Part shown: in pieces, positions 1 through 64,000 of the stretch
Layout: each line of letters begins with the position of its first letter
Position numbering within the stretch: position 1 is the first letter of the stretch
NCBI GenBank assembly: GCA_018499985.2
Contig: JAHBAT020000005.1
Location: 15,805 to 79,804 of the forward strand
From: Candidatus Moraniibacteriota bacterium
Lineage (GTDB): Bacteria; Patescibacteriota; Minisyncoccia; Moranbacterales; UBA1568
Length of the DNA stretch: 64,000 nucleotides
Direction of reading: 5' to 3'
Made by a program: the position numbers and the translations under genes
The notes under the pieces: generated by a model
What the model saw: the letters and a program-made list of their open reading frames with translations, nothing else
Databases searched by the model: none
What the model was told of the DNA's origin: nothing

Positions 1-365
1 TTGGCAGCCTCTAAGATAGGCTTATAGATGTCTGTGTGTCTTTTTTTACGTACACTGCTTTTCTTTGGCAACTCAAAAATCACGTCCTGAATAACATCAA
101 GCTTCCTATTCATCTCTCCGATATAAGAGTATGACTGTGATAAGTCTTTAGAAATAGTATTGGTCTTTTTTTGAAGAGACACCTTTTCTTCACGCACACG
201 GAAAAAAGCTTTCTCCTTACTGACATACAAAAGGAGTCCAAGCGTTCCAAACGCAAAAATAATCAAGGATTCTAAATCATCTTCAGAAAGAAACCATGTA
301 CCATGGCCAATCAGCTCGGGCGTAAGAATAACAAAGATAAAAAGAATGAGGTATATCCAATACAT
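1..365 (-). CDS. hypothetical membrane protein, partial (C-terminus beyond window start)
   Basis: Hand translation of minus strand from ATG 365-363: MYWIYLILFIFVILTPELIGHGTWFLSEDDLESLIIFAFGTLGLLLYVSKEK..., open to position 1. It has two hydrophobic segments. It is absent from the ORF track because there is no stop in the window. Confidence 0.4.
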   Translation of the reverse strand, partial: MYWIYLILFIFVILTPELIGHGTWFLSEDDLESLIIFAFGTLGLLLYVSKEKAFFRVREEKVSLQKKTNTISKDLSQSYSYIGEMNRKLDVIQDVIFELPKKSSVRKKRHTDIYKPILEAA

Positions 366-394
366 GCCTTCCTACGTTATAAATTACCTATTCT

Positions 395-1279
395 CTAAAG
401 CTCCAATTTCTTAAGATAGTCACGAAGCTTTTCTCCCACTTCTGGATGTTTCAAACCAAGAGCGATGGTAGCTTTTACAAAACCAAATTTATCACCACAA
501 TCATGACGTTCTCCTTCAAATTCGTAGCCATACAGCGGCTTATTGTTTCCAATATGCTTAATAAAGGCATCTGCTAAACGCACCTCTCCATCTACACTGC
601 CATCTTGTAAGCTTTCCAAGGTCTCAAGCATATCCCATGTAATCACGTACTTTCCGACTGCAATCAGATTAGAAGGAGCGTCTTCTACCTTAGGTTTCTC
701 TACAAACTGAGTGATCTCGTGTGTACGAGGAGAAAGCTCGGTAGCTTTAACTACTCCAAACTTAGAAACCTCTTCTTTTGGCACCTGAGAAAGTGCTACT
801 ACAGAATCTCCATAACGCTCATACACATCAATCAATTGACGGATAGCGGGCACTTCATCATCTACCAGGTCATCACCGAAAAGTACAGCCACCGCTTCAC
901 CTTCATTTACCAAATGCTTAGCACACAAGATAGCGTGGCCATCCCCCATCGGTACCGGCTGACGCACATAGGAAAATTTTGCGAGACCAGAAATTTTTTG
1001 AACAGTCTCGAGCAAATCATGCTTATTTTTTTCTACAAGTGTATCTTCAAGCTCGTATGAAACGTCAAAGTGATCTTCAATAGCGCGCTTACCTCGACCA
1101 GTCACAAAGATAATCTCTTCAATACCAGAAGCTACCGCCTCTTCTACGAGATACTGGATGACAGGTTTATCAACAACAGAAAGCATTTCTTTTGGCTGTG
1201 CCTTGGTAGCTGGTAAAAATCGTGTACCAAATCCTGCAACTGGGAGAATAGCTTTTTTAATCTTGTGTGGGTTTTCCAT
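395..1279 (-). CDS. galU: UTP--glucose-1-phosphate uridylyltransferase
   Basis: 294 aa. N-terminal AILPVAGFGTRFLPATKAQPKEML nucleotide-binding signature and VEKP motif are typical of GalU. Confidence 0.9.
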   Translation of the reverse strand: MENPHKIKKAILPVAGFGTRFLPATKAQPKEMLSVVDKPVIQYLVEEAVASGIEEIIFVTGRGKRAIEDHFDVSYELEDTLVEKNKHDLLETVQKISGLAKFSYVRQPVPMGDGHAILCAKHLVNEGEAVAVLFGDDLVDDEVPAIRQLIDVYERYGDSVVALSQVPKEEVSKFGVVKATELSPRTHEITQFVEKPKVEDAPSNLIAVGKYVITWDMLETLESLQDGSVDGEVRLADAFIKHIGNNKPLYGYEFEGERHDCGDKFGFVKATIALGLKHPEVGEKLRDYLKKLEL

Positions 1280-1283
1280 AAAA

Positions 1284-2081
1284 TTATTGTTTTAATGCTA
1301 CGTGACGTTTAATTTCCTTGTTATGTTCGAGTATTGCTTCATTGAGTATTGGAGCAAAAGCATCGCCAAGCTTCGCTTCCCGAGCAAACACACTGGCTTC
1401 AAGAAGCGAGTCGTGCGTGCCGGTATCAAACCACGCTCCCTCGAGAATACGGACATCCAATGCATTTTGCTCAAGGTATGCCTTATGGATATCTACGATT
1501 TCTAACTCCCCTCGAGACGAAGGCTTGAGACCCTTGGCTATCTCTGTTGCTCGTCCGTCAAAAATGTAGATACCTGGGATAGCGTAGTCACTCTTGGGTG
1601 AGCTCGGCTTTTCTTCAATAGAAATCACATTTTGTGTTTCTGGATGAAACTCCACCACCCCAAAGCGCTCAGGGTCAGGCACTTTGACTGCAAATACTCG
1701 CCCACCCTTCTCAAAAGAAGTAATAGCCTCCGAAAAATCATCCTGAAAAATATTGTCTCCAAGAATCATTGTGCTTGGTTCGCCATCAAGAAAATCCTCC
1801 GCCAAAAGATACGCATCAGCTAACCCTCGTGGACTACGCTGCACCTTAAAGCTCACATTAATACCATCTCTCTCAAGAAGTGAACCCAGGAGGTTAAGAT
1901 AATTACCAGCATGCTCTGGAGATACAATAATCAAGATATCTTTGATCCCCGCCTTGACCAAGGTATTTAAGGGATAGAAAATCATTGGGCGATCATAAAC
2001 CGGAAGCAACTGCTTGGATGCGATTGCCGTACAAGGTAAGAGTCGGGTGCCGGTACCTCCGGCAAGAATAATGCCTTTCAT
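1284..2081 (-). CDS. rfbA: glucose-1-phosphate thymidylyltransferase (short RmlA type)
   Basis: MKGIILAGGTGTRLLPCT...SKQLLPVYDRPMIFYPL and LGDNIF match the RmlA family. It is clustered with rfbB/C/D. Confidence 0.8.
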   Translation of the reverse strand: MKGIILAGGTGTRLLPCTAIASKQLLPVYDRPMIFYPLNTLVKAGIKDILIIVSPEHAGNYLNLLGSLLERDGINVSFKVQRSPRGLADAYLLAEDFLDGEPSTMILGDNIFQDDFSEAITSFEKGGRVFAVKVPDPERFGVVEFHPETQNVISIEEKPSSPKSDYAIPGIYIFDGRATEIAKGLKPSSRGELEIVDIHKAYLEQNALDVRILEGAWFDTGTHDSLLEASVFAREAKLGDAFAPILNEAILEHNKEIKRHVALKQ

Positions 2082-2086
2082 AAATT

Positions 2087-3334
2087 TTAGATAAACTGTT
2101 TAGGAACTGGGAATTTTTTACAAAGCCTGACCACTTCTTTATGAAGAGCTTCGTGGAACTTGCTATCATCAGTACTCATTGCCTGATGCATCCACAAAGC
2201 AATCTGCTTTACTTCTGCTTCTTTCATACCACGTGTTGTAAGCGCTGGCACTCCCACTCGAATACCACTTGGATCCATCGGTCCACGAGGATCATCTGGT
2301 ATAACATTTTTATTAACCGTAATACCAATGGCATCTAAGCGCTCCTCTGCTGTTCTTCCAGAAATACCGTACGTCTCTACAGCATTGAGTACAAGCATAT
2401 GATTTTCAGTTCCCCCAAAAAGAATTTTTCCTCCATGTTTTACGAAGGACTTTTCTAGCGTCTTTGCATTTTTGAGTATCTGCTTGCCATACTTTTTGAA
2501 ATCTGGATGAAGCGCTTCTCCAAAAGCAACAGCCTTGGCCGCGATGTTGTTCATATGAGGTCCACCCTGGAGCCCAGGAAATATAGCCTTATCTATAGCC
2601 TTGGCAAATTCTTTTTTACAAAGAATCATACCCCCTCGCGGACCACGAAGCGACTTATGCGTAGTAAGAGTCACTACATCAAAATACGGTACCGGGTTAG
2701 GTACCACTTTAGCAGCCACTAGGCCAGCTATATGAGCCATATCCATCATACTTCTAGCACCTACCGTCTTAGCTATAGCAGCAAACTTTGCATAATCAAG
2801 AGTACGTGTATAAGAGGAGAAACCAGCTAGGATCAGTTTTGGTTTTTCTTTCTTAGCAATTTTGAGAAGCTTCTCATAATCAATACTGCCGTCTGGCTCA
2901 GTCTTATAGCTAACAAAGCGATAGACCTTAGTCATAACCGTGGCTGGATGACCATGTGTCAGGTGCCCGCCATGAGAAAGGTCCATTCCCAAGATGCAAT
3001 CTCCTGGCTCAAGAAGAGCTGCATAAGCAGCAATATTGGCAGGAGCGCCAGAAAGTGGCTGGACATTGGCATGCTCAGCTCCAAAAATCTTCTTTGCGCG
3101 TTCGATGGCCAGCGATTCTATGATATCTGTATAAGTCTGACCACCATAATAACGCTTTCCTGGATATCCTTCGGAATACTTATTGGTAAAAACACTACCA
3201 AGAGCCTCATGCACTGCCTCTGAGACATAGTTTTCAGAAGCAATCATTTCTAGTCCCTCTTTCTCGCGCTTTTCTTCTCCCAAGAGAGCTTGATAAATTT
3301 CTGGATCTTGTTTTTGTAAAAATGGTTTTTTCAT
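2087..3334 (-). CDS. glyA: serine hydroxymethyltransferase
   Basis: 415 aa with SENYVS, GGHLTHGH and the TTHKSLRGPRGG PLP-lysine motif. Confidence 0.95.
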   Translation of the reverse strand: MKKPFLQKQDPEIYQALLGEEKREKEGLEMIASENYVSEAVHEALGSVFTNKYSEGYPGKRYYGGQTYTDIIESLAIERAKKIFGAEHANVQPLSGAPANIAAYAALLEPGDCILGMDLSHGGHLTHGHPATVMTKVYRFVSYKTEPDGSIDYEKLLKIAKKEKPKLILAGFSSYTRTLDYAKFAAIAKTVGARSMMDMAHIAGLVAAKVVPNPVPYFDVVTLTTHKSLRGPRGGMILCKKEFAKAIDKAIFPGLQGGPHMNNIAAKAVAFGEALHPDFKKYGKQILKNAKTLEKSFVKHGGKILFGGTENHMLVLNAVETYGISGRTAEERLDAIGITVNKNVIPDDPRGPMDPSGIRVGVPALTTRGMKEAEVKQIALWMHQAMSTDDSKFHEALHKEVVRLCKKFPVPKQFI

Positions 3335-3344
3335 AGCCGCTCGA

Positions 3345-4277
3345 TTATTTTTTATCCGATAGATATTCTGCCAAAGCTACTTCATACCTACGAAGCGGCG
3401 GACGCTTACTGTTGATAAGTGCCGAATACACAGGGCGCTTAGCAGGACGCGGAAACGCCTCTGGAGTCACTGAAATCACCCTTGTCTCCAGCCCAGCTTG
3501 ACGATACAACTCAAGTACTGCCTCATACCAAGTCACAGCGCCAGTATTTGGCAAATGATAGACTCCCCACTGGTCGCCATCTTCGAGTAAATCTTTAGTC
3601 GCCATAGCGAGATCTGGAGCATAGGTAAAGCAGCTTTTTTCACTATCAACCACCTGCACTTCTGGCTTATTTTTTCCAGCCTCAAGCATAACATCAAAAA
3701 AGCTTCGCTTACCATCTGGCGAGCTGGCTGGATTTCCAAAAAGCTTAGAGAGTCGAATAATATAGTACTTATGAGCATTCATCATCACCTCTTGTTCACC
3801 AAGCATCTTGGACTCTCCGTAGCGTGAGACTGGATTTGGAAAAGCGCCTTCACCATAGCCCTTCTCCCCTCCACCATGACACCCTCCACCACAACATGAA
3901 CTATTGCCACAGCCACCTTCTTTTTTCTCATCTATATCACCCGGAAAGACATAGTCTGTGGAGTACTGCACAAGTACAGCATCTATATCATTGGCAATAA
4001 TTGCGAGTTCTCCGGGAAGGTCACGATTTAAGAGTAGTGCTTTTTGATACTGGTCATCATCTTCCTCTGCCAAATCTACAGCATTATAAGCTACACAATT
4101 GAGGATAATGTGCGGCTTTATATCAACAAGTTTTTCTCGTAGCTGAGTAAAATCAGTAACATCTACATCCTCTTTATCCCATGCTACTACTTCATAATTT
4201 GGATCATGTCGGAACAAATCAGTAAGCGCCTGACCAAGCATGCCTAAGCCCCCTAGAACTACTACTTTTTGTGCCAT
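3345..4277 (-). CDS. rfbD: dTDP-4-dehydrorhamnose reductase with Cys/Gly-rich insertion
   Basis: Rossmann VLGGLGMLGQAL, YSTDYVF and YGESK catalytic motif. An extra segment, EGGCGNSSCCGGGCHGGGEKGYGEG, lies between them. Confidence 0.8.
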   Translation of the reverse strand: MAQKVVVLGGLGMLGQALTDLFRHDPNYEVVAWDKEDVDVTDFTQLREKLVDIKPHIILNCVAYNAVDLAEEDDDQYQKALLLNRDLPGELAIIANDIDAVLVQYSTDYVFPGDIDEKKEGGCGNSSCCGGGCHGGGEKGYGEGAFPNPVSRYGESKMLGEQEVMMNAHKYYIIRLSKLFGNPASSPDGKRSFFDVMLEAGKNKPEVQVVDSEKSCFTYAPDLAMATKDLLEDGDQWGVYHLPNTGAVTWYEAVLELYRQAGLETRVISVTPEAFPRPAKRPVYSALINSKRPPLRRYEVALAEYLSDKK

Positions 4278-4305
4278 ATGTATTCATTAAAAGGCTAACC
4301 TATGC

Positions 4306-4314
4306 ATTATACCA
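4306..4314 (-). promoter_or_regulatory. extended -10 promoter candidate for rfbD
   Basis: Minus strand TGgTATAAT, about 30 nt upstream of the rfbD ATG and just downstream of the rfbB terminator. Confidence 0.35.
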
Positions 4315-4325
4315 GATAGACCCCA

Positions 4326-4358
4326 AACAAAAAATCCTCCACATATCTGCAGAGGATT
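4326..4358 (-). terminator. intrinsic terminator after rfbB
   Basis: AATCCTC (4333-4339) pairs with GAGGATT (4352-4358). On the minus strand it is followed by TTTTTGTTT. Confidence 0.5.
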
Positions 4359-4366
4359 CACTGTAT

Positions 4367-5383
4367 TTAGCGCTTAATATACTGATTTTCGTAGTATTCC
4401 TGATAACTTCCGTCTTTGACCGCTTGCCACCAACCTTTGTTTTCTTGAAACCAGGCAATGGTTTCCTTGAGCCCTTCTTCGAGAGCTATTTCCGGCTTCC
4501 AACCAAGCTCACGAGTAATTTTGTCATGATTGATAGCATAACGCCTATCATGTCCTGCTCTGTCTTTGACATATTCCAATCTTTCTTCACCAAGCCCCAT
4601 CTCCTTGAGAATATTCTTGACTATCCAGATATTTTCTCGCTCACCATCGCCACCTACACAGTACGTCTCGCCGATATGGCCATTATGAATAATCATATCG
4701 ATAGCTCGACAATGATCTTTGACATGAAGCCAGTCACGCACCTGGCGACCATCGCCGTACACTGGTATATTCTTACCTTCGATAAGATTTGTGATAGCAA
4801 GTGGAATCAATTTCTCTGGGAAGTGATATGGCCCGTAATTATTTGAGCAATTAGAAATTGTAATCGGAAGGTTGTAGGTATGAAAATATGCCTCTACCAA
4901 ATGATCACTTGCCGCCTTGGAAGCACTGTACGGACTACGTGGATCGTATGGAGTATGTTCATTGAATGGTTCGTCGTGTGGTCCAAGCGCACCAAATACT
5001 TCATCGGTAGAAACATGATGAAAACGTTTATTATACTTGCGAGCCGCCTCTAGAAGTACTTGGGTTCCCAAGACATTAGTCTTAATAAAAATACTCGGTT
5101 CAAGAATAGAACGATCCACATGACTTTCGGCAGCAAAATGCACTACGATATCACACTCCACTACTAGTTCATCCACAAGCGAAGCATCAGTGATATCTCC
5201 CTTTACAAATCGATAGCGTGACTCATGTTCAAATTTTTTGAGACTTTCAAGATTCCCTGCGTAAGTCAGGGCATCTAGCACAACAACTTCATACTCTGGA
5301 TACGTGTCGAGAATATGATGGACAAAGTTTGAACCGATAAACCCGGCTCCACCGGTAACAAGTAGTTTCATATTATTCTGCAT
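4367..5383 (-). CDS. rfbB: dTDP-glucose 4,6-dehydratase
   Basis: LVTGGAGFIGSNF Rossmann motif and YSASKAASDH catalytic YxxxK. An alternative start ATG at 5371 (MKLLVTGG) is equally plausible. Confidence 0.95.
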   Translation of the reverse strand: MQNNMKLLVTGGAGFIGSNFVHHILDTYPEYEVVVLDALTYAGNLESLKKFEHESRYRFVKGDITDASLVDELVVECDIVVHFAAESHVDRSILEPSIFIKTNVLGTQVLLEAARKYNKRFHHVSTDEVFGALGPHDEPFNEHTPYDPRSPYSASKAASDHLVEAYFHTYNLPITISNCSNNYGPYHFPEKLIPLAITNLIEGKNIPVYGDGRQVRDWLHVKDHCRAIDMIIHNGHIGETYCVGGDGERENIWIVKNILKEMGLGEERLEYVKDRAGHDRRYAINHDKITRELGWKPEIALEEGLKETIAWFQENKGWWQAVKDGSYQEYYENQYIKR

Positions 5384-5930
5384 ATATAAATTCTTCTGTA
5401 ATATCTTTAAGCATTGGCTGATTCTGATCTTTTTCTGAGATGGTAAGCTCTCCTACTTCCGGCCATTCGATACCAATAGCTGGATCATCATACTTCACTC
5501 CTCGATCATGCTCTGGCGAGTAGACATTGGTACACTTGTACGCAAATACCGTATCATCCTCAAGTGTTACAAAGCCATGTGCAAAGCCTGCCGGTATCCA
5601 AAACTGTTTCTTATTTTCTGCTGTTAGTTCCACCGCGACATACTGCCCAAAAGTCGGCGAACCAAAACGAATATCTACCGCCACATCAAGAACTGCTCCC
5701 GAAAGCACTGTGACGAGTTTCCCCTGATCAAAAGGTGGGGCCTGATAATGAAGTCCGCGAAGTACTCCTTTTTTTGACTTTGAAAGATTATCCTGTACAA
5801 AATCTCCACTAATACCCATTTCCTTATAGCGCGGCTCATTGTAGGTCTCCACAAAAAACCCTCGTTCATCCCCAAAAACTTTTGGTTCAATAATAAGGAG
5901 TCCTGGGATTTTTGTCTCAATGACATTCAT
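5373..5930 (-). CDS. rfbC: dTDP-4-dehydrorhamnose 3,5-epimerase
   Basis: 185 aa cupin with FGDERGFF, RGLHYQ and AGFAHGF motifs. Confidence 0.95.
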   Translation of the reverse strand: MNVIETKIPGLLIIEPKVFGDERGFFVETYNEPRYKEMGISGDFVQDNLSKSKKGVLRGLHYQAPPFDQGKLVTVLSGAVLDVAVDIRFGSPTFGQYVAVELTAENKKQFWIPAGFAHGFVTLEDDTVFAYKCTNVYSPEHDRGVKYDDPAIGIEWPEVGELTISEKDQNQPMLKDITEEFIYAE

Positions 5931-5977
5931 AATGTTTATTCATAATATCCCTAGGATACCATACCTATTTTTATAAA

Positions 5978-6005
5978 TAAAACCACCTCAGATGAGGTGG
6001 TTTTA
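5978..6005 (-). terminator. hairpin terminator after the KH-domain gene
   Basis: ACCACCTC (5982-5989), loop AGAT, GAGGTGGT (5994-6001). T/A-rich flanks on both sides. Confidence 0.5.
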
Positions 6006-6024
6006 GGCTTTATATAAGCTAGAT

Positions 6025-6411
6025 CTAGATATTAATATCATTCATGACATCATCGAGACTGCGCTTCTCGGCTGGAGCCTCTGGTTCACGAGGTGGAATA
6101 TCATTTACAGTACCACGGTCCTGTGATTCACGTGGCTCGCGAGGTGGACGCATACTACCTTCTGGTTCGTTGATCTTCAAATTGACACGAGCATTATTGC
6201 GAGCACCAATGACACGAAGGAGAGTACGGAGGGCCTTGGCAGTCATACCTTCACGACCAATGACCATACCCATGTCGCTTGGATCTACATCGAGCGTAAT
6301 AAGCACTCCCATTTCATCAATCTTACGTTCTACCTTCACGGCTTCTGGTTTGTCTACTAACATCTTGACAACGTATTCTACAAACTCTCTGTCTTTTTCA
6401 TTTTCAGTCAT
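6025..6411 (-). CDS. KH-domain RNA-binding protein (YlqC/UPF0109-like) with Pro/Glu-rich tail
   Basis: VIGREGMTAKALRTLL contains the KH GxxG motif. The C-terminal about 45 aa is low complexity with PPREP twice. Confidence 0.7.
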   Translation of the reverse strand: MTENEKDREFVEYVVKMLVDKPEAVKVERKIDEMGVLITLDVDPSDMGMVIGREGMTAKALRTLLRVIGARNNARVNLKINEPEGSMRPPREPRESQDRGTVNDIPPREPEAPAEKRSLDDVMNDINI

Positions 6412-6507
6412 ACGACTTATTCTTAGAATTACACTGCTTATAAGTAAAGAGCAACGCTCTTACATACCTATCATACCAAATAATGTATATTGCCGGCAAT
6501 ACTATAT

Positions 6508-7821
6508 TTATACACCCCACTCGGCTGGTGGCGTAAACGGTATTTTTTTCCAAGTAGGGCTCTGACGACAAAGAAGAATTTCTGCCTGCTCTGGCTGTGC
6601 AAGCAAAGCCTCTACAATAAATTCCATACGCACTCCCTGAGAACCCTTTACGAGAATTAAATCATGCGGATGAAGTGTCTCGGACAAAACTTCCAGCACT
6701 CCCCATGGATCAGTGTACCAACTGACTTGTTTGTCCTGATACCCACTACTCAAAAGAGCTTCCTGTAATGCCTGCATATGCTTACCCACAAGTAAAACTC
6801 TCGTGACATTGGCTTGTCGTAAATCATCCACTAGTCGAGCATGCTCGAGGTCACTCTCTTCCCCAAGCTCAAGCATATCTCCCAAGATAGCCACCTTACG
6901 CGGTGCCTGCATATATGAGAGCGTTTCTATAGCAGCTCGCGTAGAAGTAGGCGAAGCATTGTATGTATCATCGATTATTTGGGTTCCCTGGATACCTGGA
7001 AACATATTCATACGTCCCGGCAAAGACTTTAGTCCTTCCAGAGCTTGGGCTATCTCTACTAAATTCATCTTCATGGCCACCCCCACGCCCACAGCTGCCA
7101 GTGCCGATGAGATAAGGTGTTTTGCAAGAATATAAGGCAAACGCACAGGCACAGACTTCCCTTTGTAATTAAGCTTGAAACTATATCCCTCTACGTGACC
7201 CGCATCGCCATGAAACAACAAGTTATCTACTCGAATATCTGCACCCTCTGAAAATCCATAGGTAATAACATGTGCACCTGTCATCTCTTTCATCTTAAGG
7301 GTCTCTCCATTATCGGCATTCAAAATAGCAAAACCAGTCACCGGTAACGACTTGATAAGCTTACGTTTTTCTCGAGCGACATTTGCAATACTTCCAAATT
7401 GAGCCAGATGACTTCCTGAAACATGTGTAGCGACACCGATACTTACTGGCACAAAGGTAAGTAGGTAATCCATATCTCCCTTGGTATCAATACCCATCTC
7501 CAAAACAAGTATTTCTGGATAGCGATACGGTAAGAATAAGAGTCTCAGCCAATACGTAATTATTTTAAGCCATGCCCAAAGAGATCTCCCGCCTGTTTTA
7601 CAACCAAGGATGGTCAGCGGTAGCCCAATTTCATTATTATAATTACCTTCATTTTTACGCACTCGATACTGCGAAGAAAGGACCAGGGCGATAGCTTCTT
7701 TGGTGGAGCTCTTCCCTACCGATCCAGTAATACCTATCACTTGCGGCTTATACTTCCAAAGTACTGTCCTCGCCATGAAGCGAAGCATGCTTTCTAAAAG
7801 TGATACAGGAAATGATTTCAT
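6508..7821 (-). CDS. murF: UDP-N-acetylmuramoyl-tripeptide--D-alanyl-D-alanine ligase
   Basis: GITGSVGKSSTKE P-loop and DDTYNASP Mur-ligase motif. It is adjacent to ftsI. Confidence 0.9.
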   Translation of the reverse strand: MKSFPVSLLESMLRFMARTVLWKYKPQVIGITGSVGKSSTKEAIALVLSSQYRVRKNEGNYNNEIGLPLTILGCKTGGRSLWAWLKIITYWLRLLFLPYRYPEILVLEMGIDTKGDMDYLLTFVPVSIGVATHVSGSHLAQFGSIANVAREKRKLIKSLPVTGFAILNADNGETLKMKEMTGAHVITYGFSEGADIRVDNLLFHGDAGHVEGYSFKLNYKGKSVPVRLPYILAKHLISSALAAVGVGVAMKMNLVEIAQALEGLKSLPGRMNMFPGIQGTQIIDDTYNASPTSTRAAIETLSYMQAPRKVAILGDMLELGEESDLEHARLVDDLRQANVTRVLLVGKHMQALQEALLSSGYQDKQVSWYTDPWGVLEVLSETLHPHDLILVKGSQGVRMEFIVEALLAQPEQAEILLCRQSPTWKKIPFTPPAEWGV

Positions 7822-7829
7822 ATGCTGAG

Positions 7830-9611
7830 TTATTTCTTAGCGGGTATTTCTTCCGTAGGTGGTATTTTGGCATATTCTAAAAGAAAATGCATTATTTCTC
7901 CAAAAGCTGGCGCTGCACTTGATTCGGCCCATTCAACATTTTTTGGATTATCGAGCTTTACCAATACTACAAACTGTGGGTCCTGTATAGGCGCATAACC
8001 AACAAAAGATCCTATGGTCAAACCATCTTCATACCCCTTAGAACCGCTCTTAGCGACCTGAGCCGTACCCGTCTTCCCTCCCACCAAGTACCCTGGGACA
8101 TCCGCTCTTTTACCATGACCTTTGGTCACTACCGTACGAAGCATCTTACCTATATCTTCACTCGCCTTTTCTCCCAACACCTGCCGCACTTTTTCCGGTT
8201 GACGTTCTTCGACACGTCCATCCGCATGTTCTATCCGACTAATAATCTGCGGCTTCATCATTACTCCGCGATTTGCCATGGCGCCGTACGCCTGCACCAT
8301 TTGTATTGGAGTAGTCGTAATACCCTGACCAAAAGAGGCTGTGTAAAATTGAATATCTTGCTGTGTACGTTCAAGAGCCCTAATATCACCAGGTAATTCT
8401 GCTGGCAGCTCTACTCCCGTTTTTTCTCCAAAACCAAAACGCTTCATATAATCACGAAAAGCCTCATTGCCCACCTGACGCTCTACATAGATAACACCCG
8501 TGTTGATAGATTCTTCAAGTACTTTATACATAGAACTCTGTCCATAGGTTTTATCCTCAGCATTGCGGATATCAAAACCGCCGATAGAGATGACGCCGGG
8601 ATCACTAAACTCTGAATCTGGCGTTACCTTGCCTTCTTCAAGACCGATAGCCATGGTAATTGGCTTCATAATAGATCCTGGCTCATACGCAAGAGAGAGC
8701 GTCGTATTCAAAAAGTCAGCATAGTTTTCTACCTCTCGGTACTTATTGGGATCAAACTGTGGCGATGAGGCCATAGCCAAAATCCTCCCTGTTTTTGGGT
8801 CCATGACTATGGCACTCGCACGATCAGAAGCATATTTCTCGACAGCATCATGCATGATTTTCTCAGTTTCAAACTGTATATTTCGATCGAGTGTTAGATA
8901 AATATTGGCACCATGAAGAGCATCTGTTACTTTGCGATCCGTAAGAGGAAGCCAACGACCAGCAGCGTCTTTTTCTTGCTGTAAGTTACCCGAAGAACCA
9001 AGAAGCAACTTATTCATAGATGCCTCTATACCGTAGCCTCCTACCTTGCCGTTATCCTGAAGACTCGCAAATCCAATAACATGCGAAGCTAATTCTCCAG
9101 CTGGATAATAACGATACTTCTCCGGAAGAAACTTTACTCCTGCTAATTTCAACTCAGTTATTTGAGCGCGCTCATGATCATTGATACGTTTTTTGACAAT
9201 TTCAAAAGGGTCCTCACGATTACGCATTTTATATATCAAAAGCTCTCGATCCACCTGAAGGATTCGTGAGAGTTCTGAAGCTACTCTTTCTGGATCGGTC
9301 ACTTCCTTTGGGACAAGGTACACTGTAGGGATTTCTCTATTTACTGCCAATGGATATGGCTGACCACCATCATCTATAAACACCTCACCCCGATCAGCCG
9401 TAATTTCTATTTCGGCACCATGGAGATCTTGTGCCATAGCGACCCACTTATCATGAGTAGCTACTTGCAAAAAGAAGAGACGAAAAAAAATAAGTCCTCC
9501 GCCAATCAGAAAAAAGGTGCGCAGGACTAATACTCTCGTACGGGAATCGTAGGATGCAGCTGAGCTTGTTCTTTTGGGTCCTGGACTAGGACTTGTTCGA
9601 CATTTACGCAT
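7830..9611 (-). CDS. ftsI: penicillin-binding protein 2/3-type transpeptidase
   Basis: N-terminal TM, SIMK (SxxK), SIN (SxN) and KTGTA motifs. dcw cluster position. Confidence 0.9.
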   Translation of the reverse strand: MRKCRTSPSPGPKRTSSAASYDSRTRVLVLRTFFLIGGGLIFFRLFFLQVATHDKWVAMAQDLHGAEIEITADRGEVFIDDGGQPYPLAVNREIPTVYLVPKEVTDPERVASELSRILQVDRELLIYKMRNREDPFEIVKKRINDHERAQITELKLAGVKFLPEKYRYYPAGELASHVIGFASLQDNGKVGGYGIEASMNKLLLGSSGNLQQEKDAAGRWLPLTDRKVTDALHGANIYLTLDRNIQFETEKIMHDAVEKYASDRASAIVMDPKTGRILAMASSPQFDPNKYREVENYADFLNTTLSLAYEPGSIMKPITMAIGLEEGKVTPDSEFSDPGVISIGGFDIRNAEDKTYGQSSMYKVLEESINTGVIYVERQVGNEAFRDYMKRFGFGEKTGVELPAELPGDIRALERTQQDIQFYTASFGQGITTTPIQMVQAYGAMANRGVMMKPQIISRIEHADGRVEERQPEKVRQVLGEKASEDIGKMLRTVVTKGHGKRADVPGYLVGGKTGTAQVAKSGSKGYEDGLTIGSFVGYAPIQDPQFVVLVKLDNPKNVEWAESSAAPAFGEIMHFLLEYAKIPPTEEIPAKK

Positions 9612-9639
9612 ACCCGGAATTCATTTTTTACCTCTATAC

Positions 9640-9996
9640 TTAACGAAAAGCGACCGTATCTTTGGTTTCTAAATATTTAAGTGATTCTGCTTTTTCCATC
9701 TGTAGCTCATCTTTAGACTCATTGATCCTGTAGAACGAGCGCATATCTGCTTCCGAAATCTTGAGCTCTGTATTTTCTTCAGAAAGTTTGGCAATTTCTT
9801 TTTCAAGGGCACGCAAGTGATACCCCTGGGTAGCATTGCGATTCACCGAATACAGATACCCTCCTGCTGAAAGAAAAAGGGTCAAAAGCACTCCCAGAGC
9901 CATTGCTTGACTAGAGCCTTTTAGTCCGCTTTTCTGATTCCCCTTTGTATAGGAAATTGTTTCGCGACTCTTCGGTTTTGGCACCCTTCCTGCCAT
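9640..9996 (-). CDS. ftsL: FtsL/DivIC-like cell division protein
   Basis: 118 aa with a single TM (ALGVLLTLFLSAGGYLY) followed by a coiled-coil segment. It sits between rsmH and ftsI as in dcw clusters. Confidence 0.55.
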   Translation of the reverse strand: MAGRVPKPKSRETISYTKGNQKSGLKGSSQAMALGVLLTLFLSAGGYLYSVNRNATQGYHLRALEKEIAKLSEENTELKISEADMRSFYRINESKDELQMEKAESLKYLETKDTVAFR

Positions 9997-10070
9997 ATAT
10001 TTTTGTTTTATTTTTGCTTTTTTCTAGACCTTACTCACTCTTTTTTTGACCCTGAAAGAAACAATTGAGA

Positions 10071-11054
10071 CTATACTTTTTCATATACTCGAAGCTTGGC
10101 ACTTCTCGATCTCGGATTGACTTCAAGCTCACTTTCACTTGCTGTCACTACTTTTTTGGTAATAGCTTTAAAGGTTGGCTTCACTCCGCAAATACAGATA
10201 GGAAATTCTTTTGGACAGACGCAGCCCTTAATTTTTGCCCTAAAAAACTCTTTGACTATACGATCTTCACCCGAATGAAAAGCTATAATAGCTACCCTTC
10301 CACCTTTCTTAAGTACTTTCTCTGTAGCCTCCAAAAACTTTTCTAGGCTTTGGTACTCATCATTAACCCAGATACGCAATGCCTGAAACACTTGTGTGGC
10401 TGGATGAATTTTTTGTTTCGCCTGAATCCAGCCCGGCGTAGCCCCTACCACTACTGCTGCTAGTTTTTCAGCTGTTTCAATAGGTTTTTTTCTATCTTCA
10501 TCGAGAATAGCTTTGGCAATCTGCTCTGCATAATCTACCTCACCGTACTCCCTAAGTATCTTTGCGAGTTCTTCTTTACTCACTTGATGCAAAAGTGTAC
10601 TCACCGGCACTCCTCGGCTCTGATCAAGACGCATATCAAGTGGTCCGCCATGTGTAAAACTAAGACCTCTTTGATTACTCTCTATCTGATCAGAAGAATA
10701 TCCGAGATCAGCCATGATACCATCTACAGAATCATTTACCTCTTCAGCAATTATTCTCTCAAGCTCGCTAAAATTAGCATGTGCTACTTTGAGCTGCTCC
10801 GACTCATATGCTCCCTGTAAGTCTGTATTTCTACGTACTTCTAGGAGAAAATGCTCTATAGCCGAAGCATCTTGATCAAGAGACAGAAGCTTCCCTGTCG
10901 GTGCAATTTGTTTCCAAATAGCCCGTGTATGCCCTCCCCCTCCTAAGGTGGCATCCACGATACTCTTCCCTTGATCAAGATTAAGTCCGACAAGCACTTC
11001 CTCCATCAGGACTGGCACATGCTTTGAAATCTCTCTTGTTTCTTTCATTGTCAA
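10071..11054 (-). CDS. rsmH: 16S rRNA (cytosine1402-N4)-methyltransferase
   Basis: HVPVLMEEV, DATLGGGGHT and DLGYSS motifs. It follows mraZ. Confidence 0.95.
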   Translation of the reverse strand: MTMKETREISKHVPVLMEEVLVGLNLDQGKSIVDATLGGGGHTRAIWKQIAPTGKLLSLDQDASAIEHFLLEVRRNTDLQGAYESEQLKVAHANFSELERIIAEEVNDSVDGIMADLGYSSDQIESNQRGLSFTHGGPLDMRLDQSRGVPVSTLLHQVSKEELAKILREYGEVDYAEQIAKAILDEDRKKPIETAEKLAAVVVGATPGWIQAKQKIHPATQVFQALRIWVNDEYQSLEKFLEATEKVLKKGGRVAIIAFHSGEDRIVKEFFRAKIKGCVCPKEFPICICGVKPTFKAITKKVVTASESELEVNPRSRSAKLRVYEKV

Positions 11055-11066
11055 AAAACTACCGAC

Positions 11067-11501
11067 TTAATAAATGCCAAGCTTTCCAAGCTCTTCTGCA
11101 ATTTTGCCTGTATTTTTTTCAGCCTGACTTTTATATTTATCCCATCGCACGCTATCCCAAATTTCTAGACGGTTAAACAATCCCACGATAGTGACATCTT
11201 TTTTGAGATCACCATCTTTTTTCAGGTATTCGGGTAAAAGAATTCTCCCCTGACTATCGACATCACAGTCCGTAGCACCAGCCAGCATAACGCGTATAAA
11301 ACTACGTGTACCAGCTTCACCTACAGGTAGCGTGCCAAGCTTTGTGGCGAGCTCTTCCCAAACCTTAATTGGATAGACAAACAAACAATTATCCAATCCA
11401 CGAGTCACAATAATTTTCTTCCCAAGCTCCGAACGAAACTTTGAAGGAAGCGCTAAGCGCTTCTTGGGATCAATCGTATGTGAGTATTCGCCGATGAACA
11501 T
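11067..11501 (-). CDS. mraZ: transcriptional regulator MraZ
   Basis: 144 aa with two SpoVT/AbrB-like halves, DPKKRLALPSKFR and DSQGRILLPEYL. First gene of the dcw block. Confidence 0.9.
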   Translation of the reverse strand: MFIGEYSHTIDPKKRLALPSKFRSELGKKIIVTRGLDNCLFVYPIKVWEELATKLGTLPVGEAGTRSFIRVMLAGATDCDVDSQGRILLPEYLKKDGDLKKDVTIVGLFNRLEIWDSVRWDKYKSQAEKNTGKIAEELGKLGIY

Positions 11502-11583
11502 ATGTTTGGTGAGAATTTACCTCGTGAAATATGACCGTGAGTCATTGCTTCTTTCGAAGTATTTCACTGAGTGAAGAAATTCC

Positions 11584-11600
11584 CCACTTTCATCCACTTT
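11584..11600 (-). promoter_or_regulatory. MraZ operator: two AAAGTGG boxes at 10-bp spacing
   Basis: Minus strand AAAGTGGatgAAAGTGG (plus-strand CCACTTT at 11584-11590 and 11594-11600). It lies between the mraZ promoter and the mraZ ATG. A degenerate in-phase box (cAGTGaa) sits at 11564-11570. Confidence 0.5.
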
Positions 11601-11616
11601 GGTTAACCTACTCACC

Positions 11617-11645
11617 ATTTTACTCCACAGAAAGCCAAAACACAA
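11617..11645 (-). promoter_or_regulatory. mraZ/dcw promoter candidate
   Basis: Minus strand TTGTGT (11645-11640), 17-nt spacer, TAAAAT (11622-11617). Confidence 0.45.
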
Positions 11646-11675
11646 CATCTTTTACTTATCCACCGCCAAAAATAC

Positions 11676-11704
11676 AAAAAAGAGCCTTTTTAAGGCTCTT
11701 TTTG
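11676..11704. terminator. bidirectional intrinsic terminator upstream of the dcw promoter
   Basis: AGAGCCTT-TTT-AAGGCTCT 8-bp stem flanked by A5 and T5. It terminates the GNAT/bcp unit on the minus strand. Confidence 0.6.
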
Positions 11705-11728
11705 ATTCTTTTTTATACTATTCCATGT

Positions 11729-12172
11729 CTATCCCTGATATAGCCAGTCTTCGGAAATGTTATCTTCACGCTCATCATAAGCAAAGCCATTTTTGGTCCA
11801 AAAGTTCTTCGCAGGCTCCTGTACCTGTGTAGCTACTATGTGCGGATAAGAATTTTCCTTAGCCCACTTAATAATTTTTTGAATTACCTCTGTACCCTCC
11901 CCTCTTCCGCGCACATCTTCCAATGCCTGATCTTTACGAATCGGTGTATTGGTCATGTTTGTAATAGCTACATCTGCGCCACTTTGCTCATCAAAAAAAC
12001 TCAGGTAAACCGAGACCATAGAGTCTTCACTCACAAAACGCAGGACAAAACTGTACACTTCACGAATACCCGGGGTTATCTCAGCACCCTCAAGCTCCTG
12101 CAATGATTTCAGAATTTCTTTTTCTTTTTCATTCAACTCTCTTGGCCGAAAATCTTCAAAACTATTTTTCAT
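11729..12172 (-). CDS. GNAT-like acetyltransferase (tentative)
   Basis: 147 aa. The C-terminal RGRGEGTEVIQKIIKWAKEN...FWTKNGF resembles the GNAT acetyl-CoA binding core. Weak call. Confidence 0.35.
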   Translation of the reverse strand: MKNSFEDFRPRELNEKEKEILKSLQELEGAEITPGIREVYSFVLRFVSEDSMVSVYLSFFDEQSGADVAITNMTNTPIRKDQALEDVRGRGEGTEVIQKIIKWAKENSYPHIVATQVQEPAKNFWTKNGFAYDEREDNISEDWLYQG

Positions 12173-12642
12173 TACTTTTTACTCAACCCTTTTACATCTG
12201 CCAACACCTCATCAGCGTGATCTTCTGGCTTCACCTTATCATAAACTTTCGCAATTTTCCCCTCTGGGTTAATGAGATAGCTTACCCGATTGGTACCCAT
12301 ATACGTACGGCCCATAAACTTTTTTTCGCCCCACACGCCATAGGCTTCAACAATCTTCTTGTCCTCATCCGAGAGAAGGGTAAATGGCAAGCTGTACTTC
12401 TCTACAAACTTAACGTGTTTCTTCACTGAATCCACACTTACCCCAATGATTTCAATTCCGGCTCGCTTGTACTTTGCAAAGCCGTCACGAAATCCACAAG
12501 CTTCCTTAGTGCAGCCCGGAGTATCGTCTTTCGGATAAAAATAGAGTATCACCCATTTGCCAGCATAGTCCTTGAGGCTCCGTACTACCCCATCCTGATC
12601 CGGCGCCTTAAATACTGGTGCTTTTGTGCCTACTTTTTTCAT
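12172..12642 (-). CDS. bcp: thiol peroxidase Bcp/PrxQ-type peroxiredoxin
   Basis: KAPVFKAPDQDG...VILYFYPKDDTPGCTKEAC active-site motif. Confidence 0.9.
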   Translation of the reverse strand: MKKVGTKAPVFKAPDQDGVVRSLKDYAGKWVILYFYPKDDTPGCTKEACGFRDGFAKYKRAGIEIIGVSVDSVKKHVKFVEKYSLPFTLLSDEDKKIVEAYGVWGEKKFMGRTYMGTNRVSYLINPEGKIAKVYDKVKPEDHADEVLADVKGLSKK

Positions 12643-12683
12643 ATTTTTTATCTTATCTATTTACAGCTATCAGTATACCAAAT

Positions 12684-14393
12684 CTACCAGCTTCCGCCGC
12701 CTCCGCCGCCTCCGCCGCCACCAGATGAACCACTACCAGAACTCCCTGGTGCAGCAGTTGAAGCGGTCATAGCCTGAGAAAAACTTTCAAAATCCTGAAA
12801 AAAATTACCGCTCATCATACTACCATCAGCACCCGTTGCCACATACCAATCCGGATTAGCATAGTGCAAATCTTCAAATTCTTTGAGCCATATTGCTACC
12901 GCCCCCAATACCATAGCATACGGCAGAAGACCACTAAATAGCTCTGGAGTTTTCTCAGGTGCATCATGAAATTCTATTCGAGCTTTCTCAGCTTTTTCTA
13001 TGTACAACTTGAGCCCTTCTAGTTGCTCTTTTGTTCTTACGCCCTTCTCTGTTTTTTGTGGACCAAAGTAAGCAAATATACCCCAAAAAATAACTGCTAA
13101 ACCAGCTCCGACTATTATAGGCATACTCCCAAAGAAAATACCTACAAACAAAAATATTATTGTTGTAATAATAGCTCTATGGTCTTTCCAAGAAAACGCA
13201 CTCTTTAGTCCCTCTCTAATTCTCTTATAATACTCCTCATCTTTGAGCGACTGCATAACACTCTCGCTAATAGCGGGGATTTCCTTATAAAAACTATTCT
13301 TCAGACTTGATAGACGTACTCGAGTCTCGCCTTTAAAAACTTTCTCAAGTAAAAGCCCATCAAAAGACTTGAGTGTATCGTTTTTTGATAGACGTTCCAG
13401 TTCATAATCATTGGTAGTGATTAATCCAAAGACGTACTTTTCTTGGTCTTGATGAATACGTATATAGCCTCGTGTAGCCAGACTCAATATCTCCGCTATA
13501 TACGCCTTGTGGTCTATCTGGGCTTCTGAGAGAATTCCTGATACTTCAAGAGGCGTCAGGTTGTCGGGCACTTCATATTCAGGCACTACCACATCACGCT
13601 CTTTGGGATCACGACCATACTGATACCAACGCCTATATGCATGCCAAGTAGTCCAAATAAAAATTCCCACCCCAAATAAAAGACTCATTACTTCAAAAAA
13701 CTGAGCGAGTCTTTCTCGTAGCGAGAATTTCTCAACCACTATTCCTTTGGTAAATCCCACTGCCACTGTCATACCTTCACCTGGATTGAGAATGCGCTTA
13801 GCTCCAAACTGGGTACCATTCTTATTACAAAGTTCCTGACTACCACTTGGGCCCTCGTAGCAACTTACCTGCTTCACTGTGGCGCCACCTGGAAGAGATA
13901 CTTCTGCAGTCGCAGAGAGAATTGGGAATGGCCAATTATTACCTGTGGTATTCCAATAGATTTCATCAAACTGCTCAAAATACCCCACTGCATGGGCGGC
14001 ACGGTACCTCATGATATAGGTCTTTTCACCAGAAAAAGTCTCGTTCGGATCACCTATTTTGAGCCTCAAGCTATCACCTTGTACAATTTCTTCAAATGGA
14101 TACGAATTCCCTTGTGCATCCAAAACTTCAATATCCTCAATCTTCATCTCCTTGCCCTGAGAAGATTCAGTTCGAATATCTCGATAAATACCATGTTTTT
14201 GTTCAGCTACTGCTGTCTGATACTCTAGAGTCTCTGTCACCAAAATACTTCCGTCTGTTTGCACCTCTATTTTGGTATCAAAAGAACGGATAGCTTCTCC
14301 CTGGAAAAAGTCTTCCTCAGCCCTAGCGTCAGTCGCAAAAAAGATGACACCTATGCTCATGAGGAACAATCCTTGTCTAAGGTAAGAACTCAT
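12684..14393 (-). CDS. DUF2207-like membrane protein with poly-Gly C-terminus
   Basis: 569 aa with a signal/anchor, an extracytoplasmic domain and mid-protein TM segments. The tail is GSSGSGSSGGGGGGGGGGSW. The architecture is recalled as DUF2207. Confidence 0.65.
   Translation of the reverse strand: MSSYLRQGLFLMSIGVIFFATDARAEEDFFQGEAIRSFDTKIEVQTDGSILVTETLEYQTAVAEQKHGIYRDIRTESSQGKEMKIEDIEVLDAQGNSYPFEEIVQGDSLRLKIGDPNETFSGEKTYIMRYRAAHAVGYFEQFDEIYWNTTGNNWPFPILSATAEVSLPGGATVKQVSCYEGPSGSQELCNKNGTQFGAKRILNPGEGMTVAVGFTKGIVVEKFSLRERLAQFFEVMSLLFGVGIFIWTTWHAYRRWYQYGRDPKERDVVVPEYEVPDNLTPLEVSGILSEAQIDHKAYIAEILSLATRGYIRIHQDQEKYVFGLITTNDYELERLSKNDTLKSFDGLLLEKVFKGETRVRLSSLKNSFYKEIPAISESVMQSLKDEEYYKRIREGLKSAFSWKDHRAIITTIIFLFVGIFFGSMPIIVGAGLAVIFWGIFAYFGPQKTEKGVRTKEQLEGLKLYIEKAEKARIEFHDAPEKTPELFSGLLPYAMVLGAVAIWLKEFEDLHYANPDWYVATGADGSMMSGNFFQDFESFSQAMTASTAAPGSSGSGSSGGGGGGGGGGSW
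12693..12719 (-). repeat. 9-nt tandem repeat (TCCGCCGCC)x3 encoding most of a Gly10 run
   Basis: Plus strand reads tccgccgcc tccgccgcc tccgccgcc at the 3' end of the DUF2207-like gene. Confidence 0.9.
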
Positions 14394-14414
14394 AGAAATA
14401 GCGTTATTATATTT

Positions 14415-15641
14415 TTATTTATCTTCGATATGAATATATCTTCTTCCTTTTAGTTTTTCGGGCAAATACTCCTGCTCTGCATCCTTCGCATCATTATAAT
14501 CTGGGGTATACTTATAGCCCTTACCATAACCTATATCTTTCATAAGTTTCGTCGAAGCATTACGAAGGTGAAGTGGCACTGGTTCATTAGGAAAATTTTG
14601 CACATCTTCCTTGGCCTTATTATACCCTACATACAAAGCATTACTTTTCTTGGAGGAAGCAAGGTAGACTACGAGCTGAGCTAGGTGCACCTCACACTCT
14701 GGCATCCCAAGGTATTGGCATGCCTGATAGGCGGCCGTGGCCTGTGGCAACGCAAAAGAATTGGCAAGTCCAATGTCTTCTGAAGCAAAGCGCACCAGGC
14801 GCCTTGCTACATAAAGTGGGTCCTCTCCTCCCTCAAGCATACGCGCCAGCCAGTACAAAGAAGCATTCACATCACCACCCCGAAGAGATTTATGCAGAGC
14901 CGAGATGATATTGTAGTGTTCTTCGCCACCCTTGTCATAAAGGATATGCGAGCGCTTCACTACAGTTTCCACAAGTGCGCTCTCAATCGCTTTCTTCTTC
15001 CCAAGCATTGTTACTGAAGCCTCGAGAATCCCCAAAGCCTGCCTGGCATCTCCACCAGAAACTTCTGCGATAAATCCAAGCGTATCATCACTAGCCTCTA
15101 CCTCACGCCCAAAATATTCTCTGGCTTTTTGAACTGCCTGTCTCAGTAAACCTACTAGTGATTCTACTGAGTGTTTCTCAAGAACCACTACGCGTGAGCG
15201 TGAGAGCAAGGCACTATTGACCTCGAAGCTCGGGTTCTCTGTCGTAGCCCCGATGAGAGTAAGTGTCCCTCGCTCTACATACGGGAGCAAACTATCTTGC
15301 TGAGACTTATTCCAACGGTGAATCTCATCTATAAAAAGAAGAGTCTTTTTTCCTACCTCTTTATTCTTCTCAGCAAGCTCGATAATTTTCCGCAGATCCT
15401 TGACTCCACTCCCCACTGCTGATAACTGAAAAAATTCTGCCTGAGTCGAGCGAGCAATCAAAAGGGCAAGGGTAGTTTTGCCACTTCCTGGTGGCCCCCA
15501 AAAGATAAGCGAGGGTACATGGTCTTGGTCTATAGCCTGGCGTAAGAAACTTCCCTCACCAAAAATCTTTTCCTGTCCCAAAAACCCCTCAAGAGTCTCG
15601 GGTCGCATCCGTTCTGCAAGTGGGACATTTTGATCACTCAT
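14415..15641 (-). CDS. rarA: replication-associated recombination protein A (AAA+ ATPase)
   Basis: WGPPGSGKTTLA Walker A, LFIDEIHRWNK Walker B and the C-terminal MgsA-type YKYTPDY region. Confidence 0.9.
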   Translation of the reverse strand: MSDQNVPLAERMRPETLEGFLGQEKIFGEGSFLRQAIDQDHVPSLIFWGPPGSGKTTLALLIARSTQAEFFQLSAVGSGVKDLRKIIELAEKNKEVGKKTLLFIDEIHRWNKSQQDSLLPYVERGTLTLIGATTENPSFEVNSALLSRSRVVVLEKHSVESLVGLLRQAVQKAREYFGREVEASDDTLGFIAEVSGGDARQALGILEASVTMLGKKKAIESALVETVVKRSHILYDKGGEEHYNIISALHKSLRGGDVNASLYWLARMLEGGEDPLYVARRLVRFASEDIGLANSFALPQATAAYQACQYLGMPECEVHLAQLVVYLASSKKSNALYVGYNKAKEDVQNFPNEPVPLHLRNASTKLMKDIGYGKGYKYTPDYNDAKDAEQEYLPEKLKGRRYIHIEDK

Positions 15642-15667
15642 GACTTTACTCAGTACTACTCCAGCTT

Positions 15668-18151
15668 TTAATAATCATAGAAATGTGCAATTCTTACATC
15701 CTGCCCAAGTAACTCCTTATAAACTTCAAAAATATCTTTCACTGAGGCTTCCACAGTAAACCTTCTCTTCATTTCTTTCTCGTAGGAGTCTACATCGTAA
15801 TATGCTTCGTCGGATACAAGTACTACCCGTAATTTTTCTGGTAAAATAAAATCTTTATCTGCGACAAAAGAAAAAGTAATTTGCTGATTGCCAGCAATAT
15901 CATATATTTCAAAACTACTTCCTTTCTCTAGGGCTGCATCCATTTCTCCTGTCAGGACCTTAGTGAATGGATGGTAGTGAGGAGCTTCTAAAACTTCAAA
16001 TGTCTTACCGTTATCACGAGAAATAATTGCCTGTATAATATCATCTTGTACCCCAAACTGCTTATGGGTAAAATAAGCAATTATTTTAGAATAACCTGAC
16101 TTAAGAGAGAGCTCTACTGTAAGAATTATCCTCCTCTCTATTTTTCTTATAAACTGACCTACTGTTATTGGAGTAGTCTCTTTGGTAATCCACACCTTAG
16201 AAATATACTGTGCAAAAGGAAAATCATACCAAGGATAGTCATACAAAAAGGCTCCGTAGTCTCTTGCTACTTCCTCTGCCACAAGATCTTCTGATACCTT
16301 CTTATAACCAGCTATATATTCCGTCAGAGAGCCCACCGTGTTCTCATATACTCCCTTTATGGCATTTTCTACAGTAAAACTTACACCGATAACCTTAAGA
16401 ACCATCCCATAATCGCCAGCCTCTTCGGGTGCTATTTTCTGCGTTACTATTCTGTATTGCCTCCAATACTCTTTAATGGAGAAAAAATAAGAAAATTGAG
16501 AGGGTCTCATAGCTACTAAAGAACGAGCATACTCTTCGGCACTGTACACTATGTACCATTCGGGTAAAGCAAGAATAGAGTTTTTATATGGTCTTATATA
16601 ATCATCACGGAGACCCTCTGTGTGGAAAATCTCTTGTCTTTGTTTGTAATATTCAACTTTATCCTCATCGTAATATTTATCCCACAGTTTATTCGTAAAC
16701 TTATTTGTAGGATCTAGCCTTTTCTTGATTTCAAAATATTCCAAAGCTCTTGGATATGCACGATGAAACTGATCATCTGTTGCATGCAACTGATATGGCA
16801 AATAGTATGTTCCGCCCACACTCAATACCTGGTCGATCATCTCCCTTGTCCAATTACCAACCTTTTGTATCGCCTCCTTATCAGTGTCTTGTTTATAGTA
16901 AACAACAAATGCAAAGCTTTCTGTTTTTGCCCAAGCTAACGTAGAGCCTGTATCAGGTAAAGCATGTCGAATAGAGACATTAATTACATTGACATCGTAA
17001 TCATTAAATACTTTTTTCATCTTCGGCACCCATTCGTCGAATTTTTCAACTGGCACAAAGTACTCCTGGAGGACATACGTACTTTTTGTTCTGTCTGATG
17101 GTTCTAGCTCAGCAGTATCATAACTCGCTTCATAATTTCTTGTATGCACTGGTGATTTTCCACTATACAGAAGTGGATCAATTACGTATTGTCGTATCTG
17201 TCTTCCAAAAGGCCATTCGCTCATTACTATCCATGCAGTTCGTTCAAGCCAGTAGTCTTTTTTTCTTGGAATAAGTCTACTCTCTACCGTAATAGGCTTA
17301 TCGGTCTTTACCCAGCTCACAGCAGAAATATGTGAAAAATCTGGCGGATACATGTCACCATTATGGAAGAGAACCTGACTATTATTTCTCACGTTATTGT
17401 TAAAAAAAGAAGCGTACTCCGATAAGGATACCCTTTCTTGAGAACGTTCTACATGCACATTGTCTTCCAATTCAAGGGTTACATCTGTAATCACACCTAT
17501 ACCTCCCATTCCTCCAATTGCAGCATAAAAAACTTCCTGATTTTCACTTGGAGAAGCCGTGACCACCCTACCGTCAGCCAATACCACTCTTATATTTTTG
17601 ACACTTAAGATAATTGGCCCGAGACCAATATACCGCCCATGCACATTTACAGATAATGATCCTCCCACCGTAAAATTAGAGTAGGTCTGCATAATCTTAA
17701 TAGAAAGGTCATACTCATCTATAGTATCCTGGATATCTCTCCAGCGTATCCCAGATTGGACAGTGATCTCTTTTTTTTCTTTGTTGAGAGAAAGAATTTT
17801 ATTGTATTCTCTCATGTCAAGCTGAACAGCTCTTTCACTTGCTGTCTGCCCTCCCATACTATTTCGTCCACCACCAACAGATACTCTTGGATATCTTTTA
17901 ACAGCATCCACTATTTCTTCTTCGCTATGAGGAACAACTATGTCCAAAACTCCTAATGGATTTAGCTCTGTTACATCATTGACTATCTTTTGTTCTGTAT
18001 TTTTTTGCTCGCGCTCCAGCTTACGTAAAACAGGATCTCCCTTAGTGGTAATAGCCAAGAAAACAAATCCTCCTACAAGCAAACAAAGGAATCCTAATAA
18101 AAATATACCGAAACCTCTTCTCAAAGAAAGCTTCTTGATATGTATGAACAT
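15668..18151 (-). CDS. membrane-anchored FAD-binding (PCMH-type) oxidoreductase fused to an uncharacterised ~330-aa C-terminal domain
   Basis: N-terminal TM (GIFLLGFLCLLVGGFVFLAI). FAD-binding region: VSVGGGRNSMGGQ...GGSLSVNVHG...AAIGGMGGIGVITDVTLEL. Residues about 500-827 show no motif I recognise. Confidence 0.7.
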   Translation of the reverse strand: MFIHIKKLSLRRGFGIFLLGFLCLLVGGFVFLAITTKGDPVLRKLEREQKNTEQKIVNDVTELNPLGVLDIVVPHSEEEIVDAVKRYPRVSVGGGRNSMGGQTASERAVQLDMREYNKILSLNKEKKEITVQSGIRWRDIQDTIDEYDLSIKIMQTYSNFTVGGSLSVNVHGRYIGLGPIILSVKNIRVVLADGRVVTASPSENQEVFYAAIGGMGGIGVITDVTLELEDNVHVERSQERVSLSEYASFFNNNVRNNSQVLFHNGDMYPPDFSHISAVSWVKTDKPITVESRLIPRKKDYWLERTAWIVMSEWPFGRQIRQYVIDPLLYSGKSPVHTRNYEASYDTAELEPSDRTKSTYVLQEYFVPVEKFDEWVPKMKKVFNDYDVNVINVSIRHALPDTGSTLAWAKTESFAFVVYYKQDTDKEAIQKVGNWTREMIDQVLSVGGTYYLPYQLHATDDQFHRAYPRALEYFEIKKRLDPTNKFTNKLWDKYYDEDKVEYYKQRQEIFHTEGLRDDYIRPYKNSILALPEWYIVYSAEEYARSLVAMRPSQFSYFFSIKEYWRQYRIVTQKIAPEEAGDYGMVLKVIGVSFTVENAIKGVYENTVGSLTEYIAGYKKVSEDLVAEEVARDYGAFLYDYPWYDFPFAQYISKVWITKETTPITVGQFIRKIERRIILTVELSLKSGYSKIIAYFTHKQFGVQDDIIQAIISRDNGKTFEVLEAPHYHPFTKVLTGEMDAALEKGSSFEIYDIAGNQQITFSFVADKDFILPEKLRVVLVSDEAYYDVDSYEKEMKRRFTVEASVKDIFEVYKELLGQDVRIAHFYDY

Positions 18152-18152
18152 A

Positions 18153-18548
18153 CTACTTAAGCTCTATTGATTTTATAGAATAACGCAAGGCTACTATTAC
18201 AAGAAAGCTAATACCTACATGAGGAATATTCAACAAAATATTATCAATCAATAGCTCCCCTACCAAAAGCCCATAGATAAGAAAAAATACTGCATCTAAA
18301 GAGTAGTACCCTCCAATGAGCATGAGATAGTACACTCTAAAACGATAGCCAGCCAGTAAGGCAGCTACACCTAATAAACCAGAAAGTCCATGAGTAATAT
18401 CATCAAGTAAAGATATCTTGAATAATCCAAACATCAACCACTCATATGGAACCTCTGTATCAATAAGTACGCCCGGAAACCTTTCAATTACGACAATACC
18501 AATAAAAAGTGCTGTCAAAAAGAGAGTTACGTACTTAGATATTCTCAT
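18153..18548 (-). CDS. hypothetical polytopic membrane protein
   Basis: 131 aa with 4 hydrophobic segments. Its stop abuts the start of the FAD oxidase gene. Confidence 0.5.
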   Translation of the reverse strand: MRISKYVTLFLTALFIGIVVIERFPGVLIDTEVPYEWLMFGLFKISLLDDITHGLSGLLGVAALLAGYRFRVYYLMLIGGYYSLDAVFFLIYGLLVGELLIDNILLNIPHVGISFLVIVALRYSIKSIELK

Positions 18549-18565
18549 AAGAATATAAAAAATAA

Positions 18566-19360
18566 TTATGACTTAATTATAACACCAACTGGACAATGAT
18601 CTGAGCCTATTACCTCAGGAAGAATAAAAGCATCTTTTACTTTATCCTTAAGACTCGCGCTGACCAAAAAATAATCAATCCGCCACCCGACATTTCGCTC
18701 TCTCGCTCCGCCCCAGTTTGTCCACCAAGTATAAAACCCATTCCCTTGCTTGAACATACGGAGCGTATCGACAAATCCTGCTTTGAGAAAATTTTCAAAG
18801 CCCATACGTTCTTCATCGGTAAACCCCTTGTTACCTATATTCTCTTTTGGTCGGGCTAGGTCATTCTCTGTATGGGCGACATTGAAGTCACCACAAAATA
18901 CTACTGGCTTCATTTTCTCGAGCTCTTGTAAGTGGGCAAGAAAGGCGGCATCCCATTTGAGACGCAGTGGTATGCGCTCAAGCTTGTCTTTGGCATTTGG
19001 TGTATAGCAAGTCACGAGATAAAAATCTTCATACTCAGCAGTCAGTACTCGCCCTTCACGCTCTGGATCACCAAATTGATCTTCAAGCGGAGCGTACTTC
19101 TCAGATACCTTAGGAAGAAAACCATTGATGATAGAAAGTGGTTCTGTCTTGGTAAATATCGCTGTACCACTGTAGCCCTTCCGCTCAGCACTATGCCAAT
19201 ACTCAATATAGCCTGGAAGATCTATCTCCACTTGCTCACGATGAGCCTTGGTTTCCTGAAGGCATACAATATCTGGATTGTGCTCTGCCAAAAATGGCTG
19301 GAAGAGACCCTTTCGTTCTACTGCTCGTATACCATTAACGTTCCAAGAGATGATTTTCAT
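18566..19360 (-). CDS. xthA: exodeoxyribonuclease III
   Basis: MKIISWNVNGIRA...CLQETK...GDFNVAH...SDHCPV motifs. Start moved to ATG 19360 (MKIISWN), the canonical N-terminus, rather than 19387. Confidence 0.9.
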   Translation of the reverse strand: MKIISWNVNGIRAVERKGLFQPFLAEHNPDIVCLQETKAHREQVEIDLPGYIEYWHSAERKGYSGTAIFTKTEPLSIINGFLPKVSEKYAPLEDQFGDPEREGRVLTAEYEDFYLVTCYTPNAKDKLERIPLRLKWDAAFLAHLQELEKMKPVVFCGDFNVAHTENDLARPKENIGNKGFTDEERMGFENFLKAGFVDTLRMFKQGNGFYTWWTNWGGARERNVGWRIDYFLVSASLKDKVKDAFILPEVIGSDHCPVGVIIKS

Positions 19361-19450
19361 ATTTACCCGGTGAAATACAATTTTCAATTGTTACAGCTTC
19401 GCTGTATTTCACTGGGTTAATTATGGCATTTTTAAGCTACTCTGACACTA

Positions 19451-19479
19451 TTGACTTTTTGTTATTTTAGGTGTATAAT
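19451..19479 (+). promoter_or_regulatory. near-consensus sigma70-type promoter for the 19560 gene
   Basis: TTGACT (19451-19456), 17-nt spacer, TATAAT (19474-19479). About 80 nt upstream of the ATG. GGGAG RBS at 19548-19552. Confidence 0.6.
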
Positions 19480-19559
19480 ATAATTTTGAAAGTGACTAAA
19501 GACACTGGATACAAGTTATTTAACTAGGAGCAAGCCTCCTCCACAATGGGAGTAAAAAT

Positions 19560-20096
19560 ATGCGTCTTGGTCGTTTTGAAAACGAAATCATGGCTGGAAT
19601 TCTCTACGCCATGACCAAGGACTATGGCTATACCTGGCCTCTGTCCAACGAGGACATCGATACCTTCCTCCAGAAAGCACACACTGCCTACAGGGAGGAA
19701 GCAGCAATCAAGCAGCGGCTCTGTCAGAAGTATGCCTGCCGGTACAAGCCGATTTATGCACAGCGCATTCGTCGCTGGCAGTATCTGAGCTGGGCCACCT
19801 TCGGCCTTGCTAATCTGTTTGGCCTCAACAAGAAGCCCCTCTCCTGGGAGGAGGGTATCTACCGGCGTGCCTCTGCCTTCACCAAGAAATTGGTGCCGGA
19901 GAAGTATGCGGTCATGATTGACCACTTCGGCGTCGGCCAGGGCTACGGATCGGGAATTATCGGCATCCGCGACCTCGGAGGTCTCAAGGTGGACACCCAC
20001 GATGACGGGTATTCCCTCTCTCTGCTTCCGCCCCTGGAGCGACTCTTCGAAAGCTGGGGGCAGCGGGAGTGGCGACATCTGGAGACCGCTCACTAG
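19560..20096 (+). CDS. hypothetical protein (GC-rich cassette 1)
   Basis: 178 aa with balanced composition (MRLGRFENEIMAGILYAMTKDYGYTWPLSNEDIDTFLQK...). It has its own promoter and RBS. The overlapping minus-strand 200-aa ORF looks like an antisense artefact. Confidence 0.6.
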   Translation: MRLGRFENEIMAGILYAMTKDYGYTWPLSNEDIDTFLQKAHTAYREEAAIKQRLCQKYACRYKPIYAQRIRRWQYLSWATFGLANLFGLNKKPLSWEEGIYRRASAFTKKLVPEKYAVMIDHFGVGQGYGSGIIGIRDLGGLKVDTHDDGYSLSLLPPLERLFESWGQREWRHLETAH

Positions 20097-20110
20097 ACAA
20101 TAACTTGGGA

Positions 20111-20136
20111 AGGGGCTGTGCAACAACGCAGCCCCT
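20111..20136 (+). other. GC-rich stem-loop AGGGGCTG-N10-CAGCCCCT downstream of cassette-1 gene
   Basis: 8-bp perfect stem. No adjacent T-run on either strand. The same stem sequence recurs at 34488-34519. Confidence 0.6.
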
Positions 20137-20145
20137 ACCCTACCA

Positions 20146-20174
20146 AAAACACGAAGCCGAAAGGCTGTTTTTTA
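20146..20174. terminator. weak bidirectional intrinsic terminator candidate
   Basis: AGCC-GAAA-GGCT hairpin (20155-20166) flanked by an A-run and a T-run. It lies between the convergent 19560 gene and miaB. Confidence 0.3.
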
Positions 20175-20196
20175 TTATCAAAAAATATACTCCTCC

Positions 20197-21369
20197 TTAA
20201 GAATCATGAGCATTGGCTTTTTCAAAACCCTGAAAACACACTGCATCAAGCTCATGATAGCGACGCTGCTTGTCTTCAATTGAGACATCATCTTCCATGC
20301 CTACCGCCGCCTTGGTACCGGGGCGAGGTGAATACCAGGCAATAAAGGTCTGACGAAATCCTACCTCTTTAGCTAGACTGATACTTTCTTGAAATTGCTC
20401 TTCTGTCTCCCCTGGAAAACCTACGATGATATCGGTAGTAAATTCTACCTCAGGGATAGCTGTCCGTATACGTTCTATAAGTGCCAGATACTCTTCTCGG
20501 GTATACCAACGATTCATCCGCTTTAGAACTTCATTACTTCCCGCCTGCACTGGAAGATGAATTACCCTATCAATATTCTTGTTGACTCGTATCACTTCGA
20601 TAAGCTCATCACTAAAGTCCCATGGGTTTGATGCTAAGAAACGCACCTTACGCACTCCAGGCACATGCGCTACTGCTTCAAGAAGTTGTGGAAACATAGT
20701 CGGAATCCGATGACGATTCAGGTGCTTAACCATAATGGGTTCGATAAACTTACCACTTGGCAGCTGATATTTTTCATCTTTTGCGATCAGTGGCATTAAA
20801 ATATCAGCGCCATAAGAATTGACATTCTGACCCAAAAGCATAATCTCATCATGACCATCTGACACTGACTGCTCTACTTCAGAAAGAATTTCATCAAAAG
20901 CCCTTGAGCGCTCCTTGCCACGTGCAAAGGGTACAATACAAAAAGCACAGAAGTTATTGCAACCATTAGAAATTACTATGGAAGCCATCTTCCCCTCCTT
21001 ACGCTTCGGCTCATGTTCAAATCCCACATCTTCCAGCGGGAGAATTTCCGCCTCTGGCAAACGCTTCGTAAGACGCTTCATCATTTTGCCACTTGGCTCG
21101 CGTGCCGCCGACCCAATGAGGCAGCCCGTCACTACTACATGAGGCATAGCTCTTCCTGCTTCTTCTTGGCGCGCTTTTAAGCTACGGATAAAGCCATAGA
21201 CTTTTTCCTCTGCCTTATCTCGAATCACACAGGTATTGAGGACAATCGTATCCGCATCTTCGATACTCGCTGCTTCTGTGTAGCCACGAGATTCATAGTA
21301 GCTTGCCATACGCTCAGAATCAGCAACATTTTGCTGGCAGCCAAAAGTTTTAATAAAATACGTACTCAT
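20197..21369 (-). CDS. miaB: MiaB-family radical SAM methylthiotransferase lacking a TRAM domain
   Basis: FGCQQNVADSE MTTase N-domain and CNNFCAFCIVP radical-SAM CxxxCxxC. The protein ends about 25 aa after YSPRPGT, so no TRAM segment is visible. Confidence 0.85.
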   Translation of the reverse strand: MSTYFIKTFGCQQNVADSERMASYYESRGYTEAASIEDADTIVLNTCVIRDKAEEKVYGFIRSLKARQEEAGRAMPHVVVTGCLIGSAAREPSGKMMKRLTKRLPEAEILPLEDVGFEHEPKRKEGKMASIVISNGCNNFCAFCIVPFARGKERSRAFDEILSEVEQSVSDGHDEIMLLGQNVNSYGADILMPLIAKDEKYQLPSGKFIEPIMVKHLNRHRIPTMFPQLLEAVAHVPGVRKVRFLASNPWDFSDELIEVIRVNKNIDRVIHLPVQAGSNEVLKRMNRWYTREEYLALIERIRTAIPEVEFTTDIIVGFPGETEEQFQESISLAKEVGFRQTFIAWYSPRPGTKAAVGMEDDVSIEDKQRRYHELDAVCFQGFEKANAHDS

Positions 21370-21917
21370 TATATTTGTGCCAATACTTCTTGTAGTTTTT
21401 GCTTGAGCTCTTCAAGAGTACCATTATTTTCAATCGTGATATCGGCTTGCTTACGAAGCTTGGGTACTTCTTGGTCAATAGGCGCATTGCAAAGTACGAG
21501 GTATTCTTCCCATGTAAGTTTATCTTCATTAGGCTTTTCGTTGCGCTCTTTCATGCGTGCATAAGCTTTTTCTGAAGCAGTTTCTACAGCAATAAGGAGA
21601 TGCTTTGGAAAACTTCGCACAAACAAAAAGTCTTCCTCGCGACGAATTGAAGGTATCACGAAATACTTTGCTGTTGATTTTTCAATTTTCTGGTAAATAC
21701 GCTCATGTATCCACTCTGGGCGAATAGCATTGCCGATAAACTGTAGATTGGTATGTGTCGGCTCAATGCCAAGTGGCGCACAGTATTCATCAATAATAAG
21801 ACGACTAAATGAGAGTATCTCAACTGACTCATGGAGCACCTCTGGAAGAAGCCTTGCTATCGTATCTTTACCCGTGCCTGGACCCCCTACTATTCCAATG
21901 ACATATCTATTGATCAT
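21369..21917 (-). CDS. P-loop nucleotide/nucleoside kinase-like protein
   Basis: IGIVGGPGTGKDT Walker A. 182 aa. Specificity unclear. Confidence 0.5.
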   Translation of the reverse strand: MINRYVIGIVGGPGTGKDTIARLLPEVLHESVEILSFSRLIIDEYCAPLGIEPTHTNLQFIGNAIRPEWIHERIYQKIEKSTAKYFVIPSIRREEDFLFVRSFPKHLLIAVETASEKAYARMKERNEKPNEDKLTWEEYLVLCNAPIDQEVPKLRKQADITIENNGTLEELKQKLQEVLAQI

Positions 21918-22987
21918 ACTTTTGTTTTTACTTTACTATTTTCTACTACCAATTGACCGCAAGCAGCAGCGATATCATCACCCATCGTACGACGTCTTGT
22001 GACCAAGACTTCAGCTTCACGAAGCTCACTTTCAAAACGAGCAAAATCTGCTGGAAGACTATCCCTATAGACCTCTCCTGTAAAGTTATATGGGATGAGA
22101 TTGATACGAACTTTGCCGACTCGACGAGCAAAACGAATCAATGCCTTGGCATGCTCACTAGTATCATTGACCTTAGATAGCATAACATATTCGAAGGTCA
22201 GGTGCCGACGACGGCTCGCGAACTTCGCAAAATATTTTTCAGTCCATTCGTAGAGCTTATCTAGAAATTGTGGATATGAACTTGGCATAATATCCGTACG
22301 GGTTTTTGGATCAGCGCTATGAAGCGAAACCGCTAGGCGAACTGGCGGCCAAGTTTCATCGTTTAAAATCTGTGTAAGCATAGGGATAAGACCTACTGTA
22401 GAAACAGTAATTCGAGTAGGCCCAATTTCTGTATGTTTAAGAATAGTTTGAATAGTTTCCTTTACATTTTTGTAATTTGCTAGAGGTTCTCCCATGCCCA
22501 TAAAAACAATATTGGTAATGCGCTCTGGCAGTTCAGGACGATCCTCAAGGAACATCATCCAAAAACGGTATTGATCAACTATTTCATCTACCGTGAGGTT
22601 ACGAGTGAAGCCCATGGTACCTGTAGCACAAAAGGTACATGCCATAGCGCACCCAATCTGTGACGATACACAAAGTGTCCAGTGTCCCCGAGCATTCTGC
22701 ATAAGGACTGATTCTATCTCCTTATTATCATGAAGAGTCATGATGGCTTTGTAGGTATCGCCCTTTTTGGCTGAAAGCACCCTAACTCCCTTCAAAGAAA
22801 GCCAAGGACAATTCTTGAGCGCTTCCCTATCTCCCTTAGAAAGAGTGGTGATATCTTGTACTGAGCGAAATCCAGGGGTAAAAAAAGCAGCCTCAAACTG
22901 TCTCAAACGATAGCTTGGGCTTTTAGGAAAAATTTCTTCAAAATAGCGAGTGCGACTTTCTATAACCATAGCACTGTATTTTGCCAT
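21914..22987 (-). CDS. rlmN: 23S rRNA/tRNA (adenine-C2)-methyltransferase
   Basis: CVSSQIGCAMACTFCATG radical-SAM motif, GMGEPLAN and a C-terminal AACGQL. Confidence 0.9.
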   Translation of the reverse strand: MAKYSAMVIESRTRYFEEIFPKSPSYRLRQFEAAFFTPGFRSVQDITTLSKGDREALKNCPWLSLKGVRVLSAKKGDTYKAIMTLHDNKEIESVLMQNARGHWTLCVSSQIGCAMACTFCATGTMGFTRNLTVDEIVDQYRFWMMFLEDRPELPERITNIVFMGMGEPLANYKNVKETIQTILKHTEIGPTRITVSTVGLIPMLTQILNDETWPPVRLAVSLHSADPKTRTDIMPSSYPQFLDKLYEWTEKYFAKFASRRRHLTFEYVMLSKVNDTSEHAKALIRFARRVGKVRINLIPYNFTGEVYRDSLPADFARFESELREAEVLVTRRRTMGDDIAAACGQLVVENSKVKTKV

Positions 22988-23023
22988 GCTTTGGCAAAGT
23001 CGTCAACTCTTATGCCGACAAAA

Positions 23024-23362
23024 CTACTGCTTAATTACTGGCTCTCCGGTAAAAAGATTTCTATCAATAGGACTTTCTTCATTATGCTTACTTTCTCTTT
23101 CTTTCAAAGAAGCAAGGAGCTTATCAAATTCTTTTTGTTTCAGATTTGTTTCTTTGGTGACCGTCTCCATGTATGACTTCTTTTGTTCATCATTCCAATG
23201 AAAATTATAGAGACTTTGATACCAAATAAATGACCCCCATCCTATAACAGCAAGGAAAAGTAACGCAAAAATAACCTTAAAATAACGATACCATGCCAAA
23301 GTTAGTTTCCGTAAAGAAAAGCGCTCTAACTTGATTTGTATTTCTTGTAGTGAAATATTCAT
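23024..23362 (-). CDS. small membrane protein of the pilus cluster (function unknown)
   Basis: Start set at ATG 23362, preceded by a TAAGGAGAG RBS. One TM (VIFALLFLAVIGWGSFIW). Directly downstream of the pilO-like gene. Confidence 0.45.
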   Translation of the reverse strand: MNISLQEIQIKLERFSLRKLTLAWYRYFKVIFALLFLAVIGWGSFIWYQSLYNFHWNDEQKKSYMETVTKETNLKQKEFDKLLASLKERESKHNEESPIDRNLFTGEPVIKQ

Positions 23363-23369
23363 ACTCTCC

Positions 23370-24137
23370 TTATTTCTTGGCAATATAGATAACCGTATCA
23401 AAAACCGCTTCCAATTGTGGAGAGATTGGAGCTGCAATCTCAGGTGCAACCTCTCCGTCTTTTTTCTCTTCTGAAGGTACTACCTCACCCTCCGCTACAA
23501 ATGGACTTACTGAGCGTACATCTCCCTGTCCAATATTATCACTACGGATTGGCTGACGTACCTCTACGCCAAGTACATCTAGAGCAACAGGCAATGTCTC
23601 TAACTCATGAAGAAAGGCAACGATTTCCGTGTAATCCCCTTTTACGGTAAGTGTCAGACGTAAGTAGTCTGGATATGGCAACGGATTTGTCAGTGTTTTT
23701 TTAGTAGCTTCTTTATTGGTATCTTCTGAATCGGTATCCCCTGTTTTTTCAGAGGTTTTCTCTGTGGCCGAAGAGGATTTTTTCTTTACTAAGTCTTCAA
23801 ACTTTGCGGTGTTTGACTGAATAGAGATCTCTGTCCCAGTCTGACTAGCCAATGCTTCAATAGTTTGAATAAGCGCCACCATGCGATTCTCAGTCAAAAG
23901 AATATCGAAGTAACGCTCCTCATTTAAGACTTTCTCATACTGACTTCTTATTTCTGGCAGACGCTTAATCTGTCTCTCCTGATTCTCTTTGTGAGCTACT
24001 TCTTTTTGAATATCATCACGAAGACTCATTATCTTTTGATACATTGGCACGATGCCAAACCAAAGAGTAGCTCCCATGGTGCTTATCATAAGAAGTAAGC
24101 TAATAACAAAGCTATATTTTTTCAAAAAATTTCTCAT
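23370..24137 (-). CDS. pilO: PilO-like type IV pilus assembly protein
   Basis: N-terminal TM plus coiled coil. ATG 24137 overlaps the pilN stop in an ATGA overlap (the ORF track start 24158 is also possible). Positioned after pilM-pilN. Confidence 0.6.
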   Translation of the reverse strand: MRNFLKKYSFVISLLLMISTMGATLWFGIVPMYQKIMSLRDDIQKEVAHKENQERQIKRLPEIRSQYEKVLNEERYFDILLTENRMVALIQTIEALASQTGTEISIQSNTAKFEDLVKKKSSSATEKTSEKTGDTDSEDTNKEATKKTLTNPLPYPDYLRLTLTVKGDYTEIVAFLHELETLPVALDVLGVEVRQPIRSDNIGQGDVRSVSPFVAEGEVVPSEEKKDGEVAPEIAAPISPQLEAVFDTVIYIAKK

Positions 24138-24706
24138 AATTGATTCTTGTGCAGACAATCAAAAGTCAAAGTAAAATCAAGTTGAAAATCCAGATTTTTC
24201 TGAGAAAAGAGATTCGAAAGAGGGACGTTCACATTTTCTATACAAGATGATTTTTTGAGCTGTTCCTCAAAAGAAAGTAGATTTTCTCGTGTTTCTGCAG
24301 TTCCAATAAGAGTCACTACACGATCCTTGGTCATCATCTGCTTTAGGAGAACTTCTTTTGGGAGAGTTGTATCCAGAACACGAAAGAGCTGACTAAAATA
24401 CACATGATTCATCTGTATCTTCCCTACTACTCCCAGAGCTTCATTGATACCAAGAAATTTATCCTCATACTGCCTCAAGGATGCCGAATCAGTCTGAGTA
24501 GCAAGGCTCGAGTTTTCTGAAAGAAACTTGCGGCTTTCGAGCTCTACAGAAAGAAGTACACCTACTGTTATCAAAATACCTAAGAATAAAAGCTCCAAAA
24601 GAAAAAGCATAAAAAATTGCCACAATAAAATCCGACCGTGCAAACCACGTTCGATAAGACGCTTCTTTTCTTCTGGGAGGAGGTTAAGTAAAATCTTCAT
24701 ATTCAT
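24134..24706 (-). CDS. pilN: PilN-like type IV pilus assembly protein
   Basis: 190 aa with NLLPEEKK followed by a TM segment, as in PilN/fimbrial assembly proteins. Follows pilM. Confidence 0.6.
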   Translation of the reverse strand: MNMKILLNLLPEEKKRLIERGLHGRILLWQFFMLFLLELLFLGILITVGVLLSVELESRKFLSENSSLATQTDSASLRQYEDKFLGINEALGVVGKIQMNHVYFSQLFRVLDTTLPKEVLLKQMMTKDRVVTLIGTAETRENLLSFEEQLKKSSCIENVNVPLSNLFSQKNLDFQLDFTLTFDCLHKNQL

Positions 24707-25778
24707 CTAAGCCACGGAGTGCAAGACCGATAGCAGTTGAGTATTGAGTTGAATGATCATGATCAATAATAGGAAGACGCTTACCAAAATTAAGATTTAT
24801 CCAAGGATTTCCCACTTCTACTGGACGACCTAATCTTTTCGCCATATAGGGAAGAAGCCCATGCATATTAGAGCCCCCTCCGCAAAAAACAATATGCTCA
24901 ATTTTCTGTGAGTAGGCATATGTACTCAGAAAAAAATCTATAGATTTTTCAATTTCTACTGCAATGCTCTCTAAGATAGGCTCTGCCGCAAGAAAGACAG
25001 GACTTTTTTCTGCCAGCGAACCAAGCCCATTCTTGATTTTCATAACCTCCGCTTGCTCAAAAGAAATCTGTAGTGACTTAGAAATAGCCTCAGTAATCAT
25101 TTGTGAAGAAAGTGGTACACTTGAAGTAAAACAAGGTGTGTTACCAATAGCAATCAAGAAGCTCGATCGACGGTCACCAATATCTACAATCAGGGTTGTT
25201 TTTTTCTCTTCTTTTTCAAGAAGAAGACTCCTAGCTTCAGCAATTGACTCCGTCTCAAGTCCGACAGGATCAAGACCTGCTCCTTCAAGCACTTCTCGAA
25301 ATTGATCTACATTACTCCGAGAGACAGCCACTACCAGTACGCTCATCTTATCTTTTTCATTTGTCAGGTTCAAATTCAAAATCTGCCAATCATAATACAC
25401 TTGATCAAGTGTCAGTGGTATATTGGCTTCTATTTCCCACTTGATAGCTTCTTGCACTTCATCCTCTTTCATCTTTGGAAGGCTAATGATACGCAAAAAA
25501 GCCTTCGTCTCTGGCAAAGAGCAAATTACTTTCTTTGTGGTTATCTTTTTTGGACCTGATTTCTTAAGAAGGGTACGGATTGCCTCTTCTACTATCTCTG
25601 GATTAACAATTTCACCATCCATAATAGCGCCGGCTGGAAGAGGCACAGAACCATAGCTGCGTATCACGTCCCTGTTTCCTTCATGCTCAAGCCAGACCGC
25701 CTTGACTGAAAGGTCTGAAAGATCTAATCCAAAAGAACTCGGAAAAAGATTAATAATTTTTTTCTGAAAAATACTCAT
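24684..25778 (-). CDS. pilM: type IV pilus assembly ATPase-fold protein PilM
   Basis: 364 aa actin-like fold with GLDLSDLSVKAV at the N-terminus and CGGGSNMHGL near the C-terminus. Confidence 0.85.
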   Translation of the reverse strand: MSIFQKKIINLFPSSFGLDLSDLSVKAVWLEHEGNRDVIRSYGSVPLPAGAIMDGEIVNPEIVEEAIRTLLKKSGPKKITTKKVICSLPETKAFLRIISLPKMKEDEVQEAIKWEIEANIPLTLDQVYYDWQILNLNLTNEKDKMSVLVVAVSRSNVDQFREVLEGAGLDPVGLETESIAEARSLLLEKEEKKTTLIVDIGDRRSSFLIAIGNTPCFTSSVPLSSQMITEAISKSLQISFEQAEVMKIKNGLGSLAEKSPVFLAAEPILESIAVEIEKSIDFFLSTYAYSQKIEHIVFCGGGSNMHGLLPYMAKRLGRPVEVGNPWINLNFGKRLPIIDHDHSTQYSTAIGLALRGLDEYEDFT

Positions 25779-25814
25779 TTTTATTTTTCTCTTTTTTTCT
25801 ATAATAGCACGACT

Positions 25815-27227
25815 TTAAAACTCTTCCCATAAATCCATCTCGTACTGAGTGCCCGTAGGAAAGTATGGCGGCGGACAATACAGAAGATTATTGTCATAAT
25901 ATAGATTACGAGTGGCATAACCCGTACCATCAGTCCAAGCAAAACCATAGCGCTCGTTGGTAGCCATAGCCCCATAAATAGTAATCGTTGTTTTATAGAG
26001 ATTTCCACCTCCACCTGTATAATGAGCTCTACCTACCCTACCTTCTTGCGCAATAAGAGCAGCATCTATACGCAAGTCATCTTCGCTGGCCCGAAAAATC
26101 TCAACATCATTTTGTCCGATGATACCTATAATGTCACTACCATCATAATTTGTATAACGAATATCATTACCTATATACACCGTTTTCTTTGCCGCAGAAA
26201 TTAAATTAGCGCCCACAATAGTCACTCTTCTTCCATTAACCGCGCCCGATATCCACACGTTATTTTCCACAAAAATAACTCCATCATCTGGTATAGCGTA
26301 GTTTGCCCAAGCGCCTGAGTAATTATTTATCTGATTTGTAGCAGCATTAAAACTCTGCACATTACGCACATCAAAAGTATCGTCTGTTTTCAAAATAATA
26401 TGCCATCCTTGATGAGTATTTGCAAAATAACGACTGCCACTTGTGCCTGCCTGTGCCACTGACTTCATATTACTTAGATCACCCAGCACTCCATTGAAAT
26501 CCACAGAGGCAACCGGGAAAGATCTTCCTCCTTCAAAGATATCTGATCTATCAGGGACTGCTGCTGGAGGTAACGGATCTGTTGGGCTATCATGAGTATG
26601 CACTCCAAATTCATCCCCTCCTGTATGGTCAGGGTCATTATACGTAGCCACTGAGCTTGATACTAAGTTATGAGCTATACCATCAAAACGAATACCTTGA
26701 TTCGAATGAATCTTACCAAAAGTTTCCGTGCCTGCACCAAAACGAAGAAAATCATTAGCCAGTACAATATCTTCACTCCAAGCTGGTTTACGGAAGCGTA
26801 CCTCTATAATGCGCTTGTCATTAGGATAGCGATACGTCCAGCCAGTTGATTTTACTGTCACAATACTTGAATACCCACTTGGTGGAGTAACTTCAAGCTT
26901 GTATTTTCCAATCAGCTCTCCTGATGGATCACGGTAATCTACTTCATACGGGGTAGCAACACCTTGCGGGGTCCCTGCCCAAAAAGCCGCTACCTGAGAA
27001 GCAGTACGACCCTCCACTTGATGAGCCAGGTACCATCGATAATACTGAATACCTGATTCTGCTATCTGAAAACCCTGTTCACGAGCATGTATCTGTAAAG
27101 CATACTTGGTATTACTCACTACAAAACCAATAATAGAGGTCAGTACAATAGCCACCACCATCATAATGATAAGTCCGTAAACAAGCGCGGCACCCTTCTG
27201 TTTTTGTTTTAGAAATACTTTACTCAT
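25815..27227 (-). CDS. PilX-like large minor-pilin/pilus-associated protein
   Basis: Basic N-terminus then a hydrophobic helix (KGAALVYGLIIMMVVAIVLTSIIGFV). 470 aa. Overlaps the upstream pilin gene. Confidence 0.55.
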   Translation of the reverse strand: MSKVFLKQKQKGAALVYGLIIMMVVAIVLTSIIGFVVSNTKYALQIHAREQGFQIAESGIQYYRWYLAHQVEGRTASQVAAFWAGTPQGVATPYEVDYRDPSGELIGKYKLEVTPPSGYSSIVTVKSTGWTYRYPNDKRIIEVRFRKPAWSEDIVLANDFLRFGAGTETFGKIHSNQGIRFDGIAHNLVSSSVATYNDPDHTGGDEFGVHTHDSPTDPLPPAAVPDRSDIFEGGRSFPVASVDFNGVLGDLSNMKSVAQAGTSGSRYFANTHQGWHIILKTDDTFDVRNVQSFNAATNQINNYSGAWANYAIPDDGVIFVENNVWISGAVNGRRVTIVGANLISAAKKTVYIGNDIRYTNYDGSDIIGIIGQNDVEIFRASEDDLRIDAALIAQEGRVGRAHYTGGGGNLYKTTITIYGAMATNERYGFAWTDGTGYATRNLYYDNNLLYCPPPYFPTGTQYEMDLWEEF

Positions 27228-27852
27228 ACCCGTGCAGGTTACGTAAATCTACGAATGATTCAATATTTATATTTTCTGGAGCATGCACTGGATCAATATT
27301 GACCTTGAGCCACATCTTAATAAGCTGAATATTCCCCAAACTTGCTGGTGTAGCCAAGGGGTTGTTAGTCGTATCCCCTGGATAATCATCATTATAGTAT
27401 GAAAAAACCGGTTCTGTACTCTCGTTTGTAATAAATTGAGCTAACGTAGTAGTTGTGGTATCGCCAGCTGGATAGGTTACTGGTGTACCGGCATTAGGAT
27501 CAGTCACACCTCTTTTAAAGGTATCCGTAGCGAGGTCTAGATAGTAATGTACCCGTTCAGTGACGCCGTCATCATCAATATCAGTGTAAATAGTAAGATC
27601 GAAATCATCAGCTTCCTCTATGGGGTAGTCTCCATTATCCGCCTGCTTGATAGCTCGTAACTGTATGATAGTTCTATTTACCGCTCTTGAAGCTGTAGTT
27701 GAGGCTAGACCCATTTCTATAATACTTTTGTTGCTATCCCAAGAGCGTACCAGCATATATGTAAAGCCTTCTGTCACTATAATCATCACTGCAATAGCTA
27801 CAAGCATCTCAATGAGGGTCATTCCTTTTCGGCGTAAGCGTATTTTTTTCAT
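27220..27852 (-). CDS. type IV pilin-like protein (prepilin N-terminal cleavage/methylation domain)
   Basis: MKKIRLRRKG/MTLIEMLVAIAVMIIV is a class III signal peptide with Glu at +5. Confidence 0.75.
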   Translation of the reverse strand: MKKIRLRRKGMTLIEMLVAIAVMIIVTEGFTYMLVRSWDSNKSIIEMGLASTTASRAVNRTIIQLRAIKQADNGDYPIEEADDFDLTIYTDIDDDGVTERVHYYLDLATDTFKRGVTDPNAGTPVTYPAGDTTTTTLAQFITNESTEPVFSYYNDDYPGDTTNNPLATPASLGNIQLIKMWLKVNIDPVHAPENINIESFVDLRNLHGYE

Positions 27853-27855
27853 AGC

Positions 27856-29235
27856 CTAATTTGACACCAGGTTATACGTCTCATTTTCAAGCACACTTCC
27901 GATAGTCACCGTATCTGTTTTTGTGACAAAGCCTGATTTCGAAATCTCTATATCATAGGTACCAGATGTGAGAGCTGGTAAGCTTTCCGGAAAATACACC
28001 TCTCCAAAAGCGTCTGTCGTAAGAGTAACATCATAAGGCAAGGTAGTATTAGAAAGCTTGACGCTTGCTCCTGCTATTGGAGATCCATCAGCATCATTGA
28101 CTACTGAGGCTTTTAGAGAAGCAATGTTTTTATCAAGCATCACCGCTGTAATATCTGCATTTGCTCCAGGTAGAGCATCATAGATTGTCTTACTTGTACC
28201 TTCAGGGGTAATTTTCCAAAATGCATAATTTGCTGTGTCTGGCACGGTCACTGTGTACTGGCCATAGCTTTCATTGTCATACTTTTTTTCGCCACTCGTA
28301 TTCGTAGTACTCGTACTACTGAACTGATATACAGTAGCTGATGTACTTGGATTGGTGCCAAGGACACGTCCACCCGCTAGAGTAAATCCAATACTTGGAA
28401 CATCTGTCCCGAAGGGATCTTTTGTTCTCAGTGTGATATCAACTTCTTGATCCATGACGATAGACTTTTGATTCAAGGATGCTGCCACCACCGTAGCGTG
28501 CACATCTACCGGACTATATGCTGTCGTAGGGTATGCAGGAAAAGTACTTGCTCCATAGTATCCACTCTTTGAAACCGTAATTGTATAGGCTTCCGTTCCC
28601 GCTGGGGCACCAGGTAAGGTTACGTTACCTGTCGCGTCGGTAGTCACTGTGGTATCTATACTTGAACTTGCTTTTTGTATACGCACATTTGCGCCCGATA
28701 CACCTACACCAGCCGCGTTTAAAACATTAATAGAAAGTGTCCCGCCGCCACTAGCACTCTCTACTCCGTTAGGAGAGAAATTACCAAAAAGAGCTATGGT
28801 CTGATCAGATCCAAGGCCACCCCATGAGACAGTCACGCGCACCTTCTTGTAGTCGGTTGGTATGGTGTCTGCTGGCGTCACCCCATCAAAGCTATCATCT
28901 ACATACTGCACAAAAGTATCTACATGATATTTCGTCGTATTGACACTTATGTCCTCTTCTTCGATAAGCTCACCTGCCGGGATACCATACACCCAGGCAC
29001 TTCCATTCCAGTGCTTTGTACCAATGTTGTCATAAGGAAGACTGCGGATAATCTCCATACGCTGGTTAGCCAGTGCTGTCGCACCTAGGCGATTCTTCGA
29101 CTCAAGTATAGTGCGCATCGTTACTATATATGTCTGAAAAAAGACCATGGAAATAATCCCAAAAAGACCAAGAAAAATAACCACTTCAATAAGCGTAAAT
29201 CCCCCCTTCTTCTTTTGTTCTTTTATATTTTTCAT
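27856..29235 (-). CDS. giant pilin-like protein with two carboxypeptidase-regulatory-like beta-sandwich repeats
   Basis: MKNIKEQKKKGG/FTLIEVVIFLGLFGI prepilin leader (start set to ATG 29235). Repeats: GVGVSGANVRIQ...DATGNVTLPG...TVSKSGY and GSPIAGASVKLS...DAFGEVYFP...EISKSGF. Confidence 0.75.
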   Translation of the reverse strand: MKNIKEQKKKGGFTLIEVVIFLGLFGIISMVFFQTYIVTMRTILESKNRLGATALANQRMEIIRSLPYDNIGTKHWNGSAWVYGIPAGELIEEEDISVNTTKYHVDTFVQYVDDSFDGVTPADTIPTDYKKVRVTVSWGGLGSDQTIALFGNFSPNGVESASGGGTLSINVLNAAGVGVSGANVRIQKASSSIDTTVTTDATGNVTLPGAPAGTEAYTITVSKSGYYGASTFPAYPTTAYSPVDVHATVVAASLNQKSIVMDQEVDITLRTKDPFGTDVPSIGFTLAGGRVLGTNPSTSATVYQFSSTSTTNTSGEKKYDNESYGQYTVTVPDTANYAFWKITPEGTSKTIYDALPGANADITAVMLDKNIASLKASVVNDADGSPIAGASVKLSNTTLPYDVTLTTDAFGEVYFPESLPALTSGTYDIEISKSGFVTKTDTVTIGSVLENETYNLVSN

Positions 29236-29379
29236 CTTAATAACTTTCACTCTGATAGGAAATTGTTTTAATTTAGATGAAATATAAGGCATGAGCGAAG
29301 CGCGGAGTAAGTCGTACTTTATACAGTACGACGTCGAGCACTAGAGCTTATAACGAAATAGTTCGCTAAATTAAACAAT

Positions 29380-30600
29380 TTACTTAATGTTCTCAAGCAC
29401 AGAATACATCGGCTGTAACATCGCCACTGCAAAAAACCCTACACCTCCACCAATAAGGAGCATCAGAATCGGCTCGATAATAGAAGACATGTTTTTGGTG
29501 ATTTGAGAAACTTCTTCTTCATAAAATTCTGCCAAACGACGAAGCACCATTTCGGTCTTACCAGTTTCTTCTCCTACCTCTAAAATCTGTGGCACGAGAA
29601 TCGGAAAGAGCTTCGGATAACGTCCAATAATCTTTGAAAGTTCTGTTCCTTTCTCGATCTCACCGACCGCTTCAAGAATAGCGTTTTTGTAGTGCACGTT
29701 GCCAAGTGTCTTCGATACAATACCGAGTGAAGTTACTACCGATACACCACTCTTCAAAAGCGAGCTATGAATACGTGCGAAGCGTGCACAGTTTACCTTG
29801 ATTACAATATTGCCCACAATTGGCATATATAAATACAGTCGCCCAAAAAAAGACTGTCCGGCTGCCGTTTTCGCAAAGGCACTCACAGCAAAAATGACTA
29901 CGAGTGTACCTCCGCCAGCCAATATATAATGATTACGCAAGAAATCACTAAATGCCATAATAGCCAGCGTAGAAGCAGGAAGAGTGACATTCATATCCTT
30001 AAATACTCCTGTGATTCTTGGGAGAATATACGTGAGCATCAGAATGCCGATACCAATCATAGCCACCACAATGACTAACGGGTAGATGAGTGCGCCTCGC
30101 ACCTTACTAAGCAAATCATGCTCTTTTTCGAGCTGAGTAGCGAGAATATCCAGCACCTCTTCGAGATTACCAGATACTTCACCCACCGCTACCATGTTGG
30201 TAAACAACTCATTGAAAATCTTAGGATACTTAGCTAGACCTTCTGAGAGCGTCTTTCCACCCTGCACTTCTTCAAAGACATCTTCGAGAATCTTACGGAA
30301 GCCTTTGTGGGTTGTCTGTAAACTCAAGTTATGAATACCTCGTGAAAGAGTCAGTCCTGAAGAAACCATCACAGCAAGATTGCGAGTAAAAACCATCTTT
30401 TCCTTCAAAGGCACAGACTGAAAACGATCAAAAAACTTAATATTTATCTGTGTTTTTTCTACTACCTCTCGATGCGAAGTAAGAAGCATACCTTGACCTC
30501 GGAGCTCCTGAGCGAGTTCTTTTTCATCTTTGGCTACCATTTCTCCAGAATGCGGCTGCCCCGTATCAATTGCTTTTGCCGTGTATAAAAATTTCGGCAT
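29380..30600 (-). CDS. pilC: type IV pilus platform protein (GspF/PilC family)
   Basis: Start set to ATG 30600 (MPKFLYTAKAIDTGQ...). Two GspF repeats with polytopic TM segments. Confidence 0.9.
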   Translation of the reverse strand: MPKFLYTAKAIDTGQPHSGEMVAKDEKELAQELRGQGMLLTSHREVVEKTQINIKFFDRFQSVPLKEKMVFTRNLAVMVSSGLTLSRGIHNLSLQTTHKGFRKILEDVFEEVQGGKTLSEGLAKYPKIFNELFTNMVAVGEVSGNLEEVLDILATQLEKEHDLLSKVRGALIYPLVIVVAMIGIGILMLTYILPRITGVFKDMNVTLPASTLAIMAFSDFLRNHYILAGGGTLVVIFAVSAFAKTAAGQSFFGRLYLYMPIVGNIVIKVNCARFARIHSSLLKSGVSVVTSLGIVSKTLGNVHYKNAILEAVGEIEKGTELSKIIGRYPKLFPILVPQILEVGEETGKTEMVLRRLAEFYEEEVSQITKNMSSIIEPILMLLIGGGVGFFAVAMLQPMYSVLENIK

Positions 30601-30682
30601 AAAAATATGTCTTTTAAAGTTTTTGTTTGACTTAATTATAACACAAAAAACTCCTCGCCAAGGAGGAGTTTTGTTTATCTGC

Positions 30683-31606
30683 CTAAAAACTGAGGCGCTT
30701 CTTGAATTCAGTAAAAACTTTCGGCCCTCTTGGATGAGGTAAAAAGACGAGCGCTTGATCACTGGCTTCTATATAACTTCCCAAGAGCTGTGTATTTGGA
30801 TTTTTAGCAATCTTTTTTTTCTGCCAATCCTTACAGAGTGACGTGGCTGGCAACCCTCTTACAAAGGCCTCGAGAAAAGACTGCATACTCTTCTTCCATG
30901 CACTTTCCCGAAGAGTAAAACGATCCTGCAAAAAAGTAGCTCCATACTGTGGCTTAAAGCGACTAATCCAACGGTTTGCTATTTCAAAACGAGCAAAGGT
31001 TTTGACACCATAAAGAAGTCTCATGGTCTGATACTCATGCGCACCATAAAGATCCTTATTCATTATTTCCAGCTGGTCATCAGTAATAAAATAATTCAAA
31101 CAAGCACGATCCTCTACCTTTTTGCCATAACGCCTTTTGCCAATAAGATGGAGAAATCCTGTTAGGATAAAACGCCCAATCCAAATTTTCCTTGCCTGCA
31201 TGACGATAAACATATCCCAATCACTTCTTTTTTTACCATGTTTAAAGGCCAGACTTCCTGTGGCAGCAATCATCCGGACAAAAGGCATGAACACCAAAAT
31301 ACGCACAAGCTTTTGCATTCTTTCAAGTTTGCGGGCAGATAACTTTTCTCTTTGAATACGCTCTCTCACAAGAGCTTCCCTTCCTAAGAGAAAGACAAAG
31401 CCATTTTTTTGTCCTAGTTTTTTTTGAAGCTCGGGCGTAGCCAGTGCCAAAATCACATCTTTGAGCTTAGCTTTATCGGTGCCAGAAGTTTCCTGATACG
31501 AAATCAGTTGACGCCATAGCTCATACGAGGTCAAAGGAAAATCAAGAACATCATAGTAGGTTACTGTGGCCAAGATATTCTTATGCAGATTGGCAACAAG
31601 GTTCAT
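30683..31606 (-). CDS. nucleotidyltransferase-fold protein (tentative)
   Basis: 307 aa. ATGSLAFKHGKKRSDWDMFIV fits the Pol-beta NTase hG[GS]-x(9-13)-DhD pattern. Otherwise unrecognised. Confidence 0.4.
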   Translation of the reverse strand: MNLVANLHKNILATVTYYDVLDFPLTSYELWRQLISYQETSGTDKAKLKDVILALATPELQKKLGQKNGFVFLLGREALVRERIQREKLSARKLERMQKLVRILVFMPFVRMIAATGSLAFKHGKKRSDWDMFIVMQARKIWIGRFILTGFLHLIGKRRYGKKVEDRACLNYFITDDQLEIMNKDLYGAHEYQTMRLLYGVKTFARFEIANRWISRFKPQYGATFLQDRFTLRESAWKKSMQSFLEAFVRGLPATSLCKDWQKKKIAKNPNTQLLGSYIEASDQALVFLPHPRGPKVFTEFKKRLSF

Positions 31607-31617
31607 AGCAAGACTTT

Positions 31618-34410
31618 TTAGAGATACTTAGCAGTAAAACTTTTCTTCACCCCTTTTAACTTAGCTGGTGTACCAGCATAAACCAACTCTCCACCCAATG
31701 CTCCGCCATCTGGCCCAAGCTCTATCACCCAATCTGAAGCTTTTACAACATCCACATTATGCTCCACTACCAATACGCTATTACCCTTATCTACAAGAGC
31801 ATCTAGCACTTCCAGTAAACGACGCACATCTTCAAAATGTAGACCAATAGTAGGTTCATCCAGGATGTACAGGGTTTTACCTGTAGACTTGCGCGCCAGC
31901 TCAGTGGCCAGCTTGATACGCTGTGCCTCACCACCAGAGAGATTGGTAGCGCTTTGCCCAAGTACTAGATATCCAAGTCCCACTTCTTCAAGAACTCGCA
32001 ACTTCTCTTCAATCATAGGCTGATCCAAGAAAAAGCGCCTGGCTTCAGTAACGGTCATTTGCAAAATCTGAGCTATATTCGTTCCGCGATACTCGATAGA
32101 AAGAGTCTTTTGATTATAACGAGTTCCTAAGCAGTACTCACACGGAACGTAAACATCCGGGAGAAGATACATTTCAATTTTCTTCATACCACCACCCTGA
32201 CACTCTTCACAGCGTCCTCCGCGCATATTGAAACTAAAATGACTGGCGCTAAATTTCTCGCGCTCTGCTTCAGGTGTAGCTGCAAATAAATCTCGGATAA
32301 GACCGAATACTCCCGTATACGTAGCAGCATTACTTCTTGGCGTGCGACCTATTGGATCCTGATTAACAGTAATCACCTTATCAATATGTTCTATACCAGT
32401 AATTTTTTTGTGCTCACCAGGCTCTGCCTTAGCATGATAAAACTGTTTTGCTAATGCCTTAGACAAAATACCATGAACCAAAGATGATTTACCTGAGCCC
32501 GATACACCCACTACAGAAACAAGCATCCCTAGAGGGAAACTGACATCGACGTTTTTTAGATTATGTTCCTTTGCTCCATGAATAGTCAGCATATCTCCAG
32601 AACCTTTGCGTGTCTTTGTTTTTTCGCTCACCTTACGCTTACCATTGAGATACTCAGCTGTGAGTATCTTAGATTTCAAAAGCTCTCCAGGAGTGCCTGC
32701 AAAAATCACTTCTCCACCTTCGCTACCAGCACCCGGCCCCATATCTATGACATAGTCAGCTTGTTTCATGATAGCGACATCATGCTCCACCACTACCAAA
32801 GAATTATTGGCTCCTCGTAAATCTTCGAGTGCTGCAAGAAGCTTCTCAGTATCTCGACTATGTAGCCCTACTGATGGCTCATCGAGAACATAGATAATTC
32901 CAGAAAGACCCGACTTCATCTGTACCGACAGGCGGATACGCTGAGCCTCACCACCAGAAAGGGTATGGGCTCCACGACGGATTTCTAGATATCCAAGTCC
33001 TACTTTCTCTACTGCTTTAAGCCTTGTCGACATTTCACGAAAAAGCGGCTCCACAAAAGCCTTCTGCTCACCTACTGCAAGCTTTTTTTCTAAAGCCGGA
33101 AGCGCATCTAAGAGCCTATCAATACTCTCTTTAGCAATATCATCGATAGAGTATCCACCCAAAAGCACTGCCAATGAACTTTTTTTGAGACGCTTTCCTT
33201 CACATTCACGACATATCTGAGAATGCATATATGCTTCTATATCTCCGCGTAGATGATCCGACTTTGTTTCTCTGTACTTACGCTCCAATAATTCGATTAC
33301 TCCCGGGAAACCATCTTCTTTACCTTCGCCATACAAAAGAGTATCTAATTGTTTTTTGGGTAACTTTTTGACTGGAACCTCTGTATTGATCCGTAACCGC
33401 TTGGCTGCTTCGAGAAGTTTAGATAAAGGCCCGTGGCCATTTTCGCGCCCACTATTCATCTTACTCCAAGGCCGTACTGCTCCTTCTAGAAAAGAAAGAT
33501 TTTTATTTGGTATCACCAGCTCAATATCAAAAGCCAAAGTCATCCCAAGACCTGAACACTTCTGACAAGCTCCCTCTGGGTTGTTGAAAGAAAAATGACT
33601 TGGTGAAAACTCTGGAAGAAACACCTCGCAATCTTCACACCGATACTCTTCATTATAAAGCGTACGATCACCGGTCTCGGCAAACACCACTGTCTGTGTA
33701 CCATGACCCAACTGAAAAGCTGTTTGCAGGTTATCCAAGATACGTTCTTTGTCAGGTCGTCTCAGATCCAGATTCATACGATCAATCACGAGTTCGTATC
33801 GATGGATTTCTGACCCGCTCGCTTCTCTCGCAGCTTCAGCAATACCCATTACCTCTCCGTCTTTCATGACTTTTGGATACCCCCAAGTCTGAATCATTTG
33901 GAGAGCCTCTTTCTCTGATTTACCACGCAAGGTAAAGCTCTCTGTCGTAAAGATGAGAGCTGTATTATCAGGGAGACCGAGAATCTCTTCCAAAATTTGA
34001 CGTACGCTCTTGCGTGTCAATTTTGTACCACAGCTCGGACAATGTGGCTCACCAAGCTTGGCATAAAGCACTCGGAGATAATCATAGACCTCCGTCATAG
34101 TACCCACCGTCGAACGTGGACTACGAGAAACACTTTTTTGATCAATAGAGATTGCTGGGGAAAGATTATGGATGGCATCTACATCAGGCTTCTCAAAACC
34201 ATCTAGGAAGTTACGAGCATATGAAGAAAGCGACTCGACATAACGACGATTCGCTTCAGCAAAAAGAGTATCAAAAGCTAGAGAAGATTTTCCTGAACCT
34301 GAAAGACCTGTCACCACTACAAGGGCGTCTCTCGGAATATCGACATCGATATTCTTAAGATTATTGACTCTCGCCCCTCGCACTTCAATGACCGATTTTT
34401 TGGCTGGCAT
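31618..34410 (-). CDS. uvrA: excinuclease ABC subunit A
   Basis: Two ABC modules ([25 protein letters not shown], two LSGGEAQR signatures) and zinc-finger Cys pairs. Start at ATG 34410. Confidence 0.95.
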
Positions 34411-34477
34411 ACGCAAATACCTCTAAGGTTCACAAAAGAATAAGATGTCTCCCAGAATACACCTTTTTTTGCCGTAT

Positions 34478-34519
34478 GTAAAGAGAAAGGGGCTGCCACG
34501 TTGTTCCGTAACAGCCCCT
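34478..34519 (-). terminator. hairpin/terminator candidate downstream of folA
   Basis: AGGGGCTG (34488-34495) pairs with CAGCCCCT (34512-34519). On the minus strand it is followed by TTTCTCTTT. Confidence 0.45.
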
Positions 34520-34559
34520 CTGATTTTGCCCCATTAAAATCTGCGTATCAAGCCCATTG

Positions 34560-35117
34560 TTACTTCTGCCGGATTCGTTCCTCAAGGACTACCCTGTATC
34601 TCCCTTCCCAACCAGAAGACTTCCGACGACATACCGGAAACTCCTTTTTGTTGAAACAGGGAAAAAACGTATCTCCCTGAGGTAGCCTCCCGTACCTATC
34701 TACGATACGTGAGATCAGGATACGAGAAGCATACGGCATAAATGCTTGGTAGATCTGCGCCCCACCAATCACAAATACTCTCTCTCCCTCAGTTCTGAAA
34801 CGCTCAATCATCATAAGCGCATCTTCGATGGAAAACGCTGGGATATACGAAGCGTCACCTCGTGGATCTTCTCGGCTCAAGACGATGCTTGTCCTGCCGA
34901 GAAGCGGGTGTCCATTGCGGCGGATAATCGACTCCCAGGTCACTCGCCCCATCACCACCAAGGAATGACAGGTCCGAGCCCGAAAGATTTCCATATCCGT
35001 TTGGATATGCGGCCAAGGCATGTCACCCCCAAGCCCGATAATGCGCTGCCGGCCCATATAAGCAGCGACGAGACTGAGTTCATATGGCAAAAATACCACT
35101 GCATCCTCTCCTACCAT
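34560..35117 (-). CDS. folA: dihydrofolate reductase (GC-richer cassette 2)
   Basis: LSLVAAYMGRQRIIGLGGDMPW, MGRVTWESI, VIGGAQIY and GDTFFP motifs are typical of DHFR. Confidence 0.8.
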   Translation of the reverse strand: MVGEDAVVFLPYELSLVAAYMGRQRIIGLGGDMPWPHIQTDMEIFRARTCHSLVVMGRVTWESIIRRNGHPLLGRTSIVLSREDPRGDASYIPAFSIEDALMMIERFRTEGERVFVIGGAQIYQAFMPYASRILISRIVDRYGRLPQGDTFFPCFNKKEFPVCRRKSSGWEGRYRVVLEERIRQK

Positions 35118-35164
35118 TTGAGTGTCGTAATTCTAGGTCTACTCCTCTCCTGGTTTCTTGTCAA

Positions 35165-36451
35165 CTACTTCAAAAGAAAGTTCTTACGACTACGCTTCCG
35201 ATGAAAAGTAATCGCAAAACGATGCGCTTCTGAGTTGACCAAAAAAGCTTCTTTTTTAAAGCGCTCTGCCAAGGCTGCTACCCCCTTTACCTCTCTTGGT
35301 CGATGACGTTCGTCTTTGACTACTGAGAGAACCGGAATGGTAATTTCCATTTCAGCAAGTACTTTTTCAGCTACTCGAATATGTATATCACTTCCATCTA
35401 CCACTATCACCTCAGGGTATGGCCACTCCGGGTGCGCAAAACGCCTCCGAAGTATTTCTTCCAAAGCCGTCAGATCATTGCCATTGTGCTTAGCTCGCAA
35501 TTTAAACTGGCGATACTCGCTTACTTGTGGATGACTATTTTGCACTACTGTCATCACACCTACAGCAGACTCGCCCTGAAGATGCGCCACATCAAAGGCC
35601 TCTATACGATGACGCTCTTCTTCCGCTAAATCATTTTTGACCAAAGCAATATCCTCTATATGCTTCAAACCAAAAAGCACCTTTTTTATTTCCTGTGCAT
35701 CTTCATAGCGTTGTTCCTGTGCCGCTTTAGTCATGGCTTTTTCCAAATCCGCCAAGACCATACTTTTCTTGCCCTGAAACATGAGCCGGATATGTCGCAA
35801 GATTGCCTGGTATTCTTTGACACTTATACGACCCACGCAGACCCCTGGACATAAGCCAATCTGTGCCGAAAAGCACGGTCGTGCTTTGAGCTTAGCTTTG
35901 TCACTTAGCTCCTCATACGGTATACATTTATCTCGATATGGAAAAAGCTTACGCACTATCTTCATCGCTTCACGCAATCCTCCTCCATCAGGAAAAGGTC
36001 CAAATGAATACTTGATAGCCTCAGTAAATTTCCCCTGGGCTATATCACGACTCCGCACCACGAGCACTCGTGGGTAAGTCTCTTTGGTAATCACGACTTG
36101 ATTATAACTTTTGTCATCTTTAGAGCTCGTATTGTAAACAGGCTGCACTTTCTTAATCAACTCCGACTCAAGCAAAAGAGCTTCTAGAACCGAGTCGCTT
36201 TTCCGGTAGCCTATAGCAAAAATAGACTTCATCATAAGCTCTATCTTAGGACCACGAGTTTCCAGCATATCTTGCACAAAATAGCTTTTGACTCTATCCC
36301 GAAGAGAGGTGGCTTTACCGATATATAAAATTTCATTTTTTTCAGACAAGAAAAAATACACTCCCGGGTATTCCGGTAGAGTGTTTTTTTGGAGAAAATC
36401 AGCTAAAAATATCTGTTCTTCCCAAAGATTTTTTTTGACTCTTTTTTCCAT
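35165..36451 (-). CDS. uvrC: excinuclease ABC subunit C, short form without C-terminal (HhH)2
   Basis: GIY-YIG N-domain (PGVYFFLSEKNEILYIGKATSLRDRV), a UVR-like segment and an endonuclease domain (IEAFDVAHLQG...EAHRFAITFHR). Start set to ATG 36451. The protein ends right after the HRFAI motif. Confidence 0.9.
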   Translation of the reverse strand: MEKRVKKNLWEEQIFLADFLQKNTLPEYPGVYFFLSEKNEILYIGKATSLRDRVKSYFVQDMLETRGPKIELMMKSIFAIGYRKSDSVLEALLLESELIKKVQPVYNTSSKDDKSYNQVVITKETYPRVLVVRSRDIAQGKFTEAIKYSFGPFPDGGGLREAMKIVRKLFPYRDKCIPYEELSDKAKLKARPCFSAQIGLCPGVCVGRISVKEYQAILRHIRLMFQGKKSMVLADLEKAMTKAAQEQRYEDAQEIKKVLFGLKHIEDIALVKNDLAEEERHRIEAFDVAHLQGESAVGVMTVVQNSHPQVSEYRQFKLRAKHNGNDLTALEEILRRRFAHPEWPYPEVIVVDGSDIHIRVAEKVLAEMEITIPVLSVVKDERHRPREVKGVAALAERFKKEAFLVNSEAHRFAITFHRKRSRKNFLLK

Positions 36452-36509
36452 ATAAGTATTCAAGCACTCTTTCTTTCTCTCTGGCAAATACTCTACCAAA
36501 GATAAACCT

Positions 36510-36540
36510 TTGACAATTTTATCTTCTAGGTGTGTAGTAG
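36510..36540 (+). promoter_or_regulatory. promoter candidate for the 36573 gene
   Basis: TTGACA at 36510-36515. The -10 is imperfect (TAGTAG/GTAGTA about 18-19 nt downstream). AAGGGGA RBS before ATG 36573. Confidence 0.3.
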
Positions 36541-36572
36541 AAATAACAGTACCTACCCAAAGGGGATTACTC

Positions 36573-36953
36573 ATGCCAAGAGGTGACACATTCAGCCTCA
36601 TGGCTGACGAAATTCTCAAAGACATCAAGGAACGTGGTGTCAATTTCAATAAAGCTTTTTCATGGGCTGCTCATAGGCGCGGTGTATTTCACGAAAAAAA
36701 CCGTGAACAATACAACGACTGGTTCACTCAAGTCCGCAAACGTGTTTCCGAAAAAGAAAATGCTACCCTAAGGAAATCCCTCCGAGGTAAGCGTCCTTGG
36801 CAGCACGGAAAAATAGTCCAGACCACCTGCCGCAGAAAAAAATGGCGCCCCGATGACCCCTGGGGTCACGAAGACGAAGACAACTTCATTTTTCCTGAAA
36901 ACGAAGCGCTCCTTGCTCGCCTACACCACCACCTCCCCCTCACTGACGACTAG
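36573..36953 (+). CDS. hypothetical basic protein (cassette 3, X1)
   Basis: 126 aa from ATG 36573 (MPRGDTFSLMADEILKDIKERG...). The 5' extension in the ORF track starts at the TTG of the -35 box and overlaps the uvrC 5' region. Confidence 0.5.
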   Translation: MPRGDTFSLMADEILKDIKERGVNFNKAFSWAAHRRGVFHEKNREQYNDWFTQVRKRVSEKENATLRKSLRGKRPWQHGKIVQTTCRRKKWRPDDPWGHEDEDNFIFPENEALLARLHHHLPLTDD

Positions 36954-36996
36954 TGATAAACCTGATCATTGGTCGTCTTCTTTTTTATGTAAAAAT

Positions 36997-37040
36997 GAAA
37001 AGCGACGCAACCCGTTTGGGAATACGCCGCTTTTGATTTT
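36997..37040. terminator. bidirectional terminator between convergent X1 and X2
   Basis: AAAAGCGACGCAACCC-GTTT-GGGAATACGCCGCTTTT imperfect hairpin, flanked by an A-run and a T-run. Confidence 0.5.
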
Positions 37041-37060
37041 CCTGAATTCAGGATGTGTCC

Positions 37061-37435
37061 TTAGGCTGCTTCATCGAAGCTAGAGAAGATTGGCGAATCA
37101 GGAGTTGCCCGATACCATCCAATTTCCTCCGAATGAAGAAAATAGGAGAACATATCGCAATTCGGATCAATCAGCCGACTGGTCGGCGTGATATTGGCAC
37201 CATGCCGCTCATAGCAGATAGCTGTGACCGATCGCTGGATAGCAGCCTGAGCCATATCAAGCTCATTGGGCAACATCAGCCCGTGCGTCTCACGATCGAG
37301 ACCATACGGAAACCGCCGATTGAGAAAACTAATAATCTCATCGCGACGCATATCTGCTTCGCCTTCATAGTCCGCAAGGCCTTCCTCGATAGTACGCGCC
37401 CGCAATTCCTGTGCGGGCAACTTGCCAAAACTCAT
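37061..37435 (-). CDS. hypothetical protein (cassette 3, X2)
   Basis: 124 aa acidic protein with protein-like composition. GAAGGGGA RBS and its own promoter. The plus-strand 164-aa overlap looks like an antisense artefact. Confidence 0.55.
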   Translation of the reverse strand: MSFGKLPAQELRARTIEEGLADYEGEADMRRDEIISFLNRRFPYGLDRETHGLMLPNELDMAQAAIQRSVTAICYERHGANITPTSRLIDPNCDMFSYFLHSEEIGWYRATPDSPIFSSFDEAA

Positions 37436-37484
37436 ATAAGTATCCCCTTCTTTTTAAATAACTGTCGGAAAATTCAGCGCCTAT

Positions 37485-37513
37485 ATACTAACACGCTATT
37501 TCATTTTCGTCAA
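37485..37513 (-). promoter_or_regulatory. sigma70-type promoter for X2
   Basis: Minus strand TTGACG (37513-37508), 17-nt spacer, TAGTAT (37490-37485) preceded by TGt (extended -10). Confidence 0.5.
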
Positions 37514-37544
37514 GTATATCTTATTATCATCAAACCATCCTTCT

Positions 37545-37585
37545 TATAAAGTAAGAGGCGGGCCCTGAGATTCTCAGAGCCCGCC
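37545..37585 (-). terminator. terminator candidate for X3
   Basis: GGCGGGCCCTGA/TCAGAGCCCGCC, roughly 11-12 bp paired with one mismatch (37557-37585). It lies 30 nt downstream of the X3 stop. Confidence 0.5.
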
Positions 37586-37616
37586 CTTGTTTGATTGTTT
37601 TTGGCCTTAGCTGGCG

Positions 37617-38069
37617 TTAGCCGGCGGTTACCAAAGCGTTCGACATGGCCTCGACCACCGGATCTTCATCCGAACAGGTGAGCGGGTAGAAAACACCCCG
37701 CTTCTTCTGGCCTGCGGCCCGGAACTTGATGGTATTGTCGACCTTCTGCAAAGCGCAGAGGTGGTGCAGAAATTCCATGGTCCGAAGCGGGCCCGAAACC
37801 GTGGTGCCGCACGCAAGCGTTTCCTGGATATCCCTTGCCCCCTGATAGCGAGTGCCCTCGGCCTTGGCCCGAAGAGCCTCGGCAGCGGACGGTGACAGAT
37901 TCCAGAACAGCACCCTCTGTTCACCAGGCTTCCTCGCGGCCAATGCCGGAGATTTCGTTTCCCCCTCGGAAACACTCTGCCCCACAGCGGCCTGCGGTGT
38001 ACGGCGCGGATCATTGTGACCACGACCACGACCGGGCTGCTGGATTTTGACTGCTGCGTTTGAACGCAT
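37617..38069 (-). CDS. hypothetical protein with basic disordered N-terminus (cassette 3, X3)
   Basis: 150 aa from ATG 38069 (MRSNAAVKIQQPGRGRGHNDPRR...). The alternative-frame ORF 37628-38077 is Arg-rich junk. Confidence 0.5.
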   Translation of the reverse strand: MRSNAAVKIQQPGRGRGHNDPRRTPQAAVGQSVSEGETKSPALAARKPGEQRVLFWNLSPSAAEALRAKAEGTRYQGARDIQETLACGTTVSGPLRTMEFLHHLCALQKVDNTIKFRAAGQKKRGVFYPLTCSDEDPVVEAMSNALVTAG

Positions 38070-38122
38070 GAGCACAATTCCTTTCTTTTTCAAAAGCACA
38101 CCTCATTAGGATGTACCCCAAA

Positions 38123-38151
38123 AGCGTACTCCTTGGCCTTTCTTTCGTCAA
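38123..38151 (-). promoter_or_regulatory. promoter candidate for X3
   Basis: Minus strand TTGACG (38151-38146), 17-nt spacer, TACGCT (38128-38123). Confidence 0.4.
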
Positions 38152-38259
38152 CCCCGTACCGTACCAAAACCATCTTTCTTATATAAAGAACAATTTCTAA
38201 GCCGTTAGGCGGCTATGCCTGAAACTTCAGTTTCAATACATTCATTGTCGATGGTACTA

Positions 38260-38279
38260 GGGTCAAGACCAATTGACCC
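38260..38279. promoter_or_regulatory. inverted repeat GGGTCAA-N6-TTGACCC in the divergent X3/A control region
   Basis: 7-nt arms at 38260-38266 and 38273-38279. The right arm is the -35 box of the A promoter. Confidence 0.35.
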
Positions 38280-38301
38280 TCTTCTGTCTTTTTGATAGTA
38301 T
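38273..38301 (+). promoter_or_regulatory. sigma70-type promoter for paralog A
   Basis: TTGACC (38273-38278), 17-nt spacer, TAGTAT (38296-38301) preceded by TGa. AAGGAG RBS before ATG 38345. Confidence 0.5.
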
Positions 38302-38344
38302 GAGAATTCCTCAGTTCTTTCCACCCAAACCCAAGGAGCTAGTC

Positions 38345-38863
38345 ATGCCTAAGCGCCATCGCTACCTCCTCTCGGGGGTAGGTATTATCATGTCTCTCTA
38401 CATTGCTATTCTTGTGGGACTCTCTCTTCAGGGGCTACACCGGCCACTGATCTTCTGGGAAAAGACTCGTCTTACCTGGGGAGAAACACGTATCGAAAGT
38501 ATCGAAAATGAGCTCATGCGTCGCTCGCCGGCGCTCAGGGATAATTTTCAACGCTTTCGTACTTGCATCCGTACACCGGCCTGTAAAGACCGTGTTGATC
38601 CCATCCTTCAAGAGCGCAATATACTGGTTGCTCGTGTCTGGCCTGATGTTTTCAATCGTCTCAGTATCGATAACGACTGGGGCGAAGGACAACTGACGAT
38701 ACCTATTCACGAAGACTTCCTTCGTTACCAAAGGACCTATGGAAATCGTATGCCGCGGGAATGCCTCCCAACGCTCGAATACTGGCAAAATTCTGATGGA
38801 CACATCGTCTATCAGCTCCGCTACCAGAGGCCTTTCACCTGCCCGCCTCCTCGGCAACACTGA
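38345..38863 (+). CDS. membrane-anchored four-Cys protein, paralog A (cassette 3)
   Basis: 172 aa from ATG 38345. N-terminal TM (LLSGVGIIMSLYIAILVGLSL). Shares WPxVFxRL...DWG...YG...C.P...C..PP.RQ with the 58935 gene. Confidence 0.65.
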   Translation: MPKRHRYLLSGVGIIMSLYIAILVGLSLQGLHRPLIFWEKTRLTWGETRIESIENELMRRSPALRDNFQRFRTCIRTPACKDRVDPILQERNILVARVWPDVFNRLSIDNDWGEGQLTIPIHEDFLRYQRTYGNRMPRECLPTLEYWQNSDGHIVYQLRYQRPFTCPPPRQH

Positions 38864-38880
38864 GGAGGCGGCATTTTTAT
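38843..38880 (+). terminator. intrinsic terminator of paralog A
   Basis: CCGCCTCCTC (38843-38852) pairs with GAGGAGGCGG (38862-38871), followed by a T-run at 38874-38878. It overlaps the stop codon. Confidence 0.55.
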
Positions 38881-38883
38881 TTG

Positions 38884-38892
38884 TGCTATAAT
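38884..38892 (+). promoter_or_regulatory. orphan extended -10 promoter (TGcTATAAT)
   Basis: TG at 38884-38885 and TATAAT at 38887-38892. There is no convincing CDS downstream before the convergent helicase gene. Confidence 0.4.
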
Positions 38893-38898
38893 AGATAC

Positions 38899-39045
38899 GA
38901 AAGCCTTCAGAAAGGTAAGCGAAGGAGCTTCGGCTCCCCAATTGGGACCCACCTGTTTATTACGGGGAAAAAAGTAAATTTTTTTCCGATACTTACTTCC
39001 AGGGACCCAGACCCGTTTGCCCGCATTGAGGGCTTTTTCCTTTTT
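38899..39045 (+). ncRNA. candidate small structured RNA of unknown class
   Basis: Lies between the orphan promoter and a GCCC-N7-GGGC hairpin with a T-run (39019-39045). Contains a GGAGC-UUCG-GCUCC hairpin (38924-38937), a GGAAAAAA/UUUUUUCC hairpin (38966-38987) and the GGGACCCA 8-mer twice (38944, 39002). Confidence 0.25.
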
Positions 39046-39052
39046 ATAAAAA

Positions 39053-40387
39053 CTATTCTTTCCTCTTTTTTCCGCCAGTTATAAGGATAAAGTTATCTTC
39101 CATCTGAGCCTGCATTTCTTTGTCTCTGCCTACCAGCTGTACCTCCGCCTGCCTGGAGGCTCGTTTGAATTCTTGATCCACTGCCCGTATCTCTGGATGC
39201 ACTTGAAGTGCCTTATTGTTGATCCCAAGCAGATGAACTCCGCGAAGGCTCCGCACGCGTGAAAGCGCTACATAGCCCTGCCCATATTCAAAAGTCTTCG
39301 ATAGATCCATCACGGCAGCGTCCAAGCTTACACCCTGACTCTTGTGAATAGTCATCGCCCACGCTAGCCTCAGTGGCAGCTGAGTAATAGTAGCTAGGTC
39401 ATCATCCCCCTCTGAAAGCGTCCAGTCTACTGGGGTAGCTTGGATGATATTCCCTGTCTTGGTTTTGATAATCGGATACAATGTCTCTTCGTCAAAAGCA
39501 ATCACCGTCCCCAATGTACCGTTGACATAGCCTACGCTTGGATTGTTTTTGGTAAACATTACTACTGCCCCGATACGCAAATCGAGTTTTTCTGGTGACA
39601 AGCAGCCACGGATCAAAGCATTGGCAGCTGTCTCGCGCCCTTCTACTTCCATGATGTAGCTCTGCTCCACTCCCGGAAGACGTTTGAGTTCTGTGAGGTT
39701 CATAGCATCTACCTGAGCATTATGAGAATAGAGAATAGTCACGTCACGCGGTGCTTCTTCAAGACTGACCATCTGACCACGGATAGCCTCGTAGTGTCCG
39801 TCCTCAAAAGTATTTTGCCTGATAGCTGTAAGGATAGAGAGAAATGACTGATCTTCCTGACGATACTGTTCTTCGAGATAGCAAATAGTGGGCACGAGTC
39901 TTTCCCAGGCTTCACTCTGGAAGGCATACTCTGCCGTCTGCCCATAGCCAGTAACTGGCGGCAACTGAAAAAAGTCCCCCACCAAAACTACCTGCATCCC
40001 TCCAAATGGCATGGAAGATTTACGCACTACCCGACAGACAGTTTCCACGAGCGAAAGCACTCTCCCATCAAGCATAGAAATTTCGTCGATGATGAGCACC
40101 TGAGCCTTACGAATACGCTTGGCGACATGAGCTACTTTTGCGATATTCTTAATTCCTTTTTCATCAAGACTCTGAGCCGTGCCGATACCGCTCCATGAAT
40201 GGATAGTCATCCCTCCTACATGCGTAGCAGCGATACCGGTCGAAGCAGTCACTGCAAAAGCAATCCCATGGGCACGCAGGTACTTCACGTATTCATTGAC
40301 AGTATGCGTCTTACCAGAGCCTGCTTCTCCGGTGAGAAACACGCTTTGGCCAGCACGAAGAATTTTGAGAGCTGTCGCTTGATTCAT
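39053..40387 (-). CDS. Pif1/RecD-family ATP-dependent DNA helicase
   Basis: FLTGEAGSGKTH Walker A, TASTGIAATHVGGMTIHSW, LIIDEISML and FGGMQVVLVGDFFQLPPV motifs. Confidence 0.85.
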   Translation of the reverse strand: MNQATALKILRAGQSVFLTGEAGSGKTHTVNEYVKYLRAHGIAFAVTASTGIAATHVGGMTIHSWSGIGTAQSLDEKGIKNIAKVAHVAKRIRKAQVLIIDEISMLDGRVLSLVETVCRVVRKSSMPFGGMQVVLVGDFFQLPPVTGYGQTAEYAFQSEAWERLVPTICYLEEQYRQEDQSFLSILTAIRQNTFEDGHYEAIRGQMVSLEEAPRDVTILYSHNAQVDAMNLTELKRLPGVEQSYIMEVEGRETAANALIRGCLSPEKLDLRIGAVVMFTKNNPSVGYVNGTLGTVIAFDEETLYPIIKTKTGNIIQATPVDWTLSEGDDDLATITQLPLRLAWAMTIHKSQGVSLDAAVMDLSKTFEYGQGYVALSRVRSLRGVHLLGINNKALQVHPEIRAVDQEFKRASRQAEVQLVGRDKEMQAQMEDNFILITGGKKRKE

Positions 40388-40423
40388 GATTACATTCTAA
40401 AAATCTACTGTAGCACAATTCAT

Positions 40424-40744
40424 CTAGATAAGGCGAAAAGATATTTTTACTGTTTCATCCTTATGAATATCTTCTCGTCTTCGTACATCCTTCTTCAGCG
40501 CTAGGATGTATGGTTTATCTTTAGAGGGAAATAGTGTCGTTTTCCAGGTGGTCTTGCCTACAGTCACTTCTACCGGCACAAACCCAAATCCCACCTTCTT
40601 TGTGGCCATCATCTTTATTTCCTCTGATACCTTCTCGCCCACTGAGACAAAATACCAGCTTGTTGCTTCCACCGAATATACAAAGACTTTGGCTTTGATT
40701 TTCCACTCTTTATCTTTACTCGTGGGGTTTGTGCTGATAGCCAT
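40424..40744 (-). CDS. DUF1905-like small beta-barrel protein
   Basis: 106 aa. WYFVSVGEKVSEEI...VPVEVTVGKTTWKTTLFPSKD...LKKDVR pattern recalled as DUF1905. Confidence 0.6.
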   Translation of the reverse strand: MAISTNPTSKDKEWKIKAKVFVYSVEATSWYFVSVGEKVSEEIKMMATKKVGFGFVPVEVTVGKTTWKTTLFPSKDKPYILALKKDVRRREDIHKDETVKISFRLI

Positions 40745-40753
40745 ACTTATTGC

Positions 40754-41323
40754 TTATGTAATATCTATTTCTAAAATCTTTTCTTCAAATACATACTCTA
40801 TCTTTGTGCCAGCATATTCTCTGATAAGAGTTTCCTCGGTCGGATAGGTATGGCCATGAAACAAATAAGCTGGTGTATGGGTTTCTACATACTCGCGCAA
40901 CACTTTAAACCCCTGATGTGCCAACTCCTCCAGCTCATCGTTGATTCCATACGGTGGACAATGCGCAAGAAAAACGTCTACGCGTGGGAAGTTCTTCATC
41001 AATTCTGTGGCCTCATCTTGGGTGCACATGATAGCATCTGGATTCTCTTTATAGCGTACACATCCCTGAAAACCGCCGAACACAATTCCATCCTGCTCAT
41101 AGGTCGCAAGATGCATATTCTTTATCCCAAGTGGCTCAAAGTACATACCGGAATCATGATTCCCATACACGCCTATCTTTGGGATATGCGTAATGTCCTC
41201 AAGCTCACGGATATCTGATTGATGCAGATCTCCTAGAGTAATAATCAAGTCAATCTTTTGCTCGCTGATAATCTCTTTGATTTTTCTTTTTGGAGGTCTA
41301 TCAGCTATGGCAAGGATATGCAT
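40754..41323 (-). CDS. calcineurin-like metallophosphoesterase
   Basis: ILAIAD, LGDLH, GNHD and HGHTY metal-binding motifs. Confidence 0.75.
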   Translation of the reverse strand: MHILAIADRPPKRKIKEIISEQKIDLIITLGDLHQSDIRELEDITHIPKIGVYGNHDSGMYFEPLGIKNMHLATYEQDGIVFGGFQGCVRYKENPDAIMCTQDEATELMKNFPRVDVFLAHCPPYGINDELEELAHQGFKVLREYVETHTPAYLFHGHTYPTEETLIREYAGTKIEYVFEEKILEIDIT

Positions 41324-41349
41324 ATGAGTACTCTTTAGTGAATTTAAAT

Positions 41350-41571
41350 TTATTCAATAATTTCAAACGCTTTTTGTTTACTACTGTCACCTGACTTCAA
41401 TACCACGAGACTCTTGGCTACTCCAAAGTACTTAGCAAGAAGTTTAATCAAAGCCTGATTGGCCTTACCTTCTACAGGACTCGCCTTGACTGCCACTTTG
41501 TAGTGCGTCTTATCGATACACTCTATTTTCTCCAGCTTGGCATTGGTCTTAGCAGTCACAAAGATTCTCAT
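41350..41571 (-). CDS. DUF167/YggU-like protein
   Basis: 73 aa. VKASPVEGKANQALIKLLAKYFGV motif. 4-nt overlap with the upstream gene. Confidence 0.65.
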   Translation of the reverse strand: MRIFVTAKTNAKLEKIECIDKTHYKVAVKASPVEGKANQALIKLLAKYFGVAKSLVVLKSGDSSKQKAFEIIE

Positions 41572-43055
41572 AGACCCACTTTGGCTTTGAGGATTTTATA
41601 GAGCTCCACCATAGCTCGGGTATCAAGCTCACAATAACGAAGCAAGTTCTCTCTTGTCAGAGCACGGTACTCTGGCGTCATCTTACCAGTTACCATCTTC
41701 TCCCACTCAGAAAGGGCCATGGTACCATTTTGAATCTCAAGCGACTTATATGTAAGCTCTGGGAGCATCACCGGAAGCACGCTTTTGATAGAGAAACTGC
41801 CCCCAAAAGCTGGATCGGCATAGTACTGAGTAAAGACCTTCATGAGGTCAAAGATACGCTCGTTCATATGCATAAAAAATTCCCGAGCTTCTGGATGAAG
41901 TTCTGCGAGCTCTGCATTGCGCCCTTTCTCAAAACTCTCGTACCACACAATCACATGTCCCGTATCCCCCACTACTTCTCGAAGCATTTTGACCAGGCCT
42001 TCTGAAGCATGTTCGATATCATCAGCTAGATACTCAAAGTGCTCAAGTGTCCCGTCCTCCAAAAGCTTATGCACAGATACCTGAAAGACAATCGCCTGGT
42101 TTGGCTTATATCCCGGGAGTGGTGGCATGGGCTTAGCCAAAGTCTCATAGTCGAGAAAATAGAGTGGGAATACGAGCTTCGAAAGAGTCTCTTTGATAGC
42201 CTCATGATCAATTCTTGGTACTCCAGACTTTACTAGGTCTACCTTGGCAGCCTGGATGAGGGTCAACTTCATATCTTCAGGAATATTCTCAATTTCAAAA
42301 ATACGCTCATCTACCAATTGTGTCAGTTTCTTACCGCTCACGATATTGTGCACCGCATACTCTGGTACGTCTGGATTGAAGAAAAAAAACGTGTCACAGC
42401 GCTGCCCGGTAGTGCGATAGAGGCAAGGACAATCCTGATACGAAATTTCTTCTTTGTGAAGTAGCTCGAGAGCGGTAGTAGTTTCTGCTTTTACCTCTGG
42501 CAAAATCTCACGCACCTCCCTGGTCATGTTTTCTATGATAAAAAGCTCTGCTAGATTGAGCTCCTCTCCTCGGCGATAATCTTTGTTGATATAGATAATA
42601 TAGTTTTCTCCTACTTGCTCTTTCCCAAGTACCTCTTCTACTACTGCTACCTGAAAAGCAATGTCCTTCAGATGGTTATGCTTGAAATCACTCTTGATTT
42701 CGGTACTAGCCTTTACTTCATAGACATCCCATTTTTCCGTCTCTTGATTCCACTTCAAAATATCCACTTTGGCAAACAATCCTGCCCGAGTCTCAAACGT
42801 AGCTTGAAAAAGTGTCCCCTTGTTTTCAAGTAATTCTTTGGTCTTATCAAGTAATGATAGATTGGACCCAGTGATAGTCACTCCTTCTGGAAAAAGTTTT
42901 TGGACATAACTCTCTACTTCATCTCCATCCTTGAGAATCTTTTGCAAAAATAACGAAAACTCCCCTGCCGTATACAGCTCAGGCCTATTTTTCTTGAGCC
43001 ACAAACTCTTGTCGCACAAGAGGTACTCTTTAAATTCTGTTTTCGTCAAATTCAT
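41568..43055 (-). CDS. DUF2779-type protein: Cas4-like PD-(D/E)XK nuclease plus RNase H-like exonuclease-fold domain
   Basis: N-terminal Cys (LLCDK) plus the CPC...C cluster, VDIL...YEVK nuclease motif, and C-terminal FLDYET. Confidence 0.65.
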   Translation of the reverse strand: MNLTKTEFKEYLLCDKSLWLKKNRPELYTAGEFSLFLQKILKDGDEVESYVQKLFPEGVTITGSNLSLLDKTKELLENKGTLFQATFETRAGLFAKVDILKWNQETEKWDVYEVKASTEIKSDFKHNHLKDIAFQVAVVEEVLGKEQVGENYIIYINKDYRRGEELNLAELFIIENMTREVREILPEVKAETTTALELLHKEEISYQDCPCLYRTTGQRCDTFFFFNPDVPEYAVHNIVSGKKLTQLVDERIFEIENIPEDMKLTLIQAAKVDLVKSGVPRIDHEAIKETLSKLVFPLYFLDYETLAKPMPPLPGYKPNQAIVFQVSVHKLLEDGTLEHFEYLADDIEHASEGLVKMLREVVGDTGHVIVWYESFEKGRNAELAELHPEAREFFMHMNERIFDLMKVFTQYYADPAFGGSFSIKSVLPVMLPELTYKSLEIQNGTMALSEWEKMVTGKMTPEYRALTRENLLRYCELDTRAMVELYKILKAKVGL

Positions 43056-43060
43056 TGGCT

Positions 43061-43792
43061 TTACTTCTTTATGTAGAAATCAAGGGTATAGATCCAGTTT
43101 TCATCATCATCTTCGCCATTTTCACGACTCATGATTTTTTGATTCAATAACCAGTTGATATAGCCAGGGTCTTCATCAGCTACTACCTTGACTGCTTTAC
43201 CTATATGTTTCCCAAATGTAAATGTGCGATAGAGAAGCGGCTTACTTGATACCTCTATCATTTGTGCAAGCACTTTTTCTTCATCGCCGACGCGCTCCAT
43301 CATCATCTGAAAAAGAAAATCAAAAAGAGCTACCAATACTCGTACATCTCCCAGTGCACTATGCGCTGGCGCTTCATCGATGTTGAGATCAAAGTAATAG
43401 CGGAGATACTGCAAAGCATAGCGTGGTATCTCGTCATTTTCATCAAGAAAATAAATCACCTTAAATGTATCGATAAATTCTTTGACCACGATATCCTCTC
43501 TCCGAAGCATATCCACATCAAAACGAGCATTGTGCGCCACAAGGATATTGCCTTCTGCAAGTAGTCGCATCAGATCCATTTTCATACGACTCTCCGAAAA
43601 AGCCTCCTTGTCCTCTACCATACGATTCGTGATATGCGTTACCGACATGGCATCGATAGAAATTGGCAAGGGTGGCTTAAATAAAGCTTCATGCTCCACA
43701 TCAGCAAATGTGTAAGCCAGCTGACAAAGGCGGTCATCTGGCCCAAGGCCCGTCGTCTCGGTATCAAGGAAAATAAGGTTATTGCGAGTCAT
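43061..43792 (-). CDS. DEDDh 3'-5' exonuclease with ExoX-like C-terminal domain
   Basis: LIFLDTETTGL (Exo I), VAHNARFDVDML (Exo II), HSALGDV (Exo III) and a C-terminal FGKHIGKAV...DPGYINWLL segment. Confidence 0.8.
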   Translation of the reverse strand: MTRNNLIFLDTETTGLGPDDRLCQLAYTFADVEHEALFKPPLPISIDAMSVTHITNRMVEDKEAFSESRMKMDLMRLLAEGNILVAHNARFDVDMLRREDIVVKEFIDTFKVIYFLDENDEIPRYALQYLRYYFDLNIDEAPAHSALGDVRVLVALFDFLFQMMMERVGDEEKVLAQMIEVSSKPLLYRTFTFGKHIGKAVKVVADEDPGYINWLLNQKIMSRENGEDDDENWIYTLDFYIKK

Positions 43793-43870
43793 ATTTTTGT
43801 CTTTAGGATGCCTTTAGTATAGCATGTGACTCTAGTGCTATAATATACAGGTGGTATTTACTTCAATCCT

Positions 43871-44134
43871 ATGGAACAGATCAAATTTCCTTTTATTACT
43901 GAGCCAGAAACGCCGAAAGATCCTCCAAAAGAAGAGGTGCCCCTCGATTTAGAAGCGCTCACCCGTGAAGAACTCGAGGCTCTCTATGTCGAAAAAGTTG
44001 GCCGCAAACGCTACTTTGGTCGCACCGACGAAGAAGTCCGCGAAGCCATCCAAGATCCCGAAAAAGAACTTGACCGTCTCCGCGAAGCTGACCGTACCGA
44101 CGCCTGGGAGGATATCGGTCCTACTGGCAAATAA
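43871..44134 (+). CDS. small acidic hypothetical protein
   Basis: 87 aa. TGcTATAAT extended -10 about 30 nt upstream. Followed by a small ORF and a strong terminator on the same strand. Confidence 0.5.
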   Translation: MEQIKFPFITEPETPKDPPKEEVPLDLEALTREELEALYVEKVGRKRYFGRTDEEVREAIQDPEKELDRLREADRTDAWEDIGPTGK

Positions 44135-44148
44135 TCCCCTTCCTCTGT

Positions 44149-44283
44149 ATGCACAAAAATCTTCTCTATATCCTTCTCGTCAGTCTCATCTTTGTCATCT
44201 TGGCTATTGTCTTTTTTCCAGACAAAAAAGAAACTTCCGCCACACAAAAAAAGGAGCTTCAGCCCCTTATCGATTCCCTCTAA
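44149..44283 (+). CDS. 44-aa single-TM small protein (candidate)
   Basis: Hand-translated MHKNLLYILLVSLIFVILAIVFFPDKKETSATQKKELQPLIDSL. It sits 15 nt after the previous gene and just before the plus-strand terminator. Below the ORF-track length cutoff. Confidence 0.3.
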   Translation: MHKNLLYILLVSLIFVILAIVFFPDKKETSATQKKELQPLIDSL

Positions 44284-44579
44284 ACACCTTCGGGTGTTTT
44301 TTTGTACCACCAGCTCGGATACTCTCCAAAACGAAAACAAAGTAGATCAAAGATAGCTCCAAAAGCAATCGCCCACGGCGCAAACTGAAACAGTGTATCA
44401 AAAAGCGATACTGCCTGACTCCGGATAAAGAAAAACAAAACAATCAGTGGCAATACAAGAAGTACAGTAGCCACAAAGCCCTGACGCGAAGTCGGATAGT
44501 AGAAAGCAAACACGCCCCAAAACCTCAGCGGTCGAAACCAATATACTCTATCTTGAATGCTCTGCATTTCTTTGGACAA
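44280..44579 (-). CDS. small membrane protein
   Basis: 99 aa with three hydrophobic segments. Overlaps the upstream DUF2238 gene end. Confidence 0.45.
   Translation of the reverse strand: MSKEMQSIQDRVYWFRPLRFWGVFAFYYPTSRQGFVATVLLVLPLIVLFFFIRSQAVSLFDTLFQFAPWAIAFGAIFDLLCFRFGEYPSWWYKKTPEGV
44282..44303 (+). terminator. intrinsic terminator with UUCG loop
   Basis: AAACACC-TTCG-GGTGTTT followed by T6. It overlaps the last codons of the convergent minus-strand ORF 44280-44579. Confidence 0.6.
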
Positions 44580-45153
44580 AATAATAAACTATCACTGCTA
44601 CTATTGCGCCCAGCGTATCGGCGAGCATGTCTTTTTGGGCATCCCAGATATCTCCTTGGCTACCAAGGTAGGCTATCCCTGCCTCTGGATTAGCCAGTGC
44701 AGCATACACCCATTCAATCAATTCATAACTCATGGCGATAGTCGCAATAGTCAGCACAGGATACGTATAGAGAATCAAGCGCGATGTCGTCACCTTATTT
44801 CGCACCATCAGCTCGATAATCGCATACGCATAAAACCCGACAGAAAAGTGTGCGATACGATCATAGTGATTACGTTCAAAGCCAAAAAAATCACTAAACC
44901 AATCAAAAGGCACCAGTGCAAACGTGTAGTGACCTCCGATTGTATGGAGATAAATAAGGACAAACATGAGTACATAACCCAAAGAAGAAAAGACTATCCC
45001 CTTTCTGTAGAGACTTACTAAAAGCCCGACAATAATCCACACCGTGAGATTTTCCACCAGCCAAGTAGTCCTATCTACAGGATTGAAGGCTAGTCCGACA
45101 AAGAGTATCCCGTACAAAGATAACAGCGCTAAAAAAGTTTTTTTGGCAATCAT
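44548..45153 (-). CDS. DUF2238/YjdF-like inner membrane protein
   Basis: 201 aa polytopic. NPVDRTTWLVEN near the N-terminus and the IGGHYTFA segment are recalled from the YjdF family. Confidence 0.6.
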   Translation of the reverse strand: MIAKKTFLALLSLYGILFVGLAFNPVDRTTWLVENLTVWIIVGLLVSLYRKGIVFSSLGYVLMFVLIYLHTIGGHYTFALVPFDWFSDFFGFERNHYDRIAHFSVGFYAYAIIELMVRNKVTTSRLILYTYPVLTIATIAMSYELIEWVYAALANPEAGIAYLGSQGDIWDAQKDMLADTLGAIVAVIVYYFVQRNAEHSR

Positions 45154-45157
45154 ATGA

Positions 45158-45583
45158 TTAGCCCCAATGACTTAAGATAAAAGCGAAAGCTAGTATCGAT
45201 ACCAGCTGACAGCCTGCCACTATCCCAAAAAGCGTCAAGCGCTGTTTGCCAGAATTGATATTCCAAATAGCATTGCCAGCGGTAACTGGTACCATAAACC
45301 CAAGCCAAAGCCAGATAGCCACTTCATATGGACTAGCCCCACTCCATCCCTTGATGAAATGAGCTAAGATATAAATTTGCAAAAGCGAAAATACAAACTG
45401 CACCAAATACATCGGCATCATTTCTTTTTGCTTTTTCTGTTGTTCTTCTTTTGAATAACTCTCCCAATCCGGCCAATTATTGGCCCACATAAATGCCTTA
45501 CCAAAGAGCGGTCCGTGCCACAGGGCTCCGATAAGCATAGCCACTACTCCGGAGATAAGCACTGCCCATATATTTACTTCCAT
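45158..45583 (-). CDS. DUF1761-like membrane protein
   Basis: 141 aa. The N-terminal NIWAVLISGVVAMLIGALWHGPLFGK pattern is typical of DUF1761. Confidence 0.55.
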   Translation of the reverse strand: MEVNIWAVLISGVVAMLIGALWHGPLFGKAFMWANNWPDWESYSKEEQQKKQKEMMPMYLVQFVFSLLQIYILAHFIKGWSGASPYEVAIWLWLGFMVPVTAGNAIWNINSGKQRLTLFGIVAGCQLVSILAFAFILSHWG

Positions 45584-45599
45584 ACTCTTATTAAAAAAA

Positions 45600-46388
45600 T
45601 TATTTACGAGTAAAAGTCATTGTACCAGCCTCATCCCTGAGCATCAGTCGAAGAGAGCTCCCCTCCAAAAGAAAGGTCTCCACCATACCAAGATGCTTCA
45701 GGAAGTCTGCTTCTTGTGAACCTTCACAATACATCTCTGTCATCGCTCCAAGGGTTACGTTCATTTCATCTATACGATTTGTCTTGTAGCTGGCCTGCAC
45801 TTTGTTGCAGTCCGTAGTAAGTTCGAGTGTGTTTTTTGGACCAAAGGTCACTGAAAAGAGTTGCTTGCTATCAGCTACCACTTCTGTCTCATCTAAAAGA
45901 GTAGTCTCTAGCCATGTCCACGTAGTCCCAGTGATATCCAGTGTTTTTGACATATCAAGTCCACTCTTGCCCCACGTATCTTTATCATAATCCTTGAGCT
46001 CAAGCGTCCCTGCTGTAGTATCATACTCAAACTCAAGCGTTCTTGGTTCGGAGAATTTTTGCTCTGGTGTCTGTAGGACAGTTATCGTAAGCCTCTCCTT
46101 ATCGCTCGTCTTCCAGTCTCCTTTTTCTGCCAAGATACCTCCTGTTGTCATAACTGCCGTCTTATCCTGATTGAGCATGAGAGTCACCGCCGTCTCTTCA
46201 TCATTTTTTTTAAACTTACCGACATACATGCCTGCCAATAGCTCTTCCGTTTTTTGATTCTGTTCTTCAAGAGTTGGAGTGGCCACCTTAGGTACAGTAG
46301 GAATCGTCTCAGTTTTTTTACGTCCCAAAAACCAGCCTATCCCCACTAGAGCTCCTATCAAGATAATAATAAGTATGTATTTTTTCAT
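45600..46388 (-). CDS. membrane-anchored META-domain (HslJ-like) protein
   Basis: N-terminal anchor. C-terminal TGTTWTWLET...TTDCNKVQASY...GAMTEMYC resembles a META domain. Confidence 0.6.
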   Translation of the reverse strand: MKKYILIIILIGALVGIGWFLGRKKTETIPTVPKVATPTLEEQNQKTEELLAGMYVGKFKKNDEETAVTLMLNQDKTAVMTTGGILAEKGDWKTSDKERLTITVLQTPEQKFSEPRTLEFEYDTTAGTLELKDYDKDTWGKSGLDMSKTLDITGTTWTWLETTLLDETEVVADSKQLFSVTFGPKNTLELTTDCNKVQASYKTNRIDEMNVTLGAMTEMYCEGSQEADFLKHLGMVETFLLEGSSLRLMLRDEAGTMTFTRK

Positions 46389-46457
46389 AGCTTTATTATA
46401 CCACCCTCTCTACCTGATAAAATGCTATACTAAATAAGTAATCATTTGTCTTACTCT

Positions 46458-46547
46458 ATGAGACCACTTCTTTTCTGGCTTATCCCTGTGGCCACGAGTT
46501 TCTTTTTGGTAAGTCTGATTTACCTCTACTTTCAATCTTTCAAATAA
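46458..46547 (+). CDS. 29-aa hydrophobic upstream ORF (candidate leader/small membrane peptide)
   Basis: Hand-translated MRPLLFWLIPVATSFFLVSLIYLYFQSFK. Its stop is 3 nt before the MFS gene ATG, with a TGcTATACT extended -10 upstream. Confidence 0.2.
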   Translation: MRPLLFWLIPVATSFFLVSLIYLYFQSFK

Positions 46548-46552
46548 TCTCC

Positions 46553-47758
46553 ATGTCAAAACGCGTTTTTCCGGTCCTGTTTGCGACCATTCTTTTGGAT
46601 ATGATTGGTATCGGGATGCTTATCCCGGTACTACCTATTATCTTTACCGATCCGTCATCACCAGCCTTTATCCTCGAAGGCTACTCAGTAAGCGCTCAGT
46701 ACACCATGGCAGGGCTCCTCACTGCTCTCTTTGGCCTCATGCAGTTTATCTCTGCTCCTCTCCTGGGCGAACTCTCCGATGTCTACGGTCGCAAAAAACT
46801 CCTCACTCTAGGTGTCGGCATCCTCGCTCTCTCACAACTTCTTTTTGGTTTTGGTATTGAGACAGGGTCACTCCTCATCCTTTTTATCAGTCGGATTATC
46901 GCTGGTATTGCAGGTGGCAACTTCTCTATCGCTCAAGCCAGTATCGCTGATATCACCGCGCCCGAATTCCGCGCTCGCAACTTTGGTCTTATCGGTGTGG
47001 CGGTCGGTGTCGGCTTTATCATTGGTCCTATGCTCGGAGGATTTATCGTCTCTGCTACTGGCAATGCTGCTATGCCGTTTTGGTTTGCGGCTGCACTCGG
47101 TATTATAAACGTCATTTCCATCTCACTCTTCTTAGACGAAACCCATACCAATCGCAAGGCCGAAAAAAACTTTCACATCTGGAAAGGTATTCACAATATC
47201 CAGACAGCCTGGAGAGACCTCGACGCACGGCCAGTCTATCTCGCGAGCTTTCTCTACACCGCAAGTTTTACTTTTTTTACTTCTTTTATTGGCATCCTCC
47301 TGGTTGCTCGCTTCGGACTTTCCGAATCAGCTATCGGCACCTTTTTTGGTGCAGTCGGATTTTGGATTATCGTCACTCAAGCTTTTATCCTTCGTATCAT
47401 TAGCCATCGCTACCGAGAACGCCAGGTGCTTCGCTTCACTATTATCATGATGGCTATCTCGCTCTCGCTCTATCCTTTTGTCCCTTCTCTTATTTGGATC
47501 TATACCATTATCCCACTTCTCGCTATCCCCAATGGTCTCACCATGGCCAACATGACTGCCCTTATCAGCAAAAGTGTCGGCCCAAGTAAGCAAGGCGCCG
47601 CTCTCGGTATCAATGGTTCACTCATGGCCTTGGCTCAAGGCACCATCCCACTTCTTGCTGGCTTTGGCTCTGGTGTCTTTGGTATCGCTGCTCCATTTTT
47701 GGCAGGTAGCCTTCTAGCGCTCGGTTCTTGGTACTTTTTGTTTCTTCGTAGACGCTAG
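46553..47758 (+). CDS. MFS transporter, TetA/TCR-like drug:H+ antiporter family
   Basis: 401 aa, 12 TM. LLDMIGIGMLIPVLP N-terminal motif and GELSDVYGRKK motif A. Confidence 0.85.
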   Translation: MSKRVFPVLFATILLDMIGIGMLIPVLPIIFTDPSSPAFILEGYSVSAQYTMAGLLTALFGLMQFISAPLLGELSDVYGRKKLLTLGVGILALSQLLFGFGIETGSLLILFISRIIAGIAGGNFSIAQASIADITAPEFRARNFGLIGVAVGVGFIIGPMLGGFIVSATGNAAMPFWFAAALGIINVISISLFLDETHTNRKAEKNFHIWKGIHNIQTAWRDLDARPVYLASFLYTASFTFFTSFIGILLVARFGLSESAIGTFFGAVGFWIIVTQAFILRIISHRYRERQVLRFTIIMMAISLSLYPFVPSLIWIYTIIPLLAIPNGLTMANMTALISKSVGPSKQGAALGINGSLMALAQGTIPLLAGFGSGVFGIAAPFLAGSLLALGSWYFLFLRRR

Positions 47759-47818
47759 ACAATCCTCTTTCTCCGTGCTTTACCATATTCCTACCGTACA
47801 CTCACAGGAGATTACGAC

Positions 47819-48082
47819 ATGTGCGAAAGTACCCCTACACAAACCGTCCAGCAACTCGTCGAAGCTGGAGTCCTGCCTGATCCGAGCAATCGCATGACCC
47901 TGGCCCGCAAAGCTTCCATCCTTGGAGCTATCGCCAGTGGCGCTGCTCGCTCTGCAGACATCATGATCCTCTATGCCATGGGCGAGGAGGAGCTTGGCAG
48001 CTGGGCCGAAAACTTCAAGCAGCATGGCCACAAAGGCCTTCGGGCCACCTTCAGGCATCGCCCTGTAGCACTCGCCGACTGA
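47819..48082 (+). CDS. DUF1153-like helix-turn-helix protein (GC-rich cassette 4)
   Basis: 87 aa. The LP....R.T.ARKA.I..A...G...Y....EE..SW......HG..GLRAT pattern matches my recollection of DUF1153. AGGAG RBS 8 nt upstream. Confidence 0.5.
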   Translation: MCESTPTQTVQQLVEAGVLPDPSNRMTLARKASILGAIASGAARSADIMILYAMGEEELGSWAENFKQHGHKGLRATFRHRPVALAD

Positions 48083-48111
48083 CGACCAGTTTCTCTGCGA
48101 GTGTACGCAAC

Positions 48112-48151
48112 AAAAAGCCCGGGATCGCAACTGCGAATACCCGGGCTTTTT
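48112..48151. terminator. bidirectional intrinsic terminator
   Basis: AAAAAGCCCGGG (48112-48123) pairs with CCCGGGCTTTTT (48140-48151). It lies between the convergent DUF1153 gene and the GIY-YIG gene. Confidence 0.6.
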
Positions 48152-48155
48152 CCTT

Positions 48156-48395
48156 TTATGCAAACAATGCTTTCTTCTCTTCTTTTGTCAGTTTCTTGAG
48201 TCGTATTTCTTCACGAGTTGCCTCGGAGCGAGTCTCGTACTCGTTGCTATACACCAGCTTCACTGGTCGGCGGCCCCTGGTATACTTCGCACCAAGAGGC
48301 GAAGTATTGTGCTCCACCACTCTTCGCTTTAGGTCAGTAGTGATACCGCTATAGAGAGTGCTATCAGCGCACTCCAAGATGTACACGTAGTACAT
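48156..48395 (-). CDS. GIY-YIG nuclease family protein (UPF0213-like)
   Basis: MYYVYILECADSTLYSGITTDLKRRVVEHN is a GIY-YIG signature. Confidence 0.85.
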   Translation of the reverse strand: MYYVYILECADSTLYSGITTDLKRRVVEHNTSPLGAKYTRGRRPVKLVYSNEYETRSEATREEIRLKKLTKEEKKALFA

Positions 48396-48396
48396 A

Positions 48397-48867
48397 CTAC
48401 CCTACTACTTCCAGACGATTGAAATCATGCTCATCAAACTCATCCCAGTACTTGGCTTCGTATTTTTGGATACGCTCGAGAGATTTTTCATCAGTAGCAC
48501 CTTCGAGTTTCCCAGCCTCCTCTACTCCTATCTCACGCACGATATCTCGCCAAGCAAGCTCGCTCGCCATAGCGTCATACACCATGTACTCATTGTAGTG
48601 CTCGAGAAGTGGCGCTACTTCTTGCTCAAAGACAGCATCGCTCAAGGTCAGCTCTCCGCCATAGGTCTCAGCCATATCTTCACAGTCCATGTCTTTGGCA
48701 TACCCCAAGAGGTGTGACTCCAATTCCCAGATACGGTCTGACTGACGGATATAGGCGCCGTTTTTTTCTTCGGGCAGTCCCTCACGAAGCATCTCTAGTA
48801 CCCCGTCAGCTATCCCGATGGTAATCATGAGGTCCCTGTATTGTTTGCTACTCAGCTCTATTTTCAT
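48397..48867 (-). CDS. acidic hypothetical protein
   Basis: 156 aa, strongly Asp/Glu-rich. Packed 1-2 nt from both neighbours. Confidence 0.5.
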   Translation of the reverse strand: MKIELSSKQYRDLMITIGIADGVLEMLREGLPEEKNGAYIRQSDRIWELESHLLGYAKDMDCEDMAETYGGELTLSDAVFEQEVAPLLEHYNEYMVYDAMASELAWRDIVREIGVEEAGKLEGATDEKSLERIQKYEAKYWDEFDEHDFNRLEVVG

Positions 48868-48869
48868 AC

Positions 48870-49217
48870 TTATATTTTCTTTACAAATTCTGACTTGAGA
48901 CCCATAGCTCCAATACCGTCTATCTTACAATCAATATTGTGATCCCCTTCTTCGTTCAGACGGATATTTTTGACTTTGGTCCCTACCTTGACTGAGTTTG
49001 GCGTGCCCTTGATACGGAGGTCTTTGATCACCATCACGGTGTCACCATTGGCAAGCACCACGCCATTGCTATCTTTGACTACAAACCCTGCTTCTTTTTT
49101 GACTTCTTGGCCATCCCATTCATGTGCGCACATCACACAGATAGTCATACCAGCCGCTTCATACGTATGCTTGCTTTCACATTCTGGGCATTGTGGCTCT
49201 TCGATTCTTTCTTCCAT
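48870..49217 (-). CDS. phnA: PhnA/YjdM-type zinc-ribbon protein
   Basis: CPECES...CVMCAHEW zinc ribbon, then [15 protein letters not shown]...KGT...[12 protein letters not shown] as in PhnA. Confidence 0.8.
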
Positions 49218-49282
49218 AGTATTACTGGCTAGAATTACCCCTTTAGTTTACTCTTTCTCAGGTAGAAAAACAAAAAGCGCTC

Positions 49283-50281
49283 TTATTTTTTATTTACTCT
49301 GAGAAGCTCTACTACCAAGGCTACAACTTTTTCTTTTTGCTTTGGGTCACTCTCTGCAATCAGGAGAGTGATAGCCGTAAGTCCGGAAGGATTGATATTC
49401 TCAGCACCACCTACTCGATACTTTCGAAGAAACCAAATAAAAGCAAAAGCTCCCGAACGCTTATTGCCATCGGTAAATGGATGATTCTTAACTACAAAAT
49501 ACAAAAGGTGTGCCGCTTTTTCTTCTAATGTTTTATAGACATCACTTCCACCAAAAGCCTGCATCACGTTACCTACGATACCCTCTATACTGCCACCACT
49601 CCGTTCATGAGCAAAGATATCCGTAGCTTCACCTTTGCGTATCAATTCCGCTCGAAGCTCCAAAATAGCGGCAAGCAATTCTTCTGCACTGAGCTTGATT
49701 TTTTTCTTAGTCGCTCCACTCGCTATCAATGCGTCACGATCATAAGCATCCAGTTTAGCCCAAGTGACAGAATACTCTTTGACAAGATCTAGGATGACTT
49801 TTGGATCTAGTGTCACATGAACTGGGAGGAGAGCTTGGATATCAGTTACACTGACCAAAAATTGATCGTAGTTTTTGAGAACAATTTTCTTGTTGATAGT
49901 GTAGCCCTTAGTCAAATGTTCTTTGAGAGTCTTCGTCGCCCACTGACGGAACTGGGTGGCAGTTTTGGAGTTTACTCTGTAACCAACAGAAATAATCATG
50001 TCTAGATTATAGTGTTCGATATTTCTCTCTACCCTGCGCCTTCCTTCTACTTGAACTTGTGCAATTTTTGCACAAGTTGCTTTTTGCTGTAATTCACCTT
50101 CTTTGTAGATATTTCTGATATGTTTCGTAATTACTGATCTCTCGATATCAAAAATATTGCCTATCTGAGCCTGTGTTGCCCAAAGAGTTTCTGCTTTGGT
50201 GTCCCCTCGGAGCTCCAGCGCCCCATTCTTGGCCTGGTAGATGACTGCCTTCTCCCTCGTCTTTTTGGCTTCTGTTTTCAT
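49283..50281 (-). CDS. RhuM-family N-terminal domain fused to a Fic/Doc domain
   Basis: The N-half (ISVGYRVNSKTATQFRQWATKTLKEH) is RhuM-like. The C-half carries HPFTDGNKRSG (Doc/Fic catalytic motif). Confidence 0.8.
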   Translation of the reverse strand: MKTEAKKTREKAVIYQAKNGALELRGDTKAETLWATQAQIGNIFDIERSVITKHIRNIYKEGELQQKATCAKIAQVQVEGRRRVERNIEHYNLDMIISVGYRVNSKTATQFRQWATKTLKEHLTKGYTINKKIVLKNYDQFLVSVTDIQALLPVHVTLDPKVILDLVKEYSVTWAKLDAYDRDALIASGATKKKIKLSAEELLAAILELRAELIRKGEATDIFAHERSGGSIEGIVGNVMQAFGGSDVYKTLEEKAAHLLYFVVKNHPFTDGNKRSGAFAFIWFLRKYRVGGAENINPSGLTAITLLIAESDPKQKEKVVALVVELLRVNKK

Positions 50282-50399
50282 ACCCTCTGTTTGAAATTAT
50301 TGTTTACTTTACTTACATATTATTATACACTATACTTGTCAGATGGCCAAAAACCTGGCGTCGTATCTGATTTAAACCAATCTAAATAAACACAAATTT

Positions 50400-50666
50400 A
50401 TGGGACTCAGCGACATAGCCAATACATACAAAATAAGTCTTGTGTGGAATAAGGCTACTATTGTTCCAGGAAATGATCCTAACGTCTTTCGAAAAGATCG
50501 TTTTGGAGCATGGATACAGTATAGCGCTTATGGGAACAGGGACCACGAGTACGGCTGGGAAATAGATCATATCATCCCTGTTGCAGCAGGAGGATTAGAT
50601 GATCTTTCAAACCTACAACCTCTTCACTGGCAAGTAAACTGCAAAAAATCAGATAAAATCCTCTAG
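50400..50666 (+). CDS. small HNH endonuclease
   Basis: 88 aa. WEIDHIIPVAAGGLDDLSNLQPLHWQVNCKKSDK is an HNH motif. Confidence 0.8.
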   Translation: MGLSDIANTYKISLVWNKATIVPGNDPNVFRKDRFGAWIQYSAYGNRDHEYGWEIDHIIPVAAGGLDDLSNLQPLHWQVNCKKSDKIL

Positions 50667-50704
50667 ACTTTAGGGGGAATAAAAAATGAAAACAAATACA
50701 AACT

Positions 50705-50739
50705 AAAACAGGAGTCTCATTGAGAGCACTCCTGTTTTT
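50705..50739. terminator. bidirectional terminator between HNH gene and res
   Basis: AAAACAGGAGT...ACTCCTGTTTT hairpin flanked by an A-run and a T-run. Confidence 0.55.
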
Positions 50740-50772
50740 ACAAAGAAAAGAAGATTTTTTACATATGATTTA

Positions 50773-53085
50773 CTAGAAATCTACTTTTTTCCAATCACTC
50801 CAATCCCCCCTTTCGCATTTCTCCCAATTGTAGATTGATTCATTATTTAAAAACCATTCTCCATTTCTTTCAATAGCTATCCCTCCAAATAGATCTTTTC
50901 TGTCCTGATTCTGCATCCACTTATGTAGAGCTTCTGCCTTAGCTTTTGTTTTAGTTAATCCGTCTTGGTCGTTTTCATCCTTTGTCTCAAAAATACCTAC
51001 TTTTCCATTCTTTGTTCTAAAAACAAAGTCTGGATAAAAAACATGGTCTTCACCAGCATACTCATAAAGAATTCCCAGGTGTTCCTTTGTACTTTCACCG
51101 TTCTTATACCACCATTCAATATCTTCTGATTGAGACAATAAAACTTCAAAACTTTTTTCTGGATTTGATCGATTTTTCTTAAGATAAATTCCTGTTTTTT
51201 CTTGTCCTAGAGCTCCGAGCATAGCACCCTTAGTCAAGCTAGGTATCTCTTCATACTCGCCATTTAAGTACAAAACTTCTGGAATATTCCAGATAAGCTT
51301 AGTAAGTATCTTTTTCTTTTTGAGAGATTCTTTTCTATATTTTTCAAATTCCTCTTTTGAAGAATTAATAATCTGAGAAAATATCTTTTGGTTATTTTCT
51401 GCACAGACAACTATTCTTTGAATCTCTAGCCTACTCTTCTCCGAAAATCCAAGCATATCATCAAACCAATCATAGATGGCTTCTTGAATTTTGGTATGCG
51501 AACGCACTGGGGCAAAAGGTAGTGACATTAATTTTGCAAATTGAGCGTATCGATATTTTATTTCATCTGCAGGCACAGAAAAAGAGACATTTTCTCCTGT
51601 TATTTCCTGATGTCCATCAATCTGACTTATTACCGCATCTGCTAAGACTGGTGTAGCTAACTCTTCTATATAAAGCTCCAAATCAACGTCAGCCTTTTTA
51701 TAAGCAGTTTTTGCATTATCTTTTGGCAATATTCCAAAACGAACGTTTGCTTCTTCGACAAATATTTCTCGAAATTTATACGTAAGGTCACCATAGTCAG
51801 CTCTTGATAGATGCACCGATGGCAAATCTATAGACTTATACTCAGAAATTCTTTTCACCAGCTTAACAGAGAAATACTTCTGACTAGAAATATCTTCTGC
51901 GATATTCATTTCCGAAACATTCGTATAGAGATATGCTTTATTCAAAATAGCTTCATCATAATGCCTAGCCTCAGGCATTCGTAAAATTCTACCTACTGTC
52001 TGAACTTTAAATGTTACTGATTGCATCTCTCGAAGCATTACCAAAATATCCGCTCTCGGGCAGTCCCATCCACGAGAAATAGCTGTTTTGAAAATCAAAA
52101 CTTCTACAGGATTCTGATTATCGGTTATATTCTCAAGATTCTCTTTTTCTGGGCCAGTCAACCACAAAGCCAATTTTCCATTTTCAAAAGTAATCCCATG
52201 CCTATCTTCTAAGATTTTTACCACCTTTTCTTTAACACTCTTATCAAGAGCATTCAAAGACTGACTTTCACTAGGCAGCTGAATCAAAAGCAACGGATTC
52301 ACATTTATCCCATTTTTTTCATATAACCTAGCAAGCTCTACTCTTTTCTCTAGAGCAGCTGCTAACAATGCCTCATCGGTAGAATGAGCAATATCTTCAT
52401 ATTTTCCAATTTCAGCATTCACAATGATTTCACTCTTGATCAGGCCGGATTCAACCACACTATCAAATGGTACGGTTACCTGAGACTTCAATCCAGACTG
52501 ATGTTCCTCTAAAGAAACTTCAATTTTTGGAGTTGCTGATACCTCAATAATAAGGCGTGGATCTATAACCTCATTTACAAATTGTTGAGTCTGTGTACTC
52601 CAAAAAGTAGCGTGACTTTCATCTACAATAAGAACAACCTCGATACCAAGCTGCTTTGTATTTTCTACAAGAGACTTGAGATTGATATCCGACTCATTAT
52701 CTCTCATGGCCACATTCGACCATTCGCCGTCTCTGTCTTGCCTAGTAAGACTTTCCCAGTTTACAAATATAATTTGATTCTTTTCAAATGATTGCGAGGT
52801 GATGTCATCAAAAAGAAAGCAAGTGTACTCCGTATCCGATAGATACTTCTGCAATTTTTCTTTACTTTGCTCATGAAGACTATTTGTACTAGCCCATATG
52901 TAGATCTTTTGACTTACAGAATCATCCTTTGCTAATTGCGCAAGAAAATCAGCCATCATGATAGTTTTTCCTGATCCTGTTGGCGACTTAAAAACACACA
53001 TTTTTTGTCCCTGCGTCAGTAAGAGTTTTTTTGTGCTATTTAATAGCTGATCAACTGCAATTTTTTGATAATCAGAAAGAATCAT
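50773..53085 (-). CDS. res: Type III restriction enzyme Res subunit (SF2 helicase plus C-terminal PD-(D/E)XK)
   Basis: Start set to ATG 53085 (MILSDYQKIAV), 4 nt after the mod stop. SPTGSGKT motif I, VDESH motif II and C-terminal PDFVF...IFETK nuclease motif. Confidence 0.85.
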   Translation of the reverse strand: MILSDYQKIAVDQLLNSTKKLLLTQGQKMCVFKSPTGSGKTIMMADFLAQLAKDDSVSQKIYIWASTNSLHEQSKEKLQKYLSDTEYTCFLFDDITSQSFEKNQIIFVNWESLTRQDRDGEWSNVAMRDNESDINLKSLVENTKQLGIEVVLIVDESHATFWSTQTQQFVNEVIDPRLIIEVSATPKIEVSLEEHQSGLKSQVTVPFDSVVESGLIKSEIIVNAEIGKYEDIAHSTDEALLAAALEKRVELARLYEKNGINVNPLLLIQLPSESQSLNALDKSVKEKVVKILEDRHGITFENGKLALWLTGPEKENLENITDNQNPVEVLIFKTAISRGWDCPRADILVMLREMQSVTFKVQTVGRILRMPEARHYDEAILNKAYLYTNVSEMNIAEDISSQKYFSVKLVKRISEYKSIDLPSVHLSRADYGDLTYKFREIFVEEANVRFGILPKDNAKTAYKKADVDLELYIEELATPVLADAVISQIDGHQEITGENVSFSVPADEIKYRYAQFAKLMSLPFAPVRSHTKIQEAIYDWFDDMLGFSEKSRLEIQRIVVCAENNQKIFSQIINSSKEEFEKYRKESLKKKKILTKLIWNIPEVLYLNGEYEEIPSLTKGAMLGALGQEKTGIYLKKNRSNPEKSFEVLLSQSEDIEWWYKNGESTKEHLGILYEYAGEDHVFYPDFVFRTKNGKVGIFETKDENDQDGLTKTKAKAEALHKWMQNQDRKDLFGGIAIERNGEWFLNNESIYNWEKCERGDWSDWKKVDF

Positions 53086-53089
53086 AAGG

Positions 53090-54832
53090 TTATTTAAATA
53101 ATTTTCTATACACATCAAGAATACTCTCTGGAATTGGCACAATAGAATACCTCACGGTCAAATCAGAGAAATCTTCAGAGTAAGTATCACTGGTAAGAGA
53201 AAATATATACATATTTACAGGAAGTCCTAGTTTCTCTATTTTAGCTTTAAATTCATCAATTTTTTTAAGACTAAACAGAATCCCTACTGACTTTTTCTTA
53301 TCTGAAAAAATTTTGTAATTTACATTATCAGCTACTTTTTCATAGATGCCTTCTCGTACACAGATCATTTCAGTTGATCTTTTAACAAGATTTCTACGAG
53401 TATCATCAGAGACTTTTTCTTTAGAAATAAAATTGGTCTTGAAATATTTTAAATTACCACCAAGGCCCTCAACCTTTTCTCCCTTTTGGTTTTTATACCC
53501 TTTAATAACTTTTTTCATTCGAGGATAACAAATATCTACAGCTATTCCATGTTCAGATTTTTCATCACCATTATTAGTACAGAGAATAAATTTTCGACTA
53601 CCCTTATCAATTTGATTTAATTCTAAAACTGCTTGACCGGTAGTTCCTGATCCAGCAAAAAAATCTAGAATTGTTAATTCCTTACTATTTACTATGGTTA
53701 AGAGTGTCTGAATAAGAGATGTTGGTTTTGGATAATCAAATTTACCTTTACCTAAAATTCTCTCTAGCTCCTTCTTCGCATTATCATTTGAATACTTATT
53801 GTCTACTAACGCTAAGGATAGGAGGGGTGATGATCGATTTATATATTCTATATAATAAATACCCTGTTTATTTTTAGAAATCTGAGCATTCAAATATGTT
53901 TTTGTATATAATCGGTCTCCCCTCTTTTGACTTTTCTGCAGCCAATCGTTCTGAATTCCAAATGCAACCTTTTTTGGTGACCAGCGCCAACGAAAACCAT
54001 CTTTAGGATTTTCAGATTTTCTAATCAAAAAATTTTCTTCTGAAACTTTTCCAGGATAATACGAATTGCCTTCAAACTCAATCAAATAGTCCAATGAATT
54101 TACATAACCCAATGTATCATAATCCAACGTTTGATTAAGCTTATAGGGACCTCTTTCTAAAAAGTGCTCGTCTTTATACTTATACTCCTTATCTTGATGC
54201 GGTGGATTGGTAAGATTCACCAACGACACATCTTTTGCGTACGAAATAACATAGTCATGATTTTTAGCCACTCCTATTGTAGATTTTCCAGCCTTTTTTG
54301 TTACTCGAGGTATCTGAGCAATAAAATTATTCTCTCCAAAAATTTCATCGCAAAGAATTTTTAAATTTGCCTGTTCTATATCATTAATACTGATAAATAT
54401 AATACCATCTCTTTTTAGAAGACTTTTTGACAATCTCAATCTTTTCTCAATAAAAGAAAGCCATTTACTGTGTCGAAAGCCGTCTTCTTTATCAACATAT
54501 CCATCGTTGTATATAAAGTCCTTATTTCCAGTGTTATAAGGTGGATCGATATAAATAACATCAATCTTTTCTTTATGAGTATAATTAAGCACCGAAAGAG
54601 AGTGGTAGTTATCTCCTTCAATCATTAAACTTGTGGATAAAGTGGGATCGGTGAATATAGCCTTTTCTCCAACCTCTTCTAAGACTGGTAACTCCTTCTG
54701 ACACCGCTCAACTACATTTTCTTTTTTTTCTTCCCACACCAAACCGTACTTCTTTCGAGAAGCTAATTTATTTACCTCAGCTAATAGCTGATCTCTATCC
54801 CAGCTTGAATAATCAGTTTTTGCCATATACAC
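53090..54832 (-). CDS. mod: Type III DNA methyltransferase Mod subunit (beta-class N6A/N4C MTase)
   Basis: DVIYIDPPYNTG (motif IV) precedes ILDFFAGSGTTGQA (motif I). This is the beta permutation typical of Mod. Confidence 0.9.
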   Translation of the reverse strand: MYMAKTDYSSWDRDQLLAEVNKLASRKKYGLVWEEKKENVVERCQKELPVLEEVGEKAIFTDPTLSTSLMIEGDNYHSLSVLNYTHKEKIDVIYIDPPYNTGNKDFIYNDGYVDKEDGFRHSKWLSFIEKRLRLSKSLLKRDGIIFISINDIEQANLKILCDEIFGENNFIAQIPRVTKKAGKSTIGVAKNHDYVISYAKDVSLVNLTNPPHQDKEYKYKDEHFLERGPYKLNQTLDYDTLGYVNSLDYLIEFEGNSYYPGKVSEENFLIRKSENPKDGFRWRWSPKKVAFGIQNDWLQKSQKRGDRLYTKTYLNAQISKNKQGIYYIEYINRSSPLLSLALVDNKYSNDNAKKELERILGKGKFDYPKPTSLIQTLLTIVNSKELTILDFFAGSGTTGQAVLELNQIDKGSRKFILCTNNGDEKSEHGIAVDICYPRMKKVIKGYKNQKGEKVEGLGGNLKYFKTNFISKEKVSDDTRRNLVKRSTEMICVREGIYEKVADNVNYKIFSDKKKSVGILFSLKKIDEFKAKIEKLGLPVNMYIFSLTSDTYSEDFSDLTVRYSIVPIPESILDVYRKLFK

Positions 54833-54835
54833 GAA

Positions 54836-55762
54836 CTACTTAAGATACTTTTTATAACCCTGTTTAGCTAAAAACATTGCGTAATCTATATCTTCCTCGG
54901 TGGTAATCACAATATCTGTAAGATGTTGATTGTAATGCTTGAAACTATTTAATCTATACAAAGCTTTTTTTTCTGGATCTTTGAGATCACTTGGTTGCGT
55001 TCTAGAAATAACCAGCACAATTTTAGTTTTGTAAGTATGAATCGCAAAAAGATTTGCGGTACCAATACGATATCCAATGTACGGTTTAGGATTTGGATTT
55101 TCTTCAATTCTTGGATCAAGGGCAAGTATCTTTTGGCTCACTATCTCATAGAGCTCTCGAGATTTTTCCCAATCAGACTTAAAGTGATCATCAACTGAAT
55201 TCCTTTTTATCTCTTTAGAAACTTTTGCAATTTCTTTATTCTTTGTTACTTTATTAATTGACTCGCTATTGCCAGAGGCCTCTACCTGATTATAAAGAAT
55301 CATGCCATTATCAAACTTCTTTACTTTCCAAAGTTCAATCGGAAGATCCTTGAAATTAACTGCTACCACCTGATGGGTAGTAAATGAACTCGCCAAAAAA
55401 AGCACTCTCGACTGAGACCAGTTGATTGATTTTCTATCAAGCACTTTTCCTGTTTTTTCGTTGTATTCCAAAATAAAAGCCGCTTCATTGTTGAGCATAA
55501 GTGAAAGATATGCGAACCCCTGATCAATAATACTAAAGCTTCTATCTCGCTTGTACTCAATAATGACGAAAGAATTTGTCTCTTTATCAAAAGCGAGTGT
55601 ATCAATTCTTAAATTTTGTAATTGAAACTCAGTAGCAATAAATTGCAATCCAAAGACAGCCTCTAAATTTTTCTCTGTCAAAACCTGTAAATCTCTTTCA
55701 AGATCTATCTTTAATTCCTGAATAGGAATAAGTTTATCTTTTTTTTGTTTGAATATAGCCAT
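54836..55762 (-). CDS. PD-(D/E)XK (NucS/DUF91-like) N-domain plus DUF5655-like C-domain protein, first gene of the R-M operon
   Basis: RIDTLAFDKETNSFVIIEYKRD...QGFAYL fits D-x(n)-ExK plus QxxxY. The C-half (PKPYIGYRIG.NLFAIH...KIVLVI) resembles DUF5655. Its stop is 3 nt from the mod start. Confidence 0.55.
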   Translation of the reverse strand: MAIFKQKKDKLIPIQELKIDLERDLQVLTEKNLEAVFGLQFIATEFQLQNLRIDTLAFDKETNSFVIIEYKRDRSFSIIDQGFAYLSLMLNNEAAFILEYNEKTGKVLDRKSINWSQSRVLFLASSFTTHQVVAVNFKDLPIELWKVKKFDNGMILYNQVEASGNSESINKVTKNKEIAKVSKEIKRNSVDDHFKSDWEKSRELYEIVSQKILALDPRIEENPNPKPYIGYRIGTANLFAIHTYKTKIVLVISRTQPSDLKDPEKKALYRLNSFKHYNQHLTDIVITTEEDIDYAMFLAKQGYKKYLK

Positions 55763-55786
55763 TTCTGCGAAGTAAATAGTACTCTT

Positions 55787-55815
55787 ATTCTACCCTTTTC
55801 CCTCTACAAAAGCAA
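55787..55815 (-). promoter_or_regulatory. promoter of the 54836-mod-res operon
   Basis: Minus strand TTGCTT (55815-55810), 17-nt spacer, TAGAAT (55792-55787). Embedded in the 17-nt repeat CACTTTTTGCTTTTGTA. Confidence 0.5.
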
Positions 55816-55835
55816 AAAGTGGTCCACTAGACCAC
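55808..55835 (-). terminator. hairpin plus T-run downstream of the DUF3800 gene, overlapping the next promoter
   Basis: GTGGTC-N5-GACCAC (55819-55835), followed on the minus strand by TTTTTGCTTTTG. Confidence 0.4.
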
Positions 55836-55949
55836 ATTGACAATTTATACTAATTTATGGTACCATTCAGACACAAATGAAGCCGGCTCTGAACTGTCAC
55901 CGTATGGTGCGCGTACCTAGGACATCTAGGATAGGAGTCGGTTTTAATT

Positions 55950-56594
55950 TTATCCAAAATACCAAATATCCTCTATTTTTGGTTGGATAATCTCTAGATA
56001 CTCTTTATGGTCAGTTTTTGCATCCTGAGTAGACCTTAAAATAGCCCCAGCTACCAAATCTGCTAGCTGGATAAGAACATCTGAGTGAGAATGTACAAAT
56101 CTTACTTTTGCTATTTTTGATGATTTTTTGTTTACTTCTCGCTTGAAGTACATGGTCGCAGACTTCTTGTAAGCTCTACCCGAATGTCCATCCAACTTTA
56201 TACTTGCATGATTCAAAGTTGTCGTTTTTTCTAAAACCTCTTTGATAGCGTAGTTATAAAATGAGTCTTGTTTGTTTTTTAACTCATGACTATATATTTT
56301 TCTCTTATCAATACAAATAGCCCGTACGCGAAAAGTAGCTGATTTTACTCTTTCTAAAAGCTCTTTAATCAACTTCTTATTGGTTTTATTAAACTTAAAT
56401 TCTCGCTGATCCGGCCAGCTAAGTTCGCGTCTATATTTTTTAATAATCAAAGCCGCTTCTTCTGCGTCCAGCGAATCATCAAAAATAATACATGCTATCA
56501 CAAAATGACTACTTGAACCTTGCTCAATCTTAAATCCCGGATCACCTGAGTCATCTATAAAAACAAGTTGTCTTTTTTGTTGCGGGATATTCAT
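55950..56594 (-). CDS. DUF3800 family protein
   Basis: 214 aa. The N-terminal LVFIDDSGDPGF motif is typical of DUF3800. Confidence 0.7.
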   Translation of the reverse strand: MNIPQQKRQLVFIDDSGDPGFKIEQGSSSHFVIACIIFDDSLDAEEAALIIKKYRRELSWPDQREFKFNKTNKKLIKELLERVKSATFRVRAICIDKRKIYSHELKNKQDSFYNYAIKEVLEKTTTLNHASIKLDGHSGRAYKKSATMYFKREVNKKSSKIAKVRFVHSHSDVLIQLADLVAGAILRSTQDAKTDHKEYLEIIQPKIEDIWYFG

Positions 56595-56601
56595 GCTGAT
56601 T

Positions 56602-56630
56602 ATTTTACTCTCCGTTTTTTACAAAAGCAA
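56602..56630 (-). promoter_or_regulatory. promoter of the DUF3800 gene
   Basis: Minus strand TTGCTT (56630-56625), 17-nt spacer, TAAAAT (56607-56602). Same 17-nt element as at 55805-55821. Confidence 0.5.
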
Positions 56631-56646
56631 AAAGTGTACTTTTGGA

Positions 56647-56685
56647 TAAAAGAAAAAGAGGCGGCCTTTGGTTAAAGACCACCTC
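56647..56685 (-). terminator. intrinsic terminator of the TPM-domain gene
   Basis: Minus strand GAGGTGGTC-N10-GGCCGCCTC (7 Watson-Crick plus 2 GU pairs), followed by TTTTTCTTTT. Confidence 0.55.
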
Positions 56686-56714
56686 CCTTAGTTTTCACAC
56701 TGCTCGTGAAGGAG

Positions 56715-58745
56715 CTACCAGCGACCGCTGGCACCACCCCCACCAGAGTCTCCACCGCCGAAGCCACCGAAGCCTCCGCTATCGTCATCATCGTCATCGG
56801 AGCGACCACTGCCCGATGAAATGATTGTCGATTCACGACTTTCTTCTGCATCGCGACGAGCTTTGTCGCGACGCCTTTGCTCTGCCTGCTCACGCACACG
56901 CTCAGCTGATTGGATGTCCCGCTCAGCATCTACCTGCGCTTGTCTGGCCAGTCTCGCCGCTTCTTCGAGGAGAATCACCGACCCGATCCAGTCCGGCTTG
57001 GGCTGATGAGCCGATTCTACTGCCTTGACCTTGGTACTCATAGCTTGCCCGAAGGTGTTTCGAGCGGCCATGCCGACGTCCTGGCTTTCCAGTACTCTCG
57101 TGGCACTCCGGATAGCAGTGCCCGCCTGACCCAGTGCTTTTTCGTAGCCACCAGACCTAGCGTGATCGTACTGTTCGGCTACTGCTTGGATTTGGCTGTA
57201 CGCTACCTCTACGCTTGTCACCGACTCCTCAAGCACTCTGAGGCTTCTGATGAGCCCTTGCTGTTTGCTTGCCTGGAGTTTGGCATCGATTGGTATTGCT
57301 CGAAATGCCGTGCGGAGGTCCTTGGCTTGCAGGGCCCTTTGCCAGTGCAGCTCTACTTCATGAGCCTGCTCTTCTGGCAGCCCTTCCCGCAGTCGTGTCG
57401 CCACGCTCTGGAAAGCTGCATAGCGATCCTCGCATGCCTCGATTCGCCCCTTCAAATCATCGTGGAGCTCTTCGATACTGGACAAACGAGTCGATACAGC
57501 ATTTAACTTATCGCCCAGCTCCGTGATGGTAGCTTGCAGGGTCTCGGCCAAGCCGATAATCTGCTCACTCTCATCGTCTTGGCCTTCCACGCGGTTGGCC
57601 AAAAGTGCCTTGAGTGTACGGAGCTTGGCTTCGATGTCTTCCTCAATCCCCTTCTTGTAAATGGATGGGAACTTGAGGCCCTTTTTCGAAAGCGAATCCG
57701 CAAAATACTTGAGTGCGGTCACGGCTTCGGATGTGCGGACCACTTGGTCGGCCGCTTGCGCACGTACTTCTTCGATTTTACTTGGGATTGCTCCCAGAGC
57801 ACTTTCATGCTCCTCGTACTTGGCTTGCGCTTCTTCTGCCTGGCCCACCTTCGCAGCCTTGAGCTTGAGATCCTCTTCTGAGCGATCACGTTGCTTTTGG
57901 GCTGCGTAAATATGTTCATGCAGATGATGTATGGCTTCCGCCAAACCCGCTTCATGCTGGAGGATTTCCCTTTGGATCCACCTGGGCACTGCATCGAGCG
58001 ACGTGCTCACATGCAGTACCGACTCAGATGTCTTCTTCCGGTAGAAATCCGCGAGAGAGACCAGGCGCACCCGCAGGGACTTGCGAAGACGCCGGCGCGC
58101 TTGCCATTGCCTCCATTTTCTCCGGATATAGAAAACACCGAAGATACTTCCTCCGAGAGAGAGGATGCCAGCCAAGAAATTGCCGACATGCTCCCAAAAC
58201 ATCGCTTTGCGCGCTGCAGCATTTTTGGCTTGACGTGCTGCTTCGTTGTTTTTGGCCACGATATACGCTTGGCGCTGCTTTGGAGTAAGTCTCCCGATAC
58301 GCTGGATCAGACCATCGGTCAGATGATCAAGTCCACCGGCGTAATCGCTTTGCCGAAAAGCATCTGGCAAGTTGTCTCGCCCGAGCCGTCCAGCTTCGGC
58401 ATCGGTCACGAAAGGTTCGAGACCGTAGCCGACTTCGATACGATAGCTATGTTCGGCAGGAGCCACCACGACCATGAGGCCGTTGTTGTTTTCCGCCTTG
58501 CCGATACCCCACTCGCGAAACAAGCGGTTGGTCCAGCCTTCGATATCCTCACCATTGAGGGAAGGTGTGGTGACGACGGCAATTTCTACCGTCGTTTGCT
58601 GCTCAAATTGTCCGAGCTTCTGCTCGAGTGCTGCCTCACGATCATCTGGGATGACATTGGCAAAATCATTGACCCAGCCAGTGGACTGGAGTGGCGCTGC
58701 CCCCATAAGGGCTATTGCCATCAAAGGAAGTGCTCTACGACGCAT
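56715..58745 (-). CDS. TPM-domain protein with long coiled-coil region and Gly-rich C-terminus (GC-rich cassette 5)
   Basis: Start at ATG 58745 (MRRRALPLMAIALMGAAPLQ signal). TPM domain: VNDFANVI...VEIAVVTTPSLNG...NNGLMVVVA...RIEVGYGLE. Then a TM, about 400 aa of Ala/Glu/Arg-rich helix and the tail GGFGGFGGGDSGGGGASGRW. Confidence 0.75.
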   Translation of the reverse strand: MRRRALPLMAIALMGAAPLQSTGWVNDFANVIPDDREAALEQKLGQFEQQTTVEIAVVTTPSLNGEDIEGWTNRLFREWGIGKAENNNGLMVVVAPAEHSYRIEVGYGLEPFVTDAEAGRLGRDNLPDAFRQSDYAGGLDHLTDGLIQRIGRLTPKQRQAYIVAKNNEAARQAKNAAARKAMFWEHVGNFLAGILSLGGSIFGVFYIRRKWRQWQARRRLRKSLRVRLVSLADFYRKKTSESVLHVSTSLDAVPRWIQREILQHEAGLAEAIHHLHEHIYAAQKQRDRSEEDLKLKAAKVGQAEEAQAKYEEHESALGAIPSKIEEVRAQAADQVVRTSEAVTALKYFADSLSKKGLKFPSIYKKGIEEDIEAKLRTLKALLANRVEGQDDESEQIIGLAETLQATITELGDKLNAVSTRLSSIEELHDDLKGRIEACEDRYAAFQSVATRLREGLPEEQAHEVELHWQRALQAKDLRTAFRAIPIDAKLQASKQQGLIRSLRVLEESVTSVEVAYSQIQAVAEQYDHARSGGYEKALGQAGTAIRSATRVLESQDVGMAARNTFGQAMSTKVKAVESAHQPKPDWIGSVILLEEAARLARQAQVDAERDIQSAERVREQAEQRRRDKARRDAEESRESTIISSGSGRSDDDDDDSGGFGGFGGGDSGGGGASGRW

Positions 58746-58814
58746 GGTAATTCCCCTTCGTTTCAATTGGAAATGTGCTGTGGAAAACTATGCTCGGTCT
58801 TTGCCGAACGTAGA

Positions 58815-58843
58815 AAAGTACCATTTTTTGGCTTGATTGTCAA
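58815..58843 (-). promoter_or_regulatory. promoter candidate of the TPM-domain gene
   Basis: Minus strand TTGACA (58843-58838), 17-nt spacer, TACTTT (58820-58815) preceded by TGg. GAAGGGGA RBS. Confidence 0.45.
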
Positions 58844-58875
58844 TAATTTCAGGATTTAAGCAAATTCTTTGTCTA

Positions 58876-58904
58876 TTGACTTTTTGAGAAAAAATGATAC
58901 ACTA
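58876..58904 (+). promoter_or_regulatory. promoter of paralog B
   Basis: TTGACT (58876-58881), 16-nt spacer, TACACT (58898-58903) preceded by TGa. AGGAG RBS (58923-58927) before GTG 58935. Confidence 0.5.
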
Positions 58905-58934
58905 TTGCAGCCACTTTCAATCAGGAGATCAGAC

Positions 58935-59423
58935 GTGCGACTTACCGTAGGTATCGGAGCTTTGCTCCTTGGTGCAGCTGCGCTTAGCTACATCCAAAAC
59001 AGCTTTGCCTGGATGCAACCAGGAAGCAACCTTGGTCCTTTTGAAGGCCGTATCGGAGGTATCACTTCCGAGCTTCGCCAAGACAACTTTGCCCTTGAAG
59101 CCAATATCCGGCGCTTTGTCGCCTGTGGCTCCGACTGCACCACTCAGGACGATATCTTCGCTGAACGCGAAAGGATTATCCGCGAGTCTTGGCCCGCTGT
59201 CTTTGACCGTCTCATGGTCGAGACTGACTGGGGCACCTATAGCGATACTGCGTCTGATCATGCCCACTTCAAGGGAGCTCTCGCTCTCTATGGACGTGAC
59301 CAGCTCCGCAATCGCTGTACCCCTGTCATACACTACCTCTGGTGGAATGGAGGCAGGACGCCTGAGGTCAAGAGCAATGGCGAATACCAATGCTCTTTCC
59401 CTCCCACTCGTCGGCAGTCCTAA
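58935..59423 (+). CDS. membrane-anchored four-Cys protein, paralog B (cassette 5)
   Basis: 162 aa from GTG 58935 (RLTVGIGALLLGAAALSYI TM). Aligns with the 38345 gene through WPAVFDRL, DWG, YG, RCTP and CSFPPTRRQ. Confidence 0.6.
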   Translation: MRLTVGIGALLLGAAALSYIQNSFAWMQPGSNLGPFEGRIGGITSELRQDNFALEANIRRFVACGSDCTTQDDIFAERERIIRESWPAVFDRLMVETDWGTYSDTASDHAHFKGALALYGRDQLRNRCTPVIHYLWWNGGRTPEVKSNGEYQCSFPPTRRQS

Positions 59424-59447
59424 CATCTGGTCCGACTTGAGAAACAT

Positions 59448-59486
59448 GAGCCACCTTCTGCAACGCAGCGGGTGGCTCTTTTCTTT
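59448..59486 (+). terminator. intrinsic terminator of paralog B
   Basis: GAGCCACC (59448-59455) pairs with GGTGGCTC (59471-59478), followed by TTTTCTTT. Confidence 0.55.
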
Positions 59487-59490
59487 GTAT

Positions 59491-59532
59491 TAAAAATGAA
59501 AAGGGCGGGTATGTCTGTCGACACCCCGCCCC
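59491..59532 (-). terminator. intrinsic terminator of the 59559 gene
   Basis: GGGCGGG (59503-59509) pairs with CCCGCCC (59525-59531). On the minus strand it is followed by CTTTTCATTTTTA. Confidence 0.55.
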
Positions 59533-59558
59533 AAAGTTTCTCTTGAGAGGAGTCTTCT

Positions 59559-60452
59559 CTACTCCTTCAAGAGCTCTCGTATTCTCAGAAGCGCCCTCGC
59601 CGCATCCGCAGTAGCTGCCTGCTTCGGATTGCCCTGAGACAATACCTCGAGCTCAGCCAGCTTGGTCTGAAATTTCTCCAGAGCCATCACGCGTTCACGG
59701 TTGGCAGTTATCAGGGCCAGTGCTTCCGGGTTGAAATAATATTCGACCTCCTTGATTACCCGAAGCATATTGTGCGGCCGCATAGCCTTGTGCACCGCCG
59801 AGACACGACGCCGTTCTGGGACATCGTAGTAATCCATGGCGATATCCGTCAACACCGACTTGGGAACACAATTACGATCATCGGTATAGCCGTAGAGAAA
59901 CACCAAGCAACAAGCTATCCCCACAGGGTCTCGCTCGAGCACAGTGCCACCCTTTTGAAACAAGGGGTTGCCGCTCTCTGGTGGAAGGTGTTTCACTACT
60001 GGCTCTCGCTGCTTCTTCTCCTGCTTCTCCCTTACCACCTTGGGCAACGCTTCCTCGATATCATCATCCAGTATTGATGACAGAATCTCTCCCGCCAAGG
60101 CACGAGTCAGGCGATTATAGATGCCTGCCGTGTCTTTTTGATGAAACGAGATGGTCCAGATATCTTTCTGCCGACTGGCACCATATTCCGCCTGGAATTC
60201 GATGATGAAGTCTGAGGCTCGCCCCAAGGTGATGCCGTCAGTACCGCTACCAGCGATACGACGGCCAGCCTGCTTGGCTTCAAATGTACCTCGCAGACCT
60301 GCATGGTACATCAAATCCTGCAGCTCAAACTCGAACTGATAGATCAGGTCTTCTGGCCGCCAGTACTGCTGATAGCCTGAAGATGTAATCAGCCGGACAG
60401 AGACCCTGTCACGGCTACTCGGGGATTTCCCCTGAGATACTTGTGTAGCCAT
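59559..60452 (-). CDS. hypothetical protein (cassette 5, X4)
   Basis: 297 aa from ATG 60452 (MATQVSQGK...), preceded by an AAAGGAGAG RBS. Two globular-looking halves are joined by a charged linker. No motif recognised. Confidence 0.55.
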   Translation of the reverse strand: MATQVSQGKSPSSRDRVSVRLITSSGYQQYWRPEDLIYQFEFELQDLMYHAGLRGTFEAKQAGRRIAGSGTDGITLGRASDFIIEFQAEYGASRQKDIWTISFHQKDTAGIYNRLTRALAGEILSSILDDDIEEALPKVVREKQEKKQREPVVKHLPPESGNPLFQKGGTVLERDPVGIACCLVFLYGYTDDRNCVPKSVLTDIAMDYYDVPERRRVSAVHKAMRPHNMLRVIKEVEYYFNPEALALITANRERVMALEKFQTKLAELEVLSQGNPKQAATADAARALLRIRELLKE

Positions 60453-60515
60453 GGTGGCTCTCCTTTGTATTTTGGTAAAAAACAAACGAGATGGTTTCCC
60501 TCCTCGCTTGCCTCC

Positions 60516-60544
60516 ACCCTAAAGCAAAAAATGGCTTTAGTCAA
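60516..60544 (-). promoter_or_regulatory. promoter candidate of X4
   Basis: Minus strand TTGACT (60544-60539), 17-nt spacer, TAGGGT (60521-60516). Confidence 0.4.
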
Positions 60545-60562
60545 GGGTAAAAATGACTTTAA

Positions 60563-60949
60563 TTATTTCTTTTTTAACAGTAAGTATGCGCAAGAAAAAA
60601 GAGTGTATCCGACACAAAGTACTAGCCCAAGCATGCCTTTGGTAAAACCAGCAATCTCATCCCCTACTGACCAAGGCATAAGAATAATAATAATCAAATA
60701 CGCTGGAATAAAATACTGCGTAATTTTTTTCCACGCACTAAAGGTTGTATCTGAAACCTTGAGTGATATGAGAGATGAAATTAAAAGAGCTGGACTTAAT
60801 AATAGAATCACCATTAATAAATTATAACTTTCCCAACAAGTAATATCTCGTGGACCGCAGAAATTAGACTTTATTATTTCCTCTAAAAGAATAAGTACTG
60901 AAAATATAACGGTTGCAAAAACACTACAATATAAAAATTTTTTCTTCAT
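60563..60949 (-). CDS. hypothetical polytopic membrane protein
   Basis: 128 aa with four hydrophobic segments. Starts 5 nt after the stop of the large upstream gene. Confidence 0.5.
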   Translation of the reverse strand: MKKKFLYCSVFATVIFSVLILLEEIIKSNFCGPRDITCWESYNLLMVILLLSPALLISSLISLKVSDTTFSAWKKITQYFIPAYLIIIILMPWSVGDEIAGFTKGMLGLVLCVGYTLFSCAYLLLKKK

Positions 60950-60953
60950 AGTA

Positions 60954-63900
60954 CTAATAATTAATATTTATTTTTCCATTTACTGTCTCCATATAGGGTA
61001 CCACAAGTCCTGGTAATACTTTACGAATACCTCTCCTCTCACATGTCTCTGGGTCAGCATCTTCGTCTTCTCTTCTATCCATGATATAGGTCTTATTTTT
61101 CTTCTTGAGATAGTGAGCTGTCAGTCTGTCATTATCTGAATGCAGATACGAAGTAAATGCTTTGATTTCATCTTTTCTCCTGTCTTCCTTGTAGAAATAC
61201 CTGAGTCTTGTGTCTCTGAGTACTCTAGGCGTTTCAGCATTATACTGGATGCTCTGTAGTGTGTATTCGCCTTTTTCTCTTCTGTTTTTGCTCGTAAAAG
61301 TAAGCTTGGTCGTATTGCCCGCTTGATCAGTGAGTGTGTATACATACCCTGCCTTAGTCACATATACACCCTCCTCTGGACTTGTGACAAGCAAACTGCC
61401 ACTCTTTGTATCGTAGCCAATTCTCGCTTCTGGTGGCGCTGTATCTACTGCAGCTGGATTCTCATACACCTGAGTCTCTCCTGGTGCAGCCTCAAGTGTA
61501 GTCTCTGTAGTGCCATCAGCATCAAAATCTATCTCCATCTCGGTAGGTAGAGATACACTTCCTGGAGCAATCTCTACTACGGTGTTTGCGAGAGTAGGGA
61601 TAGCCTCAAACTTGGTCTCACCCATCACTGTCTCGCCCTGAAGCTCTGTTTGTGTAAAAGTAAACGAGCCCTCAGCATAAGCCGTGAGCCTGACTGTATG
61701 CGCTGTATCTCTAGGGATAAGCACTGTCTTGATTTCTCCTATTTCAAAATACTGAGCACCCTTGATATCCTCTACTACTATATCGGCAGTACTATTCCAG
61801 CCAGCTATACGCCCTTCACTATCGGTCACTGTCAGGTGTAATGGTGAATGCACATCATATTTAATGTATGGCTTGTTCAGTGGTGTAGGTTCGAAAGAAG
61901 TAATATAATCATCCTCCGTATCAACAATATTTTCATCAATAAGAGACTTAATAAAGGGACGGAGAGAGTTCACTTCAAGAATATTCTTATGTTTTGTATC
62001 TGGAATGAATCGTTGTATAAAAGCTCTGTTATTATAAGTACCTAAATCAACCCAATATTTCTTTATCTTCGGATTCTCTGGCATATCATGAGCACTCGGG
62101 ACTAATACAGTTGCATCCCCATTAAGACTCATCTTATCCTCTACGGTCGTCGTATCAAGACTAATACTACAGACCGGACGACCGTTTTGAATTATATTAT
62201 GGACACATATTTTCTCATCTACTACTCGCAAACCCGCTACTGTATACATACCCCAGCCAGCTATCTGAATCACTTCCGTTTCTGGCGCTGGTACAAAAGA
62301 ATCAAGTGTCTGATGCACCTCTTCGGCTTGGTTTAATAGACTCTCATTTAGGACTTCCGGATTGAGCATGTCTTCATAGCTTGGACGACTGCGTCCTTCA
62401 GCTCCAAGGAAAAAATCCCTCATCTCTCCATAAGAGTTAATCTTATCTCCATAGCGACTCGTAATACTCGTATCAATATTGTTGCCCACAAACTCTATAG
62501 GCGGATTGATACTCCCAAACAACTTCTCACTTGGAAGCAGATTGTACATGGTAGGCATATCGTGAATCAGTGTGCGACTCCGCTTTGCCGAGACTCCTAA
62601 CCAAGCAATGCCAATCTTCGAGCCATAGAGCATACTCACGACACTATCTGGTGTACCAGTCTGCGGCACTCCTACAAGGATTATTTTGTCTATCTTATAA
62701 TAGAGAGGGTCATTGATATCTTTGAGTTTTTGGACAAAAGCCTTGATCACCAGGCCTCCATTGGAGTGACCGATAAGCGTCACCTTACCTGACTTCGAGT
62801 TTTCTTCTAAGGCTTTCGTTTTTTGATAAAGATAGCTCTCCTTGATATCCGTATTGTCTTCGGTATAGCGAAGATTACCACTTACATCTACCTTGCCATT
62901 CATCACTATATCTTCAAGTGATAGACGCCAATCGTAAGGAATAAAAGCATAGTCTGTGTACAAGCCCTCAGACTTCCAGGTCTCTAGGTCACCGAGAAAG
63001 CTGTCATACAAAGCACTGCCGTAAGCAGAGTCCACTATACCATGTTCTACTCCGTCATCAGCCTTTGTGTCATCCTTGGTGTAGACGTCATACTTACTCG
63101 TGCCATCACTATGCATAGTCATGAGCTCTTGCTTGGCATCACTACTTGATACCCAAAGCTCTTCTTCTCCTCCGGGAGCATAATTATACAAACGCGATCC
63201 CATAATACCTGGCAGAAACAAGACACTTGAGAAACAATCCAACTTACAAATAGGGTGCTCACTCAGGTATGGTGCAAAATTGACATTGGTAGTAACCACT
63301 GGCACTGAAGCAGGATTGCCATTGACTACTGGCCCAGTAGAATTACCCCAATAATTATTACTTGCATCTACCTCGATACCTGAAGTATTAGACACCCTAT
63401 TGCCAGTTGTTTCCAAAAGGGCGCTCCTCTGAATAGCCGCTGTCCCCTGGCCATTGGATACGAGACCTTCCTCGGCGCGAGCAAGCTCGCTTCGTACTAT
63501 ATCTACCGCTCCTCCTTTGGTATTGATAAGGCTCGTTTGAGAATCACTTAGGGCGCTTTCTGTCACCTTCAATGAACCGTAGTTTATAACTAGACCAGCC
63601 TCAGAAAAACCTGCCCCGCCACCGTAACGAAAAACTGTCCCCGTCGCCTCTATACTGCCTCCGCTATTATTGTATATTCTCGTCCACTGCCCACTACTGG
63701 GCACAGTCACAGCTCCATCCTGATTAGAGTCACCGCCTGCTGTATCGTCAAAATAACTTGTCAGGATAACTGGCTTTTCTTTGGTGCCTAGAGCCTTCAA
63801 GATGCCGTCATTGATAATATTGTTTGTACTGTTCCAAAACTTTACAACCACCCCTTCACGAAGGGTCAGCGTAGTGCCAGTATTGATTCTGGTAGAGTTG

Positions 63901-64000
63901 AACTGATATGGTAGACCATCCGACTGTAAATCCTTGCTGGTCGTAAACACCATATCTTGAAGATTAATCATGCGCTCACCTGTATTGCCACCTTCATTCA
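60954..64000 (-). CDS. large beta-helix / alpha-beta-hydrolase (lipase-like, GHSNGG) surface protein, 5' end probably outside window
   Basis: More than 1005 aa. The frame stays open upstream of ATG 63971 to the window edge (NEGGNTGER-M...). N-terminal region has pectate-lyase-like repeats. LIGHSNGGLV is a GxSxG nucleophile elbow. The C-terminal region looks beta-rich. Confidence 0.7.
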   Translation of the reverse strand, partial: NEGGNTGERMINLQDMVFTTSKDLQSDGLPYQFNSTRINTGTTLTLREGVVVKFWNSTNNIINDGILKALGTKEKPVILTSYFDDTAGGDSNQDGAVTVPSSGQWTRIYNNSGGSIEATGTVFRYGGGAGFSEAGLVINYGSLKVTESALSDSQTSLINTKGGAVDIVRSELARAEEGLVSNGQGTAAIQRSALLETTGNRVSNTSGIEVDASNNYWGNSTGPVVNGNPASVPVVTTNVNFAPYLSEHPICKLDCFSSVLFLPGIMGSRLYNYAPGGEEELWVSSSDAKQELMTMHSDGTSKYDVYTKDDTKADDGVEHGIVDSAYGSALYDSFLGDLETWKSEGLYTDYAFIPYDWRLSLEDIVMNGKVDVSGNLRYTEDNTDIKESYLYQKTKALEENSKSGKVTLIGHSNGGLVIKAFVQKLKDINDPLYYKIDKIILVGVPQTGTPDSVVSMLYGSKIGIAWLGVSAKRSRTLIHDMPTMYNLLPSEKLFGSINPPIEFVGNNIDTSITSRYGDKINSYGEMRDFFLGAEGRSRPSYEDMLNPEVLNESLLNQAEEVHQTLDSFVPAPETEVIQIAGWGMYTVAGLRVVDEKICVHNIIQNGRPVCSISLDTTTVEDKMSLNGDATVLVPSAHDMPENPKIKKYWVDLGTYNNRAFIQRFIPDTKHKNILEVNSLRPFIKSLIDENIVDTEDDYITSFEPTPLNKPYIKYDVHSPLHLTVTDSEGRIAGWNSTADIVVEDIKGAQYFEIGEIKTVLIPRDTAHTVRLTAYAEGSFTFTQTELQGETVMGETKFEAIPTLANTVVEIAPGSVSLPTEMEIDFDADGTTETTLEAAPGETQVYENPAAVDTAPPEARIGYDTKSGSLLVTSPEEGVYVTKAGYVYTLTDQAGNTTKLTFTSKNRREKGEYTLQSIQYNAETPRVLRDTRLRYFYKEDRRKDEIKAFTSYLHSDNDRLTAHYLKKKNKTYIMDRREDEDADPETCERRGIRKVLPGLVVPYMETVNGKININY

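Follow-up and report, generated by a model that had tools for sequence, protein, structure and literature searches.

How does a chromosome that otherwise keeps to a GC content of 0.43 come to carry short stretches that are much richer? The window considered here, a stretch of 64,000 nucleotides, is part of a Moraniibacteriota-like Patescibacteria (CPR) chromosome rather than a phage. Its overall GC is 0.43, as is that of its backbone, and its long co-directional backbone operons are interrupted at their boundaries by ten protein-coding genes of GC 0.49-0.60, grouped in five segments (A, 19.5-20.1 kb; B, 34.5-35.1 kb; C, 36.5-38.9 kb; D, 47.8-48.1 kb; E, 56.6-60.5 kb). The original prediction saw in these segments expression-ready cassettes, acquired repeatedly and possibly belonging to an undescribed accessory gene pool. 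Another answer is probably the right one, though by no means assuredly so: the genes would be ancient imports, as single genes or small blocks, kept vertically and held at a separate compositional equilibrium, with no mobile cassettes involved.

The jumps in composition at five places are real. They appear in the GC of 500-nt windows (0.536 at 19501-20000, 0.502 at 34501-35000, 0.568 at 37501-38000, 0.530 at 47501-48000 and 0.47-0.56 over 56501-60500), in GC3, and in tetranucleotide usage, for which the rich set correlates with the backbone at 0.27 and one half of the backbone with the other at 0.97. Two single lines had been counted by hand: 37801-37860 holds exactly the 38 G+C in 60 first given, while 17281-17340 holds 24, not 25. 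Measured against 49 backbone genes (mean GC3 0.395, sd 0.056), the GC3 z-score is 5.6 for A, 4.7 for the 160-aa gene of C, 4.1 for D, 3.0-3.5 for E, 2.4 for the dihydrofolate reductase (DHFR) gene of B and 1.9-2.1 for the remaining three genes of C. The contrast is graded rather than all-or-none, with intermediate GC3 (0.48-0.55) in PIF1, an MFS gene, a GIY-YIG gene and a 156-aa gene. Amino-acid usage is shifted as well: Arg goes up from 4.8% in the backbone to 9.4% in the rich genes, and Lys down from 7.0 to 4.4%.

The genes and their presumptive signals are as follows; where a second length is given, it is that of the listed ORF, and the gene is called by it below.

19451..19479, plus strand: promoter-like site TTGACT-17-TATAAT, 80 nt 5' of the segment A gene; identical motif in L018
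19560..20096, plus strand: segment A, 178-aa orphan; GC 0.57, GC3 0.71; no family matches
20105..20190, plus strand: two hairpins, terminator region common to the 178-aa gene and convergent MiaB (fold of 100 nt downstream, -33 kcal/mol)
34489..34518, minus strand: GC-rich hairpin 3' of DHFR, directly preceding the conserved UvrA promoter
34560..35117, minus strand: segment B, DHFR; GC 0.51; Pfam DHFR_1, 109 bits
36573..36953, plus strand: segment C gene 1, 126-aa orphan (listed as 147 aa); GC 0.49
36945..36977, plus strand: bidirectional terminator hairpin separating the 147-aa and 124-aa genes
37061..37435, minus strand: segment C gene 2, 124-aa orphan; GC 0.51
37513-37485, minus strand: promoter of the 124-aa gene, TTGACG-17-TAGTAT with TG; kept in all five relatives
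37617..38069, minus strand: segment C gene 3, 150-aa orphan (listed as 160 aa); the GC peak, GC 0.60, GC3 0.66
38151-38123 and 37586-37556, minus strand: promoter and strong terminator of segment C gene 3 (sequence and fold)
38273..38301, plus strand: promoter-like site of the 196-aa gene, TTGACC-17-TAGTAT with TG extension; kept in L005, L006, L007 and L014
38345..38863, plus strand: segment C gene 4, 172-aa membrane-anchored Cys-containing protein (listed as 196 aa); terminator 38843-38871
47819..48082, plus strand: segment D, 87-aa DUF1153 helix-turn-helix protein; GC 0.59; Pfam DUF1153, 43 bits
48114..48150, plus strand: bidirectional terminator hairpin between the DUF1153 and GIY-YIG genes (direct sequence reading and fold)
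56654..56689, minus strand: terminator hairpin after the TPM gene, 16 pairs; left edge of block E
56715..58745, minus strand: segment E gene 1, 676-aa TPM-domain membrane protein; GC 0.56; Pfam TPM_phosphatase, 132 bits
58843-58815, minus strand: TPM gene promoter, TTGACA-17-TACTTT with TG; conserved
58876..58903, plus strand: promoter-like site of the 184-aa gene, TTGACT-16-TACACT with TG; identical in L002 and L040
58935..59423, plus strand: segment E gene 2, 162-aa membrane-anchored protein (listed as 184 aa); paralogue of the 38345-38863 gene
59559..60452, minus strand: segment E gene 3, 297-aa orphan; GC 0.53; 78% identical in relatives
60544-60516, minus strand: promoter of the 297-aa gene, TTGACT-17-TAGGGT; conserved

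Each gene was said to be bracketed by a promoter and a hairpin. The hairpins hold throughout, with a strong one in the RNA fold 3' of all ten genes; the promoter motif TTGACN-N16/17-TAnnnT is found 31-80 nt 5' of the start in seven only (TG-extended in four), compared with 2 of 55 other genes (Fisher p = 6e-6). The strict motif was not found 5' of the DHFR, 147-aa and DUF1153 genes, the last of which starts 60 nt past the MFS stop codon. Promoters are retained even in relatives whose proteins are now just 30-40% identical, and the hairpins have T-runs and unrelated sequences, like ordinary intrinsic terminators. As read from these motifs, most of the rich genes appear to be monocistronic units, each with its own conserved sigma-70-type promoter and intrinsic terminator. 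The long ORFs on both strands are likewise there, but trivially so: every one of them uses the antisense frame in phase with the gene. Only sense TTA, CTA and TCA close that frame, and these account for 0.7% of rich-gene codons versus 2.8% in the backbone. Antisense frames are conserved at 50-65% versus 68-78% for sense frames (54 versus 76% in the 184-aa gene). Purifying selection acts on the rich genes (dN/dS 0.08-0.22), and they are genuine protein-coding genes.

What they encode is mostly obscure. Pfam confirms the three identities first proposed, DHFR, DUF1153 and TPM; family searches, Pfam included, gave no matches for the remaining seven proteins. Seven of the ten are clade-restricted orphans, for which structure models failed (pLDDT 37-41); among 5.8 billion proteins, the 178-aa protein is represented by just 3 clusters. 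Two belong to one small membrane-anchored family, the 196-aa protein of C and the 184-aa protein of E being paralogues (BLASTP 31% identity, E = 4e-15). For the 184-aa protein, a profile search reaches 75 clusters (50% identity) among 1.84 billion proteins, and besides its own cluster there is one other at 90% identity. In the TPM protein a long coiled coil forms the tail, and the C-terminus is Gly-rich; the DUF1153 protein has a weak SciP-like match, below cut-off.

The age of the arrangement can be read from relatives, of which the sample covers +/-10 kb around a few anchors. UvrC-anchored GTDB loci form a graded series, 91-63% identical and labelled Moraniibacteriota or Patescibacteria. Segments A, C, D and E keep their junction, orientation and raised GC in relatives, to about 74% UvrC identity, A and D each in one or two related species. 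The gene of A stands at the ExoIII/MiaB junction also in L018-L020 (76% identity, GC 0.57; neighbours 88-99% identical), and that of D is likewise 3' of the MFS gene in L039 (69% identity, GC 0.56; MFS 93% identical). Segment C is flanked by UvrC and PIF1, its order and orientation kept, in L005, L006, L007, L014 and L008: gene 1 is 85% identical in L005, 74% in L006, 50% in L014 and 45% in L008, all syntenic (dN/dS 0.08); gene 2 is 80-34% identical in five syntenic relatives (dN/dS 0.16), as gene 4 is at 84-30%; gene 3 is 76-41% identical, with GC 0.59-0.51, and syntenic in L005, L006, L007 and L014 (dN/dS 0.22). Segment E has the same Rhodanese/TspO/Cupin/Glyoxalase/DUF1294 neighbours in L002-L004 and L040, at GC 0.53-0.57 versus 0.42-0.47 in the flanks, and its junction, orientation and raised GC are also kept in L041-L044; this synteny covers one flank only, because each relative's contig stops within the TPM gene. 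Block E proteins are 72-78% identical, compared with 74-90% for flanking genes; the TPM protein is 68-81% identical in relatives.

Rich-gene proteins diverge about 2-4 times faster than their neighbours, and their identity ranks track those of backbone genes. Because place and composition are shared with relatives, the rich genes are better seen as old and lineage-specific than as a new type of mobile cassette; they appear to have been in place since the common ancestor of a genus-level clade and to have been inherited vertically since. A, C, D and E are essentially retained by descent with the same composition, and DHFR is the sole one of the ten genes to vary in presence. It lies between UvrC and UvrA in L005, L006 and L008 and is absent from L007, L014, L009 and L010, as a clean indel of about 610 nt running from the UvrC stop codon to a conserved hairpin. 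A conserved TTGACA follows the UvrC stop codon immediately, with a poor -10 element; genomes without DHFR carry an equivalent hairpin and promoter. One ancestral gain and one later loss best explain the distribution.

Where, then, did the GC come from? On the favored account, old piecemeal transfer from higher-GC donors (roughly 50-60%, probably other Patescibacteria) would have placed genes in intergenic gaps beside terminators, where strong native-type promoters would have made them expressible; they would then have passed vertically from the clade ancestor, evolving faster in protein than their neighbours. In third-position spectrum, as in NNY and NNR ratios, the rich genes match Patescibacteria loci of 50-54% GC (L013, L015, L017). 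A distant member of the 184/196-aa family, 34-38% identical to both paralogues, sits in a uniformly 60% GC contig, and the family is compositionally native in that one genome. A high-GC source had been proposed from the start: a higher-GC donor is plausible on codon usage, while a search for viral homologues of the proteins found none to favor phages. Transfer of individual genes is common in Patescibacteria; 83% of transfers stay within the phylum, and most are not recent (PMC12455944). The rich genes resemble these: they stand singly or in small blocks in a streamlined CPR genome, show no hallmarks of mobile elements and are old, with the codon usage of higher-GC members of the phylum. They differ in having no nameable donor-recipient pair, in that seven of the ten are orphans, and in their apparently stationary GC excess and unusually strong, conserved promoters of their own.

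That excess is the difficulty. If the imports are older than the L008 split, simple amelioration theory would have most of it gone by now; therefore an extra maintaining force is needed, perhaps GC-biased gene conversion or selection, which would keep the genes at their own equilibrium. Polarised synonymous third-position changes number 50 GC-to-AT and 49 AT-to-GC, where backbone bias expects about 2:1 (p = 3e-4), and the unsaturated L002/L004 comparison gives 10 and 13 (p = 7e-3); these are low numbers (99 and 23 changes in all), and polarisation is by parsimony, with an outgroup so distant that synonymous sites are near saturation (dS about 1-2). Because the two directions balance, the raised GC would not be decaying. 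Horizontal origin rests on composition and one family, because seven proteins lack homologues outside the clade; the genes could equally be native rather than imported.

A second perspective, possible if rather unlikely, supposes just this: fast-evolving native genes of the lineage, held at high GC by local gene conversion at often-recombining loci or by expression-linked selection. The balanced flux and the high GC3 retained in all relatives suit it, as do the low dS of the rich genes (0.67-1.12, compared with 1.3-2.4 in the backbone), the strength and conservation of the promoters and the breakage of seven of seven relatives' assemblies within the TPM gene, a hint of variability between strains. 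Within bacterial genomes, GC is already known to be higher where recombination is (Lassalle et al. 2015, PMC4450053), with GC3 heterogeneity, some genes high and no net decay, as here. However, the shift in the rich genes (GC3 +0.15 to +0.3) is larger than is typical of biased conversion and extends to amino-acid usage; the Arg and Lys changes look like long residence under GC-rich conditions, unlike codon selection. Codon usage equal to that of higher-GC Patescibacteria, and a family at home at 60% GC, also favor import.

Recent, repeated arrival by an undescribed cassette mechanism, from a mobile pool belonging to a host, partner or phage of high GC, is very improbable, having been largely refuted by synteny. 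Atypical composition, the self-contained promoter-gene-terminator anatomy and the clean DHFR indel did invite it, and the UvrC/PIF1 junction of L005 has taken up a 6-kb NAD-salvage cluster. DHFR is, moreover, a classic integron cassette cargo, and small single-gene units with a hairpin-forming 3' sequence recall integron cassettes. But four of the five segments have a fixed junction and GC in every relative examined and co-diverge with the backbone. Searches found no integrase or transposase, as first reported, and around the segments no shared flanking repeat, att-like site or common hairpin sequence. Unlike integron cassettes, the genes are scattered in both orientations, with their own promoters and ordinary terminators, and have neither IntI, array nor attC-like site. 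They resemble genomic or defence islands in lying, with atypical composition, between conserved backbone genes, at one junction (UvrC/PIF1) of variable content. Recent genomic islands are usually AT-rich, whereas these segments are GC-rich, conserved in relatives and free of tRNA, integrase and direct repeats; the strain-specific insertions actually seen are low-GC.

Artefact, whether chimeric assembly, contaminating DNA or structured non-coding RNA, is hardly credible, even though composition changes abruptly along a metagenomic contig and both strands carry ORFs: an independent Logan assembly matches block E with its junctions at 100% identity across 8.6 kb (the 297-aa protein has an exact copy in one such, L001), all five segments occupy the same junctions in NCBI, ENA, JGI and Logan MAGs or contigs, the dN/dS values are low, and Rfam gives no matches in C and E even at E = 0.1.

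The strain-variable DNA of the window lies in low-GC islands at 15.7-18.5 kb and 50.7-56.6 kb, which include a defence island.

The window has an overall GC content of 0.43, carries almost all of its genes on the minus strand, and is chromosomal rather than viral in content: a cell-division and cell-wall cluster (MraZ, RsmH, PBP) is accompanied by MgsA, exonuclease III, MiaB, RlmN, a type IV pilus cluster, UvrA, UvrC and a PIF1-like helicase. UvrC has relatives among GTDB species genomes at graded identities of 91, 88, 80, 77, 74, 66 and 63%, in genomes labelled Candidatus Moraniibacteriota or Patescibacteria, several of them 'uncultured Bdellovibrionales'; the graded series under these labels identifies the backbone as a Moraniibacteriota-like CPR chromosome. 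The Bdellovibrionales label looks wrong for four related MAGs that carry it in their titles (L005, L006, L007 and L014): their UvrC is 77-91% identical to that of Moraniibacteriota/Patescibacteria MAGs, and synteny is full. Megablast of 24 kb of the window against 50,697 phage records gave no match, which with the chromosomal genes rules out that the window is itself a phage. No tRNA or tmRNA genes were found in it.

The original prediction described abrupt jumps in composition along this AT-leaning backbone. The jumps are real and lie where it placed them, its hand counts of G+C are correct to within one base, and they resolve into ten genes in five segments, A to E:

19560-20096, plus strand: segment A, 178-aa protein
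34560-35117, minus strand: segment B, DHFR
36573-36953, plus strand: segment C, gene 1 (the 147-aa gene)
37061-37435, minus strand: segment C, gene 2
37617-38069, minus strand: segment C, gene 3
38345-38863, plus strand: segment C, gene 4, 172-aa protein (listed as 196 aa)
47819-48082, plus strand: segment D, DUF1153 protein
56715-58745, minus strand: segment E, gene 1, TPM-domain protein
58935-59423, plus strand: segment E, gene 2, 162-aa protein (listed as 184 aa)
59559-60452, minus strand: segment E, gene 3, 297-aa protein

Third-codon-position GC (GC3) of the ten lies 1.9-5.6 standard scores above that of the 49 backbone genes (0.395 +/- 0.056). Tetranucleotide usage of the rich set correlates with that of the backbone at 0.27, compared with 0.97 between halves of the backbone and 0.60 between segments C and E. 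The rich genes therefore have the atypical base composition by which genomic islands are recognised. The long ORFs reported on both strands are present, but as shadows: all occupy the in-phase antisense frame, which is closed only by the sense codons TTA, CTA and TCA, used a quarter as often in the rich genes as in the backbone, and conservation is consistently lower for the antisense than for the sense translations; true overlapping genes on the opposite strand are rejected on both counts. The further claim, that each gene is bracketed by a promoter and a hairpin, holds fully for the hairpin, a strong one lying downstream of 10/10 rich genes; T-runs after these hairpins mark them as intrinsic terminators. 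For the promoter it holds in part: TTGACN-N16/17-TAnnnT stands 31-80 nt upstream of the start in 7/10 rich genes versus 2/55 others (Fisher p = 6e-6), but the strict motif is missing from DHFR, the 147-aa gene and DUF1153. Promoters upstream of orthologues are conserved even where protein identity is 30-40%.

Few of the products are recognisable, as predicted: Pfam names only DHFR (PF00186, 109.2 bits with the cut-off at 25, over positions 2-142 of a 159-position profile), the TPM domain (PF04536, 132.3 bits against 22.1) and DUF1153 (PF06627, 43.2 bits against 23.5). In NCBIfam, DHFR falls under every equivalog cut-off, those of all trimethoprim-resistance Dfr families included, the DUF1153 protein scores 44 bits where SciP demands 100, and the TPM protein 36 where Psb32 demands 160. 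The seven orphans had no matches in NCBIfam, PHROGs or PADLOC, PDB sequence searches were also empty, and no homologues were found beyond the clade; in PHROGs, DHFR alone of the rich proteins had a match. At 90% identity the 178-aa family forms just three clusters in a set of 5.8 billion proteins. Two of the orphans, the 172-aa protein of segment C and the 162-aa one of segment E, are paralogues of each other (31% identity, E = 4e-15). Each has a membrane anchor at its N-terminus as well as conserved cysteines; when 1.84 billion representatives were searched with a profile, this 184/196-aa family came to only 75 clusters, all of 150-220 aa. AlphaFold2 gave pLDDT 41 for the 297-aa protein (from a single sequence) and 37 for the 178-aa protein (from three). 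Exact-protein look-ups matched only the ATG-start 297-aa protein, and neither MiaB nor the over-long TTG-start versions.

The rich genes are nonetheless real protein genes, and purifying selection acts on them: comparing the window with L005 (assembly GCA_964385005.1, contig CAYLMF010000004.1) gives a dN/dS of 0.08-0.22, with dN some 2-4 times that of the backbone. Structured RNA in place of genes is rejected, Rfam being empty there at the gathering score (whole window) and at E = 0.1 (segments C and E). In the same comparison, for genes at 25.8-40.4 kb, rich-gene dS is 0.67-1.12 and that of the adjacent backbone 1.3-2.4, despite the higher dN of the former; synonymous-site constraint, later exchange of alleles and an artefact of estimation near saturation are possible reasons.

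Chimeric assembly is excluded: block E, with both edges, lies within 8.6 kb that a Logan assembly made independently reproduces at 100% identity, and every segment junction was found again in assemblies made by other groups. For phages, proposed as a possible source of the genes, no support was found: IMG/VR viral contigs contained no relatives of the four proteins scanned, and the megablast search gave no phage match.

A mobile pool of cassettes was the larger proposal, and only its premise of a foreign, higher-GC origin stays plausible; a recent, mobile cassette-type pool is unsupported, as four of the five segments lie at fixed junctions in relatives. The absence of an integrase or transposase that the prediction remarked on was borne out by Pfam in the rich genes and in all unassigned ORFs of the window. 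The arrangement also departs from an integron at each point. There, an IntI-type tyrosine recombinase lies beside the cassettes; here, those same ORFs yield no recombinase. Integrons have attC-type palindromes of shared architecture; here the 3' hairpins are unrelated in sequence and form no repeat family. Integron cassettes are mostly promoterless, stand in tandem in one orientation and use a common Pc; these genes are spread over 41 kb on both strands, and seven of the ten have a TTGAC-type promoter of their own. Nor is it a classical genomic island, with a tRNA site, an integrase and direct repeats: the window showed none of the three, and no shared repeats flanking the segments were found in it.

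Comparison with relatives, which the original prediction had called for, shows that, unlike the variable content of an island, segments A, C, D and E occupy the same junctions in every relative seen. Segment A occupies the same junction between ExoIII and MiaB, on the same strand, in a 260-kb contig (L018), at 76% identity and GC 0.57, between neighbours of 88-99% identity and GC 0.40-0.45. The four genes of segment C keep order and orientation between UvrC and PIF1 in L005, L006, L007, L014 and L008; their identities drop from 76-85% to 30-45%, ranking the relatives as the backbone does (UvrA, 96 to 86%), and their GC exceeds that of the local backbone in all five. In the relative L039 the DUF1153 gene of segment D follows the MFS gene as in the window (69% identity, GC 0.56; the MFS protein, 93%). 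The trio of segment E (genes for the TPM protein and for proteins of 161-171 and 287-298 aa) stays together in L002-L004 and L040-L044 as one block adjoining Rhodanese/TspO/Cupin/Glyoxalase/DUF1294 genes; the same set lies past the end of the window, as seen in L001. In these relatives the block has GC 0.53-0.57 and its flanks 0.42-0.47, with identities of 72-78% for its proteins versus 74-90% for flanking ones. Contigs of seven relatives (L002, L003, L004, L040-L043) end inside the TPM gene, 173-600 codons from the N-terminus, which suggests that the C-terminal coiled-coil region is hypervariable at the level of strains; tandem repeats as a cause of the breaks found no backing in the window copy, which has none of note.

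DHFR is the only rich gene that varies in presence. It lies between UvrC and UvrA in L005, L006 and L008 (83, 67 and 64% identity) and is missing there in L007, L014, L009 and L010. Aligned junctions show a clean indel of some 610 nt without flanking repeats. On one side of it is the stop codon of UvrC; on the other, a terminator hairpin and then the UvrA promoter, both conserved. The distribution is most simply explained by a single gain in an ancestor and a single loss.

How the genes came to be GC-rich is a separate question, and we favour old import from higher-GC donors, plausibly other Patescibacteria. The codon shift from backbone to rich genes is mainly T to C at NNY (0.22 to 0.48), NNR changing little (0.49 to 0.55); amino acids shift too, Arg from 4.8 to 9.4% and Lys from 7.0 to 4.4%. 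The NNY shift without a Gln/Glu one might suggest translational selection, which is rejected: the same third-position spectrum is the genome-wide norm in Patescibacteria loci of 50-54% GC (L013, L015, L017), so that it reflects a general GC regime, and the amino acids shift as well. Further, a distant member of the 184/196-aa family (38% and 34% identity to the two window paralogues) lies on a contig of uniformly 60% GC, among neighbours with GC3 0.69-0.78, and is compositionally native there. The codon spectrum, the amino-acid shift and this native setting together favour the import reading, which agrees with a survey in which individually transferred genes are common in Patescibacteria, 83% of transfers fall inside the phylum and most are not recent (PMC12455944). 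A distant family member also occurs with two small genes in the loci L046 / L047 (3750-5567; GC 0.58-0.61, GC3 0.76-0.80), adjoining an 895-aa HATPase_c_3 protein of GC 0.50: either a mosaic of the same kind or a high-GC genome with a low-GC insert. A 207-aa neighbour there is 51% identical to the product of a gene in the patescibacterial locus L033.

One result was unexpected, and it keeps in play a serious if unlikely rival, that the rich genes are native and their GC is maintained locally: the GC excess is apparently not decaying. With L006 as outgroup, third-position synonymous changes along the branches of the window and L005 number 50 GC-to-AT versus 49 AT-to-GC, where relaxation under the mutation bias of the backbone would give about 2:1 (binomial p = 3e-4); the unsaturated pair L002 and L004, with the window as outgroup, gives 10 versus 13 (p = 7e-3), all polarised by parsimony, which is weak at these distances. 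Raised GC3 is kept by orthologues in all relatives, and the DNA beside UvrC has elevated GC even in L009, in which homology can no longer be detected. Balanced flux with raised GC3 in orthologues suggests a maintaining force, for which GC-biased gene conversion, described in bacteria (PMC4450053), and selection are the candidates. A bolder version, distinctly improbable in our estimation, has an independently transcribed, fast-evolving class of orphans actively held at a GC-rich equilibrium, with AT/GC synonymous flux in balance and dS lowered, in the AT-leaning chromosome of a streamlined Patescibacteria genus. The equilibrium would be held by GC-biased gene conversion at recombination-prone loci, or by nucleotide-level selection tied to strong promoters, and the mosaic would be a maintained state and not the fading scar of a transfer.

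The tempting but mistaken view that CPR bacteria have a new cassette system here is removed. The window adds one more case to a familiar kind, in which a CPR genome contains compositionally atypical genes that are lineage-specific or were acquired long ago. What is modestly interesting is that the GC is apparently stationary and the strong promoters are conserved; the excess looks stationary across a clade with saturated synonymous sites. If that stands, the window would offer a compact natural case of within-genome GC heterogeneity, gene conversion against selection, in ultra-small symbionts, and some ten conserved, strongly promoted orphans, several of them membrane-anchored, would become candidates for host-interaction functions. 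There is a consequence for composition-based calling of islands in MAGs: here the GC-rich patches are old, retained, fast-evolving lineage-specific genes, and the recent, strain-specific DNA is AT-rich.

The strain-specific DNA of the window is indeed low in GC. A 2.9-kb stretch between MgsA and ExoIII (15668-18548; FAD_binding_4 protein of 827 aa and a 131-aa protein, GC 0.35-0.38) is missing in L018, where the gap is 78 nt; it is a real strain-specific insertion, and AT-rich. A defence island of GC 0.30-0.37 (50773-56594) directly abuts block E, which makes the apparent GC jump sharper there:

50773-53142: type III restriction subunit
53090-54832: methylase
within the island: 308-aa protein matching PADLOC candidate system PDC-S18 (E = 1.7e-97)
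55950-56594, minus strand: DUF3800 protein
55880-55948, plus strand: DUF3800-IX RNA motif (Rfam, 56.6 bits; gathering score 36.8)

The strand opposite to the DUF3800 gene carries the RNA motif, immediately past the 3' end of that gene, and just upstream of the motif is a promoter-like TTGACA-18-TACCAT with a TG (55837-55866, plus strand). Three copies of a 37-nt motif, 70-76% identical (49243-49279, 55785-55821 and 56600-56636), stand just upstream of the minus-strand genes for a 115-aa PhnA-like protein, PDC-S18 and DUF3800. These were considered as att sites of the low-GC island and rejected; to judge from their sequence they look like a shared promoter (TTGCTT-N17-TAGAAT, minus strand). In L039 an LCAT-like gene, and not the defence island, directly follows the DUF1153 gene, so that 48.1-60.9 kb of the window is arranged differently there.

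Between segment D and the defence island lies a small, accessory-looking cluster (48156-50666): a GIY-YIG nuclease (GC3 0.55), a 156-aa orphan (GC3 0.54), the PhnA/YjdM-like 115-aa protein, a 332-aa RhuM + Fic/DOC protein and, on the plus strand, an 88-aa HNH endonuclease. On the other side of segment D, the MFS transporter gene (46553-47758, plus strand; GC 0.49) forms with the DUF1153 gene a unit kept in L039. A metagenome scan found its homologues at 18 loci (53-67% identity, contigs of GC 0.33-0.57), in unrelated contexts with zero synteny; the gene is probably mobile over evolutionary time, and probably another old import. Finally, L005 carries about 6 kb of extra DNA at the junction of PIF1 and the 196-aa gene (1819-7206, GC up to 0.56) that is missing from the window: a NAD-salvage cluster of PnuC NMN transporter, NadR-like, NrtR (NUDIX + winged helix), PRPP-synthetase-like (290-aa), 129-aa and NAMPT proteins, which makes the stretch between UvrC and PIF1 a genuine hotspot. 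The pairing of the PRPP-synthetase-like protein with NAMPT is one that we take to resemble phage NAD+ reconstitution pathways.
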